Source of the DNA: a virus
Direction: 5' to 3' (one strand)
DNA: 64,000 bases
Virus record (IMG/VR): IMGVR_UViG_3300044825_000698
Coordinates: 35,045 to 99,044 of that record
Part shown: piece by piece, positions 1-64,000 of the stretch
Position numbering within the stretch: the first letter of the stretch is position 1
Layout of the letters: each line of letters opens with the position of its first letter
Program-made: the position numbers and the translations under genes
The notes under the pieces: generated by a model
The model's input: the letters and a program-made list of their open reading frames with translations, nothing else
Told to the model about the DNA's origin: nothing
Databases searched by the model: none

Positions 1-567
1 AGCGGTGCTCGTCGACTTGTTCGCCACATAAGCACTATCCGCCCCAGTTGGAAGACGCAGACTTACTGTTTTACCATTACGGAGAGTTACCGGGATCGGC
101 TTATGGAAATCAATAGACGGTGGATCGTAGGCGAAGTCATCATCAATATTGATGGTTACGTCGTTCTTCTGTTCACAGGCATTGCACTTGGCGTTAAACG
201 TGCGCTCTACGCCATAGGTGCATTTGATAATCCCTAGAAACAGTGCGTCACGATCACCAATGATCAAGTTATCTAGTGCACTTGGGTCCTTTGATATATC
301 GATAGACCCGACCGACACAGTCGCCCTCTTTAACAGGGCCGACATGTACTCAGCGTAAGTAACATCTTTCTTGGCTTCTACACGCGCCAAGTATTCTTCG
401 TCTGCTCCGGTGAGTTCACGAACCTGAGCGTCCATCTGCCAATCGCCTGATGCAGGATCAACAAGACCCCGCATCAGGCGAACGTGCGTAGATTCTGGGT
501 TGGCTATCTCCGGAACTTTGTCTTCGATAGCCTTATTAAGGGCATCGGCTTCTTCAGTTAAACTCAC
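1..567 (-). CDS. Baseplate hub / tail assembly protein (T4 gp26-like), truncated by window edge
   Basis: Manually translated from GTG at 567 with AGGAG RBS: VRELTGADEE...LIIGDRDALFLGIIKCTYG...CNAC...LRLPTG; lies directly downstream of the tail tube gene. Confidence 0.6.
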   Translation of the reverse strand, partial: MSLTEEADALNKAIEDKVPEIANPESTHVRLMRGLVDPASGDWQMDAQVRELTGADEEYLARVEAKKDVTYAEYMSALLKRATVSVGSIDISKDPSALDNLIIGDRDALFLGIIKCTYGVERTFNAKCNACEQKNDVTINIDDDFAYDPPSIDFHKPIPVTLRNGKTVSLRLPTGADSAYVANKSTSTA

Positions 568-589
568 CTTGTACTCCTAAGTGTTTGTA

Positions 590-1195
590 CTAACTTACTG
601 TACTGATATTAGCAATCTGATCCTCGGTCCAGGCGACATAGAAGCCCTCATGGTGAACCGTCAACTGCTGGACCATGATTCCACTGTCAGCGGCGTTCAG
701 GTCACTCAGGGCGTAGGCCCCTGGCCAGCAGTCGAACAACTTGACGGCCAACCGAACCCCACCGAGGTTCGGGGTATTGCCATCTGTGTTGGTGGGAGTC
801 TGGTAGTTACCCGCTGATACTGGGTGGTCATAAATGCGTACCACGATGTCACAGCGGTAGTCGTTACCAGCGGTGATGCTTCCACTGTCAGCCTGGTTCC
901 ACGAATGGAGGAACTCCTGCCAGCGGTACATCTGTGGCTGGTTATAGAACACGCCACGGCTGAAGGTCACCGGGGCAAAGTCTGATTGACCCACCAATTT
1001 GTGCGGGTGAGTGTTCATTCCACCCTCACGGTAGCCAATCATCTGGTTCTGCACCGACAGACCTGACATAACGGCAAACCCGAGGCTACCTAGCCCCTGA
1101 GTAGCCGTTGCCAAGCGGTTGCTCGGGCCGGTTGGGATGATGTTGACCTGAAACTTAAAGTTACGAATCGGGTCAGTTACGGTTGCACGTGCCAT
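590..1195 (-). CDS. Tail tube protein (T4 gp19-like)
   Basis: DPIRNFKFQV, YREGG, VTFSRG and CWP motifs; adjacent to sheath gene. Confidence 0.9.
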   Translation of the reverse strand: MARATVTDPIRNFKFQVNIIPTGPSNRLATATQGLGSLGFAVMSGLSVQNQMIGYREGGMNTHPHKLVGQSDFAPVTFSRGVFYNQPQMYRWQEFLHSWNQADSGSITAGNDYRCDIVVRIYDHPVSAGNYQTPTNTDGNTPNLGGVRLAVKLFDCWPGAYALSDLNAADSGIMVQQLTVHHEGFYVAWTEDQIANISTVS

Positions 1196-1209
1196 TTAAT
1201 GTCTCCTTA

Positions 1210-2724
1210 TCAGAGTGCTTCTGCGGTGTTAGCCCCACCAGTCCACTGACTGATGGTGATGACTACGAATTCAGCGGGGTACTGTAGGGCCACGCCAACT
1301 TCAATGTGGACTTCGCCATTTGAAATAGACTCTTCAGTGTTGTTGCTTGCATCGCAAACTACATAGAAAGCCTGATTGGCGTTGCGTCCCTTAAGACCGC
1401 CTGCTCGCCAGAACTCGGACAACAGTGAAGACACTGTTACGTTGAGGCGGGTCCACAGACGCTCATCGTTCGGCTCAAACACAGCGAAGGCAGTGGCATC
1501 AGTAAGAGCCTGCTTCAAGTAGTTGAGAGAGCGACGAATCGGAACGTACTTACCGGGTGTGGTCTTTTCCAGAGTACGAGCGCCGTTAATTACAACGCCA
1601 GCACCAGGAACAGCCTTGAACATATTTACGTTATAGGTGTCATACAGAGTGCCTGTTTGAGCCGCCGTAAACGTGGTGACTAGCCCCAATGCTCCTCGTA
1701 CCTCAACATCAAACCCAGCGGGAGCCTTCGCCACCGTGCGGGCAACTTCGGTGCGTACATAAGCACCAGCCACTGCACCGCCTGGGTGGGTGTTGCGGAT
1801 TGCTCCTGGACCAGTCTTCGACGGATCGATCATCTTCAACATTGGGTAGTACACGGCACCGTAGTTAGAGGTGCTGTACGAACCAACAACGGTTCCCCCG
1901 ATGTCAGACACAGTCACTGCATCGGCCTGCGGGTCAATGATGACAAACGAATTGCCCCGTGACTCAGCCTTAGCGAGGAAGGCGTTAACAACAGTCGGGC
2001 TGGTTACTCCGGGGGCGTTCAGCAACAAGACACCTTCAACGGTGTCAAGAAGCGTGAGAGCATTTACGTAATCGGAGTCAGCAACCGCTGAACCATTGGT
2101 ACCAGACGCCGAAGTAAAGGCGCTGGTAATGAACGCCCATGTTGCAGAGGCACTAATCGACGGAACTGCCGCTGTGATGAACTTGGAATAGTTATTAATA
2201 ACGGTCGTCAGGTACCGGTTGTGATTGGGATCAACCGATACCTCGTTCCAGCGCTCAACCTCTGTTCCATCAAGTTTGATAATGACATTGAATGTCGGAA
2301 TCTGAGTTGCGGAAGGAGCGACAACACCGGCAGTTATTTCGATAGTTACACCGTTACCCCAAGTACCAGGACTATTTACAGTGTATGTAAACAATGTCCC
2401 GGCTGATGCACCTGAGCCATTCGGGTAATACGTAACAGTTCCAGTTGCGGCTACGGCATTTGATGCCACGACTCGGCAGATATAGGCATCACGACCACCA
2501 TTAGCAAAGTAGTGGTAGACCGAGAAGCCAAGATTGTGGTCGTTGCTGAGTTCCCCATACTGGGTGGTGAACTCTGACCAGGACGAAATGAGAGTGGCTT
2601 CGTCTGGGCCACGACTGGCAGTACCAAAGAAAGCGGCTACTGATTGAGACGATGATCCACGACGGGGAAGAGACCGCAGTGGCTTCTCGGCTACATAGAC
2701 ACCGGGGTTAGTGTATGTGGGCAT
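1210..2724 (-). CDS. Contractile tail sheath protein
   Basis: PGVYV N-terminus, YHYFANGG, GARTL, YVPIRR, FAVFEPND, YPAEFVVI. Confidence 0.95.
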   Translation of the reverse strand: MPTYTNPGVYVAEKPLRSLPRRGSSSQSVAAFFGTASRGPDEATLISSWSEFTTQYGELSNDHNLGFSVYHYFANGGRDAYICRVVASNAVAATGTVTYYPNGSGASAGTLFTYTVNSPGTWGNGVTIEITAGVVAPSATQIPTFNVIIKLDGTEVERWNEVSVDPNHNRYLTTVINNYSKFITAAVPSISASATWAFITSAFTSASGTNGSAVADSDYVNALTLLDTVEGVLLLNAPGVTSPTVVNAFLAKAESRGNSFVIIDPQADAVTVSDIGGTVVGSYSTSNYGAVYYPMLKMIDPSKTGPGAIRNTHPGGAVAGAYVRTEVARTVAKAPAGFDVEVRGALGLVTTFTAAQTGTLYDTYNVNMFKAVPGAGVVINGARTLEKTTPGKYVPIRRSLNYLKQALTDATAFAVFEPNDERLWTRLNVTVSSLLSEFWRAGGLKGRNANQAFYVVCDASNNTEESISNGEVHIEVGVALQYPAEFVVITISQWTGGANTAEAL

Positions 2725-3423
2725 TTAAAAATCCTCCAAGAATGGACTGGTGAATACAGAGGGGTTCTCGTTGTCTGCGTTTGTTATGGTTCCTACAACT
2801 GTAGTTACTTTCTTTACTGCTTGTACGTCCGATGTGGGCAACTCGGCGGACATCTGCAAGGTGTACACCTTGCGGAATATACGCTTTCGGTAGCCAGCCT
2901 CCTGATCTAAAAGATCGGCGGCTGTCCACCCCAGAAGGTCAAAACGACGAATCGTCCCATCCTCTGGAACTTCAATAAAGCCCCGCCTAAACGGGGTTAC
3001 TCTACGTAATAGTTTACTTGTTAGTTGTCTGTCGTGCAGAGCGCTTCTTGTGTAAGTAGAGATTTGGTAAATGAGGGTAACAGGAACGAACGAATCGATT
3101 CTCAGTACCCCACCTTCTGCCACTAGATCATCTAGACCGTCTGAATCTAATTCAGACGGGTAATAGTCAATTGTACTATTAGCACTTGCGCTGTCATTAG
3201 CGCCGTAGTAATAGTAAGACGTTTCAGACATCTGACGACTTCTATCATGTACAAGATCAACAAGTTCGATAGTAATGAAGGGGTAGTGCTTCTCAGTTTC
3301 CCCATCGGGGTACCGGAAGAAGACCGATACGGGGCGCACGTTGTTACGGTCGTCAGAGACGGTAAGGGTCGAAAAACGTGCCTTAACGGCGGCGTCCTCA
3401 GCCAGTAGGAATCCGGCGGGCAT
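2725..3423 (-). CDS. Putative tail terminator/completion protein
   Basis: Position between neck genes and sheath; YPFITI motif. Confidence 0.55.
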   Translation of the reverse strand: MPAGFLLAEDAAVKARFSTLTVSDDRNNVRPVSVFFRYPDGETEKHYPFITIELVDLVHDRSRQMSETSYYYYGANDSASANSTIDYYPSELDSDGLDDLVAEGGVLRIDSFVPVTLIYQISTYTRSALHDRQLTSKLLRRVTPFRRGFIEVPEDGTIRRFDLLGWTAADLLDQEAGYRKRIFRKVYTLQMSAELPTSDVQAVKKVTTVVGTITNADNENPSVFTSPFLEDF

Positions 3424-3800
3424 TAGAACAGATCCTTTGCTATCTGCTTGTTAACCATACGCTCAAGGCCGTCAAGGTCTGTTATTGCCGATCTAACCAC
3501 AGGAAGAGGTGGCTCTATGCCCGTTCCGTACTCTTTATTAAAATCTCCCTGGATAGCCAATTCCATGTTGTCAGCATCATAAGTAACTGTCAGTGACTGG
3601 GCGGCGCTACCCCATCCTTTACGACGGGCCAGTTTACGAAGTTTACGTTCATAACGAGGAATGGCCTTATCAATAGCCCTATTCACGTGCTTATCGATGT
3701 TGTTGATGTAGTCCTCGTAAAAGGCAACAATCGTGGGAGTTCCGCTGATAAGCGAACCAGAACCGGATTCGGGGCTAGGTGATGACAAAGCCATAGACAT
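3423..3800 (-). CDS. Hypothetical neck-region protein
   Basis: ORF coupled to the downstream gene; EYGTG motif. Confidence 0.5.
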   Translation of the reverse strand: MSMALSSPSPESGSGSLISGTPTIVAFYEDYINNIDKHVNRAIDKAIPRYERKLRKLARRKGWGSAAQSLTVTYDADNMELAIQGDFNKEYGTGIEPPLPVVRSAITDLDGLERMVNKQIAKDLF

Positions 3801-3863
3801 TGGCTCATATCCTCCGGTTCTGGGCGTTGTTACCCACTGACGCGCATCAGTGGTGACTATAGT

Positions 3864-4400
3864 TTAGCCCAAATTAGGAAGCGTTGATGGCCATGCGTAG
3901 TTAGTTACTCCAAGACTGTCTGGCCCTGGATCATTAACTAGTTCCTCATCCACGTAGGTTTCGTATCCGGTAATGAGGACAAACACTTCGTCTTTGATGA
4001 CTCCCCGTACCTTGTACGAGGCTATGTTGTAAAAGCGACCATCGTACACGAACACGTCGTTGAGGTGGTGCTGGTACTCCCATGGCTGATAGAGGCCAGC
4101 ATCTTTCATGTCCTTCATGGTGATGAACAACGTCATGGTCTGAGTAGGTTTACGACCGTCGGCTACAGCACGACGTTCATCCTCATTCTCGGAGGCAAGC
4201 ATTATCGGAAGCATGACACCCGGTTTGTACTTCTTACCGCCACTGCCCCGGATTCCTTCATCGTATATATCATCATATACGCTGTTAACGGAGGCCGACC
4301 CTAGAGGTATGAATTCATACCAGACAACGGCTAACTGGGACACTTCACGGAATCTCCTGAAGTGCTTATTTATGTTGGCGAGTTCTCTACGGACATCCAT
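3864..4400 (-). CDS. Putative head-closure protein
   Basis: VYDDIYDEG...DVFVYDGRFY; synteny. Confidence 0.55.
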   Translation of the reverse strand: MDVRRELANINKHFRRFREVSQLAVVWYEFIPLGSASVNSVYDDIYDEGIRGSGGKKYKPGVMLPIMLASENEDERRAVADGRKPTQTMTLFITMKDMKDAGLYQPWEYQHHLNDVFVYDGRFYNIASYKVRGVIKDEVFVLITGYETYVDEELVNDPGPDSLGVTNYAWPSTLPNLG

Positions 4401-5194
4401 CAGTAATAGGCGTTAGTGGTCTGCCCTGACCTGGGAGCCGTATCGATGTAAACGTCTTCTCGTAGGCTGTCTTCCTGAACCTCTCGGTCAATGACACCTG
4501 GATCGATGTCGGGCCATAGGCGCTTCATTGGTGAGTAATCGCCAAACTCCTGGGGCGCATATAGAGGCACCAGGCGATTTGTGGTTCGGGCAATACGACG
4601 CAGACTGAAGACCTCAACCCGGTCAATACCAATGTTGAGAGCCGTGGCATGGCGCTTGTACTCTTCTTCCCACTGTGCCAGTAGAGCCTGGACCATGCGG
4701 AAACGCTGACTGGCAGGGATATGGACAGACTCAGAGGTTATTACGTCGATGTCCCGGCTGTACTCAGTCATCAATGCCCATAGACATTCGGTGATAGTAG
4801 CGATACCGATGGCATTGACCATGAGGTCAGACATCCCATCAATACCTACTCCAATGTTTTTGACATGCTTTTCTATGGCCCGCTGGGCGTAGAAGGACAA
4901 GTCTTCTGGGGTTACCCACTCGTAGTAGTAACCCTCGACCATGATGGTCTGAGTACCACCAGGCAATGAAGCAAGGCGCAAGATGCCGTTACGTGAGTCA
5001 ATAGCGTACTGGGTTGATGTTAATTCGGTTGTGGTTGAACCGTTATATAGAGCAACCCACAGGCTGTCGGCATCGACGTTTATTTGCCCAAGTTCGTATG
5101 TACGTCCTACAACGGTAAAAGTAGACTGGAAGAACTTGGGGAAGTCTCGCAAATAGCGACGAGCAATTTCCTCTATATCAGTTACTGTGGCCAC
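4400..5194 (-). CDS. Putative head-tail adaptor
   Basis: Synteny after capsid genes; TAGAAT 6 nt upstream of GTG suggests a leaderless start. Confidence 0.55.
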   Translation of the reverse strand: MATVTDIEEIARRYLRDFPKFFQSTFTVVGRTYELGQINVDADSLWVALYNGSTTTELTSTQYAIDSRNGILRLASLPGGTQTIMVEGYYYEWVTPEDLSFYAQRAIEKHVKNIGVGIDGMSDLMVNAIGIATITECLWALMTEYSRDIDVITSESVHIPASQRFRMVQALLAQWEEEYKRHATALNIGIDRVEVFSLRRIARTTNRLVPLYAPQEFGDYSPMKRLWPDIDPGVIDREVQEDSLREDVYIDTAPRSGQTTNAYY

Positions 5195-5333
5195 AAACCA
5201 ATTCTACTATTAATTGGCTTTTGTGTCTTGCCGTGGCTGGTTAATAGACGGATGGGCTTCACGAATACGACCAGCCATATGCATGGCCCGCTTGATAAGC
5301 GAAGGGATCGATGCCCCAGTAGGTTTAGGCAAG

Positions 5334-6566
5334 TTAGGCATACTTTATAAAGTACCGTACGCCGTAGTTACGGGGTTCAATGTTTATGGCCTCGGTGTAT
5401 CCGGTGTTACGAGTGCGCCCACTTATTGCGTGTGAGTGGGCACCCGCCGTATTGGTAGAACCAACCCCAACCGTTGTTGTGAAATACCACGGGTACGCCC
5501 AGAAGTTAAGTGAACCAGTGGATGTTGACGACGACGAGTTAGCAATCAATATTCCAACACCATTACCTGCTGTATGACTGTGGTCTCCGTTGGTTTGGAT
5601 AACACCAGAGTCCATTTCGTGGGAGTGTTCAGGCATCTGGTTAATGGTCAAGTTAATGCTGTTACCAGCATTGCCATAGGCAGTGGCCAAGGTACGACTA
5701 CCTGACAATCCCATAAGGAAGTGACCACGGAAATCAGGAACCTTGAAAGTCAACGAATCATTAGAACCATAGGCAGTTCCGAGAACCGAGAACAGCCCGG
5801 CGTAGGTTGTTCGGCTAATTGACTGACCATTGCACTCTAACCAGGCCAATGGGTCTGGACTTGCTGTGCCAGATACCCACGTGATAACAGCACCAACTGG
5901 GGTACCGGCTCCGACAGATGGGCCACCTGTTCCAACCTGTTCCCATGTGCCATTAAGTTTCACGTAAAGGCCAGCATCACCGGACAGGGAACTCTTGTAG
6001 TAGAGGTCGCCGTTATTACCGAAGGTGTTTGACGGAACTGCGTCTCCACGGAGAGATGTGGATGCAACAGTCACACGCTTATCAACAATGTGGGCTTTTG
6101 TGACGTTTGCGGCACCTGACCGTAGAACAGCGGCTAGTACTACGTCGGTATTTGGGTTGACGTAGTTAGTTAAGGGAACCCCAACTACGGTGGTCAACTG
6201 ACTTGGTGTTGGTGGAAATGATGGGTTGCTGGCACTGTTAGGTCCTGATAGGACCGTTAGGGCCATTGAACCATTAACAAGTCTGGCCACAACCAGATCG
6301 AATCTGGTGTTACTAGGTACTGACGGAAGAATAAGAGCAGGGTTAGATGGAATTGAATAGACAGTTCCATCAAGCACTACGTGACCAGATGCCACCGCAA
6401 CGGTGTAGTTGGCTACTGACTGGGCGGTTACTTCTCCGCCTGAAAGAACGCCAGTTGACCGGTTACCCAATAACTGAAAGTCAAGAGAATCAGGCTCCGC
6501 CTGGTCTAGAGAGTTATACCGGTTACTACCGGTCGTGTCTATCGCATTGGGGATAACGAAGGGCAT
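5334..6566 (-). CDS. Fibre protein with phage tail-collar domain
   Basis: PVGAVITW...WLECNGQSISRTTYAGLFSVLGTAYG...TFKVPDFRG. Confidence 0.85.
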   Translation of the reverse strand: MPFVIPNAIDTTGSNRYNSLDQAEPDSLDFQLLGNRSTGVLSGGEVTAQSVANYTVAVASGHVVLDGTVYSIPSNPALILPSVPSNTRFDLVVARLVNGSMALTVLSGPNSASNPSFPPTPSQLTTVVGVPLTNYVNPNTDVVLAAVLRSGAANVTKAHIVDKRVTVASTSLRGDAVPSNTFGNNGDLYYKSSLSGDAGLYVKLNGTWEQVGTGGPSVGAGTPVGAVITWVSGTASPDPLAWLECNGQSISRTTYAGLFSVLGTAYGSNDSLTFKVPDFRGHFLMGLSGSRTLATAYGNAGNSINLTINQMPEHSHEMDSGVIQTNGDHSHTAGNGVGILIANSSSSTSTGSLNFWAYPWYFTTTVGVGSTNTAGAHSHAISGRTRNTGYTEAINIEPRNYGVRYFIKYA

Positions 6567-6579
6567 CTGTTACCTCTCC

Positions 6580-6831
6580 TCAGAGGGTGTCGTAGATATT
6601 CCCGCTCTTCCGTAGGTATGCGTACAGATCGGCGGGAAGACGGTAACGGGTACCATCCTGGAAGTTGTAAACCGCATTGCCCCAGAACATCTTCCACGTT
6701 CCCTTGACCCGGCATGAAATGAGGTCATCGGCAACAACGGTTGTTGGGGTGGCGACTTCGACTTCGTCGTAGGTAACGATGTCGTCAGAATCAACTTCTG
6801 CAAATGCATTTGTTGTACGGCGATTAGCCAT
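6580..6831 (-). CDS. Hypothetical protein downstream of major capsid gene
   Basis: ORF with AGGAG RBS. Confidence 0.6.
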   Translation of the reverse strand: MANRRTTNAFAEVDSDDIVTYDEVEVATPTTVVADDLISCRVKGTWKMFWGNAVYNFQDGTRYRLPADLYAYLRKSGNIYDTL

Positions 6832-6865
6832 TATTGGACTCCTTATTGTGTTGACTAGAAAGTTA

Positions 6866-6895
6866 ATGGCGGGGGCAGTTTCCCACCCCCGCCAT
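6866..6895 (-). terminator. Probable intrinsic terminator after major capsid gene
   Basis: Inverted repeat ATGGCGGGGG...CCCCCGCCAT followed on the minus strand by TAACTTTCT. Confidence 0.6.
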
Positions 6896-6918
6896 CATAC
6901 CTTACATGAACCTTAGGT

Positions 6919-7998
6919 TCAGGAGATTGCGCCACCCAAGGTGTTGAGGATGACACGGGACTCGTGGGTGATGACACCGAAGCCCCAGATTGCGTACCAT
7001 GCGAGACCGTGCTCACGACCGAAGTCGATGACACCGCCGTCACGGAGTTCAACTGGGAGCGAAATAGCATGACCGAAGGCGTTGTCACCGATCATGATTG
7101 CGCTGTACGAGTCGGCTGTTGGGGCCTGGGCACCGCCGGTGTTCGGGTCGAGGTCAGCGGGGATGCTGAGACCCTTCTTGACCTGAGTGGTCTCGATGAA
7201 CACCACGTCGTAGAGACGACCGATTTCACCAAGCATGAAGTTGCCGGGGGCGGCGTACTTGGTGACTTCGATGAACTCTGGCCAGTCACGGAGCGAACGG
7301 CTCTGCGACGGGTGGACGAAGCACACGTAGGTGTCGCCCAGACGGGGGATGTTCTGACCAGCGAGGACTTCGACAGCGTCCTTGATCGAGGCCGGGCTGA
7401 GGTAGCCAGGGGCACTGGCTGAACCGAGGGTACCGGCATCGTAGGGGCTGATCGAGCCACGGGTAGCGGCGGCAGTGCGACCGAACACAACACTCGGGGC
7501 CACAGCGGAGCCACCACCGAAGGGGACGCCGTTAGCGTAGAGGGTGTTACGGGCCTGGATGTCCATGCTCTGGGCCATGTGACGACCGAGGAGGCGTGAG
7601 GACGAAGCCATAACGTCGTCGAACGATGCGTTGAGAAGCAGTTCGGTGACGGCTACGGCCTGACCATGCTCCGATACGGTGATCTGGATCTGGCTTGCTG
7701 ACAGGGCCACTGGCTCCATACGTACACCTTCGGTGAGTGTTGCACCGGTGCTCTCGTTGACCGAGAGGTTGTTGTAACGCATGAAGTTGATGGTAAGACC
7801 GGGCATAACGCCGAGTTCGGTCTTCTTTACAGCAAACTGCTCGAACCGAAGTACGGGCATGGCCTGGAAAAGGATTTCCTTCGACCAAATCTGCTGGATT
7901 GCGGGTGAGAGGGTGCTGTCACTGGAGTAACCGGTCGTTGAAATGCTCTGTAGACCGGCTCCGGTAACCGCACCTCCTTGGGGGGCGGGAAATGCCAT
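6919..7998 (-). CDS. Major capsid protein (N4-gp56-like family)
   Basis: PVLRFEQFA, LTEGV, YVCFVHP, GEIGRLYDVVFIET; follows scaffold and portal. Confidence 0.92.
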   Translation of the reverse strand: MAFPAPQGGAVTGAGLQSISTTGYSSDSTLSPAIQQIWSKEILFQAMPVLRFEQFAVKKTELGVMPGLTINFMRYNNLSVNESTGATLTEGVRMEPVALSASQIQITVSEHGQAVAVTELLLNASFDDVMASSSRLLGRHMAQSMDIQARNTLYANGVPFGGGSAVAPSVVFGRTAAATRGSISPYDAGTLGSASAPGYLSPASIKDAVEVLAGQNIPRLGDTYVCFVHPSQSRSLRDWPEFIEVTKYAAPGNFMLGEIGRLYDVVFIETTQVKKGLSIPADLDPNTGGAQAPTADSYSAIMIGDNAFGHAISLPVELRDGGVIDFGREHGLAWYAIWGFGVITHESRVILNTLGGAIS

Positions 7999-8032
7999 TG
8001 TTTATCCTCCGATGGATAGTTGTTGATGGGTT

Positions 8033-8803
8033 TTAGAACCGACCTCTGGAAGGCCGAGCCTGTAGGAGCCTCTCACGCATCTTCACGTACTGATCCATCG
8101 GCATATTGCGGATATCCTCCGCGCTCATCGTTTGGTATTCCTGTTGGTTTTCCAGTGGCCCAGTGGGAGGAGCCGTTACCGGTGCCCCCCGCAGACGAGT
8201 CGTTTGACCCGCCTGTTGGATTGACTCTATAATAGCACTACTTCTGTCACGAAGTACGGCAATAGAGTTTTCTATTTCTTCCTCATTATTTCCCGAGACT
8301 AGATCTCGTAGTTCGGGGATAATGGTCTCCTGTTCGTCCTGGAGCCTCCGTTGACGGTAGGACTCTAGTGATTGGAGATACCGCTCCTTTTCAAGGAGGG
8401 CTTCCTGCGCCTGGCGCTGTTGCTCCAGTTCGTTAAAGCGTACTTTCCACTCTTCCTCGACCTGGTTCAGGCGCTTATTGAACTCATCCTCACGCTTGGC
8501 AAGGAGATCCTTAGCGGAAAGTTCTTCCATCTCTCGCTGACGGAGCAGTTCGGCTTCTGCACGAGCCTTTTCCTCAGCGGCCTTAATGGCCTCTTCTCGC
8601 TCTTTACTTAGGACACTCAACTGCTCTTCCATGCTCTTAACACGGGTGTCGGCATCCTCAAGACGCTTGTACATCTTGTCTTTCTCCTGCTGACGGATCT
8701 TCTGCACGTCATCCTCGGAGAACAGACGCTGTTGTTCCGTCTTTACTTCAGGAGTGGGTTCGACGGGAATCTGAATCCCGTCCTCAATGGACTGCTTTGC
8801 CAT
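8033..8803 (-). CDS. Capsid scaffolding protein
   Basis: E/Q/R-rich coiled coil between portal and capsid genes. Confidence 0.8.
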   Translation of the reverse strand: MAKQSIEDGIQIPVEPTPEVKTEQQRLFSEDDVQKIRQQEKDKMYKRLEDADTRVKSMEEQLSVLSKEREEAIKAAEEKARAEAELLRQREMEELSAKDLLAKREDEFNKRLNQVEEEWKVRFNELEQQRQAQEALLEKERYLQSLESYRQRRLQDEQETIIPELRDLVSGNNEEEIENSIAVLRDRSSAIIESIQQAGQTTRLRGAPVTAPPTGPLENQQEYQTMSAEDIRNMPMDQYVKMRERLLQARPSRGRF

Positions 8804-8856
8804 ATCTTTACCTCGTTTGGTTAGGCGTTTATTGACTTGTTTTAAGCGACTTCTAA

Positions 8857-10548
8857 TTATTCTTCGTCAGGTACACGGCGCTGGGCGAACCTGGCTCCGT
8901 ATGCCCGTTGGACAATCTTGTTCATTGTGTCTAACTCAGGACCACCTACGGCAGTACCTGGCAGAGTTCCGCCTTCTTGGCCTTGCCCTGCGTTTGTTAC
9001 ATTAGCACCACCAGCAGACACTACGCTGGAAGTGCCGTCGGCTTGGGGCAATAAGCCCGTCGCCATCATAACAGCCTGTGAAATCTGTGCACGAAGCATG
9101 TCGAGCGCACCCTGATCGATGGCGTCGTCACGCAGTTCTTCAAAGATCTCGCCCATCTTCTCGTTCGGGAACTCTTCACCCAAGATTCGGAGAGCGCCAC
9201 GCTTGGATTCCAGACCGAGTCCCATCTTGGCCTGGACTTCGTTGAGTTTGATAAGTACATCAACGGGTAGCGGTTCAGGCCAGTGAACAGTCGTCTGATA
9301 GGTAAGAGGATCAGCCGGGTCCAACTGAGTGAGTTGGTCTGGCTCGGGGACTTCGGCAACAGACGGGTTATAGATGAGCATCTCGGGCTGGAATACCGCC
9401 GCCGTCTTGATAACGATCTCGTTGATCTTCTCAAGGCCCTTAGTGAAATGAATCCGCTTCATGTGATAGCGATTCATCATCGGCTGGTACTGGATAGCCA
9501 AGGCTACGCCCGAAGTATTGGATACTGGCTGGAACTGGCCTAGGGCGGTCTCAGGAACGCCAGTTATCTCGTGCATGGCCCGCTTCAGGAACGTGATGTA
9601 TTCCAGAGCGCCCGCCATGTTGCCACGGGACTCCAGATTGAACACCTGGGAGTCCTTGGGAAGACCGGCCCATACCTTCTTAGGGCCTCGCTCCAACTGG
9701 CTTGCCTTAGCGCCGGTAATGATCGTTACAGGGGCGGCGTGATAGTTGATGATGTCCGATACTTCGGTCATCTTCTCGTTCAACTCACGATTCAGGGGAA
9801 TGATGTCCCAAATGTCCGATTGTCCCCAGGGCGAGGAAGAAATCGTCATGTTAGGAATGTGGACAACCGGAATCTGACCAATGGGGTTGGGGTATTGGTC
9901 GATCAGTTCGTCGTTGATGTACTGCTCGATACTGTCGTCTGTAAGGATCTCAGTAAAGGTGTAAACCTGTCGTGTTCCTTCGGGTGAAGTCCCCCAGAAG
10001 CGATACTTCAACTTGAAGCGGAGCAGACGATCACGGTCGTGTGGGTGGTACTCGGGGAAACAGTGTGCCGGGTTGAGCGGGATGATGCGAATACGCCCCT
10101 CGTGTGGAACCCCCAGCGGATCTACATAAGGATCTTCAAAAGCAATCTTAACGAAGCAGTCTCCGGTTACACCGGCTAACTGACCCATCTCCCATAGAAC
10201 GTGGTGCTTGTTATTGTGCTGTTCCCAAACCTTATGTAGAAGGTGGGGAATGATCGCACCGTTCTGCTCGGGTACTTTCCACTGGACACCCTTACCGAAG
10301 CAGAAGTTAGTGATGTAGTCCGACATCGTACGGGTGTAGTTCATGGTCACATTGCTCTCGCCCATTTCACGGCGATAAGACCAGTGGTGTCCCAAATACC
10401 AGGCCCAGCAGGCGCTGTAGCGGTTTAGACGGGGGCCATGTACTTCAAACTCTTCGTCAGCCAGTTCAACTAAGCCAAGCGGCGAAATAGCGACGGTTAG
10501 GTCGCTGGAAGAAGCACGGTAACTTGGCGACCAGAAATCAATGGGCAT
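8857..10548 (-). CDS. Portal protein (SPP1 gp6-like)
   Basis: 563 aa; IPVVHIPN, GQSDI, SGVALAIQYQP. Confidence 0.9.
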   Translation of the reverse strand: MPIDFWSPSYRASSSDLTVAISPLGLVELADEEFEVHGPRLNRYSACWAWYLGHHWSYRREMGESNVTMNYTRTMSDYITNFCFGKGVQWKVPEQNGAIIPHLLHKVWEQHNNKHHVLWEMGQLAGVTGDCFVKIAFEDPYVDPLGVPHEGRIRIIPLNPAHCFPEYHPHDRDRLLRFKLKYRFWGTSPEGTRQVYTFTEILTDDSIEQYINDELIDQYPNPIGQIPVVHIPNMTISSSPWGQSDIWDIIPLNRELNEKMTEVSDIINYHAAPVTIITGAKASQLERGPKKVWAGLPKDSQVFNLESRGNMAGALEYITFLKRAMHEITGVPETALGQFQPVSNTSGVALAIQYQPMMNRYHMKRIHFTKGLEKINEIVIKTAAVFQPEMLIYNPSVAEVPEPDQLTQLDPADPLTYQTTVHWPEPLPVDVLIKLNEVQAKMGLGLESKRGALRILGEEFPNEKMGEIFEELRDDAIDQGALDMLRAQISQAVMMATGLLPQADGTSSVVSAGGANVTNAGQGQEGGTLPGTAVGGPELDTMNKIVQRAYGARFAQRRVPDEE

Positions 10549-10572
10549 TGAGTCATCCTACATGTAAACGGA

Positions 10573-10872
10573 TTACTTATTTATATTAGCAGGAACTGGG
10601 ATCTTTGTTATAGAAACGACCCACGACTCTGGGATGTGCACCGGGTTGCTGTAAATCACGTCGTCTGTGTCTTCGTACAGATACGTGGAAATAACGGTGA
10701 TGTAGCCGTCTAAATAGTTCGGAAGCAACCAGCCACACGTAACGGGTTCGGCTATTTCTGGTTTGTATTCCTGTGGATCAAACCAGCCGTTAGGACCATC
10801 AAAGGCGTCTTGCCATTTGACAACAACGAGGTCTAGTGCACGATGTTTATAGTGCTTCTGTTTCTTGGCCAT
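10573..10872 (-). CDS. Hypothetical protein
   Basis: VVVKWQDA...TCGWL...IPESWV, a pattern common in small phage proteins. Confidence 0.65.
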   Translation of the reverse strand: MAKKQKHYKHRALDLVVVKWQDAFDGPNGWFDPQEYKPEIAEPVTCGWLLPNYLDGYITVISTYLYEDTDDVIYSNPVHIPESWVVSITKIPVPANINK

Positions 10873-10887
10873 AGCCGCAATGGTAGG

Positions 10888-12039
10888 TCAAGCGGCGGTG
10901 TACTCGTTGCCCCGCCATATGGCACGGCCATTACGAATGTGTACGATCTCCTTAGACCAGGAGCCGTCGGCGGCTACCGTAACAATGCCGACCCCTTGTT
11001 GCCAGTTCTCCCAGCGCTTCACAGGACGCCCTGTAATCGTCGTCCCGCCCTTGGTAGAGGGAATACTGCCATCGACCCTGGATAGGCACCCAGGAGACCA
11101 AGCATTGACCACTACAGGCTCACCATCGACCTCAAAGGTTTCGTAGTGGTCTTGTATACGGTGTATATGACCCTGAACCATCGACTGGCGCTCGTTCTTA
11201 GCCACGGCAGATACGGTCAACCGTTCTCCGTGTACGGCATACAGCGGAGTCTGGTGGTCTCCACCGGTGGCCAGTCTCACTCGACCTGCCGGATAGCCAT
11301 CATGGTATGTCACGCCGAGGTCTTCTAACCGCAATAAGGATTGAAGCGACAAGACGGGCCACTCCTCTGGAGCGTTGGCCCGTCGAAGCCGTAGAGCGGC
11401 CATAGCGTTCTTGGTGATGGCGATGGGCAGACGGTTATCGTGGTTGCCTTCCATCATGTGGATTTCACAACCCGTTGGAGACTCCGCCTTCTGTTCGGCC
11501 AAATACTGATGCGTACGGTCGATAGTCGGCTGGGTAGTCATTACGAACTCGGGGCTGACCAAGAACTTGGACGACCACTCCGGGAAGTCACAGGTATCAC
11601 CGAGGTTGACAATGACTGACGGCTTACACTCACGGATTAGTTGGAGCGATACGTTGATGGCGACTTCGTCGTGGAAGGGGTCCAGCGTTCCGTCTTCGTA
11701 ACGTCGATATCCGATCTGCGGGTCCGGGGCAATGAAGATGACCTTCTCAGTGCGCTTGGGGTCAGGCTTGATTGTTGACTTGACAATCGTGGGTTTGCAC
11801 GGTTGTACAACAGGCCATTCAGGCCCCGATTCCCAACTAGGCGAGAAGGCAATGGCAGTAAGATCATGGATCTCTGCTTCGCCCTCGTCGTTCTTAGTTA
11901 GCGTCTGATAGAGGGAGACCTTCTGGATGTTGCCTACATCGTTTACATCGATGTTATGGCGATCCAGTAGATCGGCAAGTTTGCCCAACTTCTGACGTGT
12001 GTTATCTGGGTTGGCCAGGTCCTTGGCAAGATCACTCAC
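10888..12039 (-). CDS. Calcineurin-like metallophosphoesterase
   Basis: PDPQ, NLGDTCD, EGNHD, VHG and GHIH motifs. Confidence 0.85.
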   Translation of the reverse strand: MSDLAKDLANPDNTRQKLGKLADLLDRHNIDVNDVGNIQKVSLYQTLTKNDEGEAEIHDLTAIAFSPSWESGPEWPVVQPCKPTIVKSTIKPDPKRTEKVIFIAPDPQIGYRRYEDGTLDPFHDEVAINVSLQLIRECKPSVIVNLGDTCDFPEWSSKFLVSPEFVMTTQPTIDRTHQYLAEQKAESPTGCEIHMMEGNHDNRLPIAITKNAMAALRLRRANAPEEWPVLSLQSLLRLEDLGVTYHDGYPAGRVRLATGGDHQTPLYAVHGERLTVSAVAKNERQSMVQGHIHRIQDHYETFEVDGEPVVVNAWSPGCLSRVDGSIPSTKGGTTITGRPVKRWENWQQGVGIVTVAADGSWSKEIVHIRNGRAIWRGNEYTAA

Positions 12040-12304
12040 AACTGCACTTCCCCGTTACGTGGCGTGCGATAGTGCTTGAACTAATCGGATGCCCATTCTT
12101 CTTAAGAACGTCAGCCAACCATGTATACGAGTACACACGTGCTCTACCTTCTCCTGTGTCTGTCTTTACACGTTCAAGAGCGTTCTCGACGGCTGTGCGT
12201 TCCTCATCGGAGAGCGCCGCAAGTAGGCGAGTGAAAGCGCAGATCATCTTCACGTTTGATGGCTCGCGTGACAGGAGATCGGCTACTAGGCCGTGTTCAG
12301 ACAT
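12032..12304 (-). CDS. Small HTH-like protein with Cys/His residues
   Basis: WLADVLKKNGHPISSSTIARH...CSC. Confidence 0.55.
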   Translation of the reverse strand: MSEHGLVADLLSREPSNVKMICAFTRLLAALSDEERTAVENALERVKTDTGEGRARVYSYTWLADVLKKNGHPISSSTIARHVTGKCSCE

Positions 12305-12554
12305 GCGAAACTCCTAATTGTGATGGCGGTTATGCGGCGGTTACGCTCCGACCATTATAGGGTTTCTTGACGGGGTTGGCAAGCACTGTCAATGACTGTA
12401 TTACTTGCATGAGATTGCGCTCTTCATCGGTGCCACGTGGGGCAACTCGGGAAAGAAAATACAGGGCTACCTGTGCCTCTGATGGTGACATCGTGTCCTC
12501 CTATTGTTTCACGGAACACGACTTTACCAAAGGTGTCAAGTACCTCGATACATC

Positions 12555-13319
12555 TCACTTAGGCTTACGTTGACGCAGTGGGATGTCTGCTTCCGTCTTA
12601 GGACGAGCCGGTGTACGTGTTTTACGAAGATTCTTAAGACTTTCCTTTACGTACTGTGCGGCACCCTTCTCTTTGAACGGTTTGGGCTTTAGTCCCATGC
12701 TACGAGATATCTCACCGGCTTCTACTCCTATTGCTTCCTGAAGCCCAGGAGTAATACGGACACGGCGACGACCGGACTCTTCTGATACACCAAGGTCTTC
12801 AACAGTTGGGTTATACCCCTCACGACCTTTCCACTGATCCTTGTTCAGATAATCAGGAATCGGGATGTCCCCTTCGTAACCTTTCTTACCGAGGTTACCA
12901 ATAGCCGCTTGTTTCCCCTGTACGCCGATGTGCATCGCCGCCTCAAGACCCTCTGGTGTGCGGGGAGTAGCAACAGACGTATCCATCTGGACGACCCCTG
13001 TGTCCGGGTCGAGCCACCCGCCCATAATCATGGAAGCGCCTTTGGTTCCTAGAATCTTACGATTCTTCTCGTTGAACTCACGCATCTGGTCTGCGGCGGA
13101 ACGGCCCTCAGTTAATGATACCTCTGCGGCACGCCCGCCCTCGGGGGCAAACCCTGTAGAGAACACATCACGAGCGGGACGGCCAACTCCGGGACCCGAG
13201 GTACGGATACTAAAACCTTCCCCTGGTTTCGGAGCATTACGGGTAATTTCCCCTGGCTTATTAGGCTCATCAAATGTCAACTCACCGGGGTATCTAACTT
13301 TACGCCTACGTCTGTCCAC
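12555..13319 (-). CDS. Hypothetical protein
   Basis: 254-aa ORF with GGAG RBS. Confidence 0.65.
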   Translation of the reverse strand: MDRRRRKVRYPGELTFDEPNKPGEITRNAPKPGEGFSIRTSGPGVGRPARDVFSTGFAPEGGRAAEVSLTEGRSAADQMREFNEKNRKILGTKGASMIMGGWLDPDTGVVQMDTSVATPRTPEGLEAAMHIGVQGKQAAIGNLGKKGYEGDIPIPDYLNKDQWKGREGYNPTVEDLGVSEESGRRRVRITPGLQEAIGVEAGEISRSMGLKPKPFKEKGAAQYVKESLKNLRKTRTPARPKTEADIPLRQRKPK

Positions 13320-13357
13320 GGTTGCTCCTCCAGATGTACCTTGGTATAGTACCAGAC

Positions 13358-13519
13358 ATGAGTATTAATATGAGTGACGAAGACTTTGCGGCAGTATACG
13401 AGGCCGTGCAATTCTTTAATGAAATGGGAGAAGATTCAGATATAAACTATTCTCTGGATCTACTGGAAATTGCCCAAGAGATTCTTGATAAGTACGTCAG
13501 TCAAATAAATCCCAGTTGA
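13358..13519 (+). CDS. Small acidic protein, leaderless, opposite to its neighbours
   Basis: TGGTATAGT extended -10 seven nt upstream of ATG 13358. Confidence 0.5.
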   Translation: MSINMSDEDFAAVYEAVQFFNEMGEDSDINYSLDLLEIAQEILDKYVSQINPS

Positions 13520-14363
13520 GATGGCTTAACCGTCCCATGTCTACTGGTTTTCCAGTACTGGTCATGTATGGTTCACCTTTACGTGGGATTCCCACTTTCC
13601 TTTGGCCACCCTTTGCCGTAGGCCGACTCATTTCAATATCTTTACCAGCCAACCAAAGGGCGGCTTGAGCCTGATTTCCTACGTGCAGACCTCGGACACC
13701 ACGCCCTGCCAAAGTTGAGTACACATCGGCCATCCGTTCAAAACGGCTTGAGCCTTGTTTGTATGGGTGTGAAGATCCTTTAACTAGGTCGGCACTTGTT
13801 ATCCCACGAGGGTAACTTCGTGATGGTCGCATTTCGTTAGCGATCATGTCGTAGGCCCGAAAGTCCACGGTAACCTCAGGACCCTCAGGATCTAAGATAT
13901 TACGGAAGAATGAGTTTGTCTTAGGGTTTGTACGGCGGTTAAGAACTTCTTCTGGGTCTGCTCCACGATGCATTTGTAATGCTCGTCCAATGTTCCTGTC
14001 TGTCGAAACACTAAGACCCGGATAGTGCTCCTTTAGTAGATTCTTTACTTCACTACTACGACTATTGCGTAAAGAACTTCTTTGAATCATCTGCTCGTGT
14101 TCTGGTGTTAAACGCAATAAATCATGAAAAGCAGACTTATTCTGTTCCCACTCTGTTCCAGCAGATAAGGCAGATATTACCCCAGCGGCACTACGTGTGG
14201 ATGTTCCAAACTCTCTACCGGCCTGACGGGTTATGTCATGAGCCTGCGGATACCAGTTCTTACCCGCTTCTATATGATGTTCAGGGATTGTTTCAGCAAA
14301 GTTAGACATACGTCTTACGATTGCCGCCATTTGACGTTGGTTAAAGATATCAAAACCAGCCAT
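13497..14363 (-). CDS. Phage protein, DUF7178 / HhH-like fold
   Basis: GKNWY, AAGVISALS..TEW..N, KTNSFFRNI, VTVD, QAQAALW pattern. Confidence 0.55.
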   Translation of the reverse strand: MAGFDIFNQRQMAAIVRRMSNFAETIPEHHIEAGKNWYPQAHDITRQAGREFGTSTRSAAGVISALSAGTEWEQNKSAFHDLLRLTPEHEQMIQRSSLRNSRSSEVKNLLKEHYPGLSVSTDRNIGRALQMHRGADPEEVLNRRTNPKTNSFFRNILDPEGPEVTVDFRAYDMIANEMRPSRSYPRGITSADLVKGSSHPYKQGSSRFERMADVYSTLAGRGVRGLHVGNQAQAALWLAGKDIEMSRPTAKGGQRKVGIPRKGEPYMTSTGKPVDMGRLSHLNWDLFD

Positions 14364-14560
14364 TATTTATCTCCCCGACACGAGCGGATGGAACCATAAA
14401 AACTGCACCGACGGCACTTGGTGCACCCACACCCGGATGAGTACACAGGCGCAATAGGTAGGTCCTCAGACGTGGTTAAAGCAGAGGGTGAGGCAACCTC
14501 TGTTACCCCACCCTCCGCACCAGTGGCGACACCTGGACTAATGCCAGGCCCCATTATCAA
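14363..14560 (-). CDS. Small Cys-rich hypothetical protein
   Basis: Coupled ORF; CGCTKCRRC. Confidence 0.4.
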   Translation of the reverse strand: MIMGPGISPGVATGAEGGVTEVASPSALTTSEDLPIAPVYSSGCGCTKCRRCSFYGSIRSCRGDK

Positions 14561-14958
14561 CCGCTAACGCGAGCGGCGGCTGGACGGTTTGCACGACCGC
14601 CCGAGTTGTATGCGTACTCAAACGTAGGCATACCGTCGCCAGACATGGAACCCTGTACGAAGTCCCCGAGCATGGCTGGAGCCTCGACCCAGGAAGCCGA
14701 GCCGACGTGGGCACGCTCCTGCATGGTCTGCTCTGGGTACTTGTAGAACATCTCTGGGTTATTGTGGTTCATACGCGCCTGTGATGGAGCGGTGTCGGCG
14801 TAAGCGCCCTGGCCGAAGTCACGAGGAACATCGGTGTCAGTGGCTACGCCTTCCATGAAGCGCTTTGGACCACGGTTCATTGGGATGCTCGATGCCATAG
14901 AGCGCTCAAATACGGGAGTGCCCTTCTCTGGGAACATCGGGTTGGGAGCAACATTCAT
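14557..14958 (-). CDS. Hypothetical protein, possibly virion-associated
   Basis: AGGAGG RBS; TGGTAATCT extended -10 upstream. Confidence 0.65.
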   Translation of the reverse strand: MNVAPNPMFPEKGTPVFERSMASSIPMNRGPKRFMEGVATDTDVPRDFGQGAYADTAPSQARMNHNNPEMFYKYPEQTMQERAHVGSASWVEAPAMLGDFVQGSMSGDGMPTFEYAYNSGGRANRPAAARVSG

Positions 14959-15018
14959 AAATTAATCCTCCTGAAGGAGTTTCCGGTAGATAAAGATTAC
15001 CACTTTTTGTAGACCGTA

Positions 15019-16572
15019 TCAGAAGAACGGGTTCTCTGATACTGAGATTACCGGCATTGTATCCTGAACCGACATCGCACATGCGATGGCTAGACTGTCT
15101 GGGTAGTCGTCGAAAGCGCCCCGCTCCTCTGGTGCGGCGGCTAGAAGGTATGGTCCTCTGTACACCTTCTCCAGGTCGGACATTTGCTGGTTAAAACGCT
15201 TCCACGGACGGGTACGGCGAGCCTTGGAGTGACCAGGAACAATCAACTGGTCACGCTGGATGAGTTCCGTCAGATGTACCCAGCGTTCATTCTGGGCCTT
15301 AGCGTCAGACGACACTGGTAGAACCTCTACCTGGGGCAGGAGGATCTGTAGACGTTCGGCTACAGCGCCTCCAACACCTTGCGAATCCACACCAATACGT
15401 AGTACATCATAATTGCGGATAAAATCAATGATCTCAAAGTACTGTTGCTCCCACTCTTGGTTATTGATTTCCAGCCAGTTAAGAACTCGGTGTTCGTAAA
15501 AACCGAAGCCGTCAGGGTGGTCCCAGTCGACCCACACGACAGTGGCCACGGTTGAGTCATTAGACCGGGCTACGTCGATACCAATGACAACTGGGGTCCG
15601 CCACCACTGTTTGATAAGGGCCATAGATGGGTCGTACATCCGCTCCAGGCGTTCCTCGGTAACGAACATTCCCTTCTCTAAGATCCACTTATTACAATAA
15701 GACATCATGAACTCGTCTGAGTCCTCGCCAATACGTACCTTCTCTTTGGCGATGAACTTGGCGTAGTTCTCATTGTACTTGGCGGCTGTGCGCCAGTCGT
15801 ATTCAAAATGAGCCTGACGGTGGCCCCTCTTGTGGTTTACGTCCCGGCGCTTGTTGTACTGGATCATCTTGTAGAAATAGGATTTATTCCTAGTTGCCGT
15901 ACCAGTAAGGGCAATCGATCCGTTGTTGAACGCCAACATGGGCTTGATCGACTTGGTGATCATGAACTCGTCAGCCTCTTGGGCCTCGTCTACTAGAACG
16001 AAGTGATAGGTCTTGGACTCGATCTTGGCCTTGGGGTTACAAGTCTGCATACGACACAGAGAACCGGAGTGTTTTAGGGTGATTATTCGACCCTTACCAC
16101 GGGCACCACCAGAGGTGGCCTTGTCATCGATTTCAGGGTCCAGCAAGAAGTCCATGGCATGGTCGCTGGTCAACTTGGTGACGATACGGCTAAATACCGT
16201 GTCGGCTTGGTCTTCGACAGGGGCGAATACACCGCACCAGAAGCCCTTCTCAAACTTGCCCAACCAGGTTGGATACACCTTGGCCAACTTAGGAAGGATG
16301 ACCATCATGGAGGCCATGACATTAGACAGAACTTCGGACTTACCCGACTGTCGGGTCGCCACGAGAGTTACCTCTTCACCATCGCCTAGAACAATCGACT
16401 CGATCAACCGATAGGCGATGGGCAACTGGTACGGGAACAGGGTTACGTCACAGAACTCTTCCGTAAACAGTATGAGTTTCTTAACAAGAGCATCAACAAA
16501 CTCTGCTGATGTTTCGTCCAGTTCCTCAACCTGGTCTTCTGGAAGAAGTTCTTCGTCTAGAAGATCATCCAT
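15019..16572 (-). CDS. terL: Terminase large subunit
   Basis: Walker A RQSGKSE, Walker B VLVDEAQ, nuclease GIDVA and FDDYPDSLA. Confidence 0.95.
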   Translation of the reverse strand: MDDLLDEELLPEDQVEELDETSAEFVDALVKKLILFTEEFCDVTLFPYQLPIAYRLIESIVLGDGEEVTLVATRQSGKSEVLSNVMASMMVILPKLAKVYPTWLGKFEKGFWCGVFAPVEDQADTVFSRIVTKLTSDHAMDFLLDPEIDDKATSGGARGKGRIITLKHSGSLCRMQTCNPKAKIESKTYHFVLVDEAQEADEFMITKSIKPMLAFNNGSIALTGTATRNKSYFYKMIQYNKRRDVNHKRGHRQAHFEYDWRTAAKYNENYAKFIAKEKVRIGEDSDEFMMSYCNKWILEKGMFVTEERLERMYDPSMALIKQWWRTPVVIGIDVARSNDSTVATVVWVDWDHPDGFGFYEHRVLNWLEINNQEWEQQYFEIIDFIRNYDVLRIGVDSQGVGGAVAERLQILLPQVEVLPVSSDAKAQNERWVHLTELIQRDQLIVPGHSKARRTRPWKRFNQQMSDLEKVYRGPYLLAAAPEERGAFDDYPDSLAIACAMSVQDTMPVISVSENPFF

Positions 16573-16811
16573 TAGACCTTCTTACGTTCCCGAATCTCCG
16601 TTAGGAGGGCTTGTAGGGCATCTACGTGCTGGACCACTTCTTCGATAGGTGCATCGTGGTAACGCCATTGATCAAACGACGCCCCGAGACCCATAAGAGT
16701 ATTGTCAAACCAGGACAACAAGGTTTGGTATTCCGTATTGGCCAGACGGGCTAAACGCCTGTCTAGTTCCTGTGTTGGACCTTCTTTACGCTGAAACAAC
16801 TTCATCGCCAA
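16572..16811 (-). CDS. Hypothetical protein
   Basis: ORF coupled to terL. Confidence 0.6.
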   Translation of the reverse strand: MAMKLFQRKEGPTQELDRRLARLANTEYQTLLSWFDNTLMGLGASFDQWRYHDAPIEEVVQHVDALQALLTEIRERKKV

Positions 16812-17071
16812 TCTCCAATATCGGATGGTGTCATTTCTAGAAATCTACCATTGACCGCTACAAGCATCCCTTGTTCCTCGTCAGCGGCTTTGTTATTACG
16901 GGCCAACCCAATCTGGAAAGAATACTTACCTATACGCAAATGAAGTCCACGACCGGTCTTCCATGGCGGAGCGGTTTGGCGCATGAATCCTAAACCGACT
17001 ACCTTGTCGCCCTTCTTGGCGTTATCCCTTGTGATCCAGTAAAGAGGCCCGATGTAATACAACCGATTCAT
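16802..17071 (-). CDS. Hypothetical protein
   Basis: ORF within operon. Confidence 0.6.
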   Translation of the reverse strand: MNRLYYIGPLYWITRDNAKKGDKVVGLGFMRQTAPPWKTGRGLHLRIGKYSFQIGLARNNKAADEEQGMLVAVNGRFLEMTPSDIGDWR

Positions 17072-17074
17072 ATC

Positions 17075-17626
17075 TTAAATACCAACTCCAGCAGGCACCG
17101 ACGCTACTGCGCCGTGTCCATATTGTTCCAAATACCGAACTGACTTTCCTTTGGATACTGAGTTACGGAAGTTGCGATACTCAGCCAAGGGGATAGGGGT
17201 GTAAATACCGTAACGCCACAGGGAGTTGTTCTTGATGAACCGCACATAAATTAATCCGGTGATATTGAAATCCATGAACTGACGCTGGCTAAGAGTTCCA
17301 GACTCAGTGGCTTCTGAAATCTTGCTAATGATATCCGGGTCATCTGGAACAAACTGATGTGCTGATACACGAGTACTGCGGTTTGGACCCTGGTAATACT
17401 CCTGGGCTATATCTAGAACGTACGGTTCAAAGTCCGGGATACCTAGAAGTAGAGAACGTCGTCCGGTAGCCCCGTAGGGGTTTTCTTCACTAGGGAGTTC
17501 TCGTCCCTGCGCCGGTCGAGAATAGAACTCATCAATATCGGCGGTTATCTCGTCTAGGCGAGTACCGAGAGCATTGGGCCTACGATCACGTCGTGGGTAC
17601 TGTGGGTAATCTTTGTAACTCGCCAT
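17075..17626 (-). CDS. KTSC-like domain protein
   Basis: C-terminal LIYVRF....WRY...IP..EY.NF..S.SKG. Confidence 0.55.
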   Translation of the reverse strand: MASYKDYPQYPRRDRRPNALGTRLDEITADIDEFYSRPAQGRELPSEENPYGATGRRSLLLGIPDFEPYVLDIAQEYYQGPNRSTRVSAHQFVPDDPDIISKISEATESGTLSQRQFMDFNITGLIYVRFIKNNSLWRYGIYTPIPLAEYRNFRNSVSKGKSVRYLEQYGHGAVASVPAGVGI

Positions 17627-17679
17627 ACAACTTCTCCGGTGTTAGATCCCAATAGTATCATTCACCTATCGGTTGTATT

Positions 17680-18723
17680 CTATAAATTGTTAAGCATCCA
17701 CTGGAGATTGTTGGTCAAACGCTCGTCGCTGTTCCTAGCAATGGCTTGTTCGACGTATGTGATGGCCAGGTCCTTAACCCCGGTATGCCAAGCCGCAAGT
17801 GACCCAATATCGTATAGGTATGACCCCCACGCCTCTGGCTCACTGAGGTAATCGGTGGCTTTGTCGGTGATGCTGAGGGCACGAGTTACTGCGGCCAGAC
17901 ATTCAGTCCACTGCTCTGTGCGGTAATAGTGGGACGCCAAGTCGACCCATGGTTCTCTGCGCCCTGGATCTTCTGCGGTGGCCCGTAGTAACCAGGTCTC
18001 AGCCTCGTGGGGCAGGCACTTGGCTAGATACCTCATGCTCTTGGCCCGTTCTGGTTTCCATACCGCTGAGGGCATGGCCAGATGACGTTTGAACTCCGTA
18101 GCCGCCTTATCCAATTGATCATTAAAGAAGTATTCCCTGGCCAAGTAATGGGCCGTGCGGTCACAGTCAGGGGACTCCTTGGCCGCAAGTTCTAATAGTG
18201 GGAAGTACTGACTACGTGGTTTGGAGTTATCCGGATGATGGTGGATCTCCAGGCCGCACCAACCCTGAACTTCCTTAATAGTGGGAGTCAGAGTCTCATG
18301 AACTGGGTGCTTCCAGCGATACCCAAATCGGGAGTGGATCTTGTCTCCGCCGTAGGTAAGTCCAGGTGAACCGTCTGGGTTCCATGACCAGATGTAGTTA
18401 TAACGAGGCCGAGTGATACTCGGGTCTAATGCTTCTAAATGTTCGCGCCATCCCGGTTGTAGCACCTCGTCAGCGTCTAGTGCGATGCACATATCAATGT
18501 CGTCTGGGACAAGCGCCAGGGAGGCATTACGGGCATCGTCGAAACGCCACGGTCGCACGGTTATGAACGCAACTTCACATCCACTTTCCATGGCCACGCT
18601 GGTGGTGTTGTCGGTGGACCCAGTATCTACAACAAGGCGATAGTCAGCGTCGGCACATGAATCAGCCCATCGTTTGATGAACTGTTCTTCGTTCTTAGTA
18701 ATCGTATAGACGGCTATACGCAT
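17680..18723 (-). CDS. GT2 glycosyltransferase with TPR-like repeats
   Basis: IAVYTITKNEE, VDTGSTD, FDDARN, LDADE, PVHE; helical C-terminus. Confidence 0.9.
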   Translation of the reverse strand: MRIAVYTITKNEEQFIKRWADSCADADYRLVVDTGSTDNTTSVAMESGCEVAFITVRPWRFDDARNASLALVPDDIDMCIALDADEVLQPGWREHLEALDPSITRPRYNYIWSWNPDGSPGLTYGGDKIHSRFGYRWKHPVHETLTPTIKEVQGWCGLEIHHHPDNSKPRSQYFPLLELAAKESPDCDRTAHYLAREYFFNDQLDKAATEFKRHLAMPSAVWKPERAKSMRYLAKCLPHEAETWLLRATAEDPGRREPWVDLASHYYRTEQWTECLAAVTRALSITDKATDYLSEPEAWGSYLYDIGSLAAWHTGVKDLAITYVEQAIARNSDERLTNNLQWMLNNL

Positions 18724-19358
18724 TACTTAAAGGGTGGGCCGCTGATCCAGGCTACTAGGGAGTAACGGGTACCTTGCGTTACAGGCTTGACTCGATGCAT
18801 CGTGTATGACGGGAAAAACACCGTCATTCCACGGTCCTTCTTTACCTTTTGTGGAACCCGTCCGAACATCATTTCAAAATCTCCGCCTTTGTAGTCCTTA
18901 GGATCAGACAATTGAACGGATACGGATAATTTACGAGTAGCGGTAAGAAACCCACGGTCAACGTGCCAGTCATAATGTTGGCCCGGTGCAACATAACGTG
19001 TGAACTGGATACCTTGTTCCATACCTGTGAGATCAAATTTAAAGAATTGAGAGTTAATCTCGTTAATGGCACCAGCCATGCGAGCAAATATCCAGTTAGT
19101 AACTTCGTTAGGATACAAGAAATTAACGTATGAATTGCGGGTTTTGTCGGACTGCTCACCATAGGTATTGGCTTTTAGTAGTTCTGTACTATTACCAATT
19201 TCTATAATTGTGTCCAATTCTTCTGGCGTAAATACGCCAGTACGCCATGCCCAATTCTCTACATGGTCCAGTTGTAGTGGCCATGCCCCGCCACCTCGGG
19301 TGGGGTCTGGGCGTTCGGGCAGGTCAAGTTTGATTTTTGGTTTAATCGAGCGGGCCAT
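18723..19358 (-). CDS. 2OG-Fe(II) oxygenase (prolyl-4-hydroxylase/PKHD type)
   Basis: YDWHVD, RKLSVSVQL, FPSYTMHRVKPVTQGTRYSLVAW. Confidence 0.9.
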   Translation of the reverse strand: MARSIKPKIKLDLPERPDPTRGGGAWPLQLDHVENWAWRTGVFTPEELDTIIEIGNSTELLKANTYGEQSDKTRNSYVNFLYPNEVTNWIFARMAGAINEINSQFFKFDLTGMEQGIQFTRYVAPGQHYDWHVDRGFLTATRKLSVSVQLSDPKDYKGGDFEMMFGRVPQKVKKDRGMTVFFPSYTMHRVKPVTQGTRYSLVAWISGPPFK

Positions 19359-19947
19359 TAAACTTCTCCGGGACGAAGTGGAAGAACACTAGATCTGCTG
19401 ATCCATCACTTTTGGTAGGACGGTAGTGCCACGCATTAGTGCCAGAGTAACAGACAGCGTCGTTTGGACGCAAGTTACACACGGTCCAATCAACGGAGTC
19501 AATAATCGATTGCCGTTCCTCATCTAGAGGAAACGTATTACTAACACTTTTAACTTCTTTATCAGACATTTGAGGACCAATCGCAATTGGCCATGGGTCT
19601 GGTTGTTCTTGACGTATTAGATAGTCAATTGTGTACCGACACTGTGGGCGGTCAATGTGGAGTGGGCATTGACCACCCTTGTCGTACATCGACAAGAAGT
19701 TGTATGACGGTTTAACCTTTTCACCGAATAACTCACTTGCGTAATCGGTCAATTGGTGGTGGATACTGACAAAGAATCCTAAATTGTGACCATACCTACG
19801 GCCAAACTTTATTGGGGTGTTTGACCTATCATTATCGGATGCAAGCGGTATTGTTGGTAACCAATTATCCATAAATTTGATAATTGTTTTATAAGTGTTT
19901 GAATCAAATAGATCATTTACAATTAGTGGTTTATTTTTGTATTGCAC
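19342..19947 (-). CDS. 2OG-Fe(II) oxygenase-like protein
   Basis: PLHIDRPQC...WHYR...LVFFHF. Confidence 0.7.
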   Translation of the reverse strand: MQYKNKPLIVNDLFDSNTYKTIIKFMDNWLPTIPLASDNDRSNTPIKFGRRYGHNLGFFVSIHHQLTDYASELFGEKVKPSYNFLSMYDKGGQCPLHIDRPQCRYTIDYLIRQEQPDPWPIAIGPQMSDKEVKSVSNTFPLDEERQSIIDSVDWTVCNLRPNDAVCYSGTNAWHYRPTKSDGSADLVFFHFVPEKFNGPLD

Positions 19948-19970
19948 AATTGCTACTCCTAATTTATGTG

Positions 19971-20204
19971 TTAACGGATTATTGCGTTGATTTCGTCCTC
20001 ATCTAGACCAAGATTCATTAACTTATCACGTGCAGAAGACCTCTTAGCCGCTATTTCAGCAAACGAGTTTTCACGGGCGACACGATCAGCCTCAAACTGT
20101 ACTAAATCGGCTTCTCGTTGAGCAACCTCTGCGGGTGTGGACATACGAGTTTCAGTACGACCATCAGGGTAAGTGGTTGTGATCTCAAACGGCTCTATGG
20201 GCAT
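19971..20204 (-). CDS. Small fibre-associated protein
   Basis: C-terminal ARDKLMNLGLDEDEI pattern; follows fibre genes. Confidence 0.55.
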   Translation of the reverse strand: MPIEPFEITTTYPDGRTETRMSTPAEVAQREADLVQFEADRVARENSFAEIAAKRSSARDKLMNLGLDEDEINAIIR

Positions 20205-20221
20205 TTTTTCTCCTGTTTTAA

Positions 20222-20767
20222 TTATTGGGTAAAAGCATAGACAGTTACTTCACCAGTAAATGAACCAGCGGAGGCGATCAATGTAATACCATCATATGCG
20301 GTTGACTGAGAGTGTGTTGACGCAAGATCTAGTACGGCACCACCTAAGTAGTCATCTGCCAATATTGATCTTAGAGCAGTTGGCTGTGCCAACCTAGGAC
20401 CAAATACATACGCTGTAAATCCAGCACGCTGGGTGTTTCCACGGAAAGACATATCTGCATATGTAGTGGTAGTGCGTGAAGCACTTATAGCCGTCCCATC
20501 AGAAAATACGTATTGAGATACATACCCTGCATCGGTGGCATCACTGCCAGAATTTCTAAATCTATAACGAAATGTATAGTCGGCTGAAGTGGAGTGCCTA
20601 CCCATAATCATGTAGTTGTTGTATGACGTAGTAAATACCCCATTTAAAGACAGTGTTGCACATGCTGTAAATGATACGCGACCAGATGTGCCGATAGATG
20701 CAGATGAACCAGTTCCTGTTTGCGTAATACTAGTAGGAGTAACAACTACAAGACCGTTATCAGGCAT
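20222..20767 (-). CDS. Fibre / receptor-binding beta domain, paralog 1
   Basis: SLNGVFTTSYNNY...YDGITL....FTGEVTVY shared with the next two ORFs. Confidence 0.65.
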   Translation of the reverse strand: MPDNGLVVVTPTSITQTGTGSSASIGTSGRVSFTACATLSLNGVFTTSYNNYMIMGRHSTSADYTFRYRFRNSGSDATDAGYVSQYVFSDGTAISASRTTTTYADMSFRGNTQRAGFTAYVFGPRLAQPTALRSILADDYLGGAVLDLASTHSQSTAYDGITLIASAGSFTGEVTVYAFTQ

Positions 20768-20768
20768 A

Positions 20769-21326
20769 TTAATTCCTTATACCATAAAAGGTAATTTGAC
20801 CAGAAATGCTTCCGGCTTCCGTAAGTAGGCTAATCCCATCATAAGATACTGGTAGTTCATGCCTAGTAGCAGACTCCCATAGCACAGTTCCACCAGTAGT
20901 TCGGCAAACATTACTCGTCCTTGCAATAGTACGTTTAGTTGTAAAAGGGTTGTAGATGTAACCTATGGTTCCTGAAGGAAGGCCCATTCCGTGTAACGTA
21001 AAATACCCGTATGTGTCATTCTCTATACGCTCTCCACCGACAACAGCACCATCTCCAGTAGTGGTGTTCCATGTGTACGATGCAGTGGAACTAGCATTAC
21101 CATTAGCAAGAAGTCTAAAATAGGTTCTATTAGAACCAGTAGTACCACCTGAATAACGCATAACAACCATGTAATTGTCGTAGGCCGAACTAAAGACGTT
21201 GTTAATATTTAAAGTAGATGCGCTAGTAAACGTAATAGATCCTGAAGAACTAATAGATGAAGAAGAACCTGTTCCAAATGCAGTCACGCTAGCCGGAACT
21301 GCTATGTATAACCCATTAAGAGGCAT
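20769..21326 (-). CDS. Fibre beta domain, paralog 2
   Basis: NINNVFSSAYDNY...YDGISL...ISGQITFYG. Confidence 0.65.
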   Translation of the reverse strand: MPLNGLYIAVPASVTAFGTGSSSSISSSGSITFTSASTLNINNVFSSAYDNYMVVMRYSGGTTGSNRTYFRLLANGNASSTASYTWNTTTGDGAVVGGERIENDTYGYFTLHGMGLPSGTIGYIYNPFTTKRTIARTSNVCRTTGGTVLWESATRHELPVSYDGISLLTEAGSISGQITFYGIRN

Positions 21327-21328
21327 CT

Positions 21329-21994
21329 TTAACCTGCCATTCCATAAATTCTGACGTCACCAGTAAAAGCGTCATCGAATGACAAAGTAAAACCATCAAA
21401 AGATGATGATACGTTGTGTGTTCCTGCACCGTCTAATCGTCGCAATCTTCCTGTTGATGTTCCATCATGACCCACTGAATCAATCGATCTAAAAGCAGTA
21501 GGTTGAGTCAAAAATGGACCATATAAATGAACCACAGTTCCGGTTGGGAAGTTTTCCTGCCTTGATCCAATATTAAAGTTACTCCAGGCGTTACCGGTTC
21601 CCCTACCAGCGTAACGATACGGACCATGCTCATCAAGGTATTGCGCTATGTAACTACTAGCAGTCGTATTATCAGTTCCCGAAGCGCGAAGACGGAAATA
21701 TATACCAAATACATTAAACGAAGCACCTCTGCCAGTAATCATTAACGTGTAGTTAATGTAATTTGATGAAAAACAACCATTTACAGATATAGCAGTGCAT
21801 GATGTCATGACGACATCGCCTGTGTTAGAAACAGTTGCTGAAGAACCAGTCCCGGCAGAGACAACCGACGTGGGAAATACAACAGCCAACCCCCCATTGG
21901 AGGGGAGATCTTCACCTGGAACCCAGGTACCATCCAGGATGCGTTTACGAACTTTATTAGGGTTCCATCTACCTACTGTTGTCATGTCAACCAC
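21329..21994 (-). CDS. Fibre beta domain, paralog 3
   Basis: SVNGCFSSNYINY...FDGFTL...FTGDVRIYG. Confidence 0.65.
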   Translation of the reverse strand: MVDMTTVGRWNPNKVRKRILDGTWVPGEDLPSNGGLAVVFPTSVVSAGTGSSATVSNTGDVVMTSCTAISVNGCFSSNYINYTLMITGRGASFNVFGIYFRLRASGTDNTTASSYIAQYLDEHGPYRYAGRGTGNAWSNFNIGSRQENFPTGTVVHLYGPFLTQPTAFRSIDSVGHDGTSTGRLRRLDGAGTHNVSSSFDGFTLSFDDAFTGDVRIYGMAG

Positions 21995-22896
21995 CTAATA
22001 ATCACTCGACCTGAACCTCCCACACCTGCACCGCCAATCGCCCTTGCACCACCACCACCACCACCAGTATTAGCAGTGCCTGAACCACCACCTCCTGGAC
22101 CTCCTCCTCCAGGTCCTCCTGATCCTACGGGGATACCGGTATTAGACGGTGCTCCACCACCTCCACCACCGGCAAGAGTAAGTGGTGAACCTGTTATTGT
22201 GGTGGTTGCCCCCGAACCACCAGGCCCACCTGTGCCCTCCGGCCAAAGACCACTAGGTACAGTAGGTGTTCCAGCGCTACCGGCACCACCTCCACCAGCG
22301 GCGGATAGAGAGTTACTAAAACTAACAGGTATTCCGTTACCACCAGGATTTCCTTGAGGTGGACTTACTGGTGGGACGTTACCCGAACCTCCACCATACC
22401 CTATTGGTGGGGAAGCACTAAGGGCGAGAACATAACCTCCACCACCAGAGCCGCCACTTCCTGAGTTGCCTGCTCCACCTGCGGCGGAAGTTATACGTGA
22501 TGCATACGAGGGGGGACTAAATTCGGAGAAAGACCCACCTCCACCAACTACTACTAAGTAGTTACCCTCTGATGCTGACGGTATAGTTCCCGACCTATAA
22601 CCACCTGCGCCTCCACCTCCACCTCCAGTAACTGCACTACCGCTAACAGGACCACCACCAGTGCCACCACCACCAACTACTACGTATTCAATTGCTCTGC
22701 TACCTTTGCTTATTGTGAAGGTAGCAGAGGCGGTAAAGTCAACACCGGTATAACTACCCGTTGTAAACGGTGTTCCCGCTGGCCCAGGACTCCATGAAAC
22801 TGATAATCCGGGGGTGGCCCAGGTGTTATCTAAACGTGCTTCATACACGGAGTTTACTGGCCAACGTCCGTAATAGGGGGGTCCACCTGAAGGCAT
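21982..22896 (-). CDS. Glycine-rich adhesin/fibre protein
   Basis: IEYVVVGGGG...GGSGRVIIRW. Confidence 0.75.
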   Translation of the reverse strand: MPSGGPPYYGRWPVNSVYEARLDNTWATPGLSVSWSPGPAGTPFTTGSYTGVDFTASATFTISKGSRAIEYVVVGGGGTGGGPVSGSAVTGGGGGGAGGYRSGTIPSASEGNYLVVVGGGGSFSEFSPPSYASRITSAAGGAGNSGSGGSGGGGYVLALSASPPIGYGGGSGNVPPVSPPQGNPGGNGIPVSFSNSLSAAGGGGAGSAGTPTVPSGLWPEGTGGPGGSGATTTITGSPLTLAGGGGGGAPSNTGIPVGSGGPGGGGPGGGGSGTANTGGGGGGARAIGGAGVGGSGRVIIRWLT

Positions 22897-22939
22897 TACT
22901 GTTATCTCCTATTAGTCAACATGCTCTACAACAGTATAC

Positions 22940-23830
22940 TTAAGATTCTAGGAACCATTCCATAGCATAAAATCCATCATGCACGGTTAGGCTGTTCTGT
23001 ATCCAAGTACTTTGCTCAGTAACTTTAGCAGGACGGAATAGTTCTTCTAGTTGGTCTATGGGGATAAGCGTACTCATGTCACACTGGATCGTCAAATCTA
23101 ATGACCTTTGTAGTTTGTTATTTTTTACACAATTAAACCATTGACTTCCTGGGAAGTCGGTGGTATTGCGGAACCCATAGTCCAACATCAGGACTGAACC
23201 TGTGAGGTTGCGAGTTAAGTTGTGTAGCAGGTCAGCGGCTTGTTGTATCCACGGGGCTGAACCATCCATGCCTTTGATTGCTTGGAGAGTTGCAGGTATC
23301 GGTTCGTTGAGGTCATGCCATTCGTAGATGGCTGTGTCGGCAACACGGATGAATAGTTCTTGCCAACGGTCATCTCGGAAGGACACAAAACGCATTGGTT
23401 GAACATCTAGCAACTCATTGGCAAACATCACACCAAAAGCGGGAGGTTGATCTAGTTGTTGCGTCACAGCCACCTCGTCAGGAAACGATTCCTTGTACAG
23501 AGGATTTGATTCAACGGCGGTGTACCGTAAGGCTGACCGACACGCCAGGTTTTGTGCCAATAGTTTGCGGCACAGCGTTCCGTTTCCTGCGGCTATCTCA
23601 TAGACGGGATACGGGTTTGGTTTGCCGAGCCGTTCCCATTCGGCGTCCAACCATTGACCGATGCGGTCAGACAACTTGTTGTCCAGACTGACAAATGTTT
23701 CAAAGTCTTTGCCGACTCCGTTGCCTGTCTCGTAATACCCACCAGGCCCGTAAATACGCGCCCAATAAAACTGGTCAAATCGGTACAGTCCTGGTGTCAG
23801 GTTGGTAGTTCGTTGTCTACCAGAGTCCAT
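22940..23830 (-). CDS. SAM-dependent methyltransferase, MidA/NDUFAF7 family
   Basis: GYYE...DFET, EIAAGNGTL, ANELLD, LDYG, DMST. Confidence 0.8.
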   Translation of the reverse strand: MDSGRQRTTNLTPGLYRFDQFYWARIYGPGGYYETGNGVGKDFETFVSLDNKLSDRIGQWLDAEWERLGKPNPYPVYEIAAGNGTLCRKLLAQNLACRSALRYTAVESNPLYKESFPDEVAVTQQLDQPPAFGVMFANELLDVQPMRFVSFRDDRWQELFIRVADTAIYEWHDLNEPIPATLQAIKGMDGSAPWIQQAADLLHNLTRNLTGSVLMLDYGFRNTTDFPGSQWFNCVKNNKLQRSLDLTIQCDMSTLIPIDQLEELFRPAKVTEQSTWIQNSLTVHDGFYAMEWFLES

Positions 23831-24177
23831 GAAAGATCAGATTCATTCCATACATAAGTACCGCCATCAGTAGGACGTGGTACTGGGGGTTGCCAGTCAT
23901 AGTTAGAATCAAGAGTCCAGGACGCATACGGTGGAGTTAGATTATAGAAAACGTCTATTATTGGATCATAGTTATCACCAATATTAGCGTACTTTTTACG
24001 AAAGTTATTATTGTACGAAGTTTGAACCCACTTAGTGTCAGTACCAAATATGTTTTTACACACCTGTATACCTAGTGACTCCTGTTCTACACCGTCCTTA
24101 TCCAACAAATCATCATTAGCAATGACAACAACACGTAAAACTATATTGTTGTTATCTAACTCAGCGAAGTGAGCCAT
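23797..24177 (-). CDS. Conserved fibre-associated protein
   Basis: MAHFAEL...WVQTSYN..FRKKYA.IG..YD. Confidence 0.7.
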   Translation of the reverse strand: MAHFAELDNNNIVLRVVVIANDDLLDKDGVEQESLGIQVCKNIFGTDTKWVQTSYNNNFRKKYANIGDNYDPIIDVFYNLTPPYASWTLDSNYDWQPPVPRPTDGGTYVWNESDLSWTLVDNELPT

Positions 24178-24186
24178 CAGTGTCTC

Positions 24187-25041
24187 CTATACGTTAGTTA
24201 ACCAGCGTAACATCACAATGCCAGAGCCACCTGAAGTTGCACCGCCACCGCCACCACCACCGCTAGACGGTGTTCCAGAAGTTCCAGCAGGTCCTCCACT
24301 AAAACTTCCCCCTACACCACCATTAGAACCACCGCCGCCTCCGGCCAAACCGCGAGTACCATCCCACATTGCTACATACCCAGAACCCCCTGGTCCCCCT
24401 CCACCTGGACCACTCGGTGTTGCCCCAATTGCGTTTCCTCCGATAGAGGAATAACCACCACCACCACCACCACCACCGACAAAGGTTCGAGGTCCACCTA
24501 CACGGAAAGGTGCAGGTATAAATATCGATGGTGCTCCAGTTCCTCCTGGATTACCTGCTCCAATCGCAGTAGCGCCAAGTCCAACAGTGCCGCCCCCTAT
24601 GGAACCGCCTCCACCTGATGCACCAGGAGTTCCTCCTGATCCTCCTCCAACCGCTTCTAACGATCCAAAGGATGATGGTGATCCTTGTGTAGCGGGACCT
24701 GGTCCTGCCCCTCCCCCTACGGTAATAGATCGTGAAGAGGGAGCGCTTACCAGAGTTGACCCTATTACTAGACCACCGCCTCCTCCTCCTCCTCCGTCTG
24801 CAACACTTCCACCACCACCACCAACTACTATGTACTCTACATTTCGTATACCTGATGTAAACGATACAGTTGATGCGCTACTAAAAGTTACACCAGTGTA
24901 ATTACCAGCGACAAATGGTGTCCCTGATGGTGTTGGAGTCCAACTAACTGCAAATGGGGATGACGGTAACGACCAGTCACCTTGAGCAATTCGACGGTAT
25001 ACGTCGCTAGGGTCCCAAAGTCCAGATGTTGTTTCAGGCAT
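24187..25041 (-). CDS. Glycine-rich adhesin/fibre protein (paralog of 21982-22896)
   Basis: VEYIVVGGGGG...GGSGIVMLRW. Confidence 0.75.
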   Translation of the reverse strand: MPETTSGLWDPSDVYRRIAQGDWSLPSSPFAVSWTPTPSGTPFVAGNYTGVTFSSASTVSFTSGIRNVEYIVVGGGGGSVADGGGGGGGGLVIGSTLVSAPSSRSITVGGGAGPGPATQGSPSSFGSLEAVGGGSGGTPGASGGGGSIGGGTVGLGATAIGAGNPGGTGAPSIFIPAPFRVGGPRTFVGGGGGGGGYSSIGGNAIGATPSGPGGGGPGGSGYVAMWDGTRGLAGGGGGSNGGVGGSFSGGPAGTSGTPSSGGGGGGGATSGGSGIVMLRWLTNV

Positions 25042-25048
25042 AACTCAC

Positions 25049-25420
25049 TCAGGAAATATCCTCGTAAGCAACGGTTACATGAATATGACCACTGCTGTTG
25101 CTGGATTTTGCCATTAGGGTGTCGCCCTCTTCAAGATATACAGGAGTTGAGTCTTTCATGAAGGCTTCATATGCGGCCAACGCTGGAATTGTGATGTTAC
25201 GAGCCAGATAATAATCTACACCGCCACGGGTTATGTAGAGATCAAATCCCACGTTTACACTAGCCCCCTCAGTATTAGCGGCCAAAACACCAGCCAATTT
25301 AAATACTTTATTAGATGCGGCGGAGTTTGCAAGTACCTGGGTAGCAGTAGCGTTGGTAAGTCGCACAAGAGCGGTCCTACCAATGATGGTTGCTACGTTT
25401 ACGATATTGGGTGCGGCCAT
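25049..25420 (-). CDS. Conserved virion protein
   Basis: MAAPNIVNVATI...YLEEGD. Confidence 0.65.
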   Translation of the reverse strand: MAAPNIVNVATIIGRTALVRLTNATATQVLANSAASNKVFKLAGVLAANTEGASVNVGFDLYITRGGVDYYLARNITIPALAAYEAFMKDSTPVYLEEGDTLMAKSSNSSGHIHVTVAYEDIS

Positions 25421-25429
25421 AATTATTCC

Positions 25430-25879
25430 TTATCCAAATATGAGAGATATAGCGATTGACTGACTAGATGTTCCAGGTGGAGTCGACAATGCGGTCCATT
25501 CTAGTCCAGTTGCTGTGGCACTGTTGGCAGTTAAAACATAGCCATCTGTACCTACGGGCAGTTTACTGACGGTATCGGTGGCGGTACCCACCAGGATATC
25601 CCCCTTAGCGTCAACAACTTGTGGTGAAATGTAAATCGAAGTATCGACATTTAATGTAACCGATCCTAGGGTTCCACCGCCGGTAAGTCCAGTACCTGCA
25701 ACAACCTCGGTGATGGTACCACTTGCTAGATATGGTAAGTCATCCCATACATCGGTACCATTTCCTATTTTAAACAGACCAGTGTCTGTTTCAAAACCAA
25801 ATTCACCAGATGACAGTGCAGGGTTTGCTGAAGTCCATTGAGACTCAGTTCCCCGTCTAAATTGAATTCGTACTGCCAT
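25430..25879 (-). CDS. Mtd-N / hyaluronidase-N-like fibre attachment domain protein
   Basis: IQFRRGT...W..ANP.L..GEFGFETDT..FKIGNG...W..LPY. Confidence 0.8.
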   Translation of the reverse strand: MAVRIQFRRGTESQWTSANPALSSGEFGFETDTGLFKIGNGTDVWDDLPYLASGTITEVVAGTGLTGGGTLGSVTLNVDTSIYISPQVVDAKGDILVGTATDTVSKLPVGTDGYVLTANSATATGLEWTALSTPPGTSSQSIAISLIFG

Positions 25880-25936
25880 ATGCCGAGTTCCTTAGGTTAT
25901 CGGAGAGTGCTATTCATTTTAGCATTGACCAGCGTG

Positions 25937-28474
<2,538 letters not shown>

Positions 28475-28512
28475 TCAACTCTAGTAGATGTTATGCCCCT
28501 CAGGGCCTTATG

Positions 28513-29835
28513 TTAGCCCGTGATAACGACTCGGTATGAGTTGGTTGCCGGTGCGGATGAGAATGAAACAGTCACGGTGTTAGTCGTCGAACGAGCAACA
28601 TCAGTGAAAACAGTGTCGTAAGTTGCTACGTCGTACACCTGAACAAGTACGTCACGAGTACCGAGGTTGTGGGTAATCGTGAAGGACGTAGCCGAGTTGT
28701 CACCGATGGTCTTGGCCGCAACTCGGGCCAGAACCGGGGTGCTGGTATCAAACCCAGCGGTGGTATCGGCCAAGTTGGTACGGGCGCTGGCGGCGGTCGA
28801 AGCGCCAGTACCACCGTCGGCAACCGCAACGTCAGTACCATTCCACACACCTGTGGTGATGGTTCCTAGTGTGGTGATCGATGCCTGACCAACATAGGTG
28901 CTGGCAATGTCGATGCTGTCAGCGTTGGAAACAATACGGTCGGCGGTTCCGACGACATCAATAGTGTTGCCAGCCTTAGTAAGACCATTACCAGCAATAC
29001 TCTGACCAGCCGCTGAGAACTGAACAAAGGTCAGGTTGGTTGTGCCGACAGTAATTGGGCTGTCGTTGGTGGTGAGAATCCATCCCGAATCCGACCAGGT
29101 GTCGCCTTCCTCAACGAAAGTGAACATCCCAGGCGTTACTTTAGTGCTGGTATTGGCATCGTCAGAACGGGTAAGGACGAAAACTGATCCAGCATCACCG
29201 GAGTGGGTTACAGTGTAAATACCGTTGTAGGGGGCATTAGAACTTGTTTCGTTCTTGATAAGAACCCGCTCGTTGTCACCAATCAATACGTTGTCAACAC
29301 TCAGGGCACCGTTGGCCGAGGCAGTGATGACGTTGGATGAGTAGGTGTAAGCGGGAAGGGCCGCATTGGTGGCGGCACGAACCGATGCCTTGACATCGAG
29401 TCCTTGACGGGCACCGTCTACATACGCCTTGTTGGCTACGTCAAGATCAGCCGAGGGGGATGCGGCTTGGAAACGACTGTTGGCATCACGAAGTACCAGT
29501 GTATTGGCGGTATTTGAGGCAGTGGCGTTGTCAAGTTTGGTCTTGTCCGCGCCAGTCATCAAGCCAGATGCGCCAGCGGCAACTACGTCAGCGACCGCTA
29601 GAGATACCGTACCGTTTGATTCAGACGAGGTGAGGGCTGTCGTAGTGGAGGAAACGGCATGAACAACCTTGCGCCAGGCGCTACCGGTGTACCACTTGAG
29701 CACCTTCTCCGTGCTGTTATAGATAAGACGACCTTCAAAGTTACCGGTGTTGGGATCGCTACCTACAACTTCAAACCGGCCATTTAGAATCTGGTTCTGG
29801 ACCAGGTCTAGATTAGACAAATACCTTGTCGCCAT
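28513..29835 (-). CDS. Virion structural/fibre protein
   Basis: ANKAYVD...GLDVKASVRAAT, NGIY, ADGGTGA, ITHNLGT. Confidence 0.75.
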   Translation of the reverse strand: MATRYLSNLDLVQNQILNGRFEVVGSDPNTGNFEGRLIYNSTEKVLKWYTGSAWRKVVHAVSSTTTALTSSESNGTVSLAVADVVAAGASGLMTGADKTKLDNATASNTANTLVLRDANSRFQAASPSADLDVANKAYVDGARQGLDVKASVRAATNAALPAYTYSSNVITASANGALSVDNVLIGDNERVLIKNETSSNAPYNGIYTVTHSGDAGSVFVLTRSDDANTSTKVTPGMFTFVEEGDTWSDSGWILTTNDSPITVGTTNLTFVQFSAAGQSIAGNGLTKAGNTIDVVGTADRIVSNADSIDIASTYVGQASITTLGTITTGVWNGTDVAVADGGTGASTAASARTNLADTTAGFDTSTPVLARVAAKTIGDNSATSFTITHNLGTRDVLVQVYDVATYDTVFTDVARSTTNTVTVSFSSAPATNSYRVVITG

Positions 29836-29844
29836 TTTTACCCC

Positions 29845-30165
29845 TTAGGAAAGATAGACAGAACCAGAAAACGGTGCGGAGAAACTTATTGTGATCTGCT
29901 GGGGTCCAGAATATGTAACGTCTCCGTGCACAATGTCACCCGTAGATGACACAATGCTTACTGCTGGATTATAACTCAAATTATGATTTACAATCCAAGT
30001 TGCTGATGGGCTTGATTGGATATGCGTGTAACTTTGGGCAGAACCACCACCGCCACCACCGCCCCCACCAGGTTCAACAATTGTTGTAGTGTTTATTGGG
30101 CGGGTAACAGTAACGGTGCTCCGTGGACGACGTGTCGTCACCTCGACAGAGGAACACTGGGTCAT
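29845..30165 (-). CDS. Small virion protein
   Basis: HIQSSPSATWIVNHNL. Confidence 0.6.
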   Translation of the reverse strand: MTQCSSVEVTTRRPRSTVTVTRPINTTTIVEPGGGGGGGGGSAQSYTHIQSSPSATWIVNHNLSYNPAVSIVSSTGDIVHGDVTYSGPQQITISFSAPFSGSVYLS

Positions 30166-30908
30166 GCTGGCATCACCGAAATAGATTCTTCAACCACAAT
30201 TACGCCCGAAGCCAGGCAGGTCCAATCACCACTGTTATCCTGGACAAACATGTCATACCGGTGCTCTCCAGCAGGGACTGTATTCAAATTAGAAATGTGT
30301 AGTGTAATTGAACTATCTTGGTTTTCGGTAATGTACCCACGACGATTACCAGTGAGAGCACCAATAGTTGCGTCAGATGGAGCAGGTGGTGCGTACCACC
30401 GGATATCAAGAACAGTTGTCCCACCTGTGTTCTTGGCCTGCATGTAGGCGTTTTGAACGTCAATAACGTCGCCGTTCTCGTCTTTCCAAGTGAAAGTACG
30501 ATAGAAGTCCTCGTATTGCTTGAAGCGCAGTTCCATATAGTCGGATTCCTCTAGTGGGGTGTACGTATCCAACGCCGACACAACTAGTGTGCCCTTTGCT
30601 ACAGGTTTTGTTACATTTACTGTTCCAGTATACAACGACCGTGTAGGTATAACGGCGACGACATCAAACTCAAGATCACCCTCGGGCAAATCGTAAGTGT
30701 CTTCCTCAGACAGGTAAATAACGATGCCACCTTCTGAGGTGATCTTTGTGGCGAACTCTTTACGAGTGACCTCGCCGGTCTTGACTACACCCCAAGCATC
30801 AATAGGCTTCTGAACACGCCGTGAGACTTTGTCTTTGACAATAATCAACCGTTCCCACGGCAAACCTTTAGTAGCGTGGTACTTTAATGTCGATACTGAG
30901 TGTGTCAT
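30162..30908 (-). CDS. Virion protein with duplicated beta-sandwich (BppU-N-like)
   Basis: Two similar halves (LPEGDLEFDV / VPAGEHRYDM); probable leaderless start at 30908. Confidence 0.5.
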   Translation of the reverse strand: MTHSVSTLKYHATKGLPWERLIIVKDKVSRRVQKPIDAWGVVKTGEVTRKEFATKITSEGGIVIYLSEEDTYDLPEGDLEFDVVAVIPTRSLYTGTVNVTKPVAKGTLVVSALDTYTPLEESDYMELRFKQYEDFYRTFTWKDENGDVIDVQNAYMQAKNTGGTTVLDIRWYAPPAPSDATIGALTGNRRGYITENQDSSITLHISNLNTVPAGEHRYDMFVQDNSGDWTCLASGVIVVEESISVMPA

Positions 30909-30934
30909 GCTCTCTATTCTATCGCAAATATAAT

Positions 30935-30966
30935 ATGGGTGGACCACCCGCAGGCAGTCCACCCAT
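30935..30966 (-). terminator. Hairpin after lysis genes
   Basis: ATGGGTGGAC...GTCCACCCAT inverted repeat. Confidence 0.45.
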
Positions 30967-30984
30967 CAAGAGCACTCGGGTGTA

Positions 30985-31239
30985 TTATACACCAGTTTTA
31001 GTACTACGTGCCTTTCGGGCTGGTTTCTCCAGGTTGGTGACCCGCTCGTCGATGCGGTCAACCTTCCCATCAAGACGATCAACCTTACCGTCCACTCGAT
31101 CCATCTTCCCTTCGACCCGCCTTAGTATGGCCATATTCTGACCATGTTGCTCGGTGTTACGACGGTCAAATCGAAATAGGAGCCACATAAGGGGGCCACT
31201 GATAAGGGCCACAATGACGGGGATGTACACGGGGTCCAT
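30985..31239 (-). CDS. Membrane protein next to endolysin (holin-like)
   Basis: N-terminal TM helix plus heptad repeat (RVDGKVD). Confidence 0.55.
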   Translation of the reverse strand: MDPVYIPVIVALISGPLMWLLFRFDRRNTEQHGQNMAILRRVEGKMDRVDGKVDRLDGKVDRIDERVTNLEKPARKARSTKTGV

Positions 31240-32051
31240 TAGAACATCTTGTCCCAGGTGATGGGGCCGACTACACCGTCAGCCTTAAGACCATTGGCGG
31301 TCTGCCAAGCCTTAACTGCCTCATCAGTCTTGGGACCGAAGTCCCCGTCGTCCTTCAACCCGACAATAACCTGTACTAGGCGAACTGCGTCACCCTTAGA
31401 ACCTAACTTAAGGGGGGTTCCTGGGTACTTGAATTCAAGCACGCCAGAAGGTGTCGAGGCCGAAGCCGGGGGAGCGCCAGCGGGAGCGACGTAGGGCTTA
31501 CCATCGGGCTTGGAATCACCAAGGCAATACTGCCAGTGCCACGCCTCAAACTCCTTCGACTGACGGTTATCAGTCTGAAGGTAGAAGCCCCACTTAGGAG
31601 CGTTCACGCACATCCAGTCGAAGCAGGCCCCACCCATGGAAGTAAGTTTTCCGTTTACCTCGTAACCGAGGTCAATAGCCAGTCCCCAACCATGATTGGA
31701 ACCCTTGGTGCCGGTAGGGTCTGGGGCGGCTGACGGGGCCTTACCAGGCTTCAGATACCAGGTTTTACCTTCATATTGCCGGGTTACCTGGGGCTTACGG
31801 CCCTGATCGGTAGTTGTGTAGCGATCCATGAACATCTGCAACTGACCTTCAAAAGACCGGTAGTCACCGACGTTACGCAGTTTGAAACCTGCGGCCAAGG
31901 CGGCGTCATAGAGTTTGTTAAACTCTTCGGCCACTGGCAAATACATCCGTCCACCAGTCTTGACCTTGCCAAGAACAGATTCAGGCAATTGGCCATTCTT
32001 GTACTGCCTAAGGGCAGTGGGGACGACCAGTTTCATGTACGGAAGGCTCAT
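31239..32051 (-). CDS. Endolysin: M15 (VanY-like) peptidase plus peptidoglycan-binding domain
   Basis: YRS..Q, SNHGWGLAID, EAWHW; DGDFGPKT..AVKAWQ..GL.ADGVVGP.TW. Confidence 0.9.
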   Translation of the reverse strand: MSLPYMKLVVPTALRQYKNGQLPESVLGKVKTGGRMYLPVAEEFNKLYDAALAAGFKLRNVGDYRSFEGQLQMFMDRYTTTDQGRKPQVTRQYEGKTWYLKPGKAPSAAPDPTGTKGSNHGWGLAIDLGYEVNGKLTSMGGACFDWMCVNAPKWGFYLQTDNRQSKEFEAWHWQYCLGDSKPDGKPYVAPAGAPPASASTPSGVLEFKYPGTPLKLGSKGDAVRLVQVIVGLKDDGDFGPKTDEAVKAWQTANGLKADGVVGPITWDKMF

Positions 32052-32127
32052 GCTTCAACCACCTCGCTTGTTGGTGCCTATATTCTATCGTAAGCGTTGT
32101 TGAGTATGGTACAAATTATGATTTTGT

Positions 32128-32286
32128 TTACTTAGTTACCACGAGTGTAACCCGATAGGCGTTCTGCCCGACAAGATCAACAGCAGTGACGGTGATACGA
32201 GACCAGCCCTCGGCTTTGGCACGATTGACGGCTTGAGTGCGGGCGTCGTGCATCATGGGGGTATTGATCGTGTAATTAAGGACCAT
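32128..32286 (-). CDS. Small hypothetical protein (52 aa), leaderless
   Basis: Manually translated MVLNYTINTP...VVTK; TGGTACAAT 6 nt upstream. Confidence 0.5.
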   Translation of the reverse strand: MVLNYTINTPMMHDARTQAVNRAKAEGWSRITVTAVDLVGQNAYRVTLVVTK

Positions 32287-32302
32287 ATTATGATTGTACC
32301 AG

Positions 32303-32376
32303 TGCCGGGTACGGGAGTTGAACCCGTCTACGGGTGTTTATAAGACACTTTGCGTCAACCGGACGCATCACCCGGC
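32303..32376 (-). tRNA. tRNA-Ile (anticodon UAU)
   Basis: Acceptor GCCGGGT/ACCCGGC, D stem TGCG/CGCA, anticodon loop CT-TAT-AA, T arm ACGGG-TTCAACT-CCCGT; CCA not encoded. Confidence 0.8.
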
Positions 32377-32381
32377 GTGTC

Positions 32382-32960
32382 TTACTTGGCTATAGCGTAT
32401 ATAGCAAACTGCCAGTGCCACTTGGCTACGACTGGCCAGGTTATCTGTGTGTCCGGATCAGTCCAAGATGTCATATTTGTGTTATTCGGGATCTTATCGA
32501 AGTAATCCACTAGGTTGGTAAACCCGAACCTCTCCATCATGTCCCACACCCGTTGATGATGACAGTTCCAGTGGTGCGTGGCTCCATCCCAGAACTCACC
32601 TTCACGCTCAGGCTGGTAGTTGTGTTCTTGGTGTTCCAAGGTAGATAGGACCATGTGCCAGGGTTCCTGGCCGTCTTTCCATCGCTGGATGGTCTTAATG
32701 ATGTCGGGGCCGACTACCAGGATCGGTGCGCCAGGCTTAGCAATGCGGCGCATATCAAGCATAAAGTCAGGAACAGAGCGCCAGTCAATATGTTCGATGA
32801 CATGCCCGAGATAAATGGCGTCAAAATGATCGTCAGGAAAAGGATACGGTTCACCCGGCTTAACGACAACATCTGGCCTCGTCGTCGGACTTTGCCAAAC
32901 ATCGCAATTCACCCAACCTTGTGCGTAATGGGTTCCACACCCAGCATTTAGAAGATTCAC
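32382..32960 (-). CDS. Class I SAM methyltransferase (type 11-like)
   Basis: LNAGCG, NCD, PFPDDHFDAIYLGHVIEH; GTG start overlaps upstream stop. Confidence 0.8.
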   Translation of the reverse strand: MNLLNAGCGTHYAQGWVNCDVWQSPTTRPDVVVKPGEPYPFPDDHFDAIYLGHVIEHIDWRSVPDFMLDMRRIAKPGAPILVVGPDIIKTIQRWKDGQEPWHMVLSTLEHQEHNYQPEREGEFWDGATHHWNCHHQRVWDMMERFGFTNLVDYFDKIPNNTNMTSWTDPDTQITWPVVAKWHWQFAIYAIAK

Positions 32961-33742
32961 TTGTAATAAAGCCCCAGGTTCGTCTCCAGTGGAAAGTACC
33001 ACCCTCCACCTGGTTGACGCAAGGCTTTAGGCATATCTTGACGATGGTGAATACCTGAGTAGTGAGCGATGAGCGACTTGCGTTGCATACCTGGCACATT
33101 GGGCTTAGAACCACGATGCATCAGTCGTCCGTGCCACACCAGAACGTCACCACGGCTGGGCAAATGTGACACCACGTTGTTACCCCTCTTGATGATCTCT
33201 TCTTCAAATACCGGGGTAAGGATGCGCTCCGAGAACTTGGGCCAACGATGATCCCGCTCGTCAGGGTTAAGTGCTGACAGTATCTTCTCTCTGGTTACCT
33301 GAGGCCAACGGTGGGAACCAGGAATGTACTGAAATGGTCCAGAATCAGGATGGATGTCATCAAGAGCGATCCATACTGCGGCGTAGTAGTCACCGACGTT
33401 AGGTGGGTTTAGGTATGAATCCTGGTGCCAGTTGCGTTCTGTGCTTTGCCACCCGGTTAGGTTGAGATGGAGGCCCGCTGGTTCGCTGATCAGGGACTCC
33501 AGCAGATTGGCCAGAGGTGCCCAGGTCAGGATGTTCATCAATTCAGGATGGCGGGTATACGGAATAGGGTCGGGCCATCCCATAGGGCGATCAGCGTTTT
33601 CCCGTAGCCAACATTCCTCGTACGCAATCATCAGGTCTTCTGGTAAGAAGTCCTTCATGATGACAAAGCCGTCGTCGTTCCAGTCCATCTTGGACGCACT
33701 GGGGGCTGGTATTGTCAGACTCTCAAATGTGGGCATAGTCAC
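32957..33742 (-). CDS. Phytanoyl-CoA dioxygenase (PhyH) family 2OG-Fe(II) enzyme
   Basis: WHQDS, VWIALDD...SGP.QYIPGSH, GDVLVWHGRLMHRG. Confidence 0.88.
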   Translation of the reverse strand: MTMPTFESLTIPAPSASKMDWNDDGFVIMKDFLPEDLMIAYEECWLRENADRPMGWPDPIPYTRHPELMNILTWAPLANLLESLISEPAGLHLNLTGWQSTERNWHQDSYLNPPNVGDYYAAVWIALDDIHPDSGPFQYIPGSHRWPQVTREKILSALNPDERDHRWPKFSERILTPVFEEEIIKRGNNVVSHLPSRGDVLVWHGRLMHRGSKPNVPGMQRKSLIAHYSGIHHRQDMPKALRQPGGGWYFPLETNLGLYYK

Positions 33743-33873
33743 TCCTCAGGTTTTATGGTATCTGGTGAGCCAGCGATGCGCTTTGACCACTTGGCTTCCA
33801 GCCGTTTCCTGGGGATCGAGGGTTGTTTTCGGGAGTCCATCTTCTTACCTAGTTGACGGACTTCCCCCACCCG

Positions 33874-34092
33874 TTACTCGCCTTCTTGGAAGGACTTGTT
33901 GATCTCATCGGCATCTAGTGCGCCGTCCTTCAGGTACGCCTGAGCGAGAGATTCAACAACAGCGGCCACGCCACCGATGCCCGCCATGAGGGCGGCTTTC
34001 CACAATTCGACACCAGCGAGAGCACCGGCACCGACGACACCTAGCGCCGAAGCGGCAAACTTAGCAAGGATACGAGTGGCGATTGATTGCAT
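33874..34092 (-). CDS. Small two-TM membrane protein (holin-like)
   Basis: Two hydrophobic helices and DGALDADEIN tail. Confidence 0.5.
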   Translation of the reverse strand: MQSIATRILAKFAASALGVVGAGALAGVELWKAALMAGIGGVAAVVESLAQAYLKDGALDADEINKSFQEGE

Positions 34093-34140
34093 ACTGAGAA
34101 CATTATAACCCATGTCCTCCAGTATAGGTGCTTTTTATAT

Positions 34141-34359
34141 TTATTGTTTACGCCACACTGAAGGAGAGTGGTTGTATTCAATGTTCACTCTCTCTTCTTC
34201 CGAATCATAGATTCGGTAAACAGGAACGCAGGGGTCATGCCCTTCATCCATGTATTCCTCTTCTTCTTCGGTCATGGGAAGGCCGTCATGGATGGCGCAA
34301 ACCCTCGGCCCAATCCATCCCTTTTCCATGCCGTATGATACCCAGTCGTGGTACTCCAT
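34141..34359 (-). CDS. Hypothetical protein
   Basis: W.SYG.EKGW..P.VC..HDG.P....C pattern. Confidence 0.6.
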   Translation of the reverse strand: MEYHDWVSYGMEKGWIGPRVCAIHDGLPMTEEEEEYMDEGHDPCVPVYRIYDSEEERVNIEYNHSPSVWRKQ

Positions 34360-34391
34360 GAACGTGAGGATACCGACTCCTATTGACTACG

Positions 34392-34565
34392 TCAACTATC
34401 TTCGTCCGAATCTTCTGGCAAGGCTGTTCCAAGGAAATGTAAACCTAAAGCACCTATGAATGTCCATGTAGCCAACTTAAGAGTCTGACCAGTCAGTGTG
34501 TACAGGACTAGCAGGGTTCCGCATACGGTCCATATTTGAGCATGTACTTCTTTAATAAACTTCAT
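34392..34565 (-). CDS. Small membrane protein (57 aa)
   Basis: Manually translated; coupled to upstream stop; two TM segments. Confidence 0.45.
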   Translation of the reverse strand: MKFIKEVHAQIWTVCGTLLVLYTLTGQTLKLATWTFIGALGLHFLGTALPEDSDEDS

Positions 34566-35950
34566 CATTTGACCTTTCGGGGAGATGGAGATGGCAACAA
34601 AAAGGTTGCCGCTGTTACGACGATAAGAACTCGACGTGTCTTGACTGGCACTTTGGAATCAAGTGGTATATACGAGTCAAATTGACCACCAAATATGTTT
34701 ACAGCCTCTTCAAATGCCTTCTTAACTTCAGGAGGTGCTGATGACAAAGCAACCGCTAGTTGTTCCGCTTCCTCGTCGGTCAAATCCGCAGAAGCGATGT
34801 CCTCTATCAATGAGGCAATTTCATCCTCACTGAGATCCTGTAGATCTTCTGGGCTTACGCTTGTCAGGTACTCGACAAGTTCGCTCGCAGTTGGGACCTC
34901 AGGAAGGGTGGGTGGAGTCGAATCGTTCGCAGTAGGGGCAGTCGAATCCGCAGTCGGTGCATCTACAGGTTCCGAGGTCACAGCATCTGTGGAGGCAGTA
35001 TCCCCATTGTTCGCAGATGTGTCGGAGGGAGACTCGGTTGAGTCCTCGGGAGCAGAAGGGGCACTGGGAGTCGGAGCATCTGAAGGTTCCGGGGTCTCCA
35101 CTTCGGGAGTCGAGGGCGTCGAGGAGGGCGTCGATACTTCCGTAGACGGCGGTTCCGTCTCCTCCACTGGAACTGTCTCCTCCACCGGAGGTTGAGTTTC
35201 CGCTGGTGGTTCCGGTGTCGGAGGAATCATGACAGGCGCAGTCACTGGAGGAACAGTGGTAGTAGGCATCGTCGTCGGGGGTGTGGATTCCGTAGTTGGC
35301 GGCCATGTTTCCTCCGGTTGAGTAGTGGTGGTGGTCTCTTCAACTATTGTAGTCGTAGTCGTGGTTGTACTAGTTGTTGTAGTGGTAGTAGTTGTCGTAG
35401 TAGTGACAGGTGTAGTTTGGGTGTACCACGATTCGGGGATAAAACCCCAGCCCGGAGCGGTGTAGTACAGGAGGTAAGACGTTGCCCCACCACCGTTTTC
35501 ATAAACATACGCCTCTAATTGTTTCGGCTCGCCATTAGAGAAATCAACATCGGCGGTCTGGCCACACCCACCACCACGGTCGTACCAGTCATTAATAACT
35601 AGTACTCCATCTAGGTACAACCGGAACCCATCGTCAGAATTAGCGCAGACGTAATAAGTCTGGGCTGTGGGGGCAGATAACCACCCGGTGTACTTGACGA
35701 TTACCCCATCGCTACGACCACTATCTAGAACTTCCCCGCCACCCCAGTCGTGTGCGATCTGTGTAAGGGTGCCCGATGAAAGCACTGGTGATTCAGACGT
35801 AGGCATGTCTGGGGATTCTCCCCATGATGCGTAAGTTTGATAAACCAAGCCAGAGGAGTTACTCTCCGCTTCAACTCCGGGTGCGAACCAAGCAATACCT
35901 AATGTAACAATGAACATTAGGCGAGCCAGCACCAGTATGTTACGGCGCAT
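34565..35950 (-). CDS. Secreted PA14-domain protein with Thr/Pro-rich stalk and C-terminal TM
   Basis: Signal peptide; NSDDGFRLYLDG..VINDW, YENGGGA; poly-Thr. Confidence 0.8.
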   Translation of the reverse strand: MRRNILVLARLMFIVTLGIAWFAPGVEAESNSSGLVYQTYASWGESPDMPTSESPVLSSGTLTQIAHDWGGGEVLDSGRSDGVIVKYTGWLSAPTAQTYYVCANSDDGFRLYLDGVLVINDWYDRGGGCGQTADVDFSNGEPKQLEAYVYENGGGATSYLLYYTAPGWGFIPESWYTQTTPVTTTTTTTTTTTSTTTTTTTIVEETTTTTQPEETWPPTTESTPPTTMPTTTVPPVTAPVMIPPTPEPPAETQPPVEETVPVEETEPPSTEVSTPSSTPSTPEVETPEPSDAPTPSAPSAPEDSTESPSDTSANNGDTASTDAVTSEPVDAPTADSTAPTANDSTPPTLPEVPTASELVEYLTSVSPEDLQDLSEDEIASLIEDIASADLTDEEAEQLAVALSSAPPEVKKAFEEAVNIFGGQFDSYIPLDSKVPVKTRRVLIVVTAATFLLPSPSPRKVK

Positions 35951-35964
35951 GTACGCTCCTCTGT

Positions 35965-37404
35965 TTATTCAGGTCGCAGTGCTGAAGCGGTGAAGATTAA
36001 AACTCCAATTAGAACAAACAAGATTGAAAGTACTGCTAGTGTTTCTGAACTACTCCCAGTGTTGGGCAACGTAACTGCCGACGTGGTAGGGGTTGCCGAT
36101 GTAGTTGGGGATTCAGGGACAGTAGTTGTGGTTACTGTGCTCCACACAGCCACTAGATCAACATCGCTGGCGACGAAATAACGCCATACGCCATCTGAAG
36201 GATCTACTAGTAGAGGTAGGTCGAGGGGCGCTGTTGCTGACGATGTGGCCCATCCACCAAACACAAACCCGTCCTTCTTGCACTCCTCAGCGCCTGGTAG
36301 GTAGGTGTACCCAATGAAGGATGCTGAAACTGTGGCTGACTTTGGCTCGCCCCCGATGAGGCATGTACCATCACCAATATTGGTGAGTGCTTTGTAAAGA
36401 GGTACAACCGGTGTTGGAACAGTTGCCGAGGTCGTAGTGGGGGCGGCAGTTGTTGGAGCCGATGTCGTTGGAGGAGCGGTCGTTACGACTGGCGCATTTG
36501 GGTTGTTAGGTGCTACAGCACCGAACGTAGTTCCGTTTTTGGTTGTTCCACCAGGAGCGCTGTCTACTAGAAGAACCGGTGACAAAGCAGTATCACCCAA
36601 GTTGAAGACCGAGAAACCGAGGGTGTACGTGCCGGTTACAGATACCTCGTATGTCGAAATCTGCCAGCCGGTGGAACCGTAGGTGCCAGTGGAGTAATCA
36701 CCAGTACCTGGGTTGGTGAACCCTAGAAGAGCGTAGTTACCAACACCATTATTGACTTTGATGGTCGGGGCTGGGTCTGATCCGGTGTATACAAGGGATG
36801 TGATCGAACCATCATTGAACGGCACATAATCAGTACCGATGTAGTTCCACGCCATCGTGTAGACGGTATTTGCGCTCAAAGTCACCGAACGGGTGATCCA
36901 GGCGGCGTTAGTTGGATTACCACTACCGTTGCCTGAGGCGGTTGCCTGTTGAGACAGCAGAGTCTTGATGGACGCACTTTGGGTGGTGGTAAGCCCCAAA
37001 GAAGTCATGGACGAATCAAAGGACACTCCACCAGCGGGCTGGAGAAGCCCAGCCTTACTGCCATATGGCGAGAAAGTCCAGGTAGTAGGCTGTACGGCGG
37101 GCGCGTAGTATGGATTCGGCTGGCCACTGACGGTTGGATTTCCAACCGCATTGTGAGCCGGGGCATTGAACGTAACGGCCCCACCGATGATGTTTACACC
37201 AGTTCCACTACCTGTAATCGTGGTCCCGTTTAGAGTTCCCGTCTGAGAACCAATGTTCCAGCCTGAGAAAGAGCCATCCTCAAAGTCAATGTTGGTTCCA
37301 CTAACGGAATCAGCATGGGAGTCTCCTGCTAGGGCAAATGACATTCCCAATGTTATGGAGGACAGTATGAGTACATTACGGAGTCTTAAAAGTGGTTTAT
37401 GCAT
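35965..37404 (-). CDS. Secreted surface protein with LPXTG-type sorting signal
   Basis: Signal peptide; C-terminal LPNTG followed by a hydrophobic segment; KDGFVFGGW repeat-like segment. Confidence 0.75.
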   Translation of the reverse strand: MHKPLLRLRNVLILSSITLGMSFALAGDSHADSVSGTNIDFEDGSFSGWNIGSQTGTLNGTTITGSGTGVNIIGGAVTFNAPAHNAVGNPTVSGQPNPYYAPAVQPTTWTFSPYGSKAGLLQPAGGVSFDSSMTSLGLTTTQSASIKTLLSQQATASGNGSGNPTNAAWITRSVTLSANTVYTMAWNYIGTDYVPFNDGSITSLVYTGSDPAPTIKVNNGVGNYALLGFTNPGTGDYSTGTYGSTGWQISTYEVSVTGTYTLGFSVFNLGDTALSPVLLVDSAPGGTTKNGTTFGAVAPNNPNAPVVTTAPPTTSAPTTAAPTTTSATVPTPVVPLYKALTNIGDGTCLIGGEPKSATVSASFIGYTYLPGAEECKKDGFVFGGWATSSATAPLDLPLLVDPSDGVWRYFVASDVDLVAVWSTVTTTTVPESPTTSATPTTSAVTLPNTGSSSETLAVLSILFVLIGVLIFTASALRPE

Positions 37405-37612
37405 GCACTAAGTATAACAAACGTCATTGTTTATATAAAAAGAATAGAGACGATGCTATGACTTTTGTCACAAGGCAAAACAACAGTTATCCACAGGTTT
37501 CTTATCTAAATAACGTCTTATAGATATAAGAACTGAAAACTGCACGCAATGTTATATACGAACTCCCCATATTACCGGGTATAAGCCGTTATAGGGTTTA
37601 TAAATACAAACG

Positions 37613-37759
37613 TCAGCGACGATGTTGCTTTGCCTTCTCAACTTCCATTAAAAATGGACTAACAGCAAATAAAACAGCCAATACTGCACCAACAGTGTAC
37701 GAAACGGCGGCAACGCCCAGAGCAGTGGCCGAGGTTTTCAAGAACGATTGAACATTCAC
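37613..37759 (-). CDS. Small membrane protein (48 aa)
   Basis: Manually translated; GTGA overlap with upstream gene. Confidence 0.35.
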   Translation of the reverse strand: MNVQSFLKTSATALGVAAVSYTVGAVLAVLFAVSPFLMEVEKAKQHRR

Positions 37760-38040
37760 CGGAACTTGCCCAACTTAGGGGGTCTCTTGTATGTGGAAAG
37801 GACAGGAGTCTCTAATGCGGCCTCAAACACGGTATCGCAGTCATCACAGCGCACCTTCTTACTGGTGATCTGGGACTTACCGCTGGTATTGCGGCTCGGT
37901 AGATCAACTGTCGAACGGTTGCCACAAGTAGGACACTTGTCGTTCAATGGCTTGGCCGCAGGAAGTGGGGCCGGTTGTGCCTGTGGCGTAGGAGCCATCA
38001 AGGGTCGCCCACTCTTGTCATAAAGGAACTGGTCTGCCAT
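37756..38040 (-). CDS. Zn-ribbon protein
   Basis: CPTC...CDDC; ATG overlaps upstream stop. Confidence 0.6.
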   Translation of the reverse strand: MADQFLYDKSGRPLMAPTPQAQPAPLPAAKPLNDKCPTCGNRSTVDLPSRNTSGKSQITSKKVRCDDCDTVFEAALETPVLSTYKRPPKLGKFR

Positions 38041-38702
38041 TACTGTCCTAACTCTGGTTGATACCAACCCTCAGGATTATTATTCTCAAACTGTGGACCC
38101 ATATGGGCCTTTTTGGCCTGACTGTGTCCCTTGACGATTTTACGAATCGTTTCCCGCCCGGCTTTTACTTCAGCGTCAGATACAGGGTCCAGGTCTTGGA
38201 ACACGGCGGGGACTAATTCATGGTGGTATGTATTAGCACCTCCCGATCCAATACTGTTCGTTGTACCGGCATTTGGATTTCTCTGGTTTACTAAGACCGT
38301 CCCAGACTCTATGCCTTTCTTGGCCAGTTTGGAACTATGTTCAGATAAATCACCTGAGTACGTCAGACCAGTCCCGATCTTGGTGGCTTCATTGATCGCC
38401 ATACCCAGCAACGTCGGTGTATATGAACGCATCGAATGATCAGCAAAAGCGCTCTCAATAACAGATGGGTGAGTTTGGAACATCTTTAGTTGATCGCCTG
38501 GTTTTGCATGGATATTATGAGCAAGTGATTCGGAATCGGTATCTCCGAATCTCCCATACTCGTAACGGCCCCGGCGAAGTCCTATCTCTGCTGATGGGTG
38601 CAATTTGTAGTGGTATTCGTCCGAGCGTGTATCGTCTGACCTGACAAAGAACCCCGTATTAAAAGCACTTGGGTTATTAGGAGTCTTGAAGTATTTAGCC
38701 AT
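38040..38702 (-). CDS. Hypothetical protein, possibly degenerate GNAT fold; paralog of next gene
   Basis: AFADHSMRS..PTLLGMAIN.A...GLTY...L..HSS.LAK.G shared with 38702-39355. Confidence 0.6.
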   Translation of the reverse strand: MAKYFKTPNNPSAFNTGFFVRSDDTRSDEYHYKLHPSAEIGLRRGRYEYGRFGDTDSESLAHNIHAKPGDQLKMFQTHPSVIESAFADHSMRSYTPTLLGMAINEATKIGTGLTYSGDLSEHSSKLAKKGIESGTVLVNQRNPNAGTTNSIGSGGANTYHHELVPAVFQDLDPVSDAEVKAGRETIRKIVKGHSQAKKAHMGPQFENNNPEGWYQPELGQ

Positions 38703-39355
38703 TACTTACCCAATTCAGGTTGATGCCACTCAGTATCAAGATCAGGGTGCTTGAACTGTGGTCCCATGTGCTTCGCAGGTCGCCCAGACCGGACAAGGTC
38801 ACGGATCGTCTCTTTGCTCCGAGATATGGTGTTTGGATCGGCTGGGTTAGCACTACTTAGCGTTCTTTTATCAATAAGGTATTCGTGTGTGTCTAGGTCT
38901 TCTGCGTCCCATTCGTCACCGTAAGCGAGAGGGTTGTTTGGGTTACGTGTAAGGATTCCCTTAGCCATGCCTCTTTTAGCAAGCCTTGAACTATGCGCCG
39001 TCAAGGAATCGTCGTAGGTCAATCCAAACCCAGCATCCTTGGCATCATTGATCGCCATTCCAAGGAGCGTAGGAACACGGGAACGTAGGGAATGGTCGCT
39101 GAACGCATAACTGATCTTGGCGGGGCGCATATTGAACAGACGCATCTGATCAGTGCCCTCGTCGTAGTAATCACCTGACATCCTGTCATTTACGTCATAG
39201 TGGTCACTATTGTATTCGTAGTAACCCTTATCCATGTCTACTTCGGCGGCTGGATGCATACCACTACGTTCTGAAGAACTAACAGCCAAGTATCTCGACG
39301 ATAACGGATAAACATCCCTGTGGATGTTTGTTGTTGAGTTCTTCTTAATGGCCAT
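38702..39355 (-). CDS. Hypothetical protein, paralog of 38040-38702
   Basis: Same core; C-terminal HMGPQF...W.QPELG. Confidence 0.6.
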   Translation of the reverse strand: MAIKKNSTTNIHRDVYPLSSRYLAVSSSERSGMHPAAEVDMDKGYYEYNSDHYDVNDRMSGDYYDEGTDQMRLFNMRPAKISYAFSDHSLRSRVPTLLGMAINDAKDAGFGLTYDDSLTAHSSRLAKRGMAKGILTRNPNNPLAYGDEWDAEDLDTHEYLIDKRTLSSANPADPNTISRSKETIRDLVRSGRPAKHMGPQFKHPDLDTEWHQPELGK

Positions 39356-39393
39356 AATGCCAATAATACCAGACCAAGAAAATTAGCCCTCAG

Positions 39394-39711
39394 TCACACT
39401 GCGTCTCGGTTGATGGGGTACTCCATGGCCTCTATTGTTTTCAGCCCCTCGGGGTCGACAACATACTGTTCACCTTCAGGTACTCCCCAGACACTGGAAT
39501 CTTTTGAAGTGGGCTGTACTTTATAGACAGTTCCAAACAACCTGTTTTCGTCCATAGCGCCAAAACGGGCGTATCTACGAGCAGTAGCAATATTGGTTGT
39601 CCCATAAGCACCATGCCCAAGAGAACCTCGCCCTGGTCGAACAACTCCACCTTCTACTTCTCCACCGGTACCGTGGAACAGATCTTTGTTCAGGGCATCT
39701 TTAGCGGCCAT
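39394..39711 (-). CDS. ADP-ribosyltransferase-like protein (H-type, Arr-like)
   Basis: LFHGT...VRPG...AYGTT....ARRYA...GTVYKV. Confidence 0.6.
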   Translation of the reverse strand: MAAKDALNKDLFHGTGGEVEGGVVRPGRGSLGHGAYGTTNIATARRYARFGAMDENRLFGTVYKVQPTSKDSSVWGVPEGEQYVVDPEGLKTIEAMEYPINRDAV

Positions 39712-40114
39712 TTGGACGCTCTTCATTCTCACGATGTGTATGCTCGGGCAAGCCACTACGACGTGGGGCCTCATCGGAATAGGTAATCGGTACAAAAGTT
39801 GTGTCCTCGACCGAAGCCACCCGGTGGAACCCATCTCTGATCATGGGGTTTCGCCCGGAAGTTTCTAAACGTACAGGATTAACTATCCCTTCACGCATGA
39901 CTGACCTATACACACCGCTTTTGATGGCCTCATCCTCTTTACGACTCCACAAGGCTTCCTCAGGAGTACGTGGGCGCATGAACCCTTCTGGGTCCCGAAC
40001 CATTGTCCGGTCAGATACATCTTCGACCGTTAATTCGTTCGGGTGAACAGGAAGGCTCTTGATCCACTTGGCTGGCATGAACAACTGGTCGTTTAAATGG
40101 TGAAATGCGGCCAT
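39701..40114 (-). CDS. ParB/Srx N-terminal-domain-like protein
   Basis: SVMREGIVNPVRL.....IRDGFHR. Confidence 0.6.
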   Translation of the reverse strand: MAAFHHLNDQLFMPAKWIKSLPVHPNELTVEDVSDRTMVRDPEGFMRPRTPEEALWSRKEDEAIKSGVYRSVMREGIVNPVRLETSGRNPMIRDGFHRVASVEDTTFVPITYSDEAPRRSGLPEHTHRENEERPNGR

Positions 40115-40554
40115 CAGTCGTCCCACCAACTGCTTTGCCTAGGTGTCTTCTCAACACCAACAATGTCTTTTGGATTAATCCGGCCCTCATGGAAGACGGC
40201 TCCGGTCTCACGTAGTGAGTTCTTCCAGTCTTTGTCGTCATCACGCAGTTTAGAAGGATCAAATGACCGTTTCTGTACACCGTAATCCTGTGCGTAGACT
40301 GGATCTCCAAATGAGTTACGGTCGACACGAAGGTTGCGAGGATTGGCCCGCACAGTCAAAACGACTGGTTCACCACTGGCGGATTCATCAGCCGCCGCAT
40401 TGGCATAGTACCTGGCTAGGTCATAGTCATGGGTCAAATACGCCCCTGTTTCCTTACCTAACCCCGATTTTTTAATTCTCTCCACCTGAGATGCGTCAGT
40501 GCCGTGGTACAAGCGCATATGAAATTGATTGCCCTTGTTGCCTTTGATCGCCAT
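40114..40554 (-). CDS. ADP-ribosyltransferase-like protein (H-Y type)
   Basis: LYHGT.....IKKSGL...GAYLT.....ARYYA...PVVLTV...G.I.P..I. Confidence 0.65.
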   Translation of the reverse strand: MAIKGNKGNQFHMRLYHGTDASQVERIKKSGLGKETGAYLTHDYDLARYYANAAADESASGEPVVLTVRANPRNLRVDRNSFGDPVYAQDYGVQKRSFDPSKLRDDDKDWKNSLRETGAVFHEGRINPKDIVGVEKTPRQSSWWDD

Positions 40555-40578
40555 AACAACAATATTACCAGGATAGGA

Positions 40579-40983
40579 TCATTGGTAATCTATGGCACTA
40601 CGGATATCACGTGAATCGTAAACATACGCCGGAATTTTACGCATCCCAGCGGCCCTAGCGGCCACCGCCCTGTGATGACCTTCCAACACAATCCCGCCCT
40701 CTTTGTCACCGAGTACTTCAATGCGCTCATTGGGGTCATAACCACGGGATTTAATCGAGTTCATCAGGCTTCTTGCCTTGTCACGGTCGATATCATGGAG
40801 CGCCATGAGTCCACCGATGGGTACGTCAACCTCTTCGGCGTGCGTGGAGTACTTAGCATTGGCGACGGCCTCATTAGCCGCTTCAGGATCGTCCATACGG
40901 ACCTCATCGGCCAATCCCTCGTATCCAGCAAACCGTCGAGAAGACGGTCTGAATTGGCCACCACGGTTTCCTTTAATCGGCAT
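40579..40983 (-). CDS. ParB/Srx N-terminal-domain protein
   Basis: LMNSIKSRGY...IEV......VLEGHHRAVAARAAGMRKIPAYV. Confidence 0.75.
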   Translation of the reverse strand: MPIKGNRGGQFRPSSRRFAGYEGLADEVRMDDPEAANEAVANAKYSTHAEEVDVPIGGLMALHDIDRDKARSLMNSIKSRGYDPNERIEVLGDKEGGIVLEGHHRAVAARAAGMRKIPAYVYDSRDIRSAIDYQ

Positions 40984-41007
40984 ACCTACATCGTATCAGG
41001 ATAGGGA

Positions 41008-41373
41008 TTACCAGTCGCTCCCGTCATGGTCTGGCTCATACGCAGTACGGTTGTAGTACTTGGTTTCAAACTCTTCAGCCAGGTGGGTAGAGGCCGGGTG
41101 AATGGTCCTACCCCAGTCAATGAACGATTTAGGGTACCGATCATAAAGATGTTGCATCATCTTACGGGCGTGACCTTTTCCTTCGTCTGGACTACGAAGG
41201 TAACTAGCCTCGATACGGGACGGCATGTCTTCATCATCTGCGTCGGTATAGTGGTCATACTCCAAAGTAGCCTTTTCTCCATCGAAATTGTTCATACGAA
41301 GAATGTGAGAGCCTTTGCCCACCTTTTCATGGATGAACTCAAACTGACTGCTCATATGTGGACGACGTGCCAT
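41008..41373 (-). CDS. GNAT-like acetyltransferase
   Basis: Acetyl-CoA-binding-like EGKGHARKMMQHL. Confidence 0.55.
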   Translation of the reverse strand: MARRPHMSSQFEFIHEKVGKGSHILRMNNFDGEKATLEYDHYTDADDEDMPSRIEASYLRSPDEGKGHARKMMQHLYDRYPKSFIDWGRTIHPASTHLAEEFETKYYNRTAYEPDHDGSDW

Positions 41374-41443
41374 ACAGAAAGTGTATCAGGATAGGGCTAT
41401 CAGGGAGTTACACAGGTGGCCCGGTATGGGGCAAGAACCGGTC

Positions 41444-41854
41444 TTACGCCCGAAATTTACGTAACTCGCCCAACTTCATATCTTGTCGTTTGACCGTACG
41501 TGATTCGCCCTCTTCAGGGAAATGGGTAATCTCTGTGACGTGGATCATTGCTCCGGGTCGTACAGTCCGTTCGCTCTCATATCGTCCACGAGGATCGTCC
41601 GAACCAATGACCCCCCACCGGTCCTTGACATTTTCCCACTCCTGAGAACCTTCTTCTATGATGTGGCGACGGTGGACCTTGGCCCCAACAATGGTTCCTG
41701 GAGACCCTTCCCAGTCAACCCCAGCAAAATCACGGGCCACGTCGTAATCGGTCGTCCAATGCGGCCCCATACGGTGCTTATCCAAGGTTTCAGGGGTGGC
41801 TTCCTGTAGACCACGGTACAACTGTATGAACTGGGGGCCGTTAGGGCGAGGCAT
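41444..41854 (-). CDS. ADP-ribosyltransferase-like protein (R-S-E type)
   Basis: LYRGL...HWTTD..VARDFA...ESE.TV. Confidence 0.6.
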   Translation of the reverse strand: MPRPNGPQFIQLYRGLQEATPETLDKHRMGPHWTTDYDVARDFAGVDWEGSPGTIVGAKVHRRHIIEEGSQEWENVKDRWGVIGSDDPRGRYESERTVRPGAMIHVTEITHFPEEGESRTVKRQDMKLGELRKFRA

Positions 41855-41930
41855 ATACCCATCGTACCACTCGGAATAGGGCTATTACGCAATGGGGTGG
41901 TGGGTGGGTGGTGCTCTCTACCCCCGACCC

Positions 41931-42115
41931 TGTGGATAACCTGTGGATAACCATGGGGGGTGTGCCATAGGTCACACCACACCGTGTGACAAATGTCACA
42001 TGGCCCTGTGGATAACTCCCTCATTCTGTGGATAACTACCCTGTGGACAGGCTGTGGATAACTCGGGCCGAATGGGGCCGATCCTGTGGATAAGTGCCCT
42101 GCTGGCTGTGGATAC
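41931..42115. promoter_or_regulatory. Array of co-oriented DnaA boxes
   Basis: TGTGGATAA at 41931, 41942, 42007, 42027, 42053, 42085; near-matches at 42042 and 42107. Confidence 0.85.
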
Positions 42116-42576
42116 AGAAGTCCCACGGTAACCGGCGTTTGCCCTGCTCAGGGGCACATTCCGTTATCCCCGGTAACCACTTTCAGCCCGTCCTCTGGGT
42201 AAGAGGGCATAACGGGTCCAGAATGGGGGGTGCGTGGCTCTCCGGGCCTCTGAGGGGGCAATGGTGGCAACCGTGACAAATGTCACATCGACCCTATGGT
42301 TGGGCCTATGTGACAAGTGTCACAGGTGATCGGGGGATGGGGGTAGGCGTGACGCTGGTCACTACCCCTGGGATACTTGCTATCAGCAACTAAATACTTG
42401 CTCACTACAACCTTCTCCCCGTACACGCGCACGCGCATACACGCACGCACGCATACGCACGCCCGTACGCACGCACACGCCCACGCCTGTTTCCTCTCCC
42501 TCCCCAAGACGCATACTTGCTGAGTACAACCTTTGGGCCGATTTGGGCGACCCTGGGTAGTGTGACGGATTTCACA
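41961..42576. promoter_or_regulatory. Cluster of CRP/GlxR-like boxes (TGTGA-N6-TCACA)
   Basis: Perfect at 41985, 42309, 42561; variants at 41961, 42272, 42348. Confidence 0.7.
42420..42480. repeat. Alternating purine-pyrimidine (ACGC)n-like tract
   Basis: Uninterrupted RY alternation 42420-42462, resuming 42464-42480. Confidence 0.85.
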
Positions 42577-42691
42577 CCTTTATGACTCGTTGTTTGCCCG
42601 GCAGTGAGGGCAGACTGGGGGGGTCGGAGCAGACAGCCCCGACACCGGGTGTCTCACCGTGAGACAGCCGGGCAACTCAGAAAGGTCAGCC

Positions 42692-43402
42692 ATGTCCACC
42701 ATCACCACCACCCTCGTGACCCCTGCGGTCACCCTCTCACCCGTCGAGGCCACCGTCACCTCGGCCAAGAAACTGACCCAGGCCGAGCGCACCGTCGCAT
42801 CGGCGTTCGCACACTGGGCCAGCGTGTCCGATCAGGCCGACGAGGCCACCCTGCTCCTGACCGTTCACCTGCTCGCCAACGAGAGCGTGTCGGCTCGCCG
42901 TGCGTCCGAACTCGCCACCGAGGTGCTGGGCACCAGCCGTGGCTGGTCCAAGGACAAGGTCACCGCCGTTCGCTGGACCGCTCCCGTGTGGGAGTTGCTG
43001 GCCTCGCCCGATCACCAGGCCGACGACTACCTGCTCGACGAGGATGGCGAGCGTCTGACCGTGGCCGACCTCATCTCCGAGGTTCGTACCATCGCCAGCG
43101 TCATCGGCTCGGCCAAGGTCCGTGAGGCTCTCGCCAGCGTCGACGAGCCGTCGGTCGTGGCATACATCTCGGCCCTGCGTGACGCTCGGGATGCCAAGGC
43201 TCTCGGTGCCGAGAACACGCCCCCGGCAGGCGACGAGGCCGACGACGAGGCCGAGGCCGAGGCCGAGACCAAGTCGGGCTGGACCCTCGACCACGCCCTC
43301 GCCACGGCCATCGCCAAGGCTCGCAAGGAGGGCATCTCGGATGCCGACATTCTCGCATCGTTCGCCCTGGCGGTCACGACCCTCAACACGGAGGGTGTGT
43401 GA
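42692..43402 (+). CDS. Hypothetical early protein
   Basis: GAAAGG RBS; high GC at third codon positions. Confidence 0.7.
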   Translation: MSTITTTLVTPAVTLSPVEATVTSAKKLTQAERTVASAFAHWASVSDQADEATLLLTVHLLANESVSARRASELATEVLGTSRGWSKDKVTAVRWTAPVWELLASPDHQADDYLLDEDGERLTVADLISEVRTIASVIGSAKVREALASVDEPSVVAYISALRDARDAKALGAENTPPAGDEADDEAEAEAETKSGWTLDHALATAIAKARKEGISDADILASFALAVTTLNTEGV

Positions 43403-43542
43403 CCGTCAGCGGTCCGGGCCGGGCCGTGGTCTCCCCCTACCACGGCTCGGCTCATCCATCGCCCTGTCTCAGCGTGAGACACGGCCTCGGCGCAACCGTC
43501 GCCGTGTCCCATCACCACCAACCGACCCAGGAGATCACCGCC

Positions 43543-43773
43543 ATGTCCATCGACTATTCGACACCCGAGTTTCCTGCCGACGAGTTTCCGCCCGACTACA
43601 ACTTCTCGGCCCTGTACAGCCTGTTCGTCGCCCATGTCGCCCTGCTCGACCCGAACGACGAGCAAGGCGTGGAGTGGCTTCTGACCCAGGCCCGTGGCCT
43701 GTGTCGGCGGTACTTCGTGGCCGAGTCGTACGTCGAGTCCACCGCCAACGAGTTCGTCGACCGCATCCTCTGA
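43543..43773 (+). CDS. Hypothetical protein
   Basis: AGGAG RBS. Confidence 0.65.
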   Translation: MSIDYSTPEFPADEFPPDYNFSALYSLFVAHVALLDPNDEQGVEWLLTQARGLCRRYFVAESYVESTANEFVDRIL

Positions 43774-43813
43774 CCCGTCTCACTCTGAGACACCAACCAC
43801 CAAGGAGACCACC

Positions 43814-44086
43814 ATGCGTTATGTAGTAATCGCCAGCGTTACCATCACCGACGAGTGGGGCTGGCGCACCACCCGGCAGGTGCCGACCTTCCTGGTCTAC
43901 GCCTGCTCCAAGACCAACGCCGAGACCATCGCCCTCGATGTTGTCTCGTCGGCTCAGGGCAACACTCGGGCCACCTACTCGGTCGAGGTCGCACTCGACG
44001 AGGGTCCGTTGTCCGAGTTGGTCGCCAGCGAACCCAGCACCGACCGCATCCTGGCCGAGGCCCGTGCGCTCGGGTACGAGGTCTGA
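43814..44086 (+). CDS. Hypothetical protein
   Basis: AAGGAG RBS. Confidence 0.65.
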   Translation: MRYVVIASVTITDEWGWRTTRQVPTFLVYACSKTNAETIALDVVSSAQGNTRATYSVEVALDEGPLSELVASEPSTDRILAEARALGYEV

Positions 44087-44180
44087 CCGTCTCATGCTGA
44101 GACACGGCTCCGTCGCAACCGGGGCTGTGTCCAGCAGTGCCACACCCACCTGTTAGCCTCTCTAATCGAAAGGAACCACC

Positions 44181-44909
44181 ATGCCCATCACACCGCCCAG
44201 CCCACGCCAACTCGACTACATCCGCACCCTCGTCACCGAGCGTGTCCAGGCCATCACGGCCCTGGCCGACGACGAACGCAAGCGTCTGCTGTCTCAGCCT
44301 GAGACAACCAGGGATGCGTCGAACCTGATCGACCGCCTGCGTCGACTGCCTGCCGACCCCAAGCAGGTCGACGCTGGTGCCCAGGCCAAGATCGACGGTC
44401 TCGTGGCCGTGCTCGATCAACTCGATGCCCGTGACCGTTCGTTCGCCAGCGACCTCGTACGGTCGTTCAGGCAACGGGGCGACCTGTCCGAACGCCAGTG
44501 GCCGTGGGTCGAACGGCTCACCGCCAAGGCCACGGCTCCCAAGGTCGAGCCTGCCGAGCCGGGCCTCTACATGGTCGACGGGAACATCGTCAAGGTGTAC
44601 CTGACGCAGAACCGCAGGCTCGCCACCAAGGTGCTCCACGCCAACGGCTCGCACGGCTCGTTCTCGTACTCACCGGGCTGGCTCGCCAAGGTGCGCCCCG
44701 AGCATCGGCTCACCGAGGAGCAGGCCCGTGCGTTCGGCAAGCAACACGGCTTCTGCTGTGCGTGTGCGCTCGATCTCGATGACGACCGTTCGCTGGCGGT
44801 CGGCTACGGCCCGGTCTGTGCCAAGCGGTACGGCTGGTTCTACCCATCGGCCAAGCAGGCCAGCGAGATGCTCAACCGTCCCGTCGATCTAGCAACCGTC
44901 TCAGCCTGA
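44181..44909 (+). CDS. DUF6011 domain protein
   Basis: C-terminal CCAC...L.D..S...GYGPVCA. Confidence 0.75.
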   Translation: MPITPPSPRQLDYIRTLVTERVQAITALADDERKRLLSQPETTRDASNLIDRLRRLPADPKQVDAGAQAKIDGLVAVLDQLDARDRSFASDLVRSFRQRGDLSERQWPWVERLTAKATAPKVEPAEPGLYMVDGNIVKVYLTQNRRLATKVLHANGSHGSFSYSPGWLAKVRPEHRLTEEQARAFGKQHGFCCACALDLDDDRSLAVGYGPVCAKRYGWFYPSAKQASEMLNRPVDLATVSA

Positions 44910-44933
44910 GACACTCAACAAGGAGAACCACCA

Positions 44934-46478
44934 ATGACCATCATCGACACCAAGACCATCGTCGAAGACGATGCCATTCGTCTCTACTACGAACTGTCAC
45001 GCAAGTTCGGTTGGCAGGGGACATTCTTCACCCGTGGTGATGCCAGGGACTCGTGGGAGAACTACCACGAGCAGACCAAGCCGTTCACCGACGAAGTGTG
45101 GGAGACCGTGCGTCAGTCGTACTACTGGCGCAGGGCGTTGCCCGACAACCTGACAGCCGAGGGACTGAGCATCGTCAACGATGCTGTGTCCGAAGCCATC
45201 TACCCTGTCTCAGCCTGAGACACCAACGAAAGGAACAGCAATGACCACCACCATCACCATTCCCGTCGAGATCGAGAACCTGCTCGACTCGATTCTGTAC
45301 GCCGGGGCGTTCTCGACTTACTCCTGGTATTCACACCTCGCCGTCGCCAATGACGGTCGCCGGGCCTCGGTCGGCATCTACACCAACGAGGGACACACGG
45401 CCACGGTCAGTCGTATTCTCGACGCTCGCACCCTGGCCGAGACCATCGAGCGCATCGTCAGTGAACGACTGCTCGGATGGCAGGATGTGCTCCACGGTGC
45501 TCGCAACGACGACTTCGATGCCAACTCGGCTGACACCGTGCTCCAAACCGCCGTGCTCGGCAAGGTGGTGTGGGGCTGATGGCAACGCTCACCAACATCG
45601 ACAAGCCCTGCCGTGGTCGTGACTGCGACCAGCAGGCCAGCGTCTACGCCATCGACCCAGCCCCCGATGGCTGGGGCGACTGGTACTGCGACGACTGCCA
45701 GCCCAGCAACTGGTGGGTCATCGACACCATCGAACGAGTGTCTCAGCATGAGACAGAGGGAGACAAGTAATGGAAGCGAGTGATGTCGTTGCCCTGGACT
45801 GGCTACACAGCCTGTTTCAGGAACTGGAAGATCAGGGAGTGGAGTTGCCGATGGGCGACTACCACTATGTGTACGGACTCATTGAGAACATCAGAGACAG
45901 GGAGAGCAAGTAATGGAAACCAAGACCTACACCGTCGACATGACCATCCGTGTCTATGTCGAAGCAACCTCGGACGCAGAGGCACAGGCCAAGGCCGTGG
46001 ACCTCTACGCAGGGTGGTCGCCCGATGGCATCGGGCAGTACGGGAATGTCCTTTCCCGTGAAGGAATGTGGTACCTGTGCGAGCACGGCGACGAGACCGA
46101 TGCTCAGGTATGGGACCCCTACAACAAGGAGAGTGTCTGAACATGGGAGCCAACTTCGCCCACGACCTCGCCAACGAGGACTTCGGTCTGTCGTTGGAGC
46201 AGGCCGTCACCATCCACCTCACGGCCAACCATTACCCGGCTGTGCCGACGATCATGGTGCCGGTGTGTGTCCAGGCCATCACCTGCGCTGACGGTGGTGC
46301 GTGGGACGACCTCGTAACCCTGCCCGATGGTGTCTCATACCGAGACAGCAACAAGGCTCCGGCCTACGCCATCATCGAGGCGTACCACCTCGGTGCGTTC
46401 CTCAGCGACGACGAGGACTACAACGACTACGGGTGTGGTAAGTGGGGATGCCAAGAGTGCTACCCCGATGCGGAGTAG
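44934..46478 (+). CDS. Run of six small hypothetical genes (44934-45218, 45241-45579, 45579-45770, 45770-45913, 45913-46140, 46143-46478)
   Basis: RBSs and overlapping stop/start codons. Confidence 0.6.
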
Positions 46479-46562
46479 TGACAAACTTCACAAAGAGGGT
46501 CCGTCATTATGCCCTCTAATGCCCCTACACTGACCTCTGTTATCCATCAGAAAGGAACCACC

Positions 46563-48014
46563 ATGACCAGCGTCGAGGACTTCCTCGCCAACCTTGGCAA
46601 GACCACGCCAGCACCAGCACCTGTCGTGCGTCAGCCCGTCGCCGTGCCCACGCTCGCCCTGCCGTTGCTCCCGTACCAGCAGGAGGCCGTGCGGTTCGCC
46701 CTCGGTCGTAGCGAGTCGTACCTCGCTCTCGACATGGGCCTCGGCAAGACGGCGTGCGCCATCGCCATCGCCGTGGCCTCGCTGTCTCAGAATGAGACAC
46801 CGCTCGTCGTGGTGCCCCCGTCGCTCCGCACGAACTGGGTGCGTGAGTTCCACAAGTTCGCACCGAGCGTGCGTGTGGCCGTGCTCTCGGGCACCAAGCC
46901 CCACGCCCTGCCGACCGCCGATGTCTACATCATCGGTGACTCGACGGTTCAGCACTGGGCACCGTCGCTCGTGGGCCAGGTCGATGCGATCATCGTCGAC
47001 GAGGCGCACCGCCACAAGAACCCCGATGCCAAGCGTGCCAAGGCTCTCAAAGACATCGCTCGCACCCTGTCGGGCGTGCGTGTGCTGATGAGCGGTACGC
47101 CCACGCCCAACGGTCGCCACGCCGAGTTGCCTGCTCAGGTCGAGATACTCGGCCCGACCGCATGGGACGAGATCGGTGGCAAGGGCAAGTTCTGGAACCA
47201 CTTCTGCCCCAAGGTCGACCAGTGGTCCCGTGGCAACGCCTACACCGAGGAACTCCACGACCTGCTCCACGGTTCGTGGATGCTTCGCAAGCGTCGTGGT
47301 GAGGTGCTCGATCTCCCCAACAAGGGACGCTCGGGCCTCCACATCGAGGGCCGTGGCACCGCTGTCCGCAAGTACATCCAGGCCGAGGAAGACCTGATCT
47401 CGTTCCTCCACGGCGAGGGTCGTTCGTGGGAGGGCGCACAGAAAGCAGAGGCTCTCGTCAAACTCACCACGCTCCGTCATCTCGCTGGCGAGGCCAAGGT
47501 CGAGGCCGTGGCCGAGCACATCATCGACCTGCTCGACGAGCCGGGCGGTGTGTTCGTCGTGGCCGAGCACCACGATGTCATGGACAGGCTGGCCGACCGT
47601 CTGCTCAAACACGGTGTGGCAACCATCCGTGGTGGCATGACGGATGCTCAGAAGACCGAGGCCGTCGATGCGTTCACGAGCGGTAAGAAGCGTGTTCTTA
47701 TCGGTCAGGTCATCTCGGCAGGCGTGGGCCTCACGCTCCACGGCAACGGCATCAACCACCGTGTCGTGTTCGCTCAACTCCCGTGGACCCCGGCTGATCT
47801 TCGCCAGGCCGAGGACCGCCTCCATCGCATCGGGCAGACGCACGATGTCAGCGTCGAGGTGACCCTCTGCTCCATCGACGGTCGCTGGACCATCGACGAG
47901 CGTCTGTGGGGTCTGCTGGAAAGCAAGGCCGACTCGACTGGCCGTCTCATCGATGGCGAGGCCGAGGTGTTGCTCGACGACATCGTCGGAGGTGTGCTCG
48001 ACACCTACCGCTGA
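46563..48014 (+). CDS. SNF2 / HARP-like SF2 helicase
   Basis: LLPYQ, DMGLGKT, IIVDEAH, MSGTP, GVGLTL, QAEDRLHRIGQ. Confidence 0.92.
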   Translation: MTSVEDFLANLGKTTPAPAPVVRQPVAVPTLALPLLPYQQEAVRFALGRSESYLALDMGLGKTACAIAIAVASLSQNETPLVVVPPSLRTNWVREFHKFAPSVRVAVLSGTKPHALPTADVYIIGDSTVQHWAPSLVGQVDAIIVDEAHRHKNPDAKRAKALKDIARTLSGVRVLMSGTPTPNGRHAELPAQVEILGPTAWDEIGGKGKFWNHFCPKVDQWSRGNAYTEELHDLLHGSWMLRKRRGEVLDLPNKGRSGLHIEGRGTAVRKYIQAEEDLISFLHGEGRSWEGAQKAEALVKLTTLRHLAGEAKVEAVAEHIIDLLDEPGGVFVVAEHHDVMDRLADRLLKHGVATIRGGMTDAQKTEAVDAFTSGKKRVLIGQVISAGVGLTLHGNGINHRVVFAQLPWTPADLRQAEDRLHRIGQTHDVSVEVTLCSIDGRWTIDERLWGLLESKADSTGRLIDGEAEVLLDDIVGGVLDTYR

Positions 48015-48049
48015 TGTCTCAGCCTGAGACATAACAAAGGAGAACCACC

Positions 48050-48190
48050 ATGCCCGAACAACTGATCTGTGACCTCTGTGGTGAGGAGACACACGGCGAC
48101 ACCTCCGAGATGTTCACCGTGCTCACCAACAAGGGCACACGCACCGAGCGTCATTGTTTCGACTGCGACCCACCGGACGAGGACGACTAA
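48050..48190 (+). CDS. Small Zn-finger protein
   Basis: Manually translated CDLC...CFDC; strong RBS. Confidence 0.5.
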   Translation: MPEQLICDLCGEETHGDTSEMFTVLTNKGTRTERHCFDCDPPDEDD

Positions 48191-48283
48191 CCCTGCCACA
48201 CCCCCCTGTTACCGTCTCATAGTGAGACAAGACAGCGTGCCAACCGTGCGTCTGTCCAAACCACCAAACAAAGGAGAACCACC

Positions 48284-48847
48284 ATGCCCAACCATTGTCT
48301 GAACTTCACTACCGTCACCGGCCCTGTCGATGACATCCAGCGTTTCTATGACGCTGTGCTCGTCCCCGATGAGGACATCAACGAGAACACCACCGACTGC
48401 TTCTGCCTGGCCCGTCTGTTCCCTATCCCTGAAGATCAGGTAGGCCGGTCGTACTGGTGGTGCGTCGAGAACTGGGGCACCAAGTGGGGCGACTACAACT
48501 ACCTCACGGGTGACGACGATGACATCTGGCAAGCCCCGGACACCCTGTCGTTCTCGTACCACACCGCCTACGCACCGTTCAGCGAGAACTTCTGGCAGAA
48601 AGTCACCAGCGACTGGCCGACGCTGTACTTCACCACCTCGTACCAAGAGGAGGGCATTGGTGTGCTCGGTGCGATAGCCGCTTCCGATGGCCTGGTCGAG
48701 GTGAACGACACCGAGTACCCCGAGTTCGACGGGCCGTTCGACGGCGACGAGTACCTCGACTTCATCGACGAGGTCGACCGTCTACGCAACGAGGCGTGCG
48801 ACACCGTCATCGAGATGCTCGACGCACGACTGGAGGTGAACAAGTGA
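48284..48847 (+). CDS. YubB/DUF1281-like ferredoxin-fold protein
   Basis: MPNHCLN...WCVENWGTKW...HTAYAP. Confidence 0.75.
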   Translation: MPNHCLNFTTVTGPVDDIQRFYDAVLVPDEDINENTTDCFCLARLFPIPEDQVGRSYWWCVENWGTKWGDYNYLTGDDDDIWQAPDTLSFSYHTAYAPFSENFWQKVTSDWPTLYFTTSYQEEGIGVLGAIAASDGLVEVNDTEYPEFDGPFDGDEYLDFIDEVDRLRNEACDTVIEMLDARLEVNK

Positions 48848-51705
48848 TGGCCGATTACAACGGATGGGCCAACCACGCCACATGGAATGTGGCCCTGTGG
48901 CTCAACAACGACGAGGGTCTGTACCGACTCGCCCGTGAGTACACCAGGCGTGCTCGCAATGTTCGGTACGAAGACTTCGTGAACCAGTACCTCGTCGAGG
49001 ACTCGTACGCCACGCCTGACGGTGTCGCCTGGCTCGGTGACGAACTCGACTACGACGCTCTCGACGAGATGCTCGTCGAGTTAGGAGAGTGACAATGACC
49101 AACAACTACACGACCGCTCTACGCCGTGTGCGAGAGCAACTGCCTGCCAGCGACCGCAAGTACACACGGGCGCAGATCAGAGAGGTCATCACCATCGCTG
49201 AGGCTCGCTACCCCGAGGCGCACAATGTCGACTGGCGTTGTGCGTTCTTGGAGGGTGTGCTTCTCGCTTACTCCGGTGCCATCGTCTTCGGTGGCGTGGC
49301 AACCGCCAGCCGTGGATGGAACGACGCTCTGTTCGCAGGGGTCGCACTTGGCGAGGCCATGTACGACGATGAGCACGAGATCATGTACGACGACGAGGGT
49401 TACGACTACTACGAGGAGGACCAATGACCAACGAAGACTGGAAAGCCATCGCTGACGACATCTACCACGCCGTGTGGCACAACATCCACTGGTGTGAGTG
49501 CCGAGAGAAGTACGCCCTGCCCGAGTACCGGGCGTGGCGCAACGACACTAACGGGGCGATGCCCCCATCACCGATGTTCACCGACCTCTGCCCTCGATGC
49601 CGTGCGGTCGCTCGATACGAGCGAGTCGCCTGCTCCGAGGAGTGGAACAAGACGCTCGACGAGATCGAGATCAAAGCATTAGGAAAGGTAACCACCCGTT
49701 AGACAGTGTGACGAAGTTCACACAAAGCATCCACCACTTTGCCCAAACAGGGCCGTAGACTGAACCACACAGCAAGCAAGTGTCTCACCGTGAGACACAG
49801 AAAGGAAACCACCATGACACCCATCATCGACAAGTACGAGAACGAGTGCCAGTTGTACGCCGAGTCGCTGAGGTCCAACCTCACCGACATTCTCAACCGC
49901 TTACAGAGTCTGTTGGACGACACACGAGTGTTCAGCACCTTGGCTACCGCCCAGCGCATCGCCCGTAGTGCTGGGTCGTGTGGTCCCATCGGCTCTCTGT
50001 GGGAGTCGGCGGTGGCGAACGCCAGCCACCTCGTCGCTCTCCACAAAGTGCTGGAAGACCTGAAGACCGAGGCTCTCCTGCGAACCATCGAAGAACAGGA
50101 GGTCTGACCATGCCGAACCTGAGGACCGCTTACCTCGTCATGTGCGAGGAGTGCGGTCGAGTGTTCGACCTCGTCAACCAAGACGACGAGGCCGACTGGG
50201 CACTCGGCCATGACTGTGAAGACAACGAGGAGGAACAATGACCAAGCCGAAGATCAACACCTTCCCGGCCACGCCGGGGTACATCGAATGGTGTGAGGCC
50301 AACGGCCTCGACCCCAACGACGAGAACAACCAAGACTCATACTCCGAGTGGAAAGCGAACAACCGATGACCATCATCAACGACCTGACCTGCCTGCGCTG
50401 TGGGGCGCACGGACCTGACATCCAGTTCCCGATCTTCCCACTCTCGGGCGCACCGTTTGGCTCGGTCTGCGTGGACTGCGATCACCAGTCACCGTGGTCC
50501 GAGCGACCGCTCGCCTGCGTCGACTGCGAGATCGAACTCGACGAGACCGAGGCGTGGGGCAACCGCAAGTACGGCGACCCTCGATGCGAGGACTGCCACC
50601 AACAGAACGAAGGAGACAACGAATGAACCCGACACAGACCAAGCACTTCGACATCACCATGGACAAGCCTGAGGCGTACATCGTGTCCCTCAAAGTCAAC
50701 GGTGAGGCCGTTGTCCTAGTGAGGCTTGAGAGAAACGCAGACGGCTCTCTCGATCTCAATGTGTTTGAGACGGCGAACGACGACATGGAGATCGCCAACA
50801 CCTACCCCGAGTTCTTTCAGGAGGTGACCGCATGAACAAGGCCGTGCGTTACTGGGTCAGACGGCTCGTTATCTCGTTCCCGTTATGGCTCGCCCTGGTT
50901 CACGAGACCGACACTCGCCGGTTCGACAACGGACAGAGAGTGTTCGGTGACCACCAGGGCATGGTCCTGTGGGGACTGATGTTCATCCTGCTATGGGTCT
51001 CACTCGATCTGTATGTTCAGGACATGAGAGCGTCTCAGCGTGAGACAAAGGAGGAGCAATGAAAGAGAACTGGTACGACAAGTGGGAGGCCGACTACCTC
51101 GGCTCAGGCGACGAGCGCACAGTCTTTGAGCAGTGGTTCGTTGATACCCGTGGCAAGCAGTACGCCGACGACTCGTCGGACACAGACCTGCTCAACGAGT
51201 TCCGAGACACCCAGGTATGGGTGGACTCGTTCCTCGACTGGGCGTTCGTAATGGAAGCAGACCACCGCATCGAGCAATACGCAGAAGAAACAAGGAGCAA
51301 CCAATGACACACCTAATCATCCATCCCGGTACGGGAACCATCGTCAACTCCGACGAGTGCTGGTTCATCGACGCTAACGCTCTCCCCGAGGGCGTGGACA
51401 TCGAAGACCTCGCCTCGACCGAGTTGTTCGACATCCCCGAAGACATCCCGGCCACACCTAACACGGGGTTCTCTTACTCGGTGTCTGATCTCGATAAAGA
51501 CATCGAGGACGACATCTTCGTGAGCGACCACATCGAGTGGCTCAAAGCCCTGCCAGCCCACGAGCGTGAGTTCATCATTCAGAACGCCTTTCAGATCATG
51601 CTGAACCAGGTCGACTTCTGGAATGAGTGGTGGGACGCTCTCCGCTACTCGATCAGTCTGTCGAAGCGCATCAGCGAGACATCAGTCGAGGAGGAGCCGT
51701 TCTGA
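48847..51705 (+). CDS. Run of small hypothetical genes (48847-49092, 49089-49427, 49424-49702, 49814-50107, 50110-50241, 50366-50626, 50623-50835, 50832-51062, 51059-51307, 51304-51705)
   Basis: Coupled ORFs with RBSs; first contains YNGWANHATWNVALWL; several Cys-rich. Confidence 0.6.
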
Positions 51706-52000
51706 GACAACCAAGTGTGGTGAGGGGGTACGGCCTGTCAAGCCGTGTTCTCAAACTGCGTCGAAGTAGCGAAGCGTGATGCGAGCCGAGCCGAGGGCCA
51801 TCCCCGAGGCGATGAAGCCAGCCAGCCAGCCGAGTGAAACAGCAGGCGCAACCTCACCAACGTCATGCTGGACGGGCAAGCGTTCCAACCGTGCGCTCGT
51901 CCAGCGTGACAAACTTCACACAAAGCATCCGCCCGGTTTGACCAAACACCCCCTATCCTGGATAACAAGCAAGTCAGTCACACAAGAAAGGACCACCACA

Positions 52001-53251
52001 ATGACCACCGCCAAAGCCCTCCGTACCGGACTCCCGGTCATCATCAACGCAGGCCCGTACAAGGGTCTCAATGCCATCGTCGTCGATGCCACCGTCTTCC
52101 CTGACGGCCACGAGCATCAGCGCAAGGTCGTCGTCGACATCGACGGTGTCGGCCAGTCGTACATCATCCCCAAGCAACTCGACCTCGTCGGTCACGTCCG
52201 TCCGTCCGTCGCCCCGGTCGTGCCGTCCGTCCCCCGTGTCGAAGTGTCTCAGCGTGAGACGGTCTCGATCTCCGTCCCCACGAAGATCACCTCGCTCGAC
52301 GACCCGGCTCTCGACGAGTACCGCCCCCAGCGCAAGGGTCTCCTGCGTGAGTACGTCTCTCGTACGCTCGCTGGCGGTCACAAAGACATCGAGGTGCTGG
52401 CCTCGTACTGGGAGAACCGCCGTGACGGTTACGCCACCAACGTCGGCCTCGTGGGCGACACGCAGTCGGGCAAGACGATGCTCGTCGAAGTGATGTCTCA
52501 CGTCATCGCCAAGAAGATGGGCCTCAGCAAGCCCCTCCCGGTGTTCACCCTGTCGGGTTCGTCGGCCATCACCGACCACGACCTGTTCGGTCAGTACCGC
52601 CCGACGCTCGTCGATGGCGAGGAGCGCATCGTGTGGATGGAGGGTCTCGTTGCCCTCGCCTGCCGACTCGGTGGCATCCTGTACCTCGACGAGGTCAACG
52701 CCATGCCGGGCAACGTCACCTCGGCTCTCCACCCGGTGCTCGACGACCGTCGCCAGTTCGTCAACATCCGCAAGCCCGTCCCCGATGGACACGGCGGTTA
52801 CAAGCCCGAGGTCGTCAATGTCTCGACCGACCTGTGGGTGCTGTGTACCTACAACCCCGGCTACGCAGGCATGGCCAAGACCAACGAGGCGTTCGCCAAC
52901 CGCTTTGAGTGGCTCACGTGGGATTACGACGAGGAAGTCGAGAAGCGTCTTATCAAGTCCCCGGCCATCCGTCTGCTCGGCCAGGCTCTCCGTGTCGCTC
53001 GTGACAACCGAGCGGTGACGACTCCGGTCGGCACCTCGGCTCTCCAGCGACTGGAGCGCAACATCGCCAGCCTCGGCCTCGACTACGCCGTGTGGTCGTT
53101 CCTCGGTCAGTTCACCAGCAAGGCCGAGAAAGCCAAGGTCCAGTCCATCATCGACGAGCGTTCCATCTACGCAATGCTGGAAGCCGAGGTCGACGCAGAG
53201 TCCCGTGTCGAAGATGTCCAGCCGACCGACGAACCCATCAACTCACTCTGA
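52001..53251 (+). CDS. MoxR/CbbQ-type AAA+ ATPase
   Basis: GDTQSGKT, LYLDEVN, TYNPGYAG, AFANRF. Confidence 0.88.
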   Translation: MTTAKALRTGLPVIINAGPYKGLNAIVVDATVFPDGHEHQRKVVVDIDGVGQSYIIPKQLDLVGHVRPSVAPVVPSVPRVEVSQRETVSISVPTKITSLDDPALDEYRPQRKGLLREYVSRTLAGGHKDIEVLASYWENRRDGYATNVGLVGDTQSGKTMLVEVMSHVIAKKMGLSKPLPVFTLSGSSAITDHDLFGQYRPTLVDGEERIVWMEGLVALACRLGGILYLDEVNAMPGNVTSALHPVLDDRRQFVNIRKPVPDGHGGYKPEVVNVSTDLWVLCTYNPGYAGMAKTNEAFANRFEWLTWDYDEEVEKRLIKSPAIRLLGQALRVARDNRAVTTPVGTSALQRLERNIASLGLDYAVWSFLGQFTSKAEKAKVQSIIDERSIYAMLEAEVDAESRVEDVQPTDEPINSL

Positions 53252-53267
53252 TAAGAAAGGGATAACA

Positions 53268-55403
53268 ATGCCTAAGCAGAAGATAGACAGCGAGATCGTC
53301 AAGGCTCGCAACCGTGCCCGGTCACACTTCCGCCGGGAGTCCAAGGCATACGAGGAGCGGTCATTGGCCGAGGCCCGTGAGGCTCTCAACCGTGCTCGCT
53401 ACCGTGCCACGCTCAACAAGGACGAGGTCAACCGTCAGGCCAGCATCGCATCGTGGGTGACCTCGATGTCGATTCCGGTCCTCGCCTCGCTCGACATCAC
53501 TCCCGAGATGGATGTCAATGTCATGGACGACCCTCGCATGGTCGCCAACGGCATCACGGCATCGGGCTGGACCGACTTCAGCAAGATTCACGTCCGTGTG
53601 TCGGACAAGTTCTACAACGAGAACGACCCGGCTCAGTTGTCCCGGCTCATCGCTCTCACCAAGGGCTTGATCTACCACGAGGCTGGTCACATCCTCTACA
53701 CCATCCCGTACCCCCAACTCGTACAGCGTGCGTCGGAGGCTGGCTACAAACTGTCGCCCTTGCCCGGTTCTTTGCTCGGCCCGACAGGAAGCATCACCAT
53801 CCAGGACGAGTACGAGTACAAGTGGGTGTGGAACCTGCTGGAGGACCAGCGCATGGAGTGCGCCGTGGTTCGTACCTCTCCGATCATCGAGCGGTACTAC
53901 CGAATCGTCGTGCTCGATGCGGTGATTCGTAGCATCCCGGCAGAGCAGGCGCACCGTGCGTGGCCGTTCATCACGGGTCGGTCTTACCTGCCCCTATCGG
54001 TCCTGAACGATTACCGCCGTAAGGCCGTCCAGTACGCACACGACAACGATCTCGTCGACGCTCTCGTCGCCATCGACCAAGGCGTGCGTGACTACAAGCG
54101 TGCGAAGACCGAGGTCGACATGGTCAAGGCTGTCGAGAAAGTCACCCCGGCCCTGCGCTTGTGGCTCAAACAAGAGCGTGCCAACGGCGGTGGCGACGGT
54201 GGCAGTGTGGATGACCACGGCCATCAGAGGCGACGTGAGCCGGGCCGTATTAGTCCCGACTCGTCAGCCACCGAAAGCGGTGAGGGCTGGGGTATTCCGA
54301 CTCCACCGACCAAGGCCGATGACCGTCAGGACGACGACAACAACCAGGGCGGTGGCGAGGTGACTGACTCGACCAGCGACACCCAGCGGTACGACAGCGC
54401 ACCGTCTCAGGGTGAGACAGACGAGGAGTCGGATAACGAGACATCCAATAACAAGTCCGATGGCAAGGGTCAGCAGGCCGATGGTCAGGACGACACGACC
54501 GACGATGACACCGACGAGTCGGATGAGTCGGACGAGCCGGGCACTGGTGTGGGGGCGTACGGAGACAACGCCCCCATCCTCGATGGCATCGAACAGACGG
54601 GTCTCAATGACCTGCTCGACGATCTCATCGACAACGTGGTGACCAACGATCAGATTCACGACCTCGTGACTCAGGTCAATGACTCACTGCGCCGTGGTGT
54701 GCCTCGTGACCCGAGCCTGTCCCCGATGCCTACGGAACTGCTCGCTCAGGTCGAGGAGGTCCGTGCTGGGATGCTCAACACCCTGGCTCCTCTCGCCGTC
54801 CAGGCCGACCCGGCATGGCGGTTCCGTCAGGAGTCGGGCGTGTTCGACCCGGTGACGTTCATGTACCGTGAGCCGGGCGACACCGACTACTGGGTCGACC
54901 TCGACGACACGGGTGCGACGGGTCACGACCTGGCCGTGTCAGTCATCCTCGACGTGTCGTACTCGATGTCCGAGAACACCGACGCTCTGTCGGTCGGTGC
55001 GCTCGGCATCCGTATGGCGTGCGACGAACTCGACATCCCGTGTACCGTCAGCACGTTCTCGGACAACGGGTACCTGTACTTCGATGCGACCGATAAGACG
55101 GAGCCTCTCCGTGTGTCGGCCCATGGCGGTACCGAGCCGACCGAGGCGTTGGAAGACCTGCCCAACCAGCGTTACGGCAAGGCCCGTCACCTCGTGGTCG
55201 TGTTCACCGATGGTGCGTGGAGCCACTCGGCTCCGATGTTCTCTCAGGTGCGTGAGCCTGGGATGTACATCCTGGGTGTCGGGTTCGGTCTCGGAGTGGC
55301 CGAGGCCATCGCCCAGCGCAAGCCCGACGTGGCCGTCAAGATCGAGTCGGTGTCGCAGTTGCCCGCCGAGGTGACCAAGGCACTCATCGGTTATCTCGTC
55401 TGA
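53268..55403 (+). CDS. CobT-like protein: HEXXH domain, acidic linker, VWA domain
   Basis: HEAGH, NLLEDQRME, MIDAS DVSYSM, GGT.P, FTDG. Confidence 0.85.
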   Translation: MPKQKIDSEIVKARNRARSHFRRESKAYEERSLAEAREALNRARYRATLNKDEVNRQASIASWVTSMSIPVLASLDITPEMDVNVMDDPRMVANGITASGWTDFSKIHVRVSDKFYNENDPAQLSRLIALTKGLIYHEAGHILYTIPYPQLVQRASEAGYKLSPLPGSLLGPTGSITIQDEYEYKWVWNLLEDQRMECAVVRTSPIIERYYRIVVLDAVIRSIPAEQAHRAWPFITGRSYLPLSVLNDYRRKAVQYAHDNDLVDALVAIDQGVRDYKRAKTEVDMVKAVEKVTPALRLWLKQERANGGGDGGSVDDHGHQRRREPGRISPDSSATESGEGWGIPTPPTKADDRQDDDNNQGGGEVTDSTSDTQRYDSAPSQGETDEESDNETSNNKSDGKGQQADGQDDTTDDDTDESDESDEPGTGVGAYGDNAPILDGIEQTGLNDLLDDLIDNVVTNDQIHDLVTQVNDSLRRGVPRDPSLSPMPTELLAQVEEVRAGMLNTLAPLAVQADPAWRFRQESGVFDPVTFMYREPGDTDYWVDLDDTGATGHDLAVSVILDVSYSMSENTDALSVGALGIRMACDELDIPCTVSTFSDNGYLYFDATDKTEPLRVSAHGGTEPTEALEDLPNQRYGKARHLVVVFTDGAWSHSAPMFSQVREPGMYILGVGFGLGVAEAIAQRKPDVAVKIESVSQLPAEVTKALIGYLV

Positions 55404-55532
55404 TGGTGGTAAGGCGGTGTATGGACACGGCGACGATCAAACCGTGGTCGTGTCCAACACTGCCACACCGGTCGGGTACAATAATCAACGAAACAGGTTG
55501 TGAGACCTCAACAAGAAAGGTAAAGTGAAACC

Positions 55533-55892
55533 ATGGAAACCACCAACATCACCGAGATCGCAGTCCGGTATCTCAAGACCAGGGAGACCGTCGAGTCAGC
55601 CTCCATCGCCCTGGCCGAACTGGACAGCCAACTGAAGGAGTACTTCCAGCAGACTGGCAACGAGTCCATCGAAGTGGATGGTCGCAAGATCAGTGTCGTC
55701 CACAACAAGCGTCGATCATTCGACATCACCGCTCTTCGGAATCTCGTCAGCCCGGCGATGTTCCGCAAGATCACCGAGCCGTCCGTCAAGACCAAGTTGT
55801 GGGATTCGGCTGTCGCTCTCGGTGAACTCGATAGCAAGGTCATCAAGAAAGTGGAAGCGACCACGTTCTATGACCAACTCAAGGTCAAGTAG
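55533..55892 (+). CDS. Hypothetical protein
   Basis: RBS and upstream promoter-like motif. Confidence 0.7.
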   Translation: METTNITEIAVRYLKTRETVESASIALAELDSQLKEYFQQTGNESIEVDGRKISVVHNKRRSFDITALRNLVSPAMFRKITEPSVKTKLWDSAVALGELDSKVIKKVEATTFYDQLKVK

Positions 55893-56050
55893 GGAGGCTG
55901 TATGTCAGCAACGACATACGAGTGCCCTGCCTGTCACCAGCGCATAACGGTCTACGTACCGCTGGTGGAGAATCCGACCTGTACCCGTCACACGGGTGGG
56001 GGTCGCCAAATGAAACCAGTTACAGACAACAAGGAGAACAACAAGTGAGC

Positions 56051-56437
56051 ATGGACATCAAGACCATTGTCATTCTGACTGTCGAGGGTCGCATCCCGGC
56101 AGAAGAAGGACTCAACCTCATCGCACAAGAGTGCGGTGTTACCACCGACAGCCTCATCCAGGCTCTGACATCGAGCGAGACGGTCACGACCCTCTCGGCC
56201 CGTCGTTGGACGATGGAAGACGACGGAACCGTCATCAAGATGTGGGCCTCGGGAGCATCAGCCGGGACCATCGCACGTGCGTTGGCCCGGACCCGTAACA
56301 GCGTGTCACAGCGTGTCCACTACCTGCGTGGTCAGGGCCACGACTTGGAGAAGCGTGAGACCGCAGGCATGAACCGGATTCGTCAGAACCGCACTAACCG
56401 CAGTGGGGCAACTCAACTGAAGTTGCCTGGGTTCTGA
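56051..56437 (+). CDS. HTH protein (GcrA-like N-terminal HTH)
   Basis: WT.EDD...IKMW.SG.SAGTIARAL.RTRNSV..R. Confidence 0.7.
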   Translation: MDIKTIVILTVEGRIPAEEGLNLIAQECGVTTDSLIQALTSSETVTTLSARRWTMEDDGTVIKMWASGASAGTIARALARTRNSVSQRVHYLRGQGHDLEKRETAGMNRIRQNRTNRSGATQLKLPGF

Positions 56438-56502
56438 GAACACGACCTGAGCACGTCGAGAAACTGCTCACCAACAACCAGTCCCTAACAAGGAGAATCA
56501 CC

Positions 56503-57909
56503 ATGAGATACCTACCGAACATCCACGAAGAGACCCGTAAGGCCGATAAGGAAGCCATCGCAACGGTTCTGAAGACCTTTGCCGATACTCCTCTGACAGC
56601 AGGCGATGTCACCGCACTCCTCAAGGACGTGCCGAAAGAAGTGGTCAACGGACTGCTGTGGCGTATGGCCAACAACAAGACCAAGTGGCCCAACATCAAG
56701 CGCACCAACTATGCGTCTTATGTGTGGGACAGCAAGGCCCGTCCCCCTCGTACCCCTCGTCCTGCCAAGCACAAGACCGTCGTCAAGCACAAGGTCGAGC
56801 AGATTCGTCCTGTCGTCGAGGCTCCTGTCGCCAAGCCTGCCGAGTGGGAGACCATCACGACCATCGAGGACAAGATCATCATTCGTCGCCACGACGGCAC
56901 GGTGTGGGTCGCCAAGCCCCTGTCGGTCTGACATGACCTACACCGAGTTCATCATCAACGCCACGCAGTACTTCGGTGCTCATCGTCGGGAGATGCGGTT
57001 CGGTCAGGCGGTCTACAACTGCCTGGCCACCGCTCGCCCCGACATCGCATCGCAGATCGTCGACACACCACTCGACCCGTTCCACAAGAACAGTGTGAGT
57101 GACGACGTGTGGCAGTTCATCAAGGAGAAGTGGTGACCAAGAAGATCGACCCTCTTACCGGGGCTAACTACGACATCGAACTCAGGATGTACATCCTGTA
57201 CCATGGCCTCACGGTCGACGAGGCTGTCGAAGTAATGAAAGTGACCGAGTCGTACAAGGCTCGGGATGAGAAGTTCAACCAAATCACTCAGAGAGGAAAC
57301 GCAGATGAAAATGCCATTCATAAGACGTTCAAAGGCGAGTAAGGCGATAAGCCACCTCATACAAACGCACATCAATGTCGTTCGTGAAATCTTCATGGTG
57401 ACTGACACCATGTCCGACGTACTCATGTCCCCGGCGGTCGACGAAGCGTTTCGTAATGCTCTCGCTACCACCGGTGGAGACCCGACAGCATCGGACGATC
57501 TTTACGAGGCTTATCGCCTCTTACGTCAGAAGCACTACGTCATCGTTGATACTTACGACTCTCTCCTTGAGGAGCAGGTCATCGACGAGATCGTTCACGA
57601 AGAGACCAGGGACATCGACCGAGAGATTCAGCGGTTCTTGTCCGTCGGAGGTCTGTGATGAACCTACGAGACCTGCCCGACTTCAACGATCTCTTCACTC
57701 GGTTCCGCTCTGACTACGACTACGAGAAGTCGTTCCAACGGTGGTGGGCCGAGGTGGAGGAGTCGTTCCAAGACATCCTCGACGACAAGGGTGCCGACTG
57801 GCTCAAGCACATCATCCGCTGTTTCTGGGAACAGTCGCCAATGGCACTCCGCATCCTCGATGATCAGTTCTTCGACGAGATTCGTAAGTGGCGTGATAGC
57901 CATGCGTGA
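56503..57909 (+). CDS. Run of hypothetical genes (56503-56931, 56933-57136, ~57133-57342, 57305-57658, 57655-57909)
   Basis: Coupled ORFs with RBSs. Confidence 0.55.
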
Positions 57910-58152
57910 GGTGCTGTGTATCATCGGCCTCATCGCCGTCATTCTTTACTGGTCACGCCAGTAACAGGCGTAAGGAGAACATCGCAGGGACCGGCCCTCT
58001 TCCTTTCTGTGGTCGGCGTTCTCCTCCCTCTCCCATTCGTAGTCCCTCGTGGCGCACTTTCCATTTCTTCAGTGCTGACACGAGGTAATGGGAGAGGGTG
58101 ACACCTGCTAGACTGAGAAGCGTTCCAACCGTGGCGATGTCCAAGGAGACCT

Positions 58153-58629
58153 ATGAACCTGTGCCGTGGACCGCTGTGTAGCAAACCAGTGGTCGCCAAG
58201 GGGCTGTGCCAAGCCCACTACAAGCAGTTGAGCCGGGGTAACTCGCTCACCGTGATCGAAGACCCGACCCAACAGACACCCGAGACCAAGTTCTTCAACA
58301 CGATCAAGAAGCAGGAGAACGGGTGCTGGATCTGGGATGGCCCGATAGATAAGGGCTACGGGCGTATGTACGTCAATAACAAGGCGTATCAAGTCCATAG
58401 GTGGTCGTATGAGTTCCATAAGCACGTCTCGCTCCGTAAGGAAGAGACGCTCGACCACCTGTGTCGAAACACTCTGTGCTGTAATCCCGAGCACTTAGAG
58501 AAGGTGTCGTTGATCGAGAACATCGAGAGACAGCACCTGTACCACGCTCTCAACGCCGAGATCAAACGGCTGAGAGAGTTCCTAACCGACATCGGGTACA
58601 ACCCCGACACTCTTATGAAGGAGATGTAA
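58153..58629 (+). CDS. HNH endonuclease
   Basis: CWIWDG...GYG...VHRWSY...LDHLCRNTLCCNPEHL....EN. Confidence 0.9.
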   Translation: MNLCRGPLCSKPVVAKGLCQAHYKQLSRGNSLTVIEDPTQQTPETKFFNTIKKQENGCWIWDGPIDKGYGRMYVNNKAYQVHRWSYEFHKHVSLRKEETLDHLCRNTLCCNPEHLEKVSLIENIERQHLYHALNAEIKRLREFLTDIGYNPDTLMKEM

Positions 58630-58792
58630 TGACCGAAACGCTAGACATCCAGGAACTGCTCGATGAGATCGACGAGATGCTCAAGATGACCGTCGGGCAT
58701 CAGATCGTGTCGGCATCAGAGATGACAGATAAGTTGCTTGACTTACGTGGTGTAGTTGGTAAACTGAATACACCTAACAAGGAGGACCACCA

Positions 58793-59044
58793 GTGAACGA
58801 CATCTACAAGGAAGTAGAAACTCGGCTTAGTGCCAAGGCTCTTGCTTCATGGCAGACCAAACGTGTGGAGCGCAAAGACCAACTGATCGCCTGGGCGTAC
58901 AGTTGTGTTCGTCACCCTGGGAACATCCACCTGTGGCCGAACGACGAACTAACTGAAGAGCAAGGACTTGATCTTGCTGTCAAGTTCCTCGATGACAAAC
59001 TAAATGAGGAGAACCACCATGCAGACATTCGTCCCCTACAGTGA
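58793..59044 (+). CDS. Hypothetical protein
   Basis: AAGGAGG RBS. Confidence 0.55.
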   Translation: MNDIYKEVETRLSAKALASWQTKRVERKDQLIAWAYSCVRHPGNIHLWPNDELTEEQGLDLAVKFLDDKLNEENHHADIRPLQ

Positions 59045-59447
59045 CCACCTGAAGACAGCCCGTGTGCTGGACCGCCAGCGTCTAGGCAAACAGCGCGTCG
59101 AGACGCTTCAGATTCTCAACGCCCTTAGCCCTTTCTACGATAAGAAGGGTTGGAAGAACCACCCTGCCGTCAAGATGTGGCGTGGCCATGAGCACGCTCT
59201 CATCGAGTACGGCCTGTACATCTGCCACGAGTGGGTCAAGCGTGGCTACACCGACACGTGCGCTGGCAAGATGACGGCCATGTTGCCCCTGTTCGATGAG
59301 CGGTCGGCGTTCATGCCCGACTGGTGGGGCGATACCGCCATTCACGACTCACACAAGTCGAACCTCGTCCGTAAGGCTCCCGATCATTACGGCTCGTGGT
59401 GGCCTGAGGTGTCACCCGACCTGCCGTACGTGTGGCCGGTGGCGTGA
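59019..59447 (+). CDS. Pyrimidine-dimer DNA glycosylase (T4 endonuclease V / MSMEG_6728 family)
   Basis: MQTFVPY...LDRQRLGKQRVE..QIL...HPAVKMW...SHKSNL..K..Y...LPYVWP. Confidence 0.88.
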   Translation: MQTFVPYSDHLKTARVLDRQRLGKQRVETLQILNALSPFYDKKGWKNHPAVKMWRGHEHALIEYGLYICHEWVKRGYTDTCAGKMTAMLPLFDERSAFMPDWWGDTAIHDSHKSNLVRKAPDHYGSWWPEVSPDLPYVWPVA

Positions 59448-60046
59448 TGACAAGGAAAGGTAAGGAGATACGGGAGTTGGCTTCTTACGCTTTCTCTATT
59501 CCACCTAATGGAAGACCCGGTAACAAGTCAACCGGTGACTGGGGTATCAGGAAAGAGCGTAACGCCAATAGGGACGCCAAGACAGATTCCATGGTCGCTT
59601 TCGCCTCGTTTGTTCATGGGACCATTACACCTGGGTGTGGTTGTGAAGAGTGTGATTCACGTCGAGATTTAGTAATGACACTGATCTACAACAAAGACCT
59701 CGATGTCAAGAAACTAGGACAGGCCATTTACGATGGTCCGTCTACAAGTGGCACTGACTGGTTCAACGCCAAGTGCCCTGTATGTGGTGCCTCACATTCG
59801 ATAAATGGGGTGTTTGGTACCATCATGGGAGAAAGGTGTTACCGTCGCTATGCGTGTAAGCGTCTCAATGAGATACTCAGGGAAATGAACGTAGAGCCGA
59901 AGAGACGGGCTATCCACTTCAACAACAACCTGTATTGGGTCGCACGAAACCTACCTAGTATTCGTAAAGACCACGAGTTGCTTGATGAGGCACTAACCCT
60001 CGCTGATAACTTGCTTACTATGTCTGACTACCCGTCAGTACGCTAA
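59444..60046 (+). CDS. Hypothetical Cys-containing protein
   Basis: Long ORF; GCGCEEC and CPVC. Confidence 0.55.
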   Translation: MMTRKGKEIRELASYAFSIPPNGRPGNKSTGDWGIRKERNANRDAKTDSMVAFASFVHGTITPGCGCEECDSRRDLVMTLIYNKDLDVKKLGQAIYDGPSTSGTDWFNAKCPVCGASHSINGVFGTIMGERCYRRYACKRLNEILREMNVEPKRRAIHFNNNLYWVARNLPSIRKDHELLDEALTLADNLLTMSDYPSVR

Positions 60047-60433
60047 GGCCATCAGATCACGTACTCGGGCTTTCTCCAGCCCGTATGGGGTCGTCCACAC
60101 CACGTTGGCCACCCCGGCATCTGCCAGGTCGTCAGAGCACCTAGCGCACGGCTTGGCGATGCCTAACTCTCCGCTACGGGTGATTCGGGCGACGTAGATG
60201 GTCGCCCCCTCCGCATCCCCAGCACGTCGCAGGGCAACCTCTTCGGCATGGTACGAGACATCACCGATGTCGACTTGTGACGGATTATTCCGATAGCGGT
60301 TGTAACCAGTAGCGAGTACACGCCCACGACGGACGAGAACAGCCCCAACACGCCATCTGTTATGTGGGGCTTGGTCGGCTTGGAGTAGAGCATTACGCAA
60401 CCACCTTATGTCAGAGGATGTAATCGTGAGCAT
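60035..60433 (-). CDS. Cytidine/dCMP deaminase-family protein
   Basis: VGAVL...GYN, HAE, PCARC. Confidence 0.85.
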   Translation of the reverse strand: MLTITSSDIRWLRNALLQADQAPHNRWRVGAVLVRRGRVLATGYNRYRNNPSQVDIGDVSYHAEEVALRRAGDAEGATIYVARITRSGELGIAKPCARCSDDLADAGVANVVWTTPYGLEKARVRDLMALAY

Positions 60434-60890
60434 TGTCGATGTTGTCGTAAATCTCTTTGTGCGTCAGCCCCGTGGACTTAGCCACCGCTGAGATCACGTC
60501 TTTGCTGTATTTGTAGAACCACTGGTCGGTCTTCCTCGGATACGTATTGTTGACGACGAAGAAGGCGCACCGCAGAACCTCTGCCAGGGTCACGTTCGTT
60601 GTACGAACGCCCTTACTGACCTTACGACGCTCTTTCTCTGTCAGACCGCCGTAGATACCGTCTCGCATTGAGTTGTTGATGGCGAACTCGGCGCACGGCT
60701 TGCGTACCGAACACCCGTAGCAGATGAGTTTGGCGGTGGTCCCGTTGCCTCCCTGGACGGGGTAGAAGACGTTCACGTCGACACCCTTACACTTGGCGTT
60801 GTCACGCCAAGACGAATCCTTATCCGGGTGCGACAAGGACGGCAGGCATACTTCGGGTGGTAGTTGATTCACAGTGGTTTCTTCTTTCAT
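60411..60890 (-). CDS. WhiB-family transcription factor
   Basis: WRDNAKC...FYP...CYGCSVRKPC...GIYGG.TE.ERR. Confidence 0.9.
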   Translation of the reverse strand: MKEETTVNQLPPEVCLPSLSHPDKDSSWRDNAKCKGVDVNVFYPVQGGNGTTAKLICYGCSVRKPCAEFAINNSMRDGIYGGLTEKERRKVSKGVRTTNVTLAEVLRCAFFVVNNTYPRKTDQWFYKYSKDVISAVAKSTGLTHKEIYDNIDNAHDYIL

Positions 60891-62008
60891 GCGTTAGATA
60901 TTAGGTCGGCTAGACGGGAAACACCAGTCGAGATGTCTCGGGCCTTCACCATTTCACGGTTTTGTTCTGCTTCTTCTTTACGTGTCTCATAGTGAGACAG
61001 TTCCCTGATGTGCCTCGACCACTGGACGGGGTTCTTAGCGAGTCGACCAATACCAAGGTCTTGCTGTAGTTCGATGTAGGCATCGAGTGTGCTGGCGATA
61101 AACGGAACTCCAGCGGCGGCGTATTCAAGTCCCTTGATATCGGACTTACAACGGTTGAAAGGCATCTTGGTTAGAGGCACTAACCCAATGTCCATCACCA
61201 TGAGGTTGGGGTACTCGCTGTGTGGGCACAACGGCATCGTCTCGACTTCACCGTCGAGGACACCGACACGAGATGCGAATGATGGAGCCTTGGGAACAGT
61301 GCCACCGTGGAACAGACGAATCGAATCAGTACGGAGGAACGCCGGGAAGATGCCTTTCAATATCTCCAGGTCACCTGACCGATGATTAGTGCTTCCTACC
61401 CACCCGACGAGAGGACGAGGGGTGTCCTGATGTTCGTGGGGTGTGAACCGAGCGACATCGACAGTGTTCTTGGAAATCTCAATGGGAGCACGGCAGAACT
61501 CAGCCACACGGCTCGCCAAGTACGGAGTACTTGAGATGATGAGGTCCGACCGACCGATGATGTTTCGGTAGTGGTTGAAGTTAGCCCGAGGGTTGACCTT
61601 CGGGTGGTTATGGCGAAAGGCATCGTTAGTGGGTGATAGTCCCCAATACCAGTCGTCAATGTCGTTGATGATCTTGATGCCCTGCTTCTGCGAAGCGACC
61701 ATGTGATCGGAAATACCGTCGTACATCAACCTCTGCATCAAGATGACATCAACATCATGTAGTTCACCCGATGTATCCATGATGCCGAGATGATCTCGGA
61801 CCCATGTCAATACACCGTGGACAATGTCGAACGGCAGGTGCTCGATGTACTGGCCAATACGTGCCCAGCCCGAGCCACCCCACCGTTCAACATTGTCAGG
61901 AGTTCTACTGGGGTGTACCCAGTCTCCTGATGCGATGCCTACTTTCAACACGCTTGGAACGTCAGGCCGACTTCGGCTTACGACGGGTCCAAGTGAGTGC
62001 GAAAGCAC
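60887..62008 (-). CDS. GT-B glycosyltransferase
   Basis: DIDDW, VGWVGS, DIGLVPL...FNRCKS.IK.LEY.AAGVP; true start may be downstream. Confidence 0.8.
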   Translation of the reverse strand: MLSHSLGPVVSRSRPDVPSVLKVGIASGDWVHPSRTPDNVERWGGSGWARIGQYIEHLPFDIVHGVLTWVRDHLGIMDTSGELHDVDVILMQRLMYDGISDHMVASQKQGIKIINDIDDWYWGLSPTNDAFRHNHPKVNPRANFNHYRNIIGRSDLIISSTPYLASRVAEFCRAPIEISKNTVDVARFTPHEHQDTPRPLVGWVGSTNHRSGDLEILKGIFPAFLRTDSIRLFHGGTVPKAPSFASRVGVLDGEVETMPLCPHSEYPNLMVMDIGLVPLTKMPFNRCKSDIKGLEYAAAGVPFIASTLDAYIELQQDLGIGRLAKNPVQWSRHIRELSHYETRKEEAEQNREMVKARDISTGVSRLADLISNA

Positions 62009-62162
62009 GGATGTCGTCTAAGTTCCACAGAGGAGTAGCCGACAGTTGTTTGATGGGCTTAGGGAAGTCCGACTTCTTACGCAGAGCATGAATCTGCTGT
62101 TTCGGGCATCCGAGTAGGTCTGCTACTTCCGCTGTCCCGCCAATGTTGTTCACATCGAACAT
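61962..62162 (-). CDS. AlpA/excisionase-like HTH protein
   Basis: GTAEVADLLG..KQ.I......FPKP.......PLW. Confidence 0.7.
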   Translation of the reverse strand: MFDVNNIGGTAEVADLLGCPKQQIHALRKKSDFPKPIKQLSATPLWNLDDIRAFALTWTRRKPKSA

Positions 62163-62242
62163 AGTTGTACACCTTCCTTAGGGTTTGTTACCCACGTAAT
62201 GCTACGAGTATGAAATAACCTAGCACAACCTCGGCGGGCTTT

Positions 62243-62872
62243 CTAGGCACATGGGGTTGCCCACGGGCCTCGCCAGCCACATCCGTGCTTCTGCTCTCCG
62301 TAGAGCCAGACGGCCAGACCGGCCCGGAGGTTCACCTCAGGCTGGAACAGGTCCTCACAGGTGGTAAGGATGCCCCGGTCTTGTAGCCAGCCAGCCTGGG
62401 ACCACCTAGAGGGTTGGCACCAGTAGCCGTTGATCTGCATGAGACCCCGAGAGCCACCGTTTGTGTCGGTTCGATTCCAGGAGCCAATGTTGCACCGGCT
62501 CTCACGGAACAGAACATACGACATGGTTGACCACTCGTCGGCAGGCCAACCGATAGACATGGCTAGGTCGTACCACTCACCACACGGGCCGTACTTGTCT
62601 CGCATGACTGCGATGTTGGCCAACCTCTGCTCTTCTGCTTTCGCCTTGGCGTAAGTGTCGAGAGCAACCCAGTCCACTCCGCTCAAATCGGGAAGAGTGG
62701 TCGTGGGGGCTGGTGGTTTCGTGGTTGTTGGGGCAACGGTTGATGTAGTGGTGGTTACGGTGGTTTCTGTAACTACCTCAGTTGGTTCTCGCGTGGAGTC
62801 CACTGCCACCACTGTGGTGATTCCTGCGACAGGAATGAACCCAGCGATGAGTGCTATGAACAATGCTCGCAC
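62243..62872 (-). CDS. Secreted/membrane lytic transglycosylase (SLT-like)
   Basis: N-terminal TM, Thr-rich linker, RESRC, GLMQIN, PEVNL. Confidence 0.8.
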   Translation of the reverse strand: MRALFIALIAGFIPVAGITTVVAVDSTREPTEVVTETTVTTTTSTVAPTTTKPPAPTTTLPDLSGVDWVALDTYAKAKAEEQRLANIAVMRDKYGPCGEWYDLAMSIGWPADEWSTMSYVLFRESRCNIGSWNRTDTNGGSRGLMQINGYWCQPSRWSQAGWLQDRGILTTCEDLFQPEVNLRAGLAVWLYGEQKHGCGWRGPWATPCA

Positions 62873-62967
62873 TGAACTTCTCCTTGGTTAGGGGATAAAG
62901 ACAAGGCCCTACGACGTGTGTAGGGCCAAGGTCAATATTACCAAAGGATGACGAGTACGAACAACCT

Positions 62968-63348
62968 CTAGTCGCTAGAGAGTACAAAGATCAGTTCGGA
63001 GATGTCGAACTCTTCACTACTCTTAGGTAGTTTGTCCATATCAACACGGTTGTGTATTCGCACTGAAGCGTGTCTACAGTCTTTACACGTACACCCTAAG
63101 CGGAACTTCTCGGGTGTGCCATGCGCCACCCGTGCGGTGCCTTTACGCTCCTGCGGAGTGAGTCCACCCCACATACCCCACACTTCTTCGTTCTTGGTGG
63201 CTTCGGCAAGACATTCACGCCATACCGGACACCGGAAACACACGGCCTTACCTACGGTGTAGTAGTTACCAGGAGTCGGAGACTCTAGCGGCGGATACCA
63301 GAGATGTGCGTGCATCCCTTTACATCTGGCATCGGCTAACCACTCCAT
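62968..63348 (-). CDS. WhiB-family transcription factor with extra C-terminal Cys motif
   Basis: WLADARC...CFRCPVWREC...GMWGG.TP.ER; HGT....GCTCKDC. Confidence 0.9.
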   Translation of the reverse strand: MEWLADARCKGMHAHLWYPPLESPTPGNYYTVGKAVCFRCPVWRECLAEATKNEEVWGMWGGLTPQERKGTARVAHGTPEKFRLGCTCKDCRHASVRIHNRVDMDKLPKSSEEFDISELIFVLSSD

Positions 63349-63388
63349 AAGGGGCTAACATACCATATGACTTAGGACATATGGTGGC

Positions 63389-63631
63389 TTATTGACACCG
63401 GTGTTCCTCAAACTGCCGTTTCGCCTCGTGAAGCAGATCGTAGTTTCCGTTCAGTAAGAACGACTCGATGGCTTTGTACAGAGTGTCAGACATCTGCGAT
63501 TCCTTCTGTACCACTGAGTAACTCGCTATGAGTGTCTTGATGAGATCATCGGACATACGAGTCGGGAGATCGACAACATAGGTGTGCTCGTTGTCGGGCA
63601 TCTTCCAGATCGACATTCCATCACTCGCCAT
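63389..63631 (-). CDS. Hypothetical protein
   Basis: Coupled ORF. Confidence 0.55.
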   Translation of the reverse strand: MASDGMSIWKMPDNEHTYVVDLPTRMSDDLIKTLIASYSVVQKESQMSDTLYKAIESFLLNGNYDLLHEAKRQFEEHRCQ

Positions 63632-63923
63632 CGACTATCACCGTTTCGTAGCCACACCCGGCGTAACCAGCCAGGTCGACCCATGAGTCTCGCTTCTCTG
63701 GTTGCCAGGCAATACGGGACAGTTTCAGGAGCGCCATCAAGGCGGCGACATCGTGTGGTTTCACGTCGATACCGAGATAAGCAGACCACATACGAGCGGT
63801 ACGGGTGAAGTCCTGGGTCGGTTCTCCGTACTGGTTATTACGTTCACCAGTGATAAGGCGGTTGGCTTCAGCAAGAACCTCAGACCTGAGCACCGGAACC
63901 AGCCTCAACGAGAGATTCCTCAC
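63621..63923 (-). CDS. DUF6378 domain protein
   Basis: L.EA..LI.GER..QYG...F...A..WS.YL....DVA..M.LLK.SR.....DSW.D.AGY. Confidence 0.8.
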   Translation of the reverse strand: MRNLSLRLVPVLRSEVLAEANRLITGERNNQYGEPTQDFTRTARMWSAYLGIDVKPHDVAALMALLKLSRIAWQPEKRDSWVDLAGYAGCGYETVIVDGE

Positions 63924-64000
63924 GAACCTTATTCACGGTGTACATAACGAGTGACTCCAGTTCTTTGTAGAGCCACTCAGCGGCCTTCTTCTTACCCTTG

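Follow-up and report, generated by a model that had tools for sequence, protein, structure and literature searches.

The window analysed here comprises 64,000 nucleotides of the 99-kb genome of an uncultured phage and contains a cluster of ten minus-strand genes (37756-41854) whose enzymes are small, stand-alone and of types that phages turn on their hosts. It encodes two or three ADP-ribosyltransferases (ARTs) and one or two ParB-N proteins, along with a zinc ribbon, a pair of GNAT-like paralogs and a small GNAT. This accessory locus, which changes quickly, heads a leftward transcription unit and adjoins a gene-free control region, and its gene repertoire varies from one related phage to another, as seen in a comparison of four metagenomic loci (L001-L004). 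Many of the cluster genes begin with a 5-12-residue N-terminal peptide ending in QF or LF, approximately MAAKDsLnkDQF, with a core of the form hydrophobic-x-x-[Q/L]-F. This tag is found at seven of the ten gene starts in the cluster and at two of ~125 elsewhere in the genome (Fisher p = 3e-8).

Genes of the tagged cluster

Gene coordinates are on the minus strand unless stated. The first gene (41444-41854) encodes a 136-residue protein with the tag MPRPNGPQF (41828-41854) that may be an R-type ART (QLYRG ... HWTTDYDVARDFAG). Its match to our ART alignment, A2, is weak (hhalign probability 11%), Pfam and PHROG searches returned no match, and its promoter is leaderless, TACGAT-6nt-ATG, with no Shine-Dalgarno sequence. 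The 121-residue protein that follows (41008-41373; tag MARRPHMSSQF at 41341-41373) is probably a small GNAT; its nearest ESM Atlas clusters carry PF00583 (score 0.95), which is the sole basis of the assignment, a Pfam search having given no match. It is preceded by CCTATCCTG and then TACACT-6nt-ATG. The 134-residue product of 40579-40983 (tag MPIKGNRGGQF at 40951-40983, leaderless promoter) is ParB-N-like, with matches to PHROG ParB families (best E = 1e-5) and Pfam ParB_N (E = 0.03), the latter reaching 1.7e-5 in its L004 orthologue. Next lies a 146-residue ART of the H-Y type (LYHGT / GAYLT; 40114-40554, tag MAIKGNKGNQF at 40522-40554), whose match to Pfam ART-PolyVal (E = 5e-5, below the cut-off) begins at residue 13.

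The ATG of the following gene (39701-40114), at 40114, overlaps the upstream stop codon (TGATG). Its 137-residue product, tagged MAAFHHLNDQLF at 40079-40114, has a DGFHR motif and is putatively ParB-N-like; a family search gave no match, and similarity to the 40579-40983 protein was not detectable. The 105-residue small ART at 39394-39711 (ATG at 39711, tag MAAKDALNKDLF at 39676-39711) aligns to A2 with an hhalign probability of 86% (E = 5e-6), and its L004 relatives match Arr-ms PF12120 at 27.4 bits (cut-off 25). In small Arr-like ARTs, the final LF of the tag doubles as first-strand sequence of the ART domain (LFHGT), so this part of the tag match is not independent there. The ART, GNAT and ParB folds named in an initial annotation of this DNA are mostly reasonable in light of the ART-PolyVal, hhalign and PHROG ParB results, the GNAT at 41008-41373 being based on its ESM Atlas lead.

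The two GNAT-like paralogs have the core of the tag in their C-terminal tails. Paralog 2 (38702-39355, 217 residues) has KHMGPQF at 38753-38770, then ...WHQPELGK, an internal QMRLF and a leaderless promoter, TATTAT-7nt-ATG; paralog 1 (38040-38702, 220 residues) has AHMGPQF at 38088-38105, then ...WYQPELGQ, and an internal QLKMF. The zinc-ribbon gene (37756-38040, 94 residues, ATG at 38040) is itself tagged, with MADQF at 38026-38040, a copy overlooked in the initial annotation; its orthologues begin MTEPQF and MPDEQF.

Tagged genes lack a Shine-Dalgarno sequence and have either their own TAnnnT box 6-7 nt upstream of the ATG or a start that overlaps the upstream stop. The cluster genes are served by host-type leaderless promoters of their own or by translational coupling to a gene that has one. 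A repeated promoter unit, exemplified at 40555-40580 (minus strand) by CCTATCCTG with a TAnnnT box following 6-7 nt upstream of the ATG, also precedes 40983 and 41373, with variants preceding 41854 and 39355. The tag is present on coupled genes without this unit as well, and L001-L004 have the same expression layout. The cluster does lie on the strand of the structural genes, as had been pointed out, but the two sets differ in their expression signals, the virion genes having strong AGGAG ribosome-binding sites.

The tag as a portable peptide

The initial annotation had described a similar terminal peptide on unrelated small enzymes. All of the open reading frames exist as described, and the peptide extends to further non-homologous small proteins in L001-L004, where it reads MAAKDSLGGQF (three times), MAAKDALNPTLF, MPAKDALNKDLF, MAAKDYLNEDLF, MAAKDYLNWEEL, MAAKDSLNKDQM, MAIKGGPGGQW and, as above, MTEPQF and MPDEQF. 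Among orthologues of the 40114-40554 ART, QF is invariant while leader types swap. The invariant Leu7 of the 12-mer is written with five codons and QF with four codon pairs, and thus selection maintains the tag at the peptide level. With non-homologous carriers, swapped leaders and varying codons, the tag is no artefact of paralogy. It moves among unrelated proteins and can occupy either protein end, always in an exposed terminal stretch. None of the phage's own replication genes is tagged.

A GNAT-like family with clamp-type tails

The two ~220-residue paralogs are members of a large phage family that has no name and comprises 410 representative clusters. The top 50 VIA hits of the paralog 1 model (pLDDT 78) are all GNAT folds, over residues 1-150 and at a middling Z of 5.0-6.7, and a Foldseek search gave no match; we regard the family as having a predicted GNAT-like fold. 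Within its floppy C-terminal tail, a core H-[LM]-[SG]-P-Q-F is nearly invariant across the family and conserved as strongly as the fold's own core residues, with Q204 and F205 nearly invariant despite a mean identity of 29%. QF is present in the tail of 135 of 160 members, lying a median of 14 residues before the C-terminus, and in H[ML]G.QF both Q and F are invariant among 16 paralogues. The tail core of one member, P0117, is identical to the PHMSSQF of the 41008-41373 tag. The C-terminal copies reported for the window's paralogs are therefore real, but they lie ~16 residues before the end and not at it.

What does occupy the end is a second peptide. QxxLF, QLxLxh or [LI]PGh terminates 116 of 160 members, where shuffled tails give 1.3; QLSLF, EQLRLF and QLKLPG.. 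are examples, with the tail core a few residues upstream. These peptides match the published consensus for binding the sliding clamp, QL[S/D]LF or QxxLF, and Hda QLSLPL (PMC12309361, PMC9690074), as well as the actinobacterial ImuB QLPLWG and DnaQ Q[Y/L]ALF (PMC10421592, PMC11348249). In the window's own paralogs, the ending QPELGQ is a degenerate version of this motif. An early-region protein on the plus strand (55922-56437), which has a weak PHROG match to a D5-like regulator region and is not homologous to the 220-residue family, ends in ...ATQLKLPGF-stop (end peptide at 56414-56434), and QLKLPGF is the end peptide of the L002-L004 paralogs.

A further carrier had been proposed outside the cluster, the 288-residue DUF7178 protein (13497-14363; Pfam PF23802 at 2.9e-24), which ends in HLNWDLFD (13500-13523). 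Its end is indeed conserved in 13 homologues, as [HL]-L-[ND]-W, but in its relatives L-[ND]-W alone is kept and LF is not. The top 22 VIA hits of its model (pLDDT 74, floppy tail below 50) are all HhH-GPD enzymes, the best being 3n0u_A with 172 aligned residues and a Z of 7.7, again middling, which suggests a helical, DNA-glycosylase-like fold.

Possible partners of the tag

We favor, with a probability of roughly 0.4, a reading of these sequences in which the tag lets its carriers dock onto a conserved cellular partner located near the sliding clamp. As a short linear motif, it would plug all of its carriers into one common partner and, less certainly, that partner may be one of the infected cell's conserved components and not the capsid. 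The host DNA sliding clamp, or a factor associated with it, would be the best candidate, because the tail core adjoins a terminal clamp-type peptide in the 220-residue family and the DUF7178 protein has a predicted DNA-glycosylase fold. A motif that is nearly invariant across 410 clusters, beside such peptides, would be more readily expected of a cellular partner than of the capsid interior, which evolves fast. Clamp-binding motifs of bacteria and the tails of T4 gp43, gp33 and gp55 are similarly short peptides at floppy ends that bring many proteins to one hub.

The initial annotation had instead taken the tag for a signal that loads the head, through which uncleaved enzymes would dock inside the procapsid and be injected with the DNA. 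Nothing in our analysis ties the tag to the head, and we consider capsid targeting possible but unlikely. The anatomy of the locus is near that of the T4 internal proteins (IPI, IPII, IPIII and their polymorphic relatives), unrelated small proteins with diverse anti-host functions that have only a leader of ~10 residues in common (PMC3012670) and, as here, vary in gene content between related phages. T4 also packages an ART, Alt, as the putative set here would. However, in T4 the prohead protease gp21 cleaves at the end of the leader, which acts via the scaffolding core, whereas our search, in agreement with the initial annotation, found no prohead protease in this phage, and its relatives have portal-scaffold-capsid only. 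Further, the motif here is also found near C-termini, and its genes are transcribed from their own host-type promoters. Encapsulin cargo-loading peptides, which are likewise portable, ~10 residues long and at either terminus, dock enzymes uncleaved in an HK97-fold shell, but their sequences are unrelated to the tag and encapsulins are not phage heads.

ART and ParB-N are also hub domains of polyvalent proteins, for which packaging and injection are predicted (PMC5512222). Known from phages and conjugative elements (Iyer et al. 2017), these proteins resemble the cluster in their ART-PolyVal-type ART, ParB-N and zinc ribbons and have a presumed role in early invasion, but their domains are fused in one giant polypeptide, whereas those here are separate tagged proteins of 90-220 residues. 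The late genes follow downstream of the cluster on the same strand, with late read-through from the control region possible, and two virion-region products have tag-like ends, NKQIAKDLF (3423-3800) and MPQYRNRQF (a 581-residue protein after the tape measure). The lack of virion-type Shine-Dalgarno sequences argues against packaging, but own promoters are compatible with late read-through and so the expression signals cannot rule it out; T4 internal proteins are early products too. A capsid-interior receptor would, however, be expected to drift, and the motif hardly varies across a very diverse family, in which it adjoins clamp-type peptides. The DUF7178 protein, supposedly the carrier in the head module, has the predicted fold of a DNA enzyme.

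Somewhat less probable again is that the 220-residue protein reads the tag, binding or modifying the N-terminal peptides of its neighbors as an adaptor or tag-modifying enzyme. The copy in its own tail would serve as a built-in pseudo-ligand, with the clamp-type peptide at its terminus taking the complex to the clamp. The family adjoins tagged genes in all five loci seen, its tail core is as conserved as its fold core, and it shares its predicted fold with enzymes that acylate peptides and amines, but tail type and leader type do not co-vary among loci and the tail is poorly modelled (pLDDT ~50-65) and not docked on the domain.

We are more doubtful that the tag is a processing or turnover signal, either a site at which a host or phage protease cuts or a degron limiting the life of toxic early enzymes. 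The leader does stop sharply at a bulky hydrophobic residue with variable sequence after it, and streptococcal L27 leaders, for example ..TLNNLQLF' (PMC9405229), are similar to HLNDQLF and ALNKDLF. Phages place the Prp/L27-type leader on unrelated proteins (PMC5744158); phage 80alpha uses ...NLQLF|A on its capsid and scaffold proteins, which, like the tagged proteins, are non-homologous and have an N-terminal leader, there with an ...LQ[FL]F end. That leader depends on Prp, a cysteine protease of the Firmicutes host, whereas this phage has no Prp, S78, S77 or ClpP-type protease and its relatives infect Actinobacteria. To our knowledge, Actinobacteria lack both long L27 and Prp. Cutting after LF would also truncate the domain's first strand in the small ARTs. 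Finally, the DNA of codons 2-3 (GCC GCT) hardly varies and the promoter unit recurs upstream of several genes, but a DNA-level cassette boundary (promoter plus first codons) for recombinational shuffling, or codons favoring leaderless initiation, is very improbable and largely refuted by the codon data, as Leu7, Asp5, Asn8 and QF persist through synonymous changes, coupled genes lacking the promoter unit are tagged, and the same core stands in the C-terminal tails of so divergent a family.

The N-terminal tags (..[SG]xQF, ..LNxDLF) depart from the clamp consensus at positions 1 and 4, having no Gln at position 1 and Gln, not Leu or Met, before Phe, and the phage has no clamp gene. The degenerate ending of the window's paralogs, the lack of a conserved LF in DUF7178 relatives, the untagged replication genes and the middling fold matches also count against the favored reading. 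Because the N-terminal tag is not a canonical clamp motif, it may bind a neighboring site or a different hub. On the favored reading, enzymes using NAD+, acyl-CoA and NTP would be concentrated at one site, possibly on DNA.

A terminal peptide on unrelated small proteins

The tag, an N-terminal peptide of 5-12 residues ending in QF or LF, is carried by genes of the cluster at 37756-41854. All of the ORFs and peptides listed in the initial annotation are present, and the zinc-ribbon gene at 37756-38040, absent from that list, starts MADQF. The motif is enriched over background, occurring in 7 of 10 cluster genes versus 2 of ~125 elsewhere in the genome (p = 3e-8), where the latter count covers true gene starts across the whole genome with QF within the first 13 residues in tag-like form. 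One of these two outside starts, MAVRIQFRRGT, is presumably a common fibre N-terminus. Start codons were inferred; one public gene call for 41008-41373 begins at Met7 and would still give MSSQF. Tag-like ends are also seen on probable virion proteins: a neck-region ORF (3423-3800, minus strand) ends NKQIAKDLF and a 581-aa protein encoded after the tape measure (genome 30216-31961, L008:6217-7962, minus strand) starts MPQYRNRQF, with PHROGs giving no function for either.

The folds proposed earlier for the tagged proteins stood in part. The protein at 40114-40554 is probably an H-Y-type ART, matching Pfam ART-PolyVal below the cut-off, at E = 5e-5 and 24.5 bits (cut-off 31.2), with LYHGT and GAYLT invariant. 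The protein at 39394-39711 matches our ART alignment in hhalign (86%) and has relatives above the Arr-ms cut-off in L004, one of the related loci with a tagged cluster (L001-L004); 41444-41854 is weakly ART-like, with a weak hhalign match to the same alignment. A ParB-N-like character was retained for 40579-40983, which has a PHROG ParB match at 1e-5, the EGHHR motif and a PF02195 score of 14.8 bits against a cut-off of 26.3; 39701-40114 offers the DGFHR motif only, with no family-model match. The GNAT assignment of 41008-41373 drew no Pfam match and is a lead only, taken from Acetyltransf_1 on the closest ESM Atlas clusters. Where Pfam domains were matched, the N-terminal tags fall outside them. 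Polyvalent proteins contain the same domain set (PMC5512222), but here the domains stand alone.

Related DNA settles that the tag is, at the level of sequence, portable. Pattern scans yielded one IMG/VR locus and four metagenome loci, and the 220-aa paralog of the cluster has 14 homologues in public assemblies. The leader is common to unrelated small proteins: seven window genes carry it, as do 12 or more in L001-L004. In L001-L004, MAAKDSLGGQF is found three times on small proteins without detectable similarity to those of the window, and further such dissimilar proteins start MAAKDALNPTLF, MPAKDALNKDLF, MAAKDYLNEDLF, MAAKDYLNWEEL, MAAKDSLNKDQM or MAIKGGPGGQW; the zinc ribbon of related loci starts MTEPQF or MPDEQF. 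Orthologues of the ART at 40114-40554 begin with MAIKGNKGNQF, MTAQDNVSKKQF, MPAKDNVSKDQF, MSASESLRNDQF or MAAKDSLHDDQF, in which QF is invariant and is followed directly by the ART strand HMxLYHGT. Because of these leaders, and because MAAKDSLGGQF bridges the two tag variants distinguished in the initial annotation, we infer that there is one leader family of ~12 residues. The tag and tail peptides of the system include MAAKDSLGGQF, MAAKDALNKDLF, KKAHMGPQF and EQLKLPGF.

Judged by its codons, it is the peptide on which selection acts. Invariant Leu7 is spelled by five codons, Asp5 and Asn8 by two each and QF by all four CAR-TTY pairs, and fixed-looking DNA is confined to codons 2-3. In small Arr-like ARTs, the closing LF also opens the ART domain (the Pfam Arr-ms alignment begins at residue 11).

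The 220-residue family and its two-part tails

The two paralogs in the cluster (38040-38702, 220 aa, and 38702-39355, 217 aa) have abundant relatives. Searched against 1.84 billion representative proteins, their profile recovered 410 clusters at E<=0.001, and at 50% identity the family has no fewer than 410 clusters. Neither Pfam nor PHROG gave a family match for either window paralog, and Foldseek against the PDB returned nothing for the paralog model (pLDDT 78). The best 50 VIA matches are all GNAT folds, over residues 1-150 and with middling Z scores of 5.0-6.7, and the structural neighbour in the Atlas is a GNAT in weak agreement (TM 0.43-0.49); these middling matches of a predicted model suggest a GNAT-like fold. 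Family signatures are LSxHSSxL[AV]xx[GA], an N-terminal MAxYF[KR], the GNAT-like fold and the two-part tail, and the family merits its own name.

The first part of the tail, [K/P]-K-H-[L/M]-[S/G]-P-Q-F, has the same core as the N-terminal tags, and the tail form PHMSSQF is identical letter for letter to the start of 41008-41373. At 29% mean identity, Q204 and F205 are as conserved as core residues. The extreme end follows 0-30 residues after the QF core: 32 members end QLSLF, EQLRLF, EQLKLF, QLGLF or QLTLF, 15 end EQLRLDI, EQLNLGI or EQMNLGL, and 69 end [LI]-P-G-hydrophobic (e.g. EQLKLPGIE). Clamp-type ends are thereby present in 116 of 160 tails (47 canonical, 69 [LI]PGh variants), against 1.3 expected from shuffled tails. 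Paralogs of L002-L004 end QMKLPGFD, and those of the window and L001 end WxQPELGx (QPELGQ in the window). These family ends resemble forms of the bacterial sliding-clamp-binding motif; known bacterial forms are QL[S/D]LF or QxxLF and the QLSLPL of Hda (PMC12309361, PMC9690074), and mycobacterial ones are QLPLWG of ImuB and Q[Y/L]ALF of DnaQ (PMC10421592, PMC11348249). The paralogs also have an internal Q-[LM]-x-[LM]-F at residues 71-75 (QLKMF, QMRLF), which is invariant in 16 close homologues and fits the clamp pentapeptide as well, although this copy may be structural, as the wider family keeps LF only.

Searches of known phages found no relatives: among 50,697 phage records, megablast matched the cluster to none, and tblastn against cultured phages was empty for the 220-aa protein and two distant members of its family as well as for the zinc ribbon and the small ART. 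Single proteins scanned against IMG/VR likewise gave nothing, with alignment A1 leading to one locus and alignment A6 to none, and a scan of genome contigs for relatives gave nothing. Scanning for the leader DNA (ATGGCCGCTAARGAY...) gave 34 loci; each was an unrelated in-frame occurrence, and the 220-aa family was in none of them.

Genome setting and expression of the cluster

The window is taken from a complete 99,044-bp record that has direct terminal repeats, and covers its bases 35045-99044; the virus is tailed and its gene order sheath-like. It encodes a terminase (15019-16572), an SPP1-type portal (8857-10548), a 256-aa ORF, itself unassigned, in the scaffold position (8033-8803), and the major capsid protein (6919-7998). 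The closest cultured kin are Streptomyces phages of the BRock/LuckySocke group, with a terminase identity of 47%. Minus-strand genes run from 41854 downward via lysis, fibre, head and tail genes; the control region at 41855-42650 is gene-free; and plus-strand genes begin at 42659, with a G+C content of 0.62 versus 0.50 leftward. Since the minus-strand run begins at 41854, the tagged cluster forms the first genes of the leftward unit and adjoins the control region. The G+C step, from ~0.50 leftward to ~0.62 in the rightward early genes, is sharp at the control region (window ~42000), and the two genome arms may have different histories.

Virion genes have strong AGGAG-type ribosome-binding sites, whereas the genes starting at 41854, 41373, 40983, 40554 and 39355 have none and show instead a TAnnnT box lying 6-7 nt upstream of the ATG; in three of them an exact CCTATCCTG precedes the box. 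This repeated promoter unit, CCTATCCTG or a variant plus TAnnnT with no Shine-Dalgarno sequence, lies at 39356-39385, 40555-40580, 40984-41007, 41374-41400 and 41855-41885. In the other cluster genes the start overlaps the stop codon upstream (TGATG, TAATG), and the same promoter and overlap layout is kept in L001-L004. As read from the sequence, promoter units of this kind imply leaderless mRNAs made from host-type promoters. Because its own promoters are of leaderless type and lack Shine-Dalgarno sequences, against AGGAG in the virion genes, the cluster is predicted to be regulated differently from the head genes, with late read-through possible. The same layout precedes the LPXTG gene at 37404 and, in looser form (TAnnnT 8 nt before ATG), the WhiB-like gene at 63348.

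Directly downstream of the cluster are two large Thr/Pro-rich secreted proteins, at 34565-35950 and 35965-37404 (minus strand). The former ends ...SPSPRKVK and has a homologue in L004, and the latter, with a homologue in L001, carries a sortase signal, LPNTG, together with a membrane anchor, from which the phage seems to place a wall-anchored protein on a Gram-positive host. At the far left genome end, a protein starts MASDHRGRELHAGKRT (L007:4958-5449), and a similar start, MATNHRGQPIHAGKRT, occurs on a protein within the L004 tagged cluster (L004:2193-2570); from these similar starts, the tagged locus may be exchanging members with another accessory region.

Candidate readers of the tag

Being short, terminal and portable, found at either protein end, outside folded domains and kept by selection, the tag would act as a short linear docking motif. 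We favour a host hub as its reader, at a probability of about 0.4, with the sliding clamp as the leading but unproven candidate. The QF core is in the constant company of clamp-type peptides across a very diverse family, and its near invariance there is easier to reconcile with a conserved host partner than with the inside of a capsid. Clamp clients keep their motif in an exposed, disordered terminus or loop, and likewise here the tails are floppy (pLDDT ~50-65 in the 220-aa model) and the tags sit outside domains. The host-type promoters also point to such a hub. The clamp itself is a less comfortable fit, as the N-terminal tags deviate from the clamp consensus, lacking the Gln at position 1 and the Leu/Met at position 4 needed for binding. 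A phage-encoded clamp was sought and none was found. An early-region protein unrelated to the paralogs (55922-56437, plus strand), with a weak match to a D5-like regulator, ends in an Hda/ImuB-like QLKLPGF-stop.

The single carrier in the head region, the DUF7178 protein (13497-14363), bears on the same question. Its gene lies between terminase and portal, beside a metallophosphoesterase (10888-12039). The model (pLDDT 74, tail <50) has HhH-GPD enzymes as all of its best 22 VIA matches, led by 3n0u_A at a middling Z of 7.7 over 172 aligned residues, and Foldseek against the PDB returned weak top rows only, with the same enzymes. An invariant V-D-F-R in the homologue alignment is reminiscent of the catalytic V-D-T-H of endonuclease III. 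On this modelling, DUF7178 resembles a DNA enzyme whose floppy tail bears the tag, rather than a head part, and its fold argues for a hub near the clamp; against the clamp itself, the tails keep LNW, not LF ([HL]-L-[ND]-W in 13 homologues).

In its fullest form, which we consider unlikely, the host-hub reading would have the tag load a changeable kit of NAD+-, acyl-CoA- and NTP-using and DNA-glycosylase-like enzymes onto the host sliding clamp. Loading could be direct, or could pass via the 220-aa GNAT-like proteins as adaptors with their own clamp-binding end. Once there, the enzymes would let the phage alter DNA or replisome components at the fork. In a stronger version, the same tag would also package the kit, so that it arrives with the DNA.

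Loading of the tagged proteins into the capsid, as first proposed, is less likely than a host hub. The parallel with T4 is real: its capsid-targeting leader (PMC3012670) is likewise a short leader common to unrelated small proteins. A T4-type system would express its tagged proteins together with the head genes; this cluster has its own leaderless-type promoters without Shine-Dalgarno sequences, and late read-through may still couple it to them. A T4-type leader also ends at a prohead-protease cut site. The complete genome lacks PF04586, PF03420, PF00574 and PF04327, with no Prp, S78, S77 or ClpP-type protease, and the annotation of its relative LuckySocke goes portal-scaffold-capsid and shows no protease. 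Cleavage of the leader by a prohead protease is thus unlikely on gene content, as the initial annotation had anticipated in preferring docking.

It is improbable that the 220-aa GNAT-like protein is itself the reader or modifier of the tag, a role suggested by its place always next door to the tagged genes. Still less probable is a signal for cleavage or turnover: the tag resembles L27/Prp leaders in a suggestive way, but none of the proteases looked for is encoded by the phage. Prp-type cleavage is disfavoured, PF04327 (Prp) being absent from the phage and its closest cultured kin infecting Streptomyces, and so is a prohead protease of S78, S77 or ClpP type, none being encoded. Pupylation-like GGQ, type IV pilin leaders, double-glycine leaders and ClpX N-motifs were considered and dropped, as they fit poorly in sequence or context. 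The codon data led us to reject a purely DNA-level cause of the shared start, which is very improbable.

Address peptides common to many proteins are in use elsewhere: with them T4 loads its head with proteins that counter host defence, and bacteria recruit numerous enzymes to the sliding clamp. The closest known systems are clamp-binding tails and the capsid-targeting leader of T4; to our knowledge, neither this peptide nor the 220-aa family has been described. A new peptide, apparently of the address type, marks a changeable set of ART, ParB-N and acetyltransferase-like proteins in an uncultured actinophage lineage, and links that set to a family as yet without a name, of 410 or more clusters, whose tails bear clamp-type motifs. 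Peptide, family and candidate partners are defined well enough for peptide/DnaN or procapsid co-expression work. An identified reader would give a function to the whole 220-aa family, would reveal the site of action of these phage enzymes, which are widespread yet unexplained, and would yield a ready-made tag for delivering cargo to that place.

Follow-up and report, generated by a model that had tools for sequence, protein, structure and literature searches.

A conserved array of co-oriented DnaA boxes between the divergent arms of an uncultured myovirus: a possible docking site for host DnaA apart from the replication origin

DnaA is known as the initiator of chromosomal replication, as a transcription factor and as a helper at some plasmid and phage origins. 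What a dense cluster of DnaA boxes does in the genome of an uncultured phage is the question raised by the locus described here. It lies in a window of 64,000 nucleotides, the final 64 kb of a 99,044-bp IMG/VR record whose contig ends overlap by 127 bp; this end repeat looks like a circular-assembly overlap and not a mapped terminus. A preliminary description of the window had found six perfect boxes and two near-matches within 185 bp, all in one orientation, and had offered three functions for them: a host-DnaA-dependent phage origin, a datA-like sink and a genome-end or injection-control element.

A pattern search of the window recovered the same positions. The exact box TGTGGATAA occurs six times on the plus strand (41931, 41942, 42007, 42027, 42053, and 42085), and two weaker boxes lie on the same strand, TGTGGACAG at 42039 with two mismatches and TGTGGATAC at 42107 with one. 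The orientation is thus identical in eight of eight boxes over the span 41931-42115. Because the flanks of the boxes are conserved too, the repeat unit is better written as C-TGTGGATAA-C, that is, the 11-mer CTGTGGATAAC, and pattern searches together with the flanks delimit an array of six exact CTGTGGATAAC-type units and two weaker ones at 41927..42117 (+). In E. coli oriC, the strong boxes R1 and R4 also have this C-flanked context. By chance, 0.42 copies of TGTGGATAA are expected per 64 kb, and seven exact copies were reached in 0 of 100 shuffles. The only other exact box in the whole 99,044-bp genome is on the minus strand at 37487. This lone box (GTTATCCACAGG, 37487-37495) stands 14 bp from a copy of the palindrome described below (37457-37472), and the pair (37457..37495, -) sits in an AT-rich, promoter-like gap upstream of the leftward gene 35965-37404.

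The start-to-start spacings of the boxes are 11, 65, 20, 12, 14, 32, and 22 bp, and six of the seven deviate by no more than about 1.5 bp from a multiple of 10.6 bp, which places the boxes on approximately the same side of the helix. The gaps between boxes range from 2 to 56 bp. Same-direction arrays with 2-bp gaps (11 bp from start to start) are typical of DnaA oligomers, and the six exact and two near boxes, phased as they are, make a cluster fit for supporting such an oligomer, as in an oriC-type origin.

The array is located in a non-coding gap of 804 bp (41855-42658), as delimited from the ORF lists with frames chosen by GC3. The gap separates a leftward from a rightward arm, which bears out the earlier placement of the array at the point where the two arms diverge. 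The first gene of the leftward arm (41444..41854, -) encodes a protein of 136 aa with no family match, and 77 bp separate the start codon of the gene from box 1. The arm opens with small enzymes giving weak ADP-ribosyltransferase and ParB-N matches and continues with endolysin, fibres, TerL (15019-16572), portal, major capsid, and sheath; by its sequence, the phage is a myovirus. The rightward arm begins with a gene whose putative start is at 42659 (42659..43402, +) and further contains a DUF6011 gene (44181-44909), the second SNF2 helicase gene of the genome (46509-48014), and a gene for an AAA_5 ATPase (51776-53251). The GC content of this arm (42.6-60 kb) is 60-65%, compared with about 50% elsewhere, with GC3 near 0.8 in the window between 42600 and 58000, and the jump starts at the array gap. 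A further palindrome, YGTCTCA-N3-TGAGACR, has its first copy at 42645-42671, and this copy shares bases with the GTG that is the putative start codon of the first rightward gene. Elsewhere in the genome, a 480-aa protein (L121:238-1680, -) matches the PHROG family of queuine tRNA-ribosyltransferases (E 2e-38) and has 70-74% identity to its counterparts in relatives; this DpdA/TGT-like enzyme suggests 7-deazaguanine modification of the phage DNA.

As well as the boxes, the gap holds several other elements. The palindrome TGTGACAAATGTCACA (TGTGAC-N4-GTCACA) lies inside the array at 41985..42000, 6 bp before box 3, with a weaker copy at 41961-41976. Two more copies follow at 42272-42287 (one mismatch) and 42309-42324 (exact), and a fifth, TGTGACGGATTTCACA, is found at 42561..42576, about 85 bp upstream of the first rightward gene. 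This palindrome, a match to the CRP/GlxR-type core TGTGA-N6-TCACA, is grouped with the DnaA boxes and is also present as single copies upstream of other genes (37457 and 49707). Its binder could be the O-like protein of the phage, which carries a Crp-type helix-turn-helix, or a CRP-family regulator of the host. Between the start of the leftward gene and box 1 is the motif GAATAGGGCTATTACGCA (41874..41891), which also adjoins the boxes in the complete relative G002 and has a related form in the complete relative G001. The G-rich tract GGGGTGGTGGGTGGGTGGTG (41894..41913, +) lies directly left of the array, in the spot where an origin would have its AT-rich element. On the other side, ATACTTGCT...CAACCTT occurs three times (42373, 42394, and 42513) around an ACGC-rich low-complexity tract (42420-42490). 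Since relatives have the core (A/G)YTTGCTATCA upstream of their rightward arm as well, the stretch 42373..42533 (+) is a candidate early promoter region. A promoter and terminator scan of the gap gave one weak sigma-70-like site and no terminator, and a search of the gap against Rfam gave chance hits only, on the ACGC-rich tract.

We asked whether the array is conserved. Megablast of the region against cultured phages gave no match at the DNA level, and a search for relatives through the two genes flanking the gap found none. Relatives were reached through the SNF2 helicase, which led to 28 IMG/VR loci with 52-63% identity, and only three of the loci fetched (L125, L129, and L146) extend to the arm junction. 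All three have clusters of DnaA boxes there, mixed among TGTGAC-N4-GTCACA palindromes. Whole-record pattern searches found four co-oriented boxes at the arm junction of G001 and two boxes in the fragmentary relative G003. G002 has nine boxes at its arm junction, seven of them co-oriented as GGTTATCCACAGG, and its rightward genes at the equivalent junction are GC-rich by eye, unlike those on the left side. In G002 an element of the CTAGTCACTAG type stands in for the operator palindrome, yet box and flanks are unaltered. This constancy of the box beside a changing operator is consistent with a conserved host protein, DnaA, at the box and a lineage-specific protein at the operator. With respect to the arms, box orientation is reversed in both G001 and G002, and L129 has boxes of both orientations; because of this variation, a strictly directional mechanism is not conserved. 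A repeat cluster in L123/L124 was considered as a counterpart of the array and rejected, as it proved to be coding.

The relatives also bear on the possibility that the array is a mis-assembled fragment of a host oriC, which the preliminary description had named among the findings that would overturn its interpretation. This possibility is excluded by the box clusters at the same junction in relatives, by the phage genes to the left and right of the array, where neither dnaA nor dnaN was seen, and by the lack of a PF08299 domain in the genome.

The same array is present far beyond this family. The 22-mer doublet CTGTGGATAACCTGTGGATAAC was found in at least 119 viral contigs with GC contents from 33% to 66%, whereas the reversed control gave none. 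At least four exact boxes within 300 bp are present at 59 of the doublet loci; of these 59 arrays, 56 fall between genes and roughly three in four are strictly co-oriented, with spacing peaks at 11-12, 22-23, and 32-34 bp. The array-bearing contigs share almost no proteins with the window phage. A Pfam tally of 95 ORFs flanking the arrays returned phage genes only, including Sf6-type small terminase (7), AT-hook (6), GP88 (5), T7-type terminase (3), and RusA (3), and neither dnaA nor dnaN was among these 95 ORFs. Doublets of the variant box TGTGGACAA were found in 64 contigs with a median GC content of 49%, compared with 45% for the CTGTGGATAACCTGTGGATAAC contigs; this slightly higher value gives weak support to the idea that the arrays track a host-specific variant of the box. 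The densest array among the IMG/VR contigs inspected is at L202:5040-5319, with 20 co-oriented TGTGGAYAR-type boxes in 280 bp. Array-like doublets of DnaA boxes were also seen in ssDNA microviruses (PQ006258, PQ007401, MG945484, and MZ089785), in a stretch with no annotated gene. In the window phage, a 98-aa protein of the family phrog_7595 (L122:2867-3160, +) is encoded next to a Dps/ferritin-like gene; homologues with 54-81% identity lie within a few kb of DnaA-box arrays on eight otherwise unrelated IMG/VR contigs (L007, L019, L020, L051, L069, L099, L110, and L119).

The boxes were named from the canonical consensus, from which the box preferred by the host may differ. The identification as canonical DnaA boxes is supported by the conserved 11-mer and its helical phasing, by conservation in relatives that have different operators and by recurrence in unrelated phages. 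We therefore consider the array, from these sequence comparisons, to be a conserved set of high-affinity sites for host DnaA, to which DnaA probably binds. Alternatively, the binder of the repeats would be a protein of the phage itself, and their likeness to DnaA boxes would be a coincidence. Related phages do carry other short motifs in their terminal or control regions, for example TGCAAAG in the BRock-like phages. However, the identical 11-mer occurs in phages that share almost no proteins with the window phage and the reversed control has 0 matches, the box is constant while the neighboring operator varies, and no DnaA-like DNA-binding domain (domain IV, PF08299) is encoded anywhere in the genome. 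We regard a coincidental phage-protein site as very unlikely.

The cluster could be expected to serve as an origin, as was first proposed. In this interpretation, DnaA would load the DnaB-type helicase of the phage at the array, which would be the primary or a second, auxiliary origin; perhaps the O-like initiator, bound to the neighboring palindromes, would assist the loading. The eight co-oriented, phased boxes recall the DnaA-oligomerisation region of oriC, and the phage has both a DnaB-like helicase and a DnaC/IstB-like loader. Origins of plasmids and phages such as P1 oriR join iterons to DnaA boxes, a combination that also speaks for this interpretation. However, the phage has a complete replication system of its own. 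Its replication operon encodes RecA, PolA, an SNF2 helicase, a DnaG-like primase, the DnaB-like helicase, and the loader. The first protein of the operon, 438 aa long, carries a Crp-type helix-turn-helix and matches PHROG families of the type 'replication initiation protein / O-like' (E 3.5e-8). The check for an initiator elsewhere in the genome, suggested with the preliminary description, was therefore positive. The O-like gene holds four palindromic 22-bp iterons, AGTGTCACCCGTGACACCCC, with spacings of 34, 22, and 22 bp, which adjoin a tract of 33% GC with two copies of the short direct repeat TCTCTATTATC. Iterons and an AT-rich tract inside the initiator gene are the classic layout of the lambda origin. 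This lambda-type origin (L122:1770-1961, genome 21770-21961) lies before the window, about 55 kb from the array on the other side of the genome. The initiator genes of G001 and G002 keep equivalent iterons, ATAGGGTCA-N4-TGACCCTAT, and the replication layout (initiator with origin, then loader, DnaB, primase, and PolA) is conserved in relatives.

The array itself, in turn, lacks what an origin of this kind should have. A 40-bp GC scan of the gap confirmed the earlier observation that no AT-rich unwinding element is adjacent: none was found in the gap, and the minimum of 42.5% GC is at 42360-42419, 260 bp past the last box. The IHF consensus (WATCAANNNNTTR) has no match in the gap. The GC skew tracks the gene strand and the high-GC arm; the switch in strand and composition at the array was seen, but no independent origin signal beyond it. 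Considering that the phage has its own O-like initiator and an origin with iterons and an AT-rich tract, a DnaA-dependent origin fits poorly, and the array is probably not the primary origin of the phage. The gap palindrome (GTGACA-N2-TGTCAC) and the iterons (TGTCAC-N2-GTGACA) share a hexamer in everted order, and this is the sole basis of the residual case for an auxiliary origin. Primary or auxiliary, a DnaA-dependent origin at the array seems to us unlikely.

A phage with its own replisome would not need DnaA, a fact that is consistent with a different interpretation, also among those first proposed: a datA-like sink, in which the amplified phage DNA titrates or inactivates host DnaA and blocks new rounds of host replication. 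We infer that a cluster of high-affinity boxes, multiplied by the phage copy number, could rival the chromosomal sites. However, the gap has no IHF site of the kind used by datA, and a sink would need neither the coupling to operators nor the fixed placement at arm junctions or terminal repeats. The strict co-orientation and the phasing suggest an architectural complex instead. A sink is less likely, and we consider it rather improbable.

Cultured phages place such arrays at genome ends. In Klebsiella phage ZK1 (OK625527), 12/13 exact boxes are found at 19-198 and 45566-45745, in both terminal repeats, and in Shigella phage A7 (MK685668), 8/8 exact boxes are found in the terminal repeats at 22-135 and 39903-40016. 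Arthrobacter phage EvePickles (OP434463) has a mixture of TGTGGATAA and TGTGGACAA less than 100 bp from its right end, after an HNH endonuclease gene. Other matches in Klebsiella, Vibrio, and Arthrobacter phages are likewise at the record ends. The occurrence of the same arrays in the terminal repeats of T7-like phages is a further argument against an origin; no use of DnaA is known in T7-type replication. No paper on the co-oriented CTGTGGATAAC arrays at the ends of ZK1, A7, and EvePickles was found.

Whether the array of the window phage may also be terminal can be judged from its nearest cultured relatives, the BRock-like myoviruses of Streptomyces, which have 60% identity in the major capsid protein and 47% in TerL and a colinear structural module. 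Direct terminal repeats are present in LuckySocke (344 bp, L164:1-344) and GiJojo (197 bp, L166:1-197). Both repeats are situated in a divergent non-coding gap that is some 25 kb upstream of TerL and immediately precedes the first gene of the TerL arm, and both are packed with a short TGCAAAG/CTTTGCA-type motif. The array in the window, 25.4 kb upstream of TerL, likewise immediately precedes the first gene of this arm. No clustered DnaA boxes (TGTGGAYAA) were found in the BRock-like Streptomyces phages, so that the analogy is one of topology and not of sequence homology. By this analogy, the array gap would be the most likely place for the terminal repeat of the window phage. Among the three functions first proposed, a genome-end or injection element has the most comparative support. 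Two observations speak against an end here: the 127-bp end repeat of the contig has the look of a circular-assembly overlap, and the contigs of the six relatives run through the array without a break.

Taken together, we suggest that the array is a docking site for DnaA in a control or terminal region, where it gates promoters or handles a DNA end, and not a replication origin; we put the probability of this reading at roughly 45%. The sites, their phasing and conservation, the separate lambda-type origin, and the identical arrays in terminal repeats of cultured phages are observed, whereas we infer that DnaA binds, that the array is terminal in this phage, and that the complex acts in regulation or on a DNA end. 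Host DnaA would occupy the six consensus boxes and spread over the two weaker ones, its molecules lining up head to tail along approximately one side of the helix. This oligomer would stand beside a protein bound to the interleaved TGTGAC-N4-GTCACA palindromes. At the head of the late arm, the complex could gate the divergent promoters according to the DnaA status of the host; alternatively, it could hold, mark, or protect the DNA as a genome end at entry or packaging. Both outcomes are compatible with the data and may even coincide. Promoter gating is supported by the single palindromes upstream of other genes and by the lone pair of box and palindrome at 37457-37495, and it has a precedent in the host CtrA sites of phage terminal or gap regions (PMC9437464).

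A more speculative generalization, possible but still doubtful in our view, is that many unrelated lytic phages recruit host DnaA to genome ends or control regions and that DnaA is a general, as yet undescribed host factor of infection. The phages concerned would be T7-like, SP6-like, and T5-like phages, actinophages, and the myovirus family of the window phage. A literature search for DnaA boxes in non-coding or terminal phage DNA found only a preprint on T5 (bioRxiv 10.1101/866236), and one for DnaA-box clusters, titration, and terminal repeats in phages found only that preprint and a study of CtrA (PMC9437464). What is new here is the array in an uncultured family of 90-100-kb myoviruses, apart from the lambda-type origin of that family and tightly coupled to lineage-specific operators. 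Cultured Klebsiella and Shigella phages have identical arrays in their terminal repeats. If the generalization is true, DnaA could serve as a cap or anchor for the DNA that enters, as a mark of the concatemer junction, or as a timer that sets early and late transcription by the replication state of the host, and in the family of the window phage it would act jointly with an operator-binding protein of the phage. The T5 hypothesis becomes a general question that can be tested directly, as cultured phages and dnaA mutants are at hand. As a caution, clusters of DnaA boxes in phage genomes should not be annotated as origins by default.

The known systems with which the array can be compared differ in what they share with it. 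The DnaA-oligomerisation region of oriC, datA, and similar box clusters have consensus boxes with R1/R4-type flanks. The array in the window differs in that it has no unwinding element, no IHF site, and no dnaA/dnaN neighborhood, and in that its replicon has another initiator and another origin. The BRock-like repeats of LuckySocke and GiJojo agree with it in the divergent gap about 25 kb upstream of TerL and in a dense array of a short motif, but the motif is TGCAAAG-like and not a DnaA box. In ZK1 and A7, which belong to the Autographiviridae, and in EvePickles, the likeness extends to the sequence itself: the same CTGTGGATAAC 11-mer, co-oriented, with spacings of 11, 21, and 32 bp and 4-6 exact copies together with degenerate ones. 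The arrays of these phages are 20-200 bp from mapped genome ends, whereas the window phage is a circular assembly with the array between divergent arms and among operator palindromes.

Sites for another host regulator behave in a comparable manner. In alphaproteobacterial phages, sites for host CtrA cluster in terminal repeats or gap regions, with support from EMSA, and these sites regulate phage transcription (Mascolo et al. 2022, PMC9437464). As in the window, sites for a master regulator of the host cell cycle are found in a non-coding terminal or gap region of a phage. The regulator is a different one, however, and DnaA sites had no positional bias in the phages of that study (PMC9437464).

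T5-like phages have eight DnaA boxes in their untranslated injection-stop region (bioRxiv 10.1101/866236), for which the author argues against a role as origin and offers a role in end handling as a hypothesis (Davison 2020, bioRxiv 10.1101/866236). Transferred to the window phage, a T5-type injection stop would mean that membrane-associated DnaA grips the boxes as they enter and pauses the transfer until early proteins release it. As in the T5-like region, eight boxes with palindromes lie in an untranslated gap, here of 804 bp with five palindrome copies and further repeats, and small ADP-ribosyltransferase-like and ParB-N-like enzymes are encoded right beside it. However, transcription of the genes for these small enzymes, which form the head of the late arm, leads away from the array, and the T5 model is itself a hypothesis. 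In T5, moreover, the boxes are paired 3 bp apart inside the IRC/IRD inverted repeats of a terminal repeat of roughly 10 kb, whereas those of the window phage, a myovirus unrelated to the T5-like phages, are co-oriented and phased with gaps of 2-56 bp. An injection stop of the T5 type is in our judgment a long way from probable. The likeness to the T5 region lies in about eight boxes, repeats, palindromes, a large non-coding stretch, and a lytic phage with its own replication genes, and for a docking array of DnaA in a control or terminal region it is the closest published case.

Follow-up and report, generated by a model that had tools for sequence, protein, structure and literature searches.

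Dispersed palindromes on the early arm of an actinobacterial myophage suggest docking sites for one candidate DNA-binding regulator

Why is a short palindrome repeated 17 times along one arm of a phage genome, and what kind of molecule would read it? The question is raised by a stretch of 64,000 nucleotides (the window, meaning this whole stretch) from a genome of 99,044 bp, the apparent ends of which are a 127-bp assembly overlap. A scan of the 64-kb window found GTCTCA-N3-TGAGAC 16 times exactly and once with a single mismatch; all 17 copies reside between positions 42,651 and 60,998, and no further copy is present in the whole 99,044-bp genome. The reversed pattern, used as a control on the genome, gave no match, and 100 dinucleotide-preserving shuffles gave no exact match. 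Twelve copies are packed into the first 5.6 kb (42,651-48,228) and spacing is wider beyond, with distances between copies of 0.2-6.6 kb and a minimum of 198 bp. A preliminary description of this DNA had reported 17 copies, none in the first 41.9 kb, twelve within some 5.6 kb followed by wider spacing, and nearly invariant arms around a free 3-bp spacer, all of which is borne out by our scans and by alignment of the copies; only its start coordinates are one base lower, as the flanking Y had been counted in. The scan of the full genome that it proposed places the motif on one arm instead of uniformly, against a shuffle expectation of zero. The sites are real, non-random and confined to the early arm.

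When the copies are aligned, the arms GTCTCA and TGAGAC are invariant while the three spacer bases vary. The base at -1 is T in 11 copies and C in six, and an A is found at +15 in 16 of 17. The motif is thus an odd-length palindrome of 15 bp with perfect two-fold symmetry. Bacterial parS, in contrast, is a 16-bp palindrome (TGTTNCACGTGAAACA) of even length without a free spacer, and it is conserved across bacteria. The parS-like character originally ascribed to the motif is therefore not supported, also in view of its variation between relatives and of the genome, in which no ParB with a helix-turn-helix (HTH) was found: the best match to PF02195 (ParB_N) reaches 14.3 bits, with a cut-off of 26.3, in an ORF of 138 aa. 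A site for the ParB protein of the host is argued against by the change of the motif between close relatives.

The early arm starts at a divergent junction (41,860-42,650) where DnaA boxes are found along with another palindrome, TGTGACA-NN-TGTCACA. The region is only 8.8% non-coding, and still 11 of the 16 early-arm copies are found at gene junctions, seven of them wholly non-coding, two over a stop codon and two at 12-15 nt before a start. Site 1 (42,651-42,665, GTCTCA-CCG-TGAGAC) precedes the first early gene, with 26 nt between it and the ATG. Site 2 (43,466-43,480) is intergenic and has a hairpin, element B (CAACCGT-N6-GTCC), directly on its 3' side. Stop codons precede site 3 (43,777-43,791) by 4 nt, site 4 (44,089-44,103) by 3 nt and site 11 (48,016-48,030), located behind the SNF2 helicase gene, by 2 nt; the next ATG follows 22 nt after site 3 and 19 nt after site 11, and element B follows site 4. 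A promoter-like TGCCAC-N10-TACCGT runs into site 12 (48,214-48,228), behind which element B appears again, such that this second conserved hairpin directly adjoins three sites. Site 13 (49,782-49,796) is intergenic with an ATG 17 nt after it. In two copies the palindrome itself supplies the stop codon: the right-arm TGA terminates the DUF6011 gene at site 6 (44,898-44,912), 21 nt before the next ATG, and the gene at 44,934-45,218 at site 7 (45,207-45,221). Sites 8 (45,740-45,754) and 14 (51,032-51,046) make up final codons of genes, and the next ATG is 15 and 12 nt away, respectively. In total, the distance to the following start codon is 12-26 nt for eight sites. Positions just downstream of or over promoter-like motifs had been noted initially for copies at 42,650, 48,213 and 49,781; promoter overlap holds for site 12 only, where the promoter-like motif is conserved in lineages L053 and L054, and not for the other two. 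A consensus promoter scan did not exceed chance, and canonical promoters or terminators were not found in the early arm.

Other copies reside inside genes. Site 5 (44,291-44,305) encodes S-Q-P-E-T within the DUF6011 gene and site 10 (46,784-46,798) encodes L-S-Q-N-E-T-P within the SNF2 helicase gene, while site 15 (52,246-52,260) is part of a MoxR-type AAA gene and site 16 (54,404-54,418) of a gene for a 732-aa protein 3' of MoxR. Site 17 (60,984-60,998) is an outlier: it falls in a glycosyltransferase-like gene on the minus strand, and a WhiB-like gene starts about 95 nt downstream of it. All seven exact in-gene copies share one reading phase (S-Q/H-x-E-T). The sole mismatch copy, site 9 (46,332-46,346), has CGAGAC in place of TGAGAC; a perfect site would introduce an in-frame TGA here, which the lone mismatch removes. 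Copies at stop codons and within genes, as first described, are thus confirmed, and the in-gene copies are kept against coding constraint and selected inside coding sequence.

Relatives gathered via the neighbouring SNF2 helicase retain the positions of the sites and change the sequence of the arms symmetrically. GTCTCA arms are present in L054, whereas the other lineages have GTCTGAC-N-GTCAGAC plus GTCCCA-N3-TGGGAC (L053), GTCACAC-S-GTGTGAC (L066 group), GCGTCAC-N-GTGACGC (L069), GTCTCAT-S-ATGAGAC (L076), TCTAAT-S-ATTAGA (L025, L029 and L031), CCTAAC-N-GTTAGG (L071), CTAGT-N-ACTAG (L022 and L024) or TGTAAC-N-GTTACA (L005). In two lineages the palindrome is even, with arms 2 bp apart (TGTCCCA-TA-TGGGACA and TGCCCCA-CG-TGGGGCA), while the gap of a close relative is 3 bp; GTCACA-N3 and GTCCCA-N2 face each other between close relatives in near-identical flanks. 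Even where the helicases of relatives are 80% identical the motif differs. All variants are symmetric and located at orthologous positions on the same arm only. The site within the helicase gene occupies the same alignment column in L053, which reads V-S-D-G-Q-T-P where our phage reads L-S-Q-N-E-T-P; the encoded amino acids have thus switched together with the arms. Many relatives carry their own variant directly 3' of the helicase stop codon, combined with a promoter-like arrangement in L053 and L054. Clustering on the arm recurs as well: 11 of 12 sites in G004 fall within about 10 kb between junction and helicase, and the 16 of G006 are all contained in 12 kb out of 48 kb. Compared with their 30-nt flanks, the sites show higher conservation (100% vs 80%, 98% vs 90% and 96% vs 78%), in an arm with many small genes of unassigned function that differ between lineages. 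Kept positions, symmetric changes and upkeep within genes lend sequence-based support to the arm-wide protein-docking set envisaged in the preliminary description.

We suggest that the early-arm palindromes are docking sites for one candidate DNA-binding regulator. Specifically, we consider it an even bet that they are double-stranded DNA sites of one dimeric protein and make up a dispersed operator/roadblock network for early-gene control. In a lytic actinobacterial myophage, such a network would span the rightward arm with early and replication functions, and its reader would be a sequence-specific protein of two-fold symmetry, most likely an early product encoded by the phage. Occupation of site 12 would occlude its promoter-like motif, and occupied sites at gene junctions and inside long genes would pose serial roadblocks to the RNA polymerase of the host. 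The outcome would be feedback control or timed shut-off of early genes, with reader and sites changing specificity jointly between lineages. Recognition at the DNA level, the phage-encoded reader and the repressive effect are what we infer from the observed arrangement.

It is also conceivable, albeit rather unlikely, that the palindromes act as RNA hairpins 5' of ribosome-binding sites, bound by a phage RNA-binding protein or nuclease and leading to antitermination (cf. lambda N/boxB), processing or stabilization of the polycistronic mRNA, or translational control. The position of eight sites shortly before start codons would fit, as would the element B hairpins next to three sites, the overlap of the right arm with the Shine-Dalgarno sequence in AT-rich lineages, and the ordinary, long GC-rich hairpins that replace the palindrome behind the helicase gene in other lineages. 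Arm changes between lineages preserve pairing, and the variation of the gap between 2 and 3 nt is easier to reconcile with a hairpin than with a rigid dimer. GC-rich variants indeed fold with -5 to -11 kcal/mol, but AT-rich ones reach only about 0 to -1.7 kcal/mol, and TCTAAT-S-ATTAGA, CTAGT-N-ACTAG and TGTAAC-N-GTTACA are essentially unstable as hairpins. In several lineages symmetry extends to the +/-1 positions, which are unable to pair in a hairpin and where it would be useless. It is the lack of stable hairpins in AT-rich variants and this symmetry beyond pairable bases that favour a double-stranded DNA site. Furthermore, a free loop on an invariant stem is the opposite of how RNA-binding proteins usually read hairpins, six to seven copies are buried deep within translated genes, and in G004 one copy lies in the DnaA-box array at the origin, upstream of the first early gene. 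The centre base in relatives is C or G without orientation bias, and a search of Rfam 15 with positions 41,000-64,000 of the window returned no match at E <= 1.

A protein-DNA site is made plausible by the occurrence of the identical GTCTCA-N3-TGAGAC as clustered iterons of the lambda-O type, 21-22 bp apart, within HTH_36 initiator genes of the unrelated phages G002 and G003, where a DnaC-like loader is encoded adjacently. This finding likewise feeds the idea that the copies serve in loading, titration or organization of the origin-proximal arm, bound by an initiator as dispersed iterons, by a clamp of the ParB/KorB kind or by a nucleoid protein of the host, and not in transcription. Density does peak beside the DnaA-box junction and drops with distance, and phage G001, which encodes an HTH_36 initiator-type protein, has seven dispersed copies. 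A precedent exists in KorB, a ParB-family CTP clamp and global regulator that docks at 12 dispersed copies of a 13-bp palindrome, OB, on the IncP plasmid RK2 (PMC11790492), and the repetition of one palindrome along the replicon in our phage may be viewed as analogous. Unlike this system, the phage lacks a credible ParB or KorB. Its only HTH_36 match is weak (13.2 bits) and falls on a 438-aa protein with an HTH that scores as Crp-type, while copies at least 198 bp apart do not form an iteron cluster. The change of the motif at 80% helicase identity argues against a conserved host factor. We regard a loading function as improbable. Very unlikely, finally, are recombination linkers or mobile regulatory cassettes (PeSL- or REP-like) whose short, identical sequences at the borders of genes would enable exchange of early-gene cassettes during co-infection by relatives, for although five homology breakpoints (L025/L029, L025/L031, L024/L022) lie 4-19 nt from sites, the arm is filled with lineage-variable small early genes and PeSLs set a precedent (PMC2839356, PMC4122927), phage breakpoints are expected at gene boundaries anyway, where the sites reside, such that the test is confounded, and neither the copies kept at orthologous codons of conserved genes with lineage-specific arms nor the concerted change of all copies in a genome would be explained.

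Which protein might then read the sites as a dimer? The first early gene, g1 (42,692-43,402, plus strand), is a weak candidate. It is located just downstream of site 1 and its 236-aa product contains an HTH-like motif (SARRASE.A.E.LG..RGWSKDKVTAVRW); neither Pfam nor PHROG matches nor a fold match were obtained for this product. The g1 family is restricted to the lineage of our phage, and the putative recognition helix is almost invariant across 15 homologues. The HTH protein encoded at 61,962-62,162, proposed earlier as a binder, is 69-79% identical across lineages with different palindromes and is thus a poor specificity determinant.

Among known systems, the stoperators of Cluster A mycobacteriophages (L5 gp71, Bxb1 gp69, TipsytheTRex repressor) come to mind, a comparison already drawn in the preliminary description and apt in view of the 17 dispersed copies and their preference for junctions. 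Stoperators occur in 18-30 dispersed copies, mostly in small intergenic gaps or over start and stop codons, their motif diverges along with its reader between sub-lineages, and they have been proposed to block elongating RNA polymerase; they are asymmetric sites of 13-14 bp, bound by a monomer, oriented with transcription and found in temperate phages that encode an immunity repressor (PMC6550527, PMC9283540, PMC4557955). Many copies of one short site, mainly at gene junctions, are a shared feature, and the motif itself diverges between lineages here too. The sites described here differ in being perfect palindromes on a single arm, in a complete genome without matches to PF00589, PF00239 or PF01381, i.e., without a detected integrase or Cro/CI-type HTH. 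About 18 dispersed repressor sites of Streptomyces phage phiC31 are cited in PMC4557955. Here, too, a palindromic site is repeated in an actinobacterial phage, largely in intergenic gaps of the early region. According to Smith and co-workers, the phiC31 sites are reportedly conserved inverted repeats of 17 bp. They are read by c repressor isoforms of a temperate phage, whereas our phage is apparently lytic and its site sequences are unrelated. PeSL cassettes of T4-type phages resemble our sites in that small early genes are separated by repeated motifs, near mosaic breakpoints, and the three composites with element B add to the likeness (PMC2839356, PMC4122927). PeSLs are, however, longer units of promoter plus stem-loop, while our 15-bp perfect palindromes are also kept within genes and have a promoter-like motif at just one site, site 12.

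More speculatively, and with little probability in our view, the sites may constitute a lineage-specific 'address code' in lytic freshwater-type actinobacterial myophages, in which some 10-17 sites and their reader switch together even between close relatives. Its role would be lineage-specific control or mutual exclusion of co-infecting relatives (heteroimmunity without lysogeny), and the sites would also be joints for the exchange of early-gene cassettes.

Detailed study of dispersed regulatory networks based on a single motif has been limited to temperate phages (L5-type stoperators, phiC31) and plasmids (KorB), and a similar logic, in palindromic form, now emerges in an apparently lytic group of 99-kb phages. 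In the relatives, specificity has switched repeatedly while the orthologous positions were kept, also within the conserved helicase gene, which yields a clear natural series. This series offers cognate as well as non-cognate sites, ready for use in the search for the reader protein, and is suited for studying how one protein and more than ten sites change specificity jointly. If it is true that the reader shuts off early genes, the system would provide a compact family of orthogonal repressor-operator pairs for actinobacterial genetics.

The palindrome GTCTCA-N3-TGAGAC, here called palindrome A, occurs in 16 exact copies and one further copy with a single mismatch, all lying between window positions 42,651 and 60,998. 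Shuffled sequences are expected to contain none and the rest of the 99-kb genome, scanned completely, holds no copy. The 17 copies of the preliminary description are thus borne out, as is its statement on nearly invariant arms and a free 3-bp spacer: the arms are constant, the spacer is variable and the flanks lengthen the palindrome to (T/C)GTCTCA-N3-TGAGACA. Sixteen copies are packed into 12.8 kb, of which 8.8% is non-coding. Seven copies in this stretch are wholly non-coding and two overlap a stop codon; two more fall within the final codons of a gene, 12-15 nt ahead of the next start. The exact in-gene copies all follow one phase (7/7) and are read as S-Q/H-x-E-T, while the other usable phase is occupied by two copies, both providing the TGA stop codon of the gene. 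The mismatch copy at 46332 is situated within a gene in the same phase as these TGA-stop copies, and its single T-to-C exchange abolishes an in-frame TGA. This phase conflict and the stop-avoiding exchange indicate that selection acts on the nucleotide sequence itself, and the set as a whole is clearly functional.

Close nucleotide relatives were not detected when both halves of the window were compared by megablast with 50,697 phage records. Relatives were collected via the SNF2 helicase, yielding 28 IMG/VR loci and 43 metagenome loci. Among these, only L054 (84% helicase identity) shares the same arms and free spacer. The majority of lineages possess a palindrome of their own in which both arms are altered symmetrically: GTCTGAC-N-GTCAGAC plus GTCCCA-CCG-TGGGAC in L053 (80% helicase identity), GTCACAC-S-GTGTGAC in L066/77/79/80/81/82/87, TGCGTCAC-N-GTGACGCA in L069, TGTCCCA-TA-TGGGACA in L070/83, TGCCCCA-CG-TGGGGCA in L074/75/86, GTCTCAT-S-ATGAGAC in L076 (11 copies), TCTAAT-S-ATTAGA in L025/29/31 (14-16 copies), CCTAAC-N-GTTAGG in L071/19/27, CTAGT-N-ACTAG in L022/24 and TGTAAC-N-GTTACA in L005/6/55. 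A palindrome set of this kind is absent from the L016 group, L007, L010, L011, L028 and L032, and the presence or absence of conserved arm proteins does not separate palindrome-bearing from palindrome-less lineages. Immediately downstream of the helicase stop codon, many lineages bear a site, each in its local variant. Within the helicase, one site occupies the same alignment column in our virus (LSQNETP) and in L053 (VSDGQTP), a second column is common to L070 and L074, and at both the residues are altered to suit the local palindrome. The alignments show that the symmetric, lineage-specific variants sit at orthologous positions. Confinement to one part of the genome is also seen in two other phage genomes, G004 (92.8 kb), with 11 of 12 copies in the ~10 kb from a DnaA-box junction to the helicase and none in the late region, and G006, with all 16 copies inside 12 kb of 48 kb. 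Between close relatives, sites are conserved at 100% vs 80%, 98% vs 90% and 96% vs 78% for their 30-nt flanks.

Symmetric arm changes fit a dimeric DNA-binding protein and an RNA hairpin alike. We favor recognition at the DNA level for several reasons. AT-rich variants are weak RNA folds (~0 to -1.7 kcal/mol, compared with -5 to -11 for GC-rich ones), yet occur in the same copy numbers and placement. In several lineages symmetry extends to two centre-adjacent bases (T-S-A, C-S-G) that are unable to pair in a hairpin, and the centre base changes between C and G with no preferred orientation. DNA half-sites flanking an uncontacted spacer typically show a constant stem with a free loop, a pattern that is unusual in RNA recognition. 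Furthermore, copies lie deep within translated genes, one copy in G004 resides within the DnaA-box array that precedes the first early gene, and unrelated phages use the identical palindrome as iterons in HTH_36 genes. A role as RNA hairpins is unlikely but keeps some weight, because the palindrome of two lineages is even, with a 2-bp gap, although the gap is 3 bp in a near relative whose flanks are almost the same, because the post-helicase position is taken by ordinary long GC-rich hairpins in other lineages, and because three sites of our virus adjoin a second conserved hairpin. The strand bias of the spacer centre base (C in 10, G in two copies) was discarded as evidence for an RNA role; it is plausibly explained in part by the phase that the in-gene copies share.

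The second hairpin, element B (CAACCGT-N6-GTCC(A)), is found on the plus strand at 43,493, 44,116, 48,241, 51,886 and 58,126, 10-60 nt upstream of gene starts, and three copies immediately follow palindrome A. L016, a lineage without the palindromes, has about seven copies of it, and it is present in L025 and L005. Its stem changes appear compensatory; candidate roles are those of a 5' leader hairpin, a U-tract-less terminator or an unusual promoter. Palindrome or element B is always located directly upstream of the gene for a 187-aa protein with a WCVENWGTKWG motif (phrog_12644; 48,284-48,847) that is kept across lineages. In L010, six genes (5,067-8,396) open with a common start-associated sequence, GGAGGCCCGTC-GTG-AGCGGTGAC, reminiscent of those in Cluster K mycobacteriophages.

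The unrelated phages mentioned above carry GTCTCA-N3-TGAGAC as three to five iterons with 21-22 bp spacing within an HTH_36 initiator gene (L051:7,715-7,827; L052:8,632-8,688 and 4,670-4,766) that is followed by an IstB/DnaC-like loader gene, a layout resembling the iterons inside lambda O; G003 has a second, inverted iteron plus AT-rich module 3.9 kb away. Our virus appears to lack an HTH_36 initiator, and phmmer searches with the G002 and G003 proteins gave no match in it; this protein was rejected as the reader of palindrome A. The proposed relation to parS had to be abandoned, as a credible ParB/KorB match is missing from the virus. N4-type hairpin promoters, suggested by the 6-7 bp stem and 3-nt loop, were dropped since no ORF exceeds 902 aa; a search for T7-like RNA polymerase found nothing, the control search being silent as well. 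Type IIS restriction sites (GTCTC, BsmAI) were likewise dropped, as the motif varies among lineages.

The virus contig comprises 99,044 bp, the window being its right-hand 64 kb. Its "direct terminal repeat" is an identical overlap of exactly 127 bp, and k-mer overlaps left by assemblers typically have this length; the contig is thus most likely a circular assembly whose ends do not give the true termini. Minus-strand myovirus late genes for sheath, portal, large terminase, major head protein and collagen-like fibres fill window positions 1-42 kb. At ~41.9-42.65 kb a divergent junction with DnaA boxes follows, where G+C rises from ~0.51 to ~0.63. From there onwards small genes make up a plus-strand arm, whose products include a DUF6011 protein, an SNF2 helicase, a MoxR-type ATPase, a GcrA-like protein and an HNH endonuclease. 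Two WhiB-like genes suggest that the host is an actinobacterium. The phage looks lytic, as searches of the complete genome found neither tyrosine or serine integrases nor Cro/CI-type HTH proteins. The DnaA-box array (TGTGGATAA, six perfect boxes plus variants) spans 41,931-42,115, and such arrays are also present at the junctions of L007, L011, L028, G004 and G006. A motif, GAATAGGGCTATT, is kept in the junction/origin region of our virus, G004 and G006 (window 41,874; L096 ~4,940; L097 ~4,950 and 5,000), and a CA- and CG-rich low-complexity run (cacgcgca-, cgcatacg-like repeats; ~42,425-42,490) lies between origin and first early gene. The junction also bears four to five copies of a second palindrome, TGTGACA-NN-TGTCACA (41985, 42273, 42309, 42560; span 41,985-42,576), which fits the CRP/GlxR consensus TGTGA-N6-TCACA and forms clusters in L007, L011 and L028 as well. 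It may be read by a 438-aa phage protein with a Crp-type winged HTH (PF13545, E = 1.4e-5), encoded outside the window (genome 21,007-22,323; L098:2008-3324, minus strand), or else by a host CRP-family protein.

Among the candidates examined, a reader of palindrome A was not identified. The highly conserved 66-aa HTH_17 protein (61962-62162), earlier put forward as a possible binder, is unlikely to set specificity, being 69-79% identical across lineages with differing palindromes. The first early gene, g1 (42692-43402, plus strand, 236 aa), is preceded by site 1 at a distance of 26 nt. Its 15 homologues (88% down to 41% identity) share the motif SARRASE.A.E.LG..RGWSKDKVTAVRW, which may be read as HTH-like. 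The AlphaFold model is all-helical (mean pLDDT 76.5); Foldseek retrieved nothing from the PDB at E <= 0.001, and the best hit of a wide VIA search (Z 5.8) is noise for helical proteins, with P1 ParB (Z 4.8) within that noise. Matches in the ESM Atlas are unnamed viral clusters only, a profile search of 1.8 billion proteins returned just the virus's own lineage, and the profile found no match in IMG/VR. G004 and G006 each encode a first early protein comparable to g1 in size and layout; hhalign detects no similarity between these proteins and g1 (probability 0.2%). Since a significant fold match is lacking and the family is limited to this lineage, g1 is a weak candidate reader.

A stoperator-like network, a likeness already pointed out in the preliminary description, is the best-supported reading, and we give it roughly even confidence. 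In this proposal, an early phage protein would dimerize on the palindrome A sites. The palindrome at 48214, like its L053/L054 counterparts, starts within a conserved promoter-like TGYCAC-N10-TAnnGT, so that a bound dimer would occlude initiation. Dimers at gene junctions and within the three long genes would form a series of roadblocks, densest near the start of the arm, and so give feedback or timed shut-off, as we infer by analogy with L5-type stoperators (PMC4557955, PMC9283540). Identical 13-15-mers at gene boundaries match five homology breakpoints between close relatives; exchange at boundary palindromes is a plausible secondary effect, resembling the PeSL cassettes of T4-type phages, in which repeated boundary motifs coincide with breakpoints (PMC2839356, PMC4122927). 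L5-type stoperators also offer a precedent for motif and reader diverging together (PMC6550527). The present case adds a natural series of specificity switches that is unusually informative.
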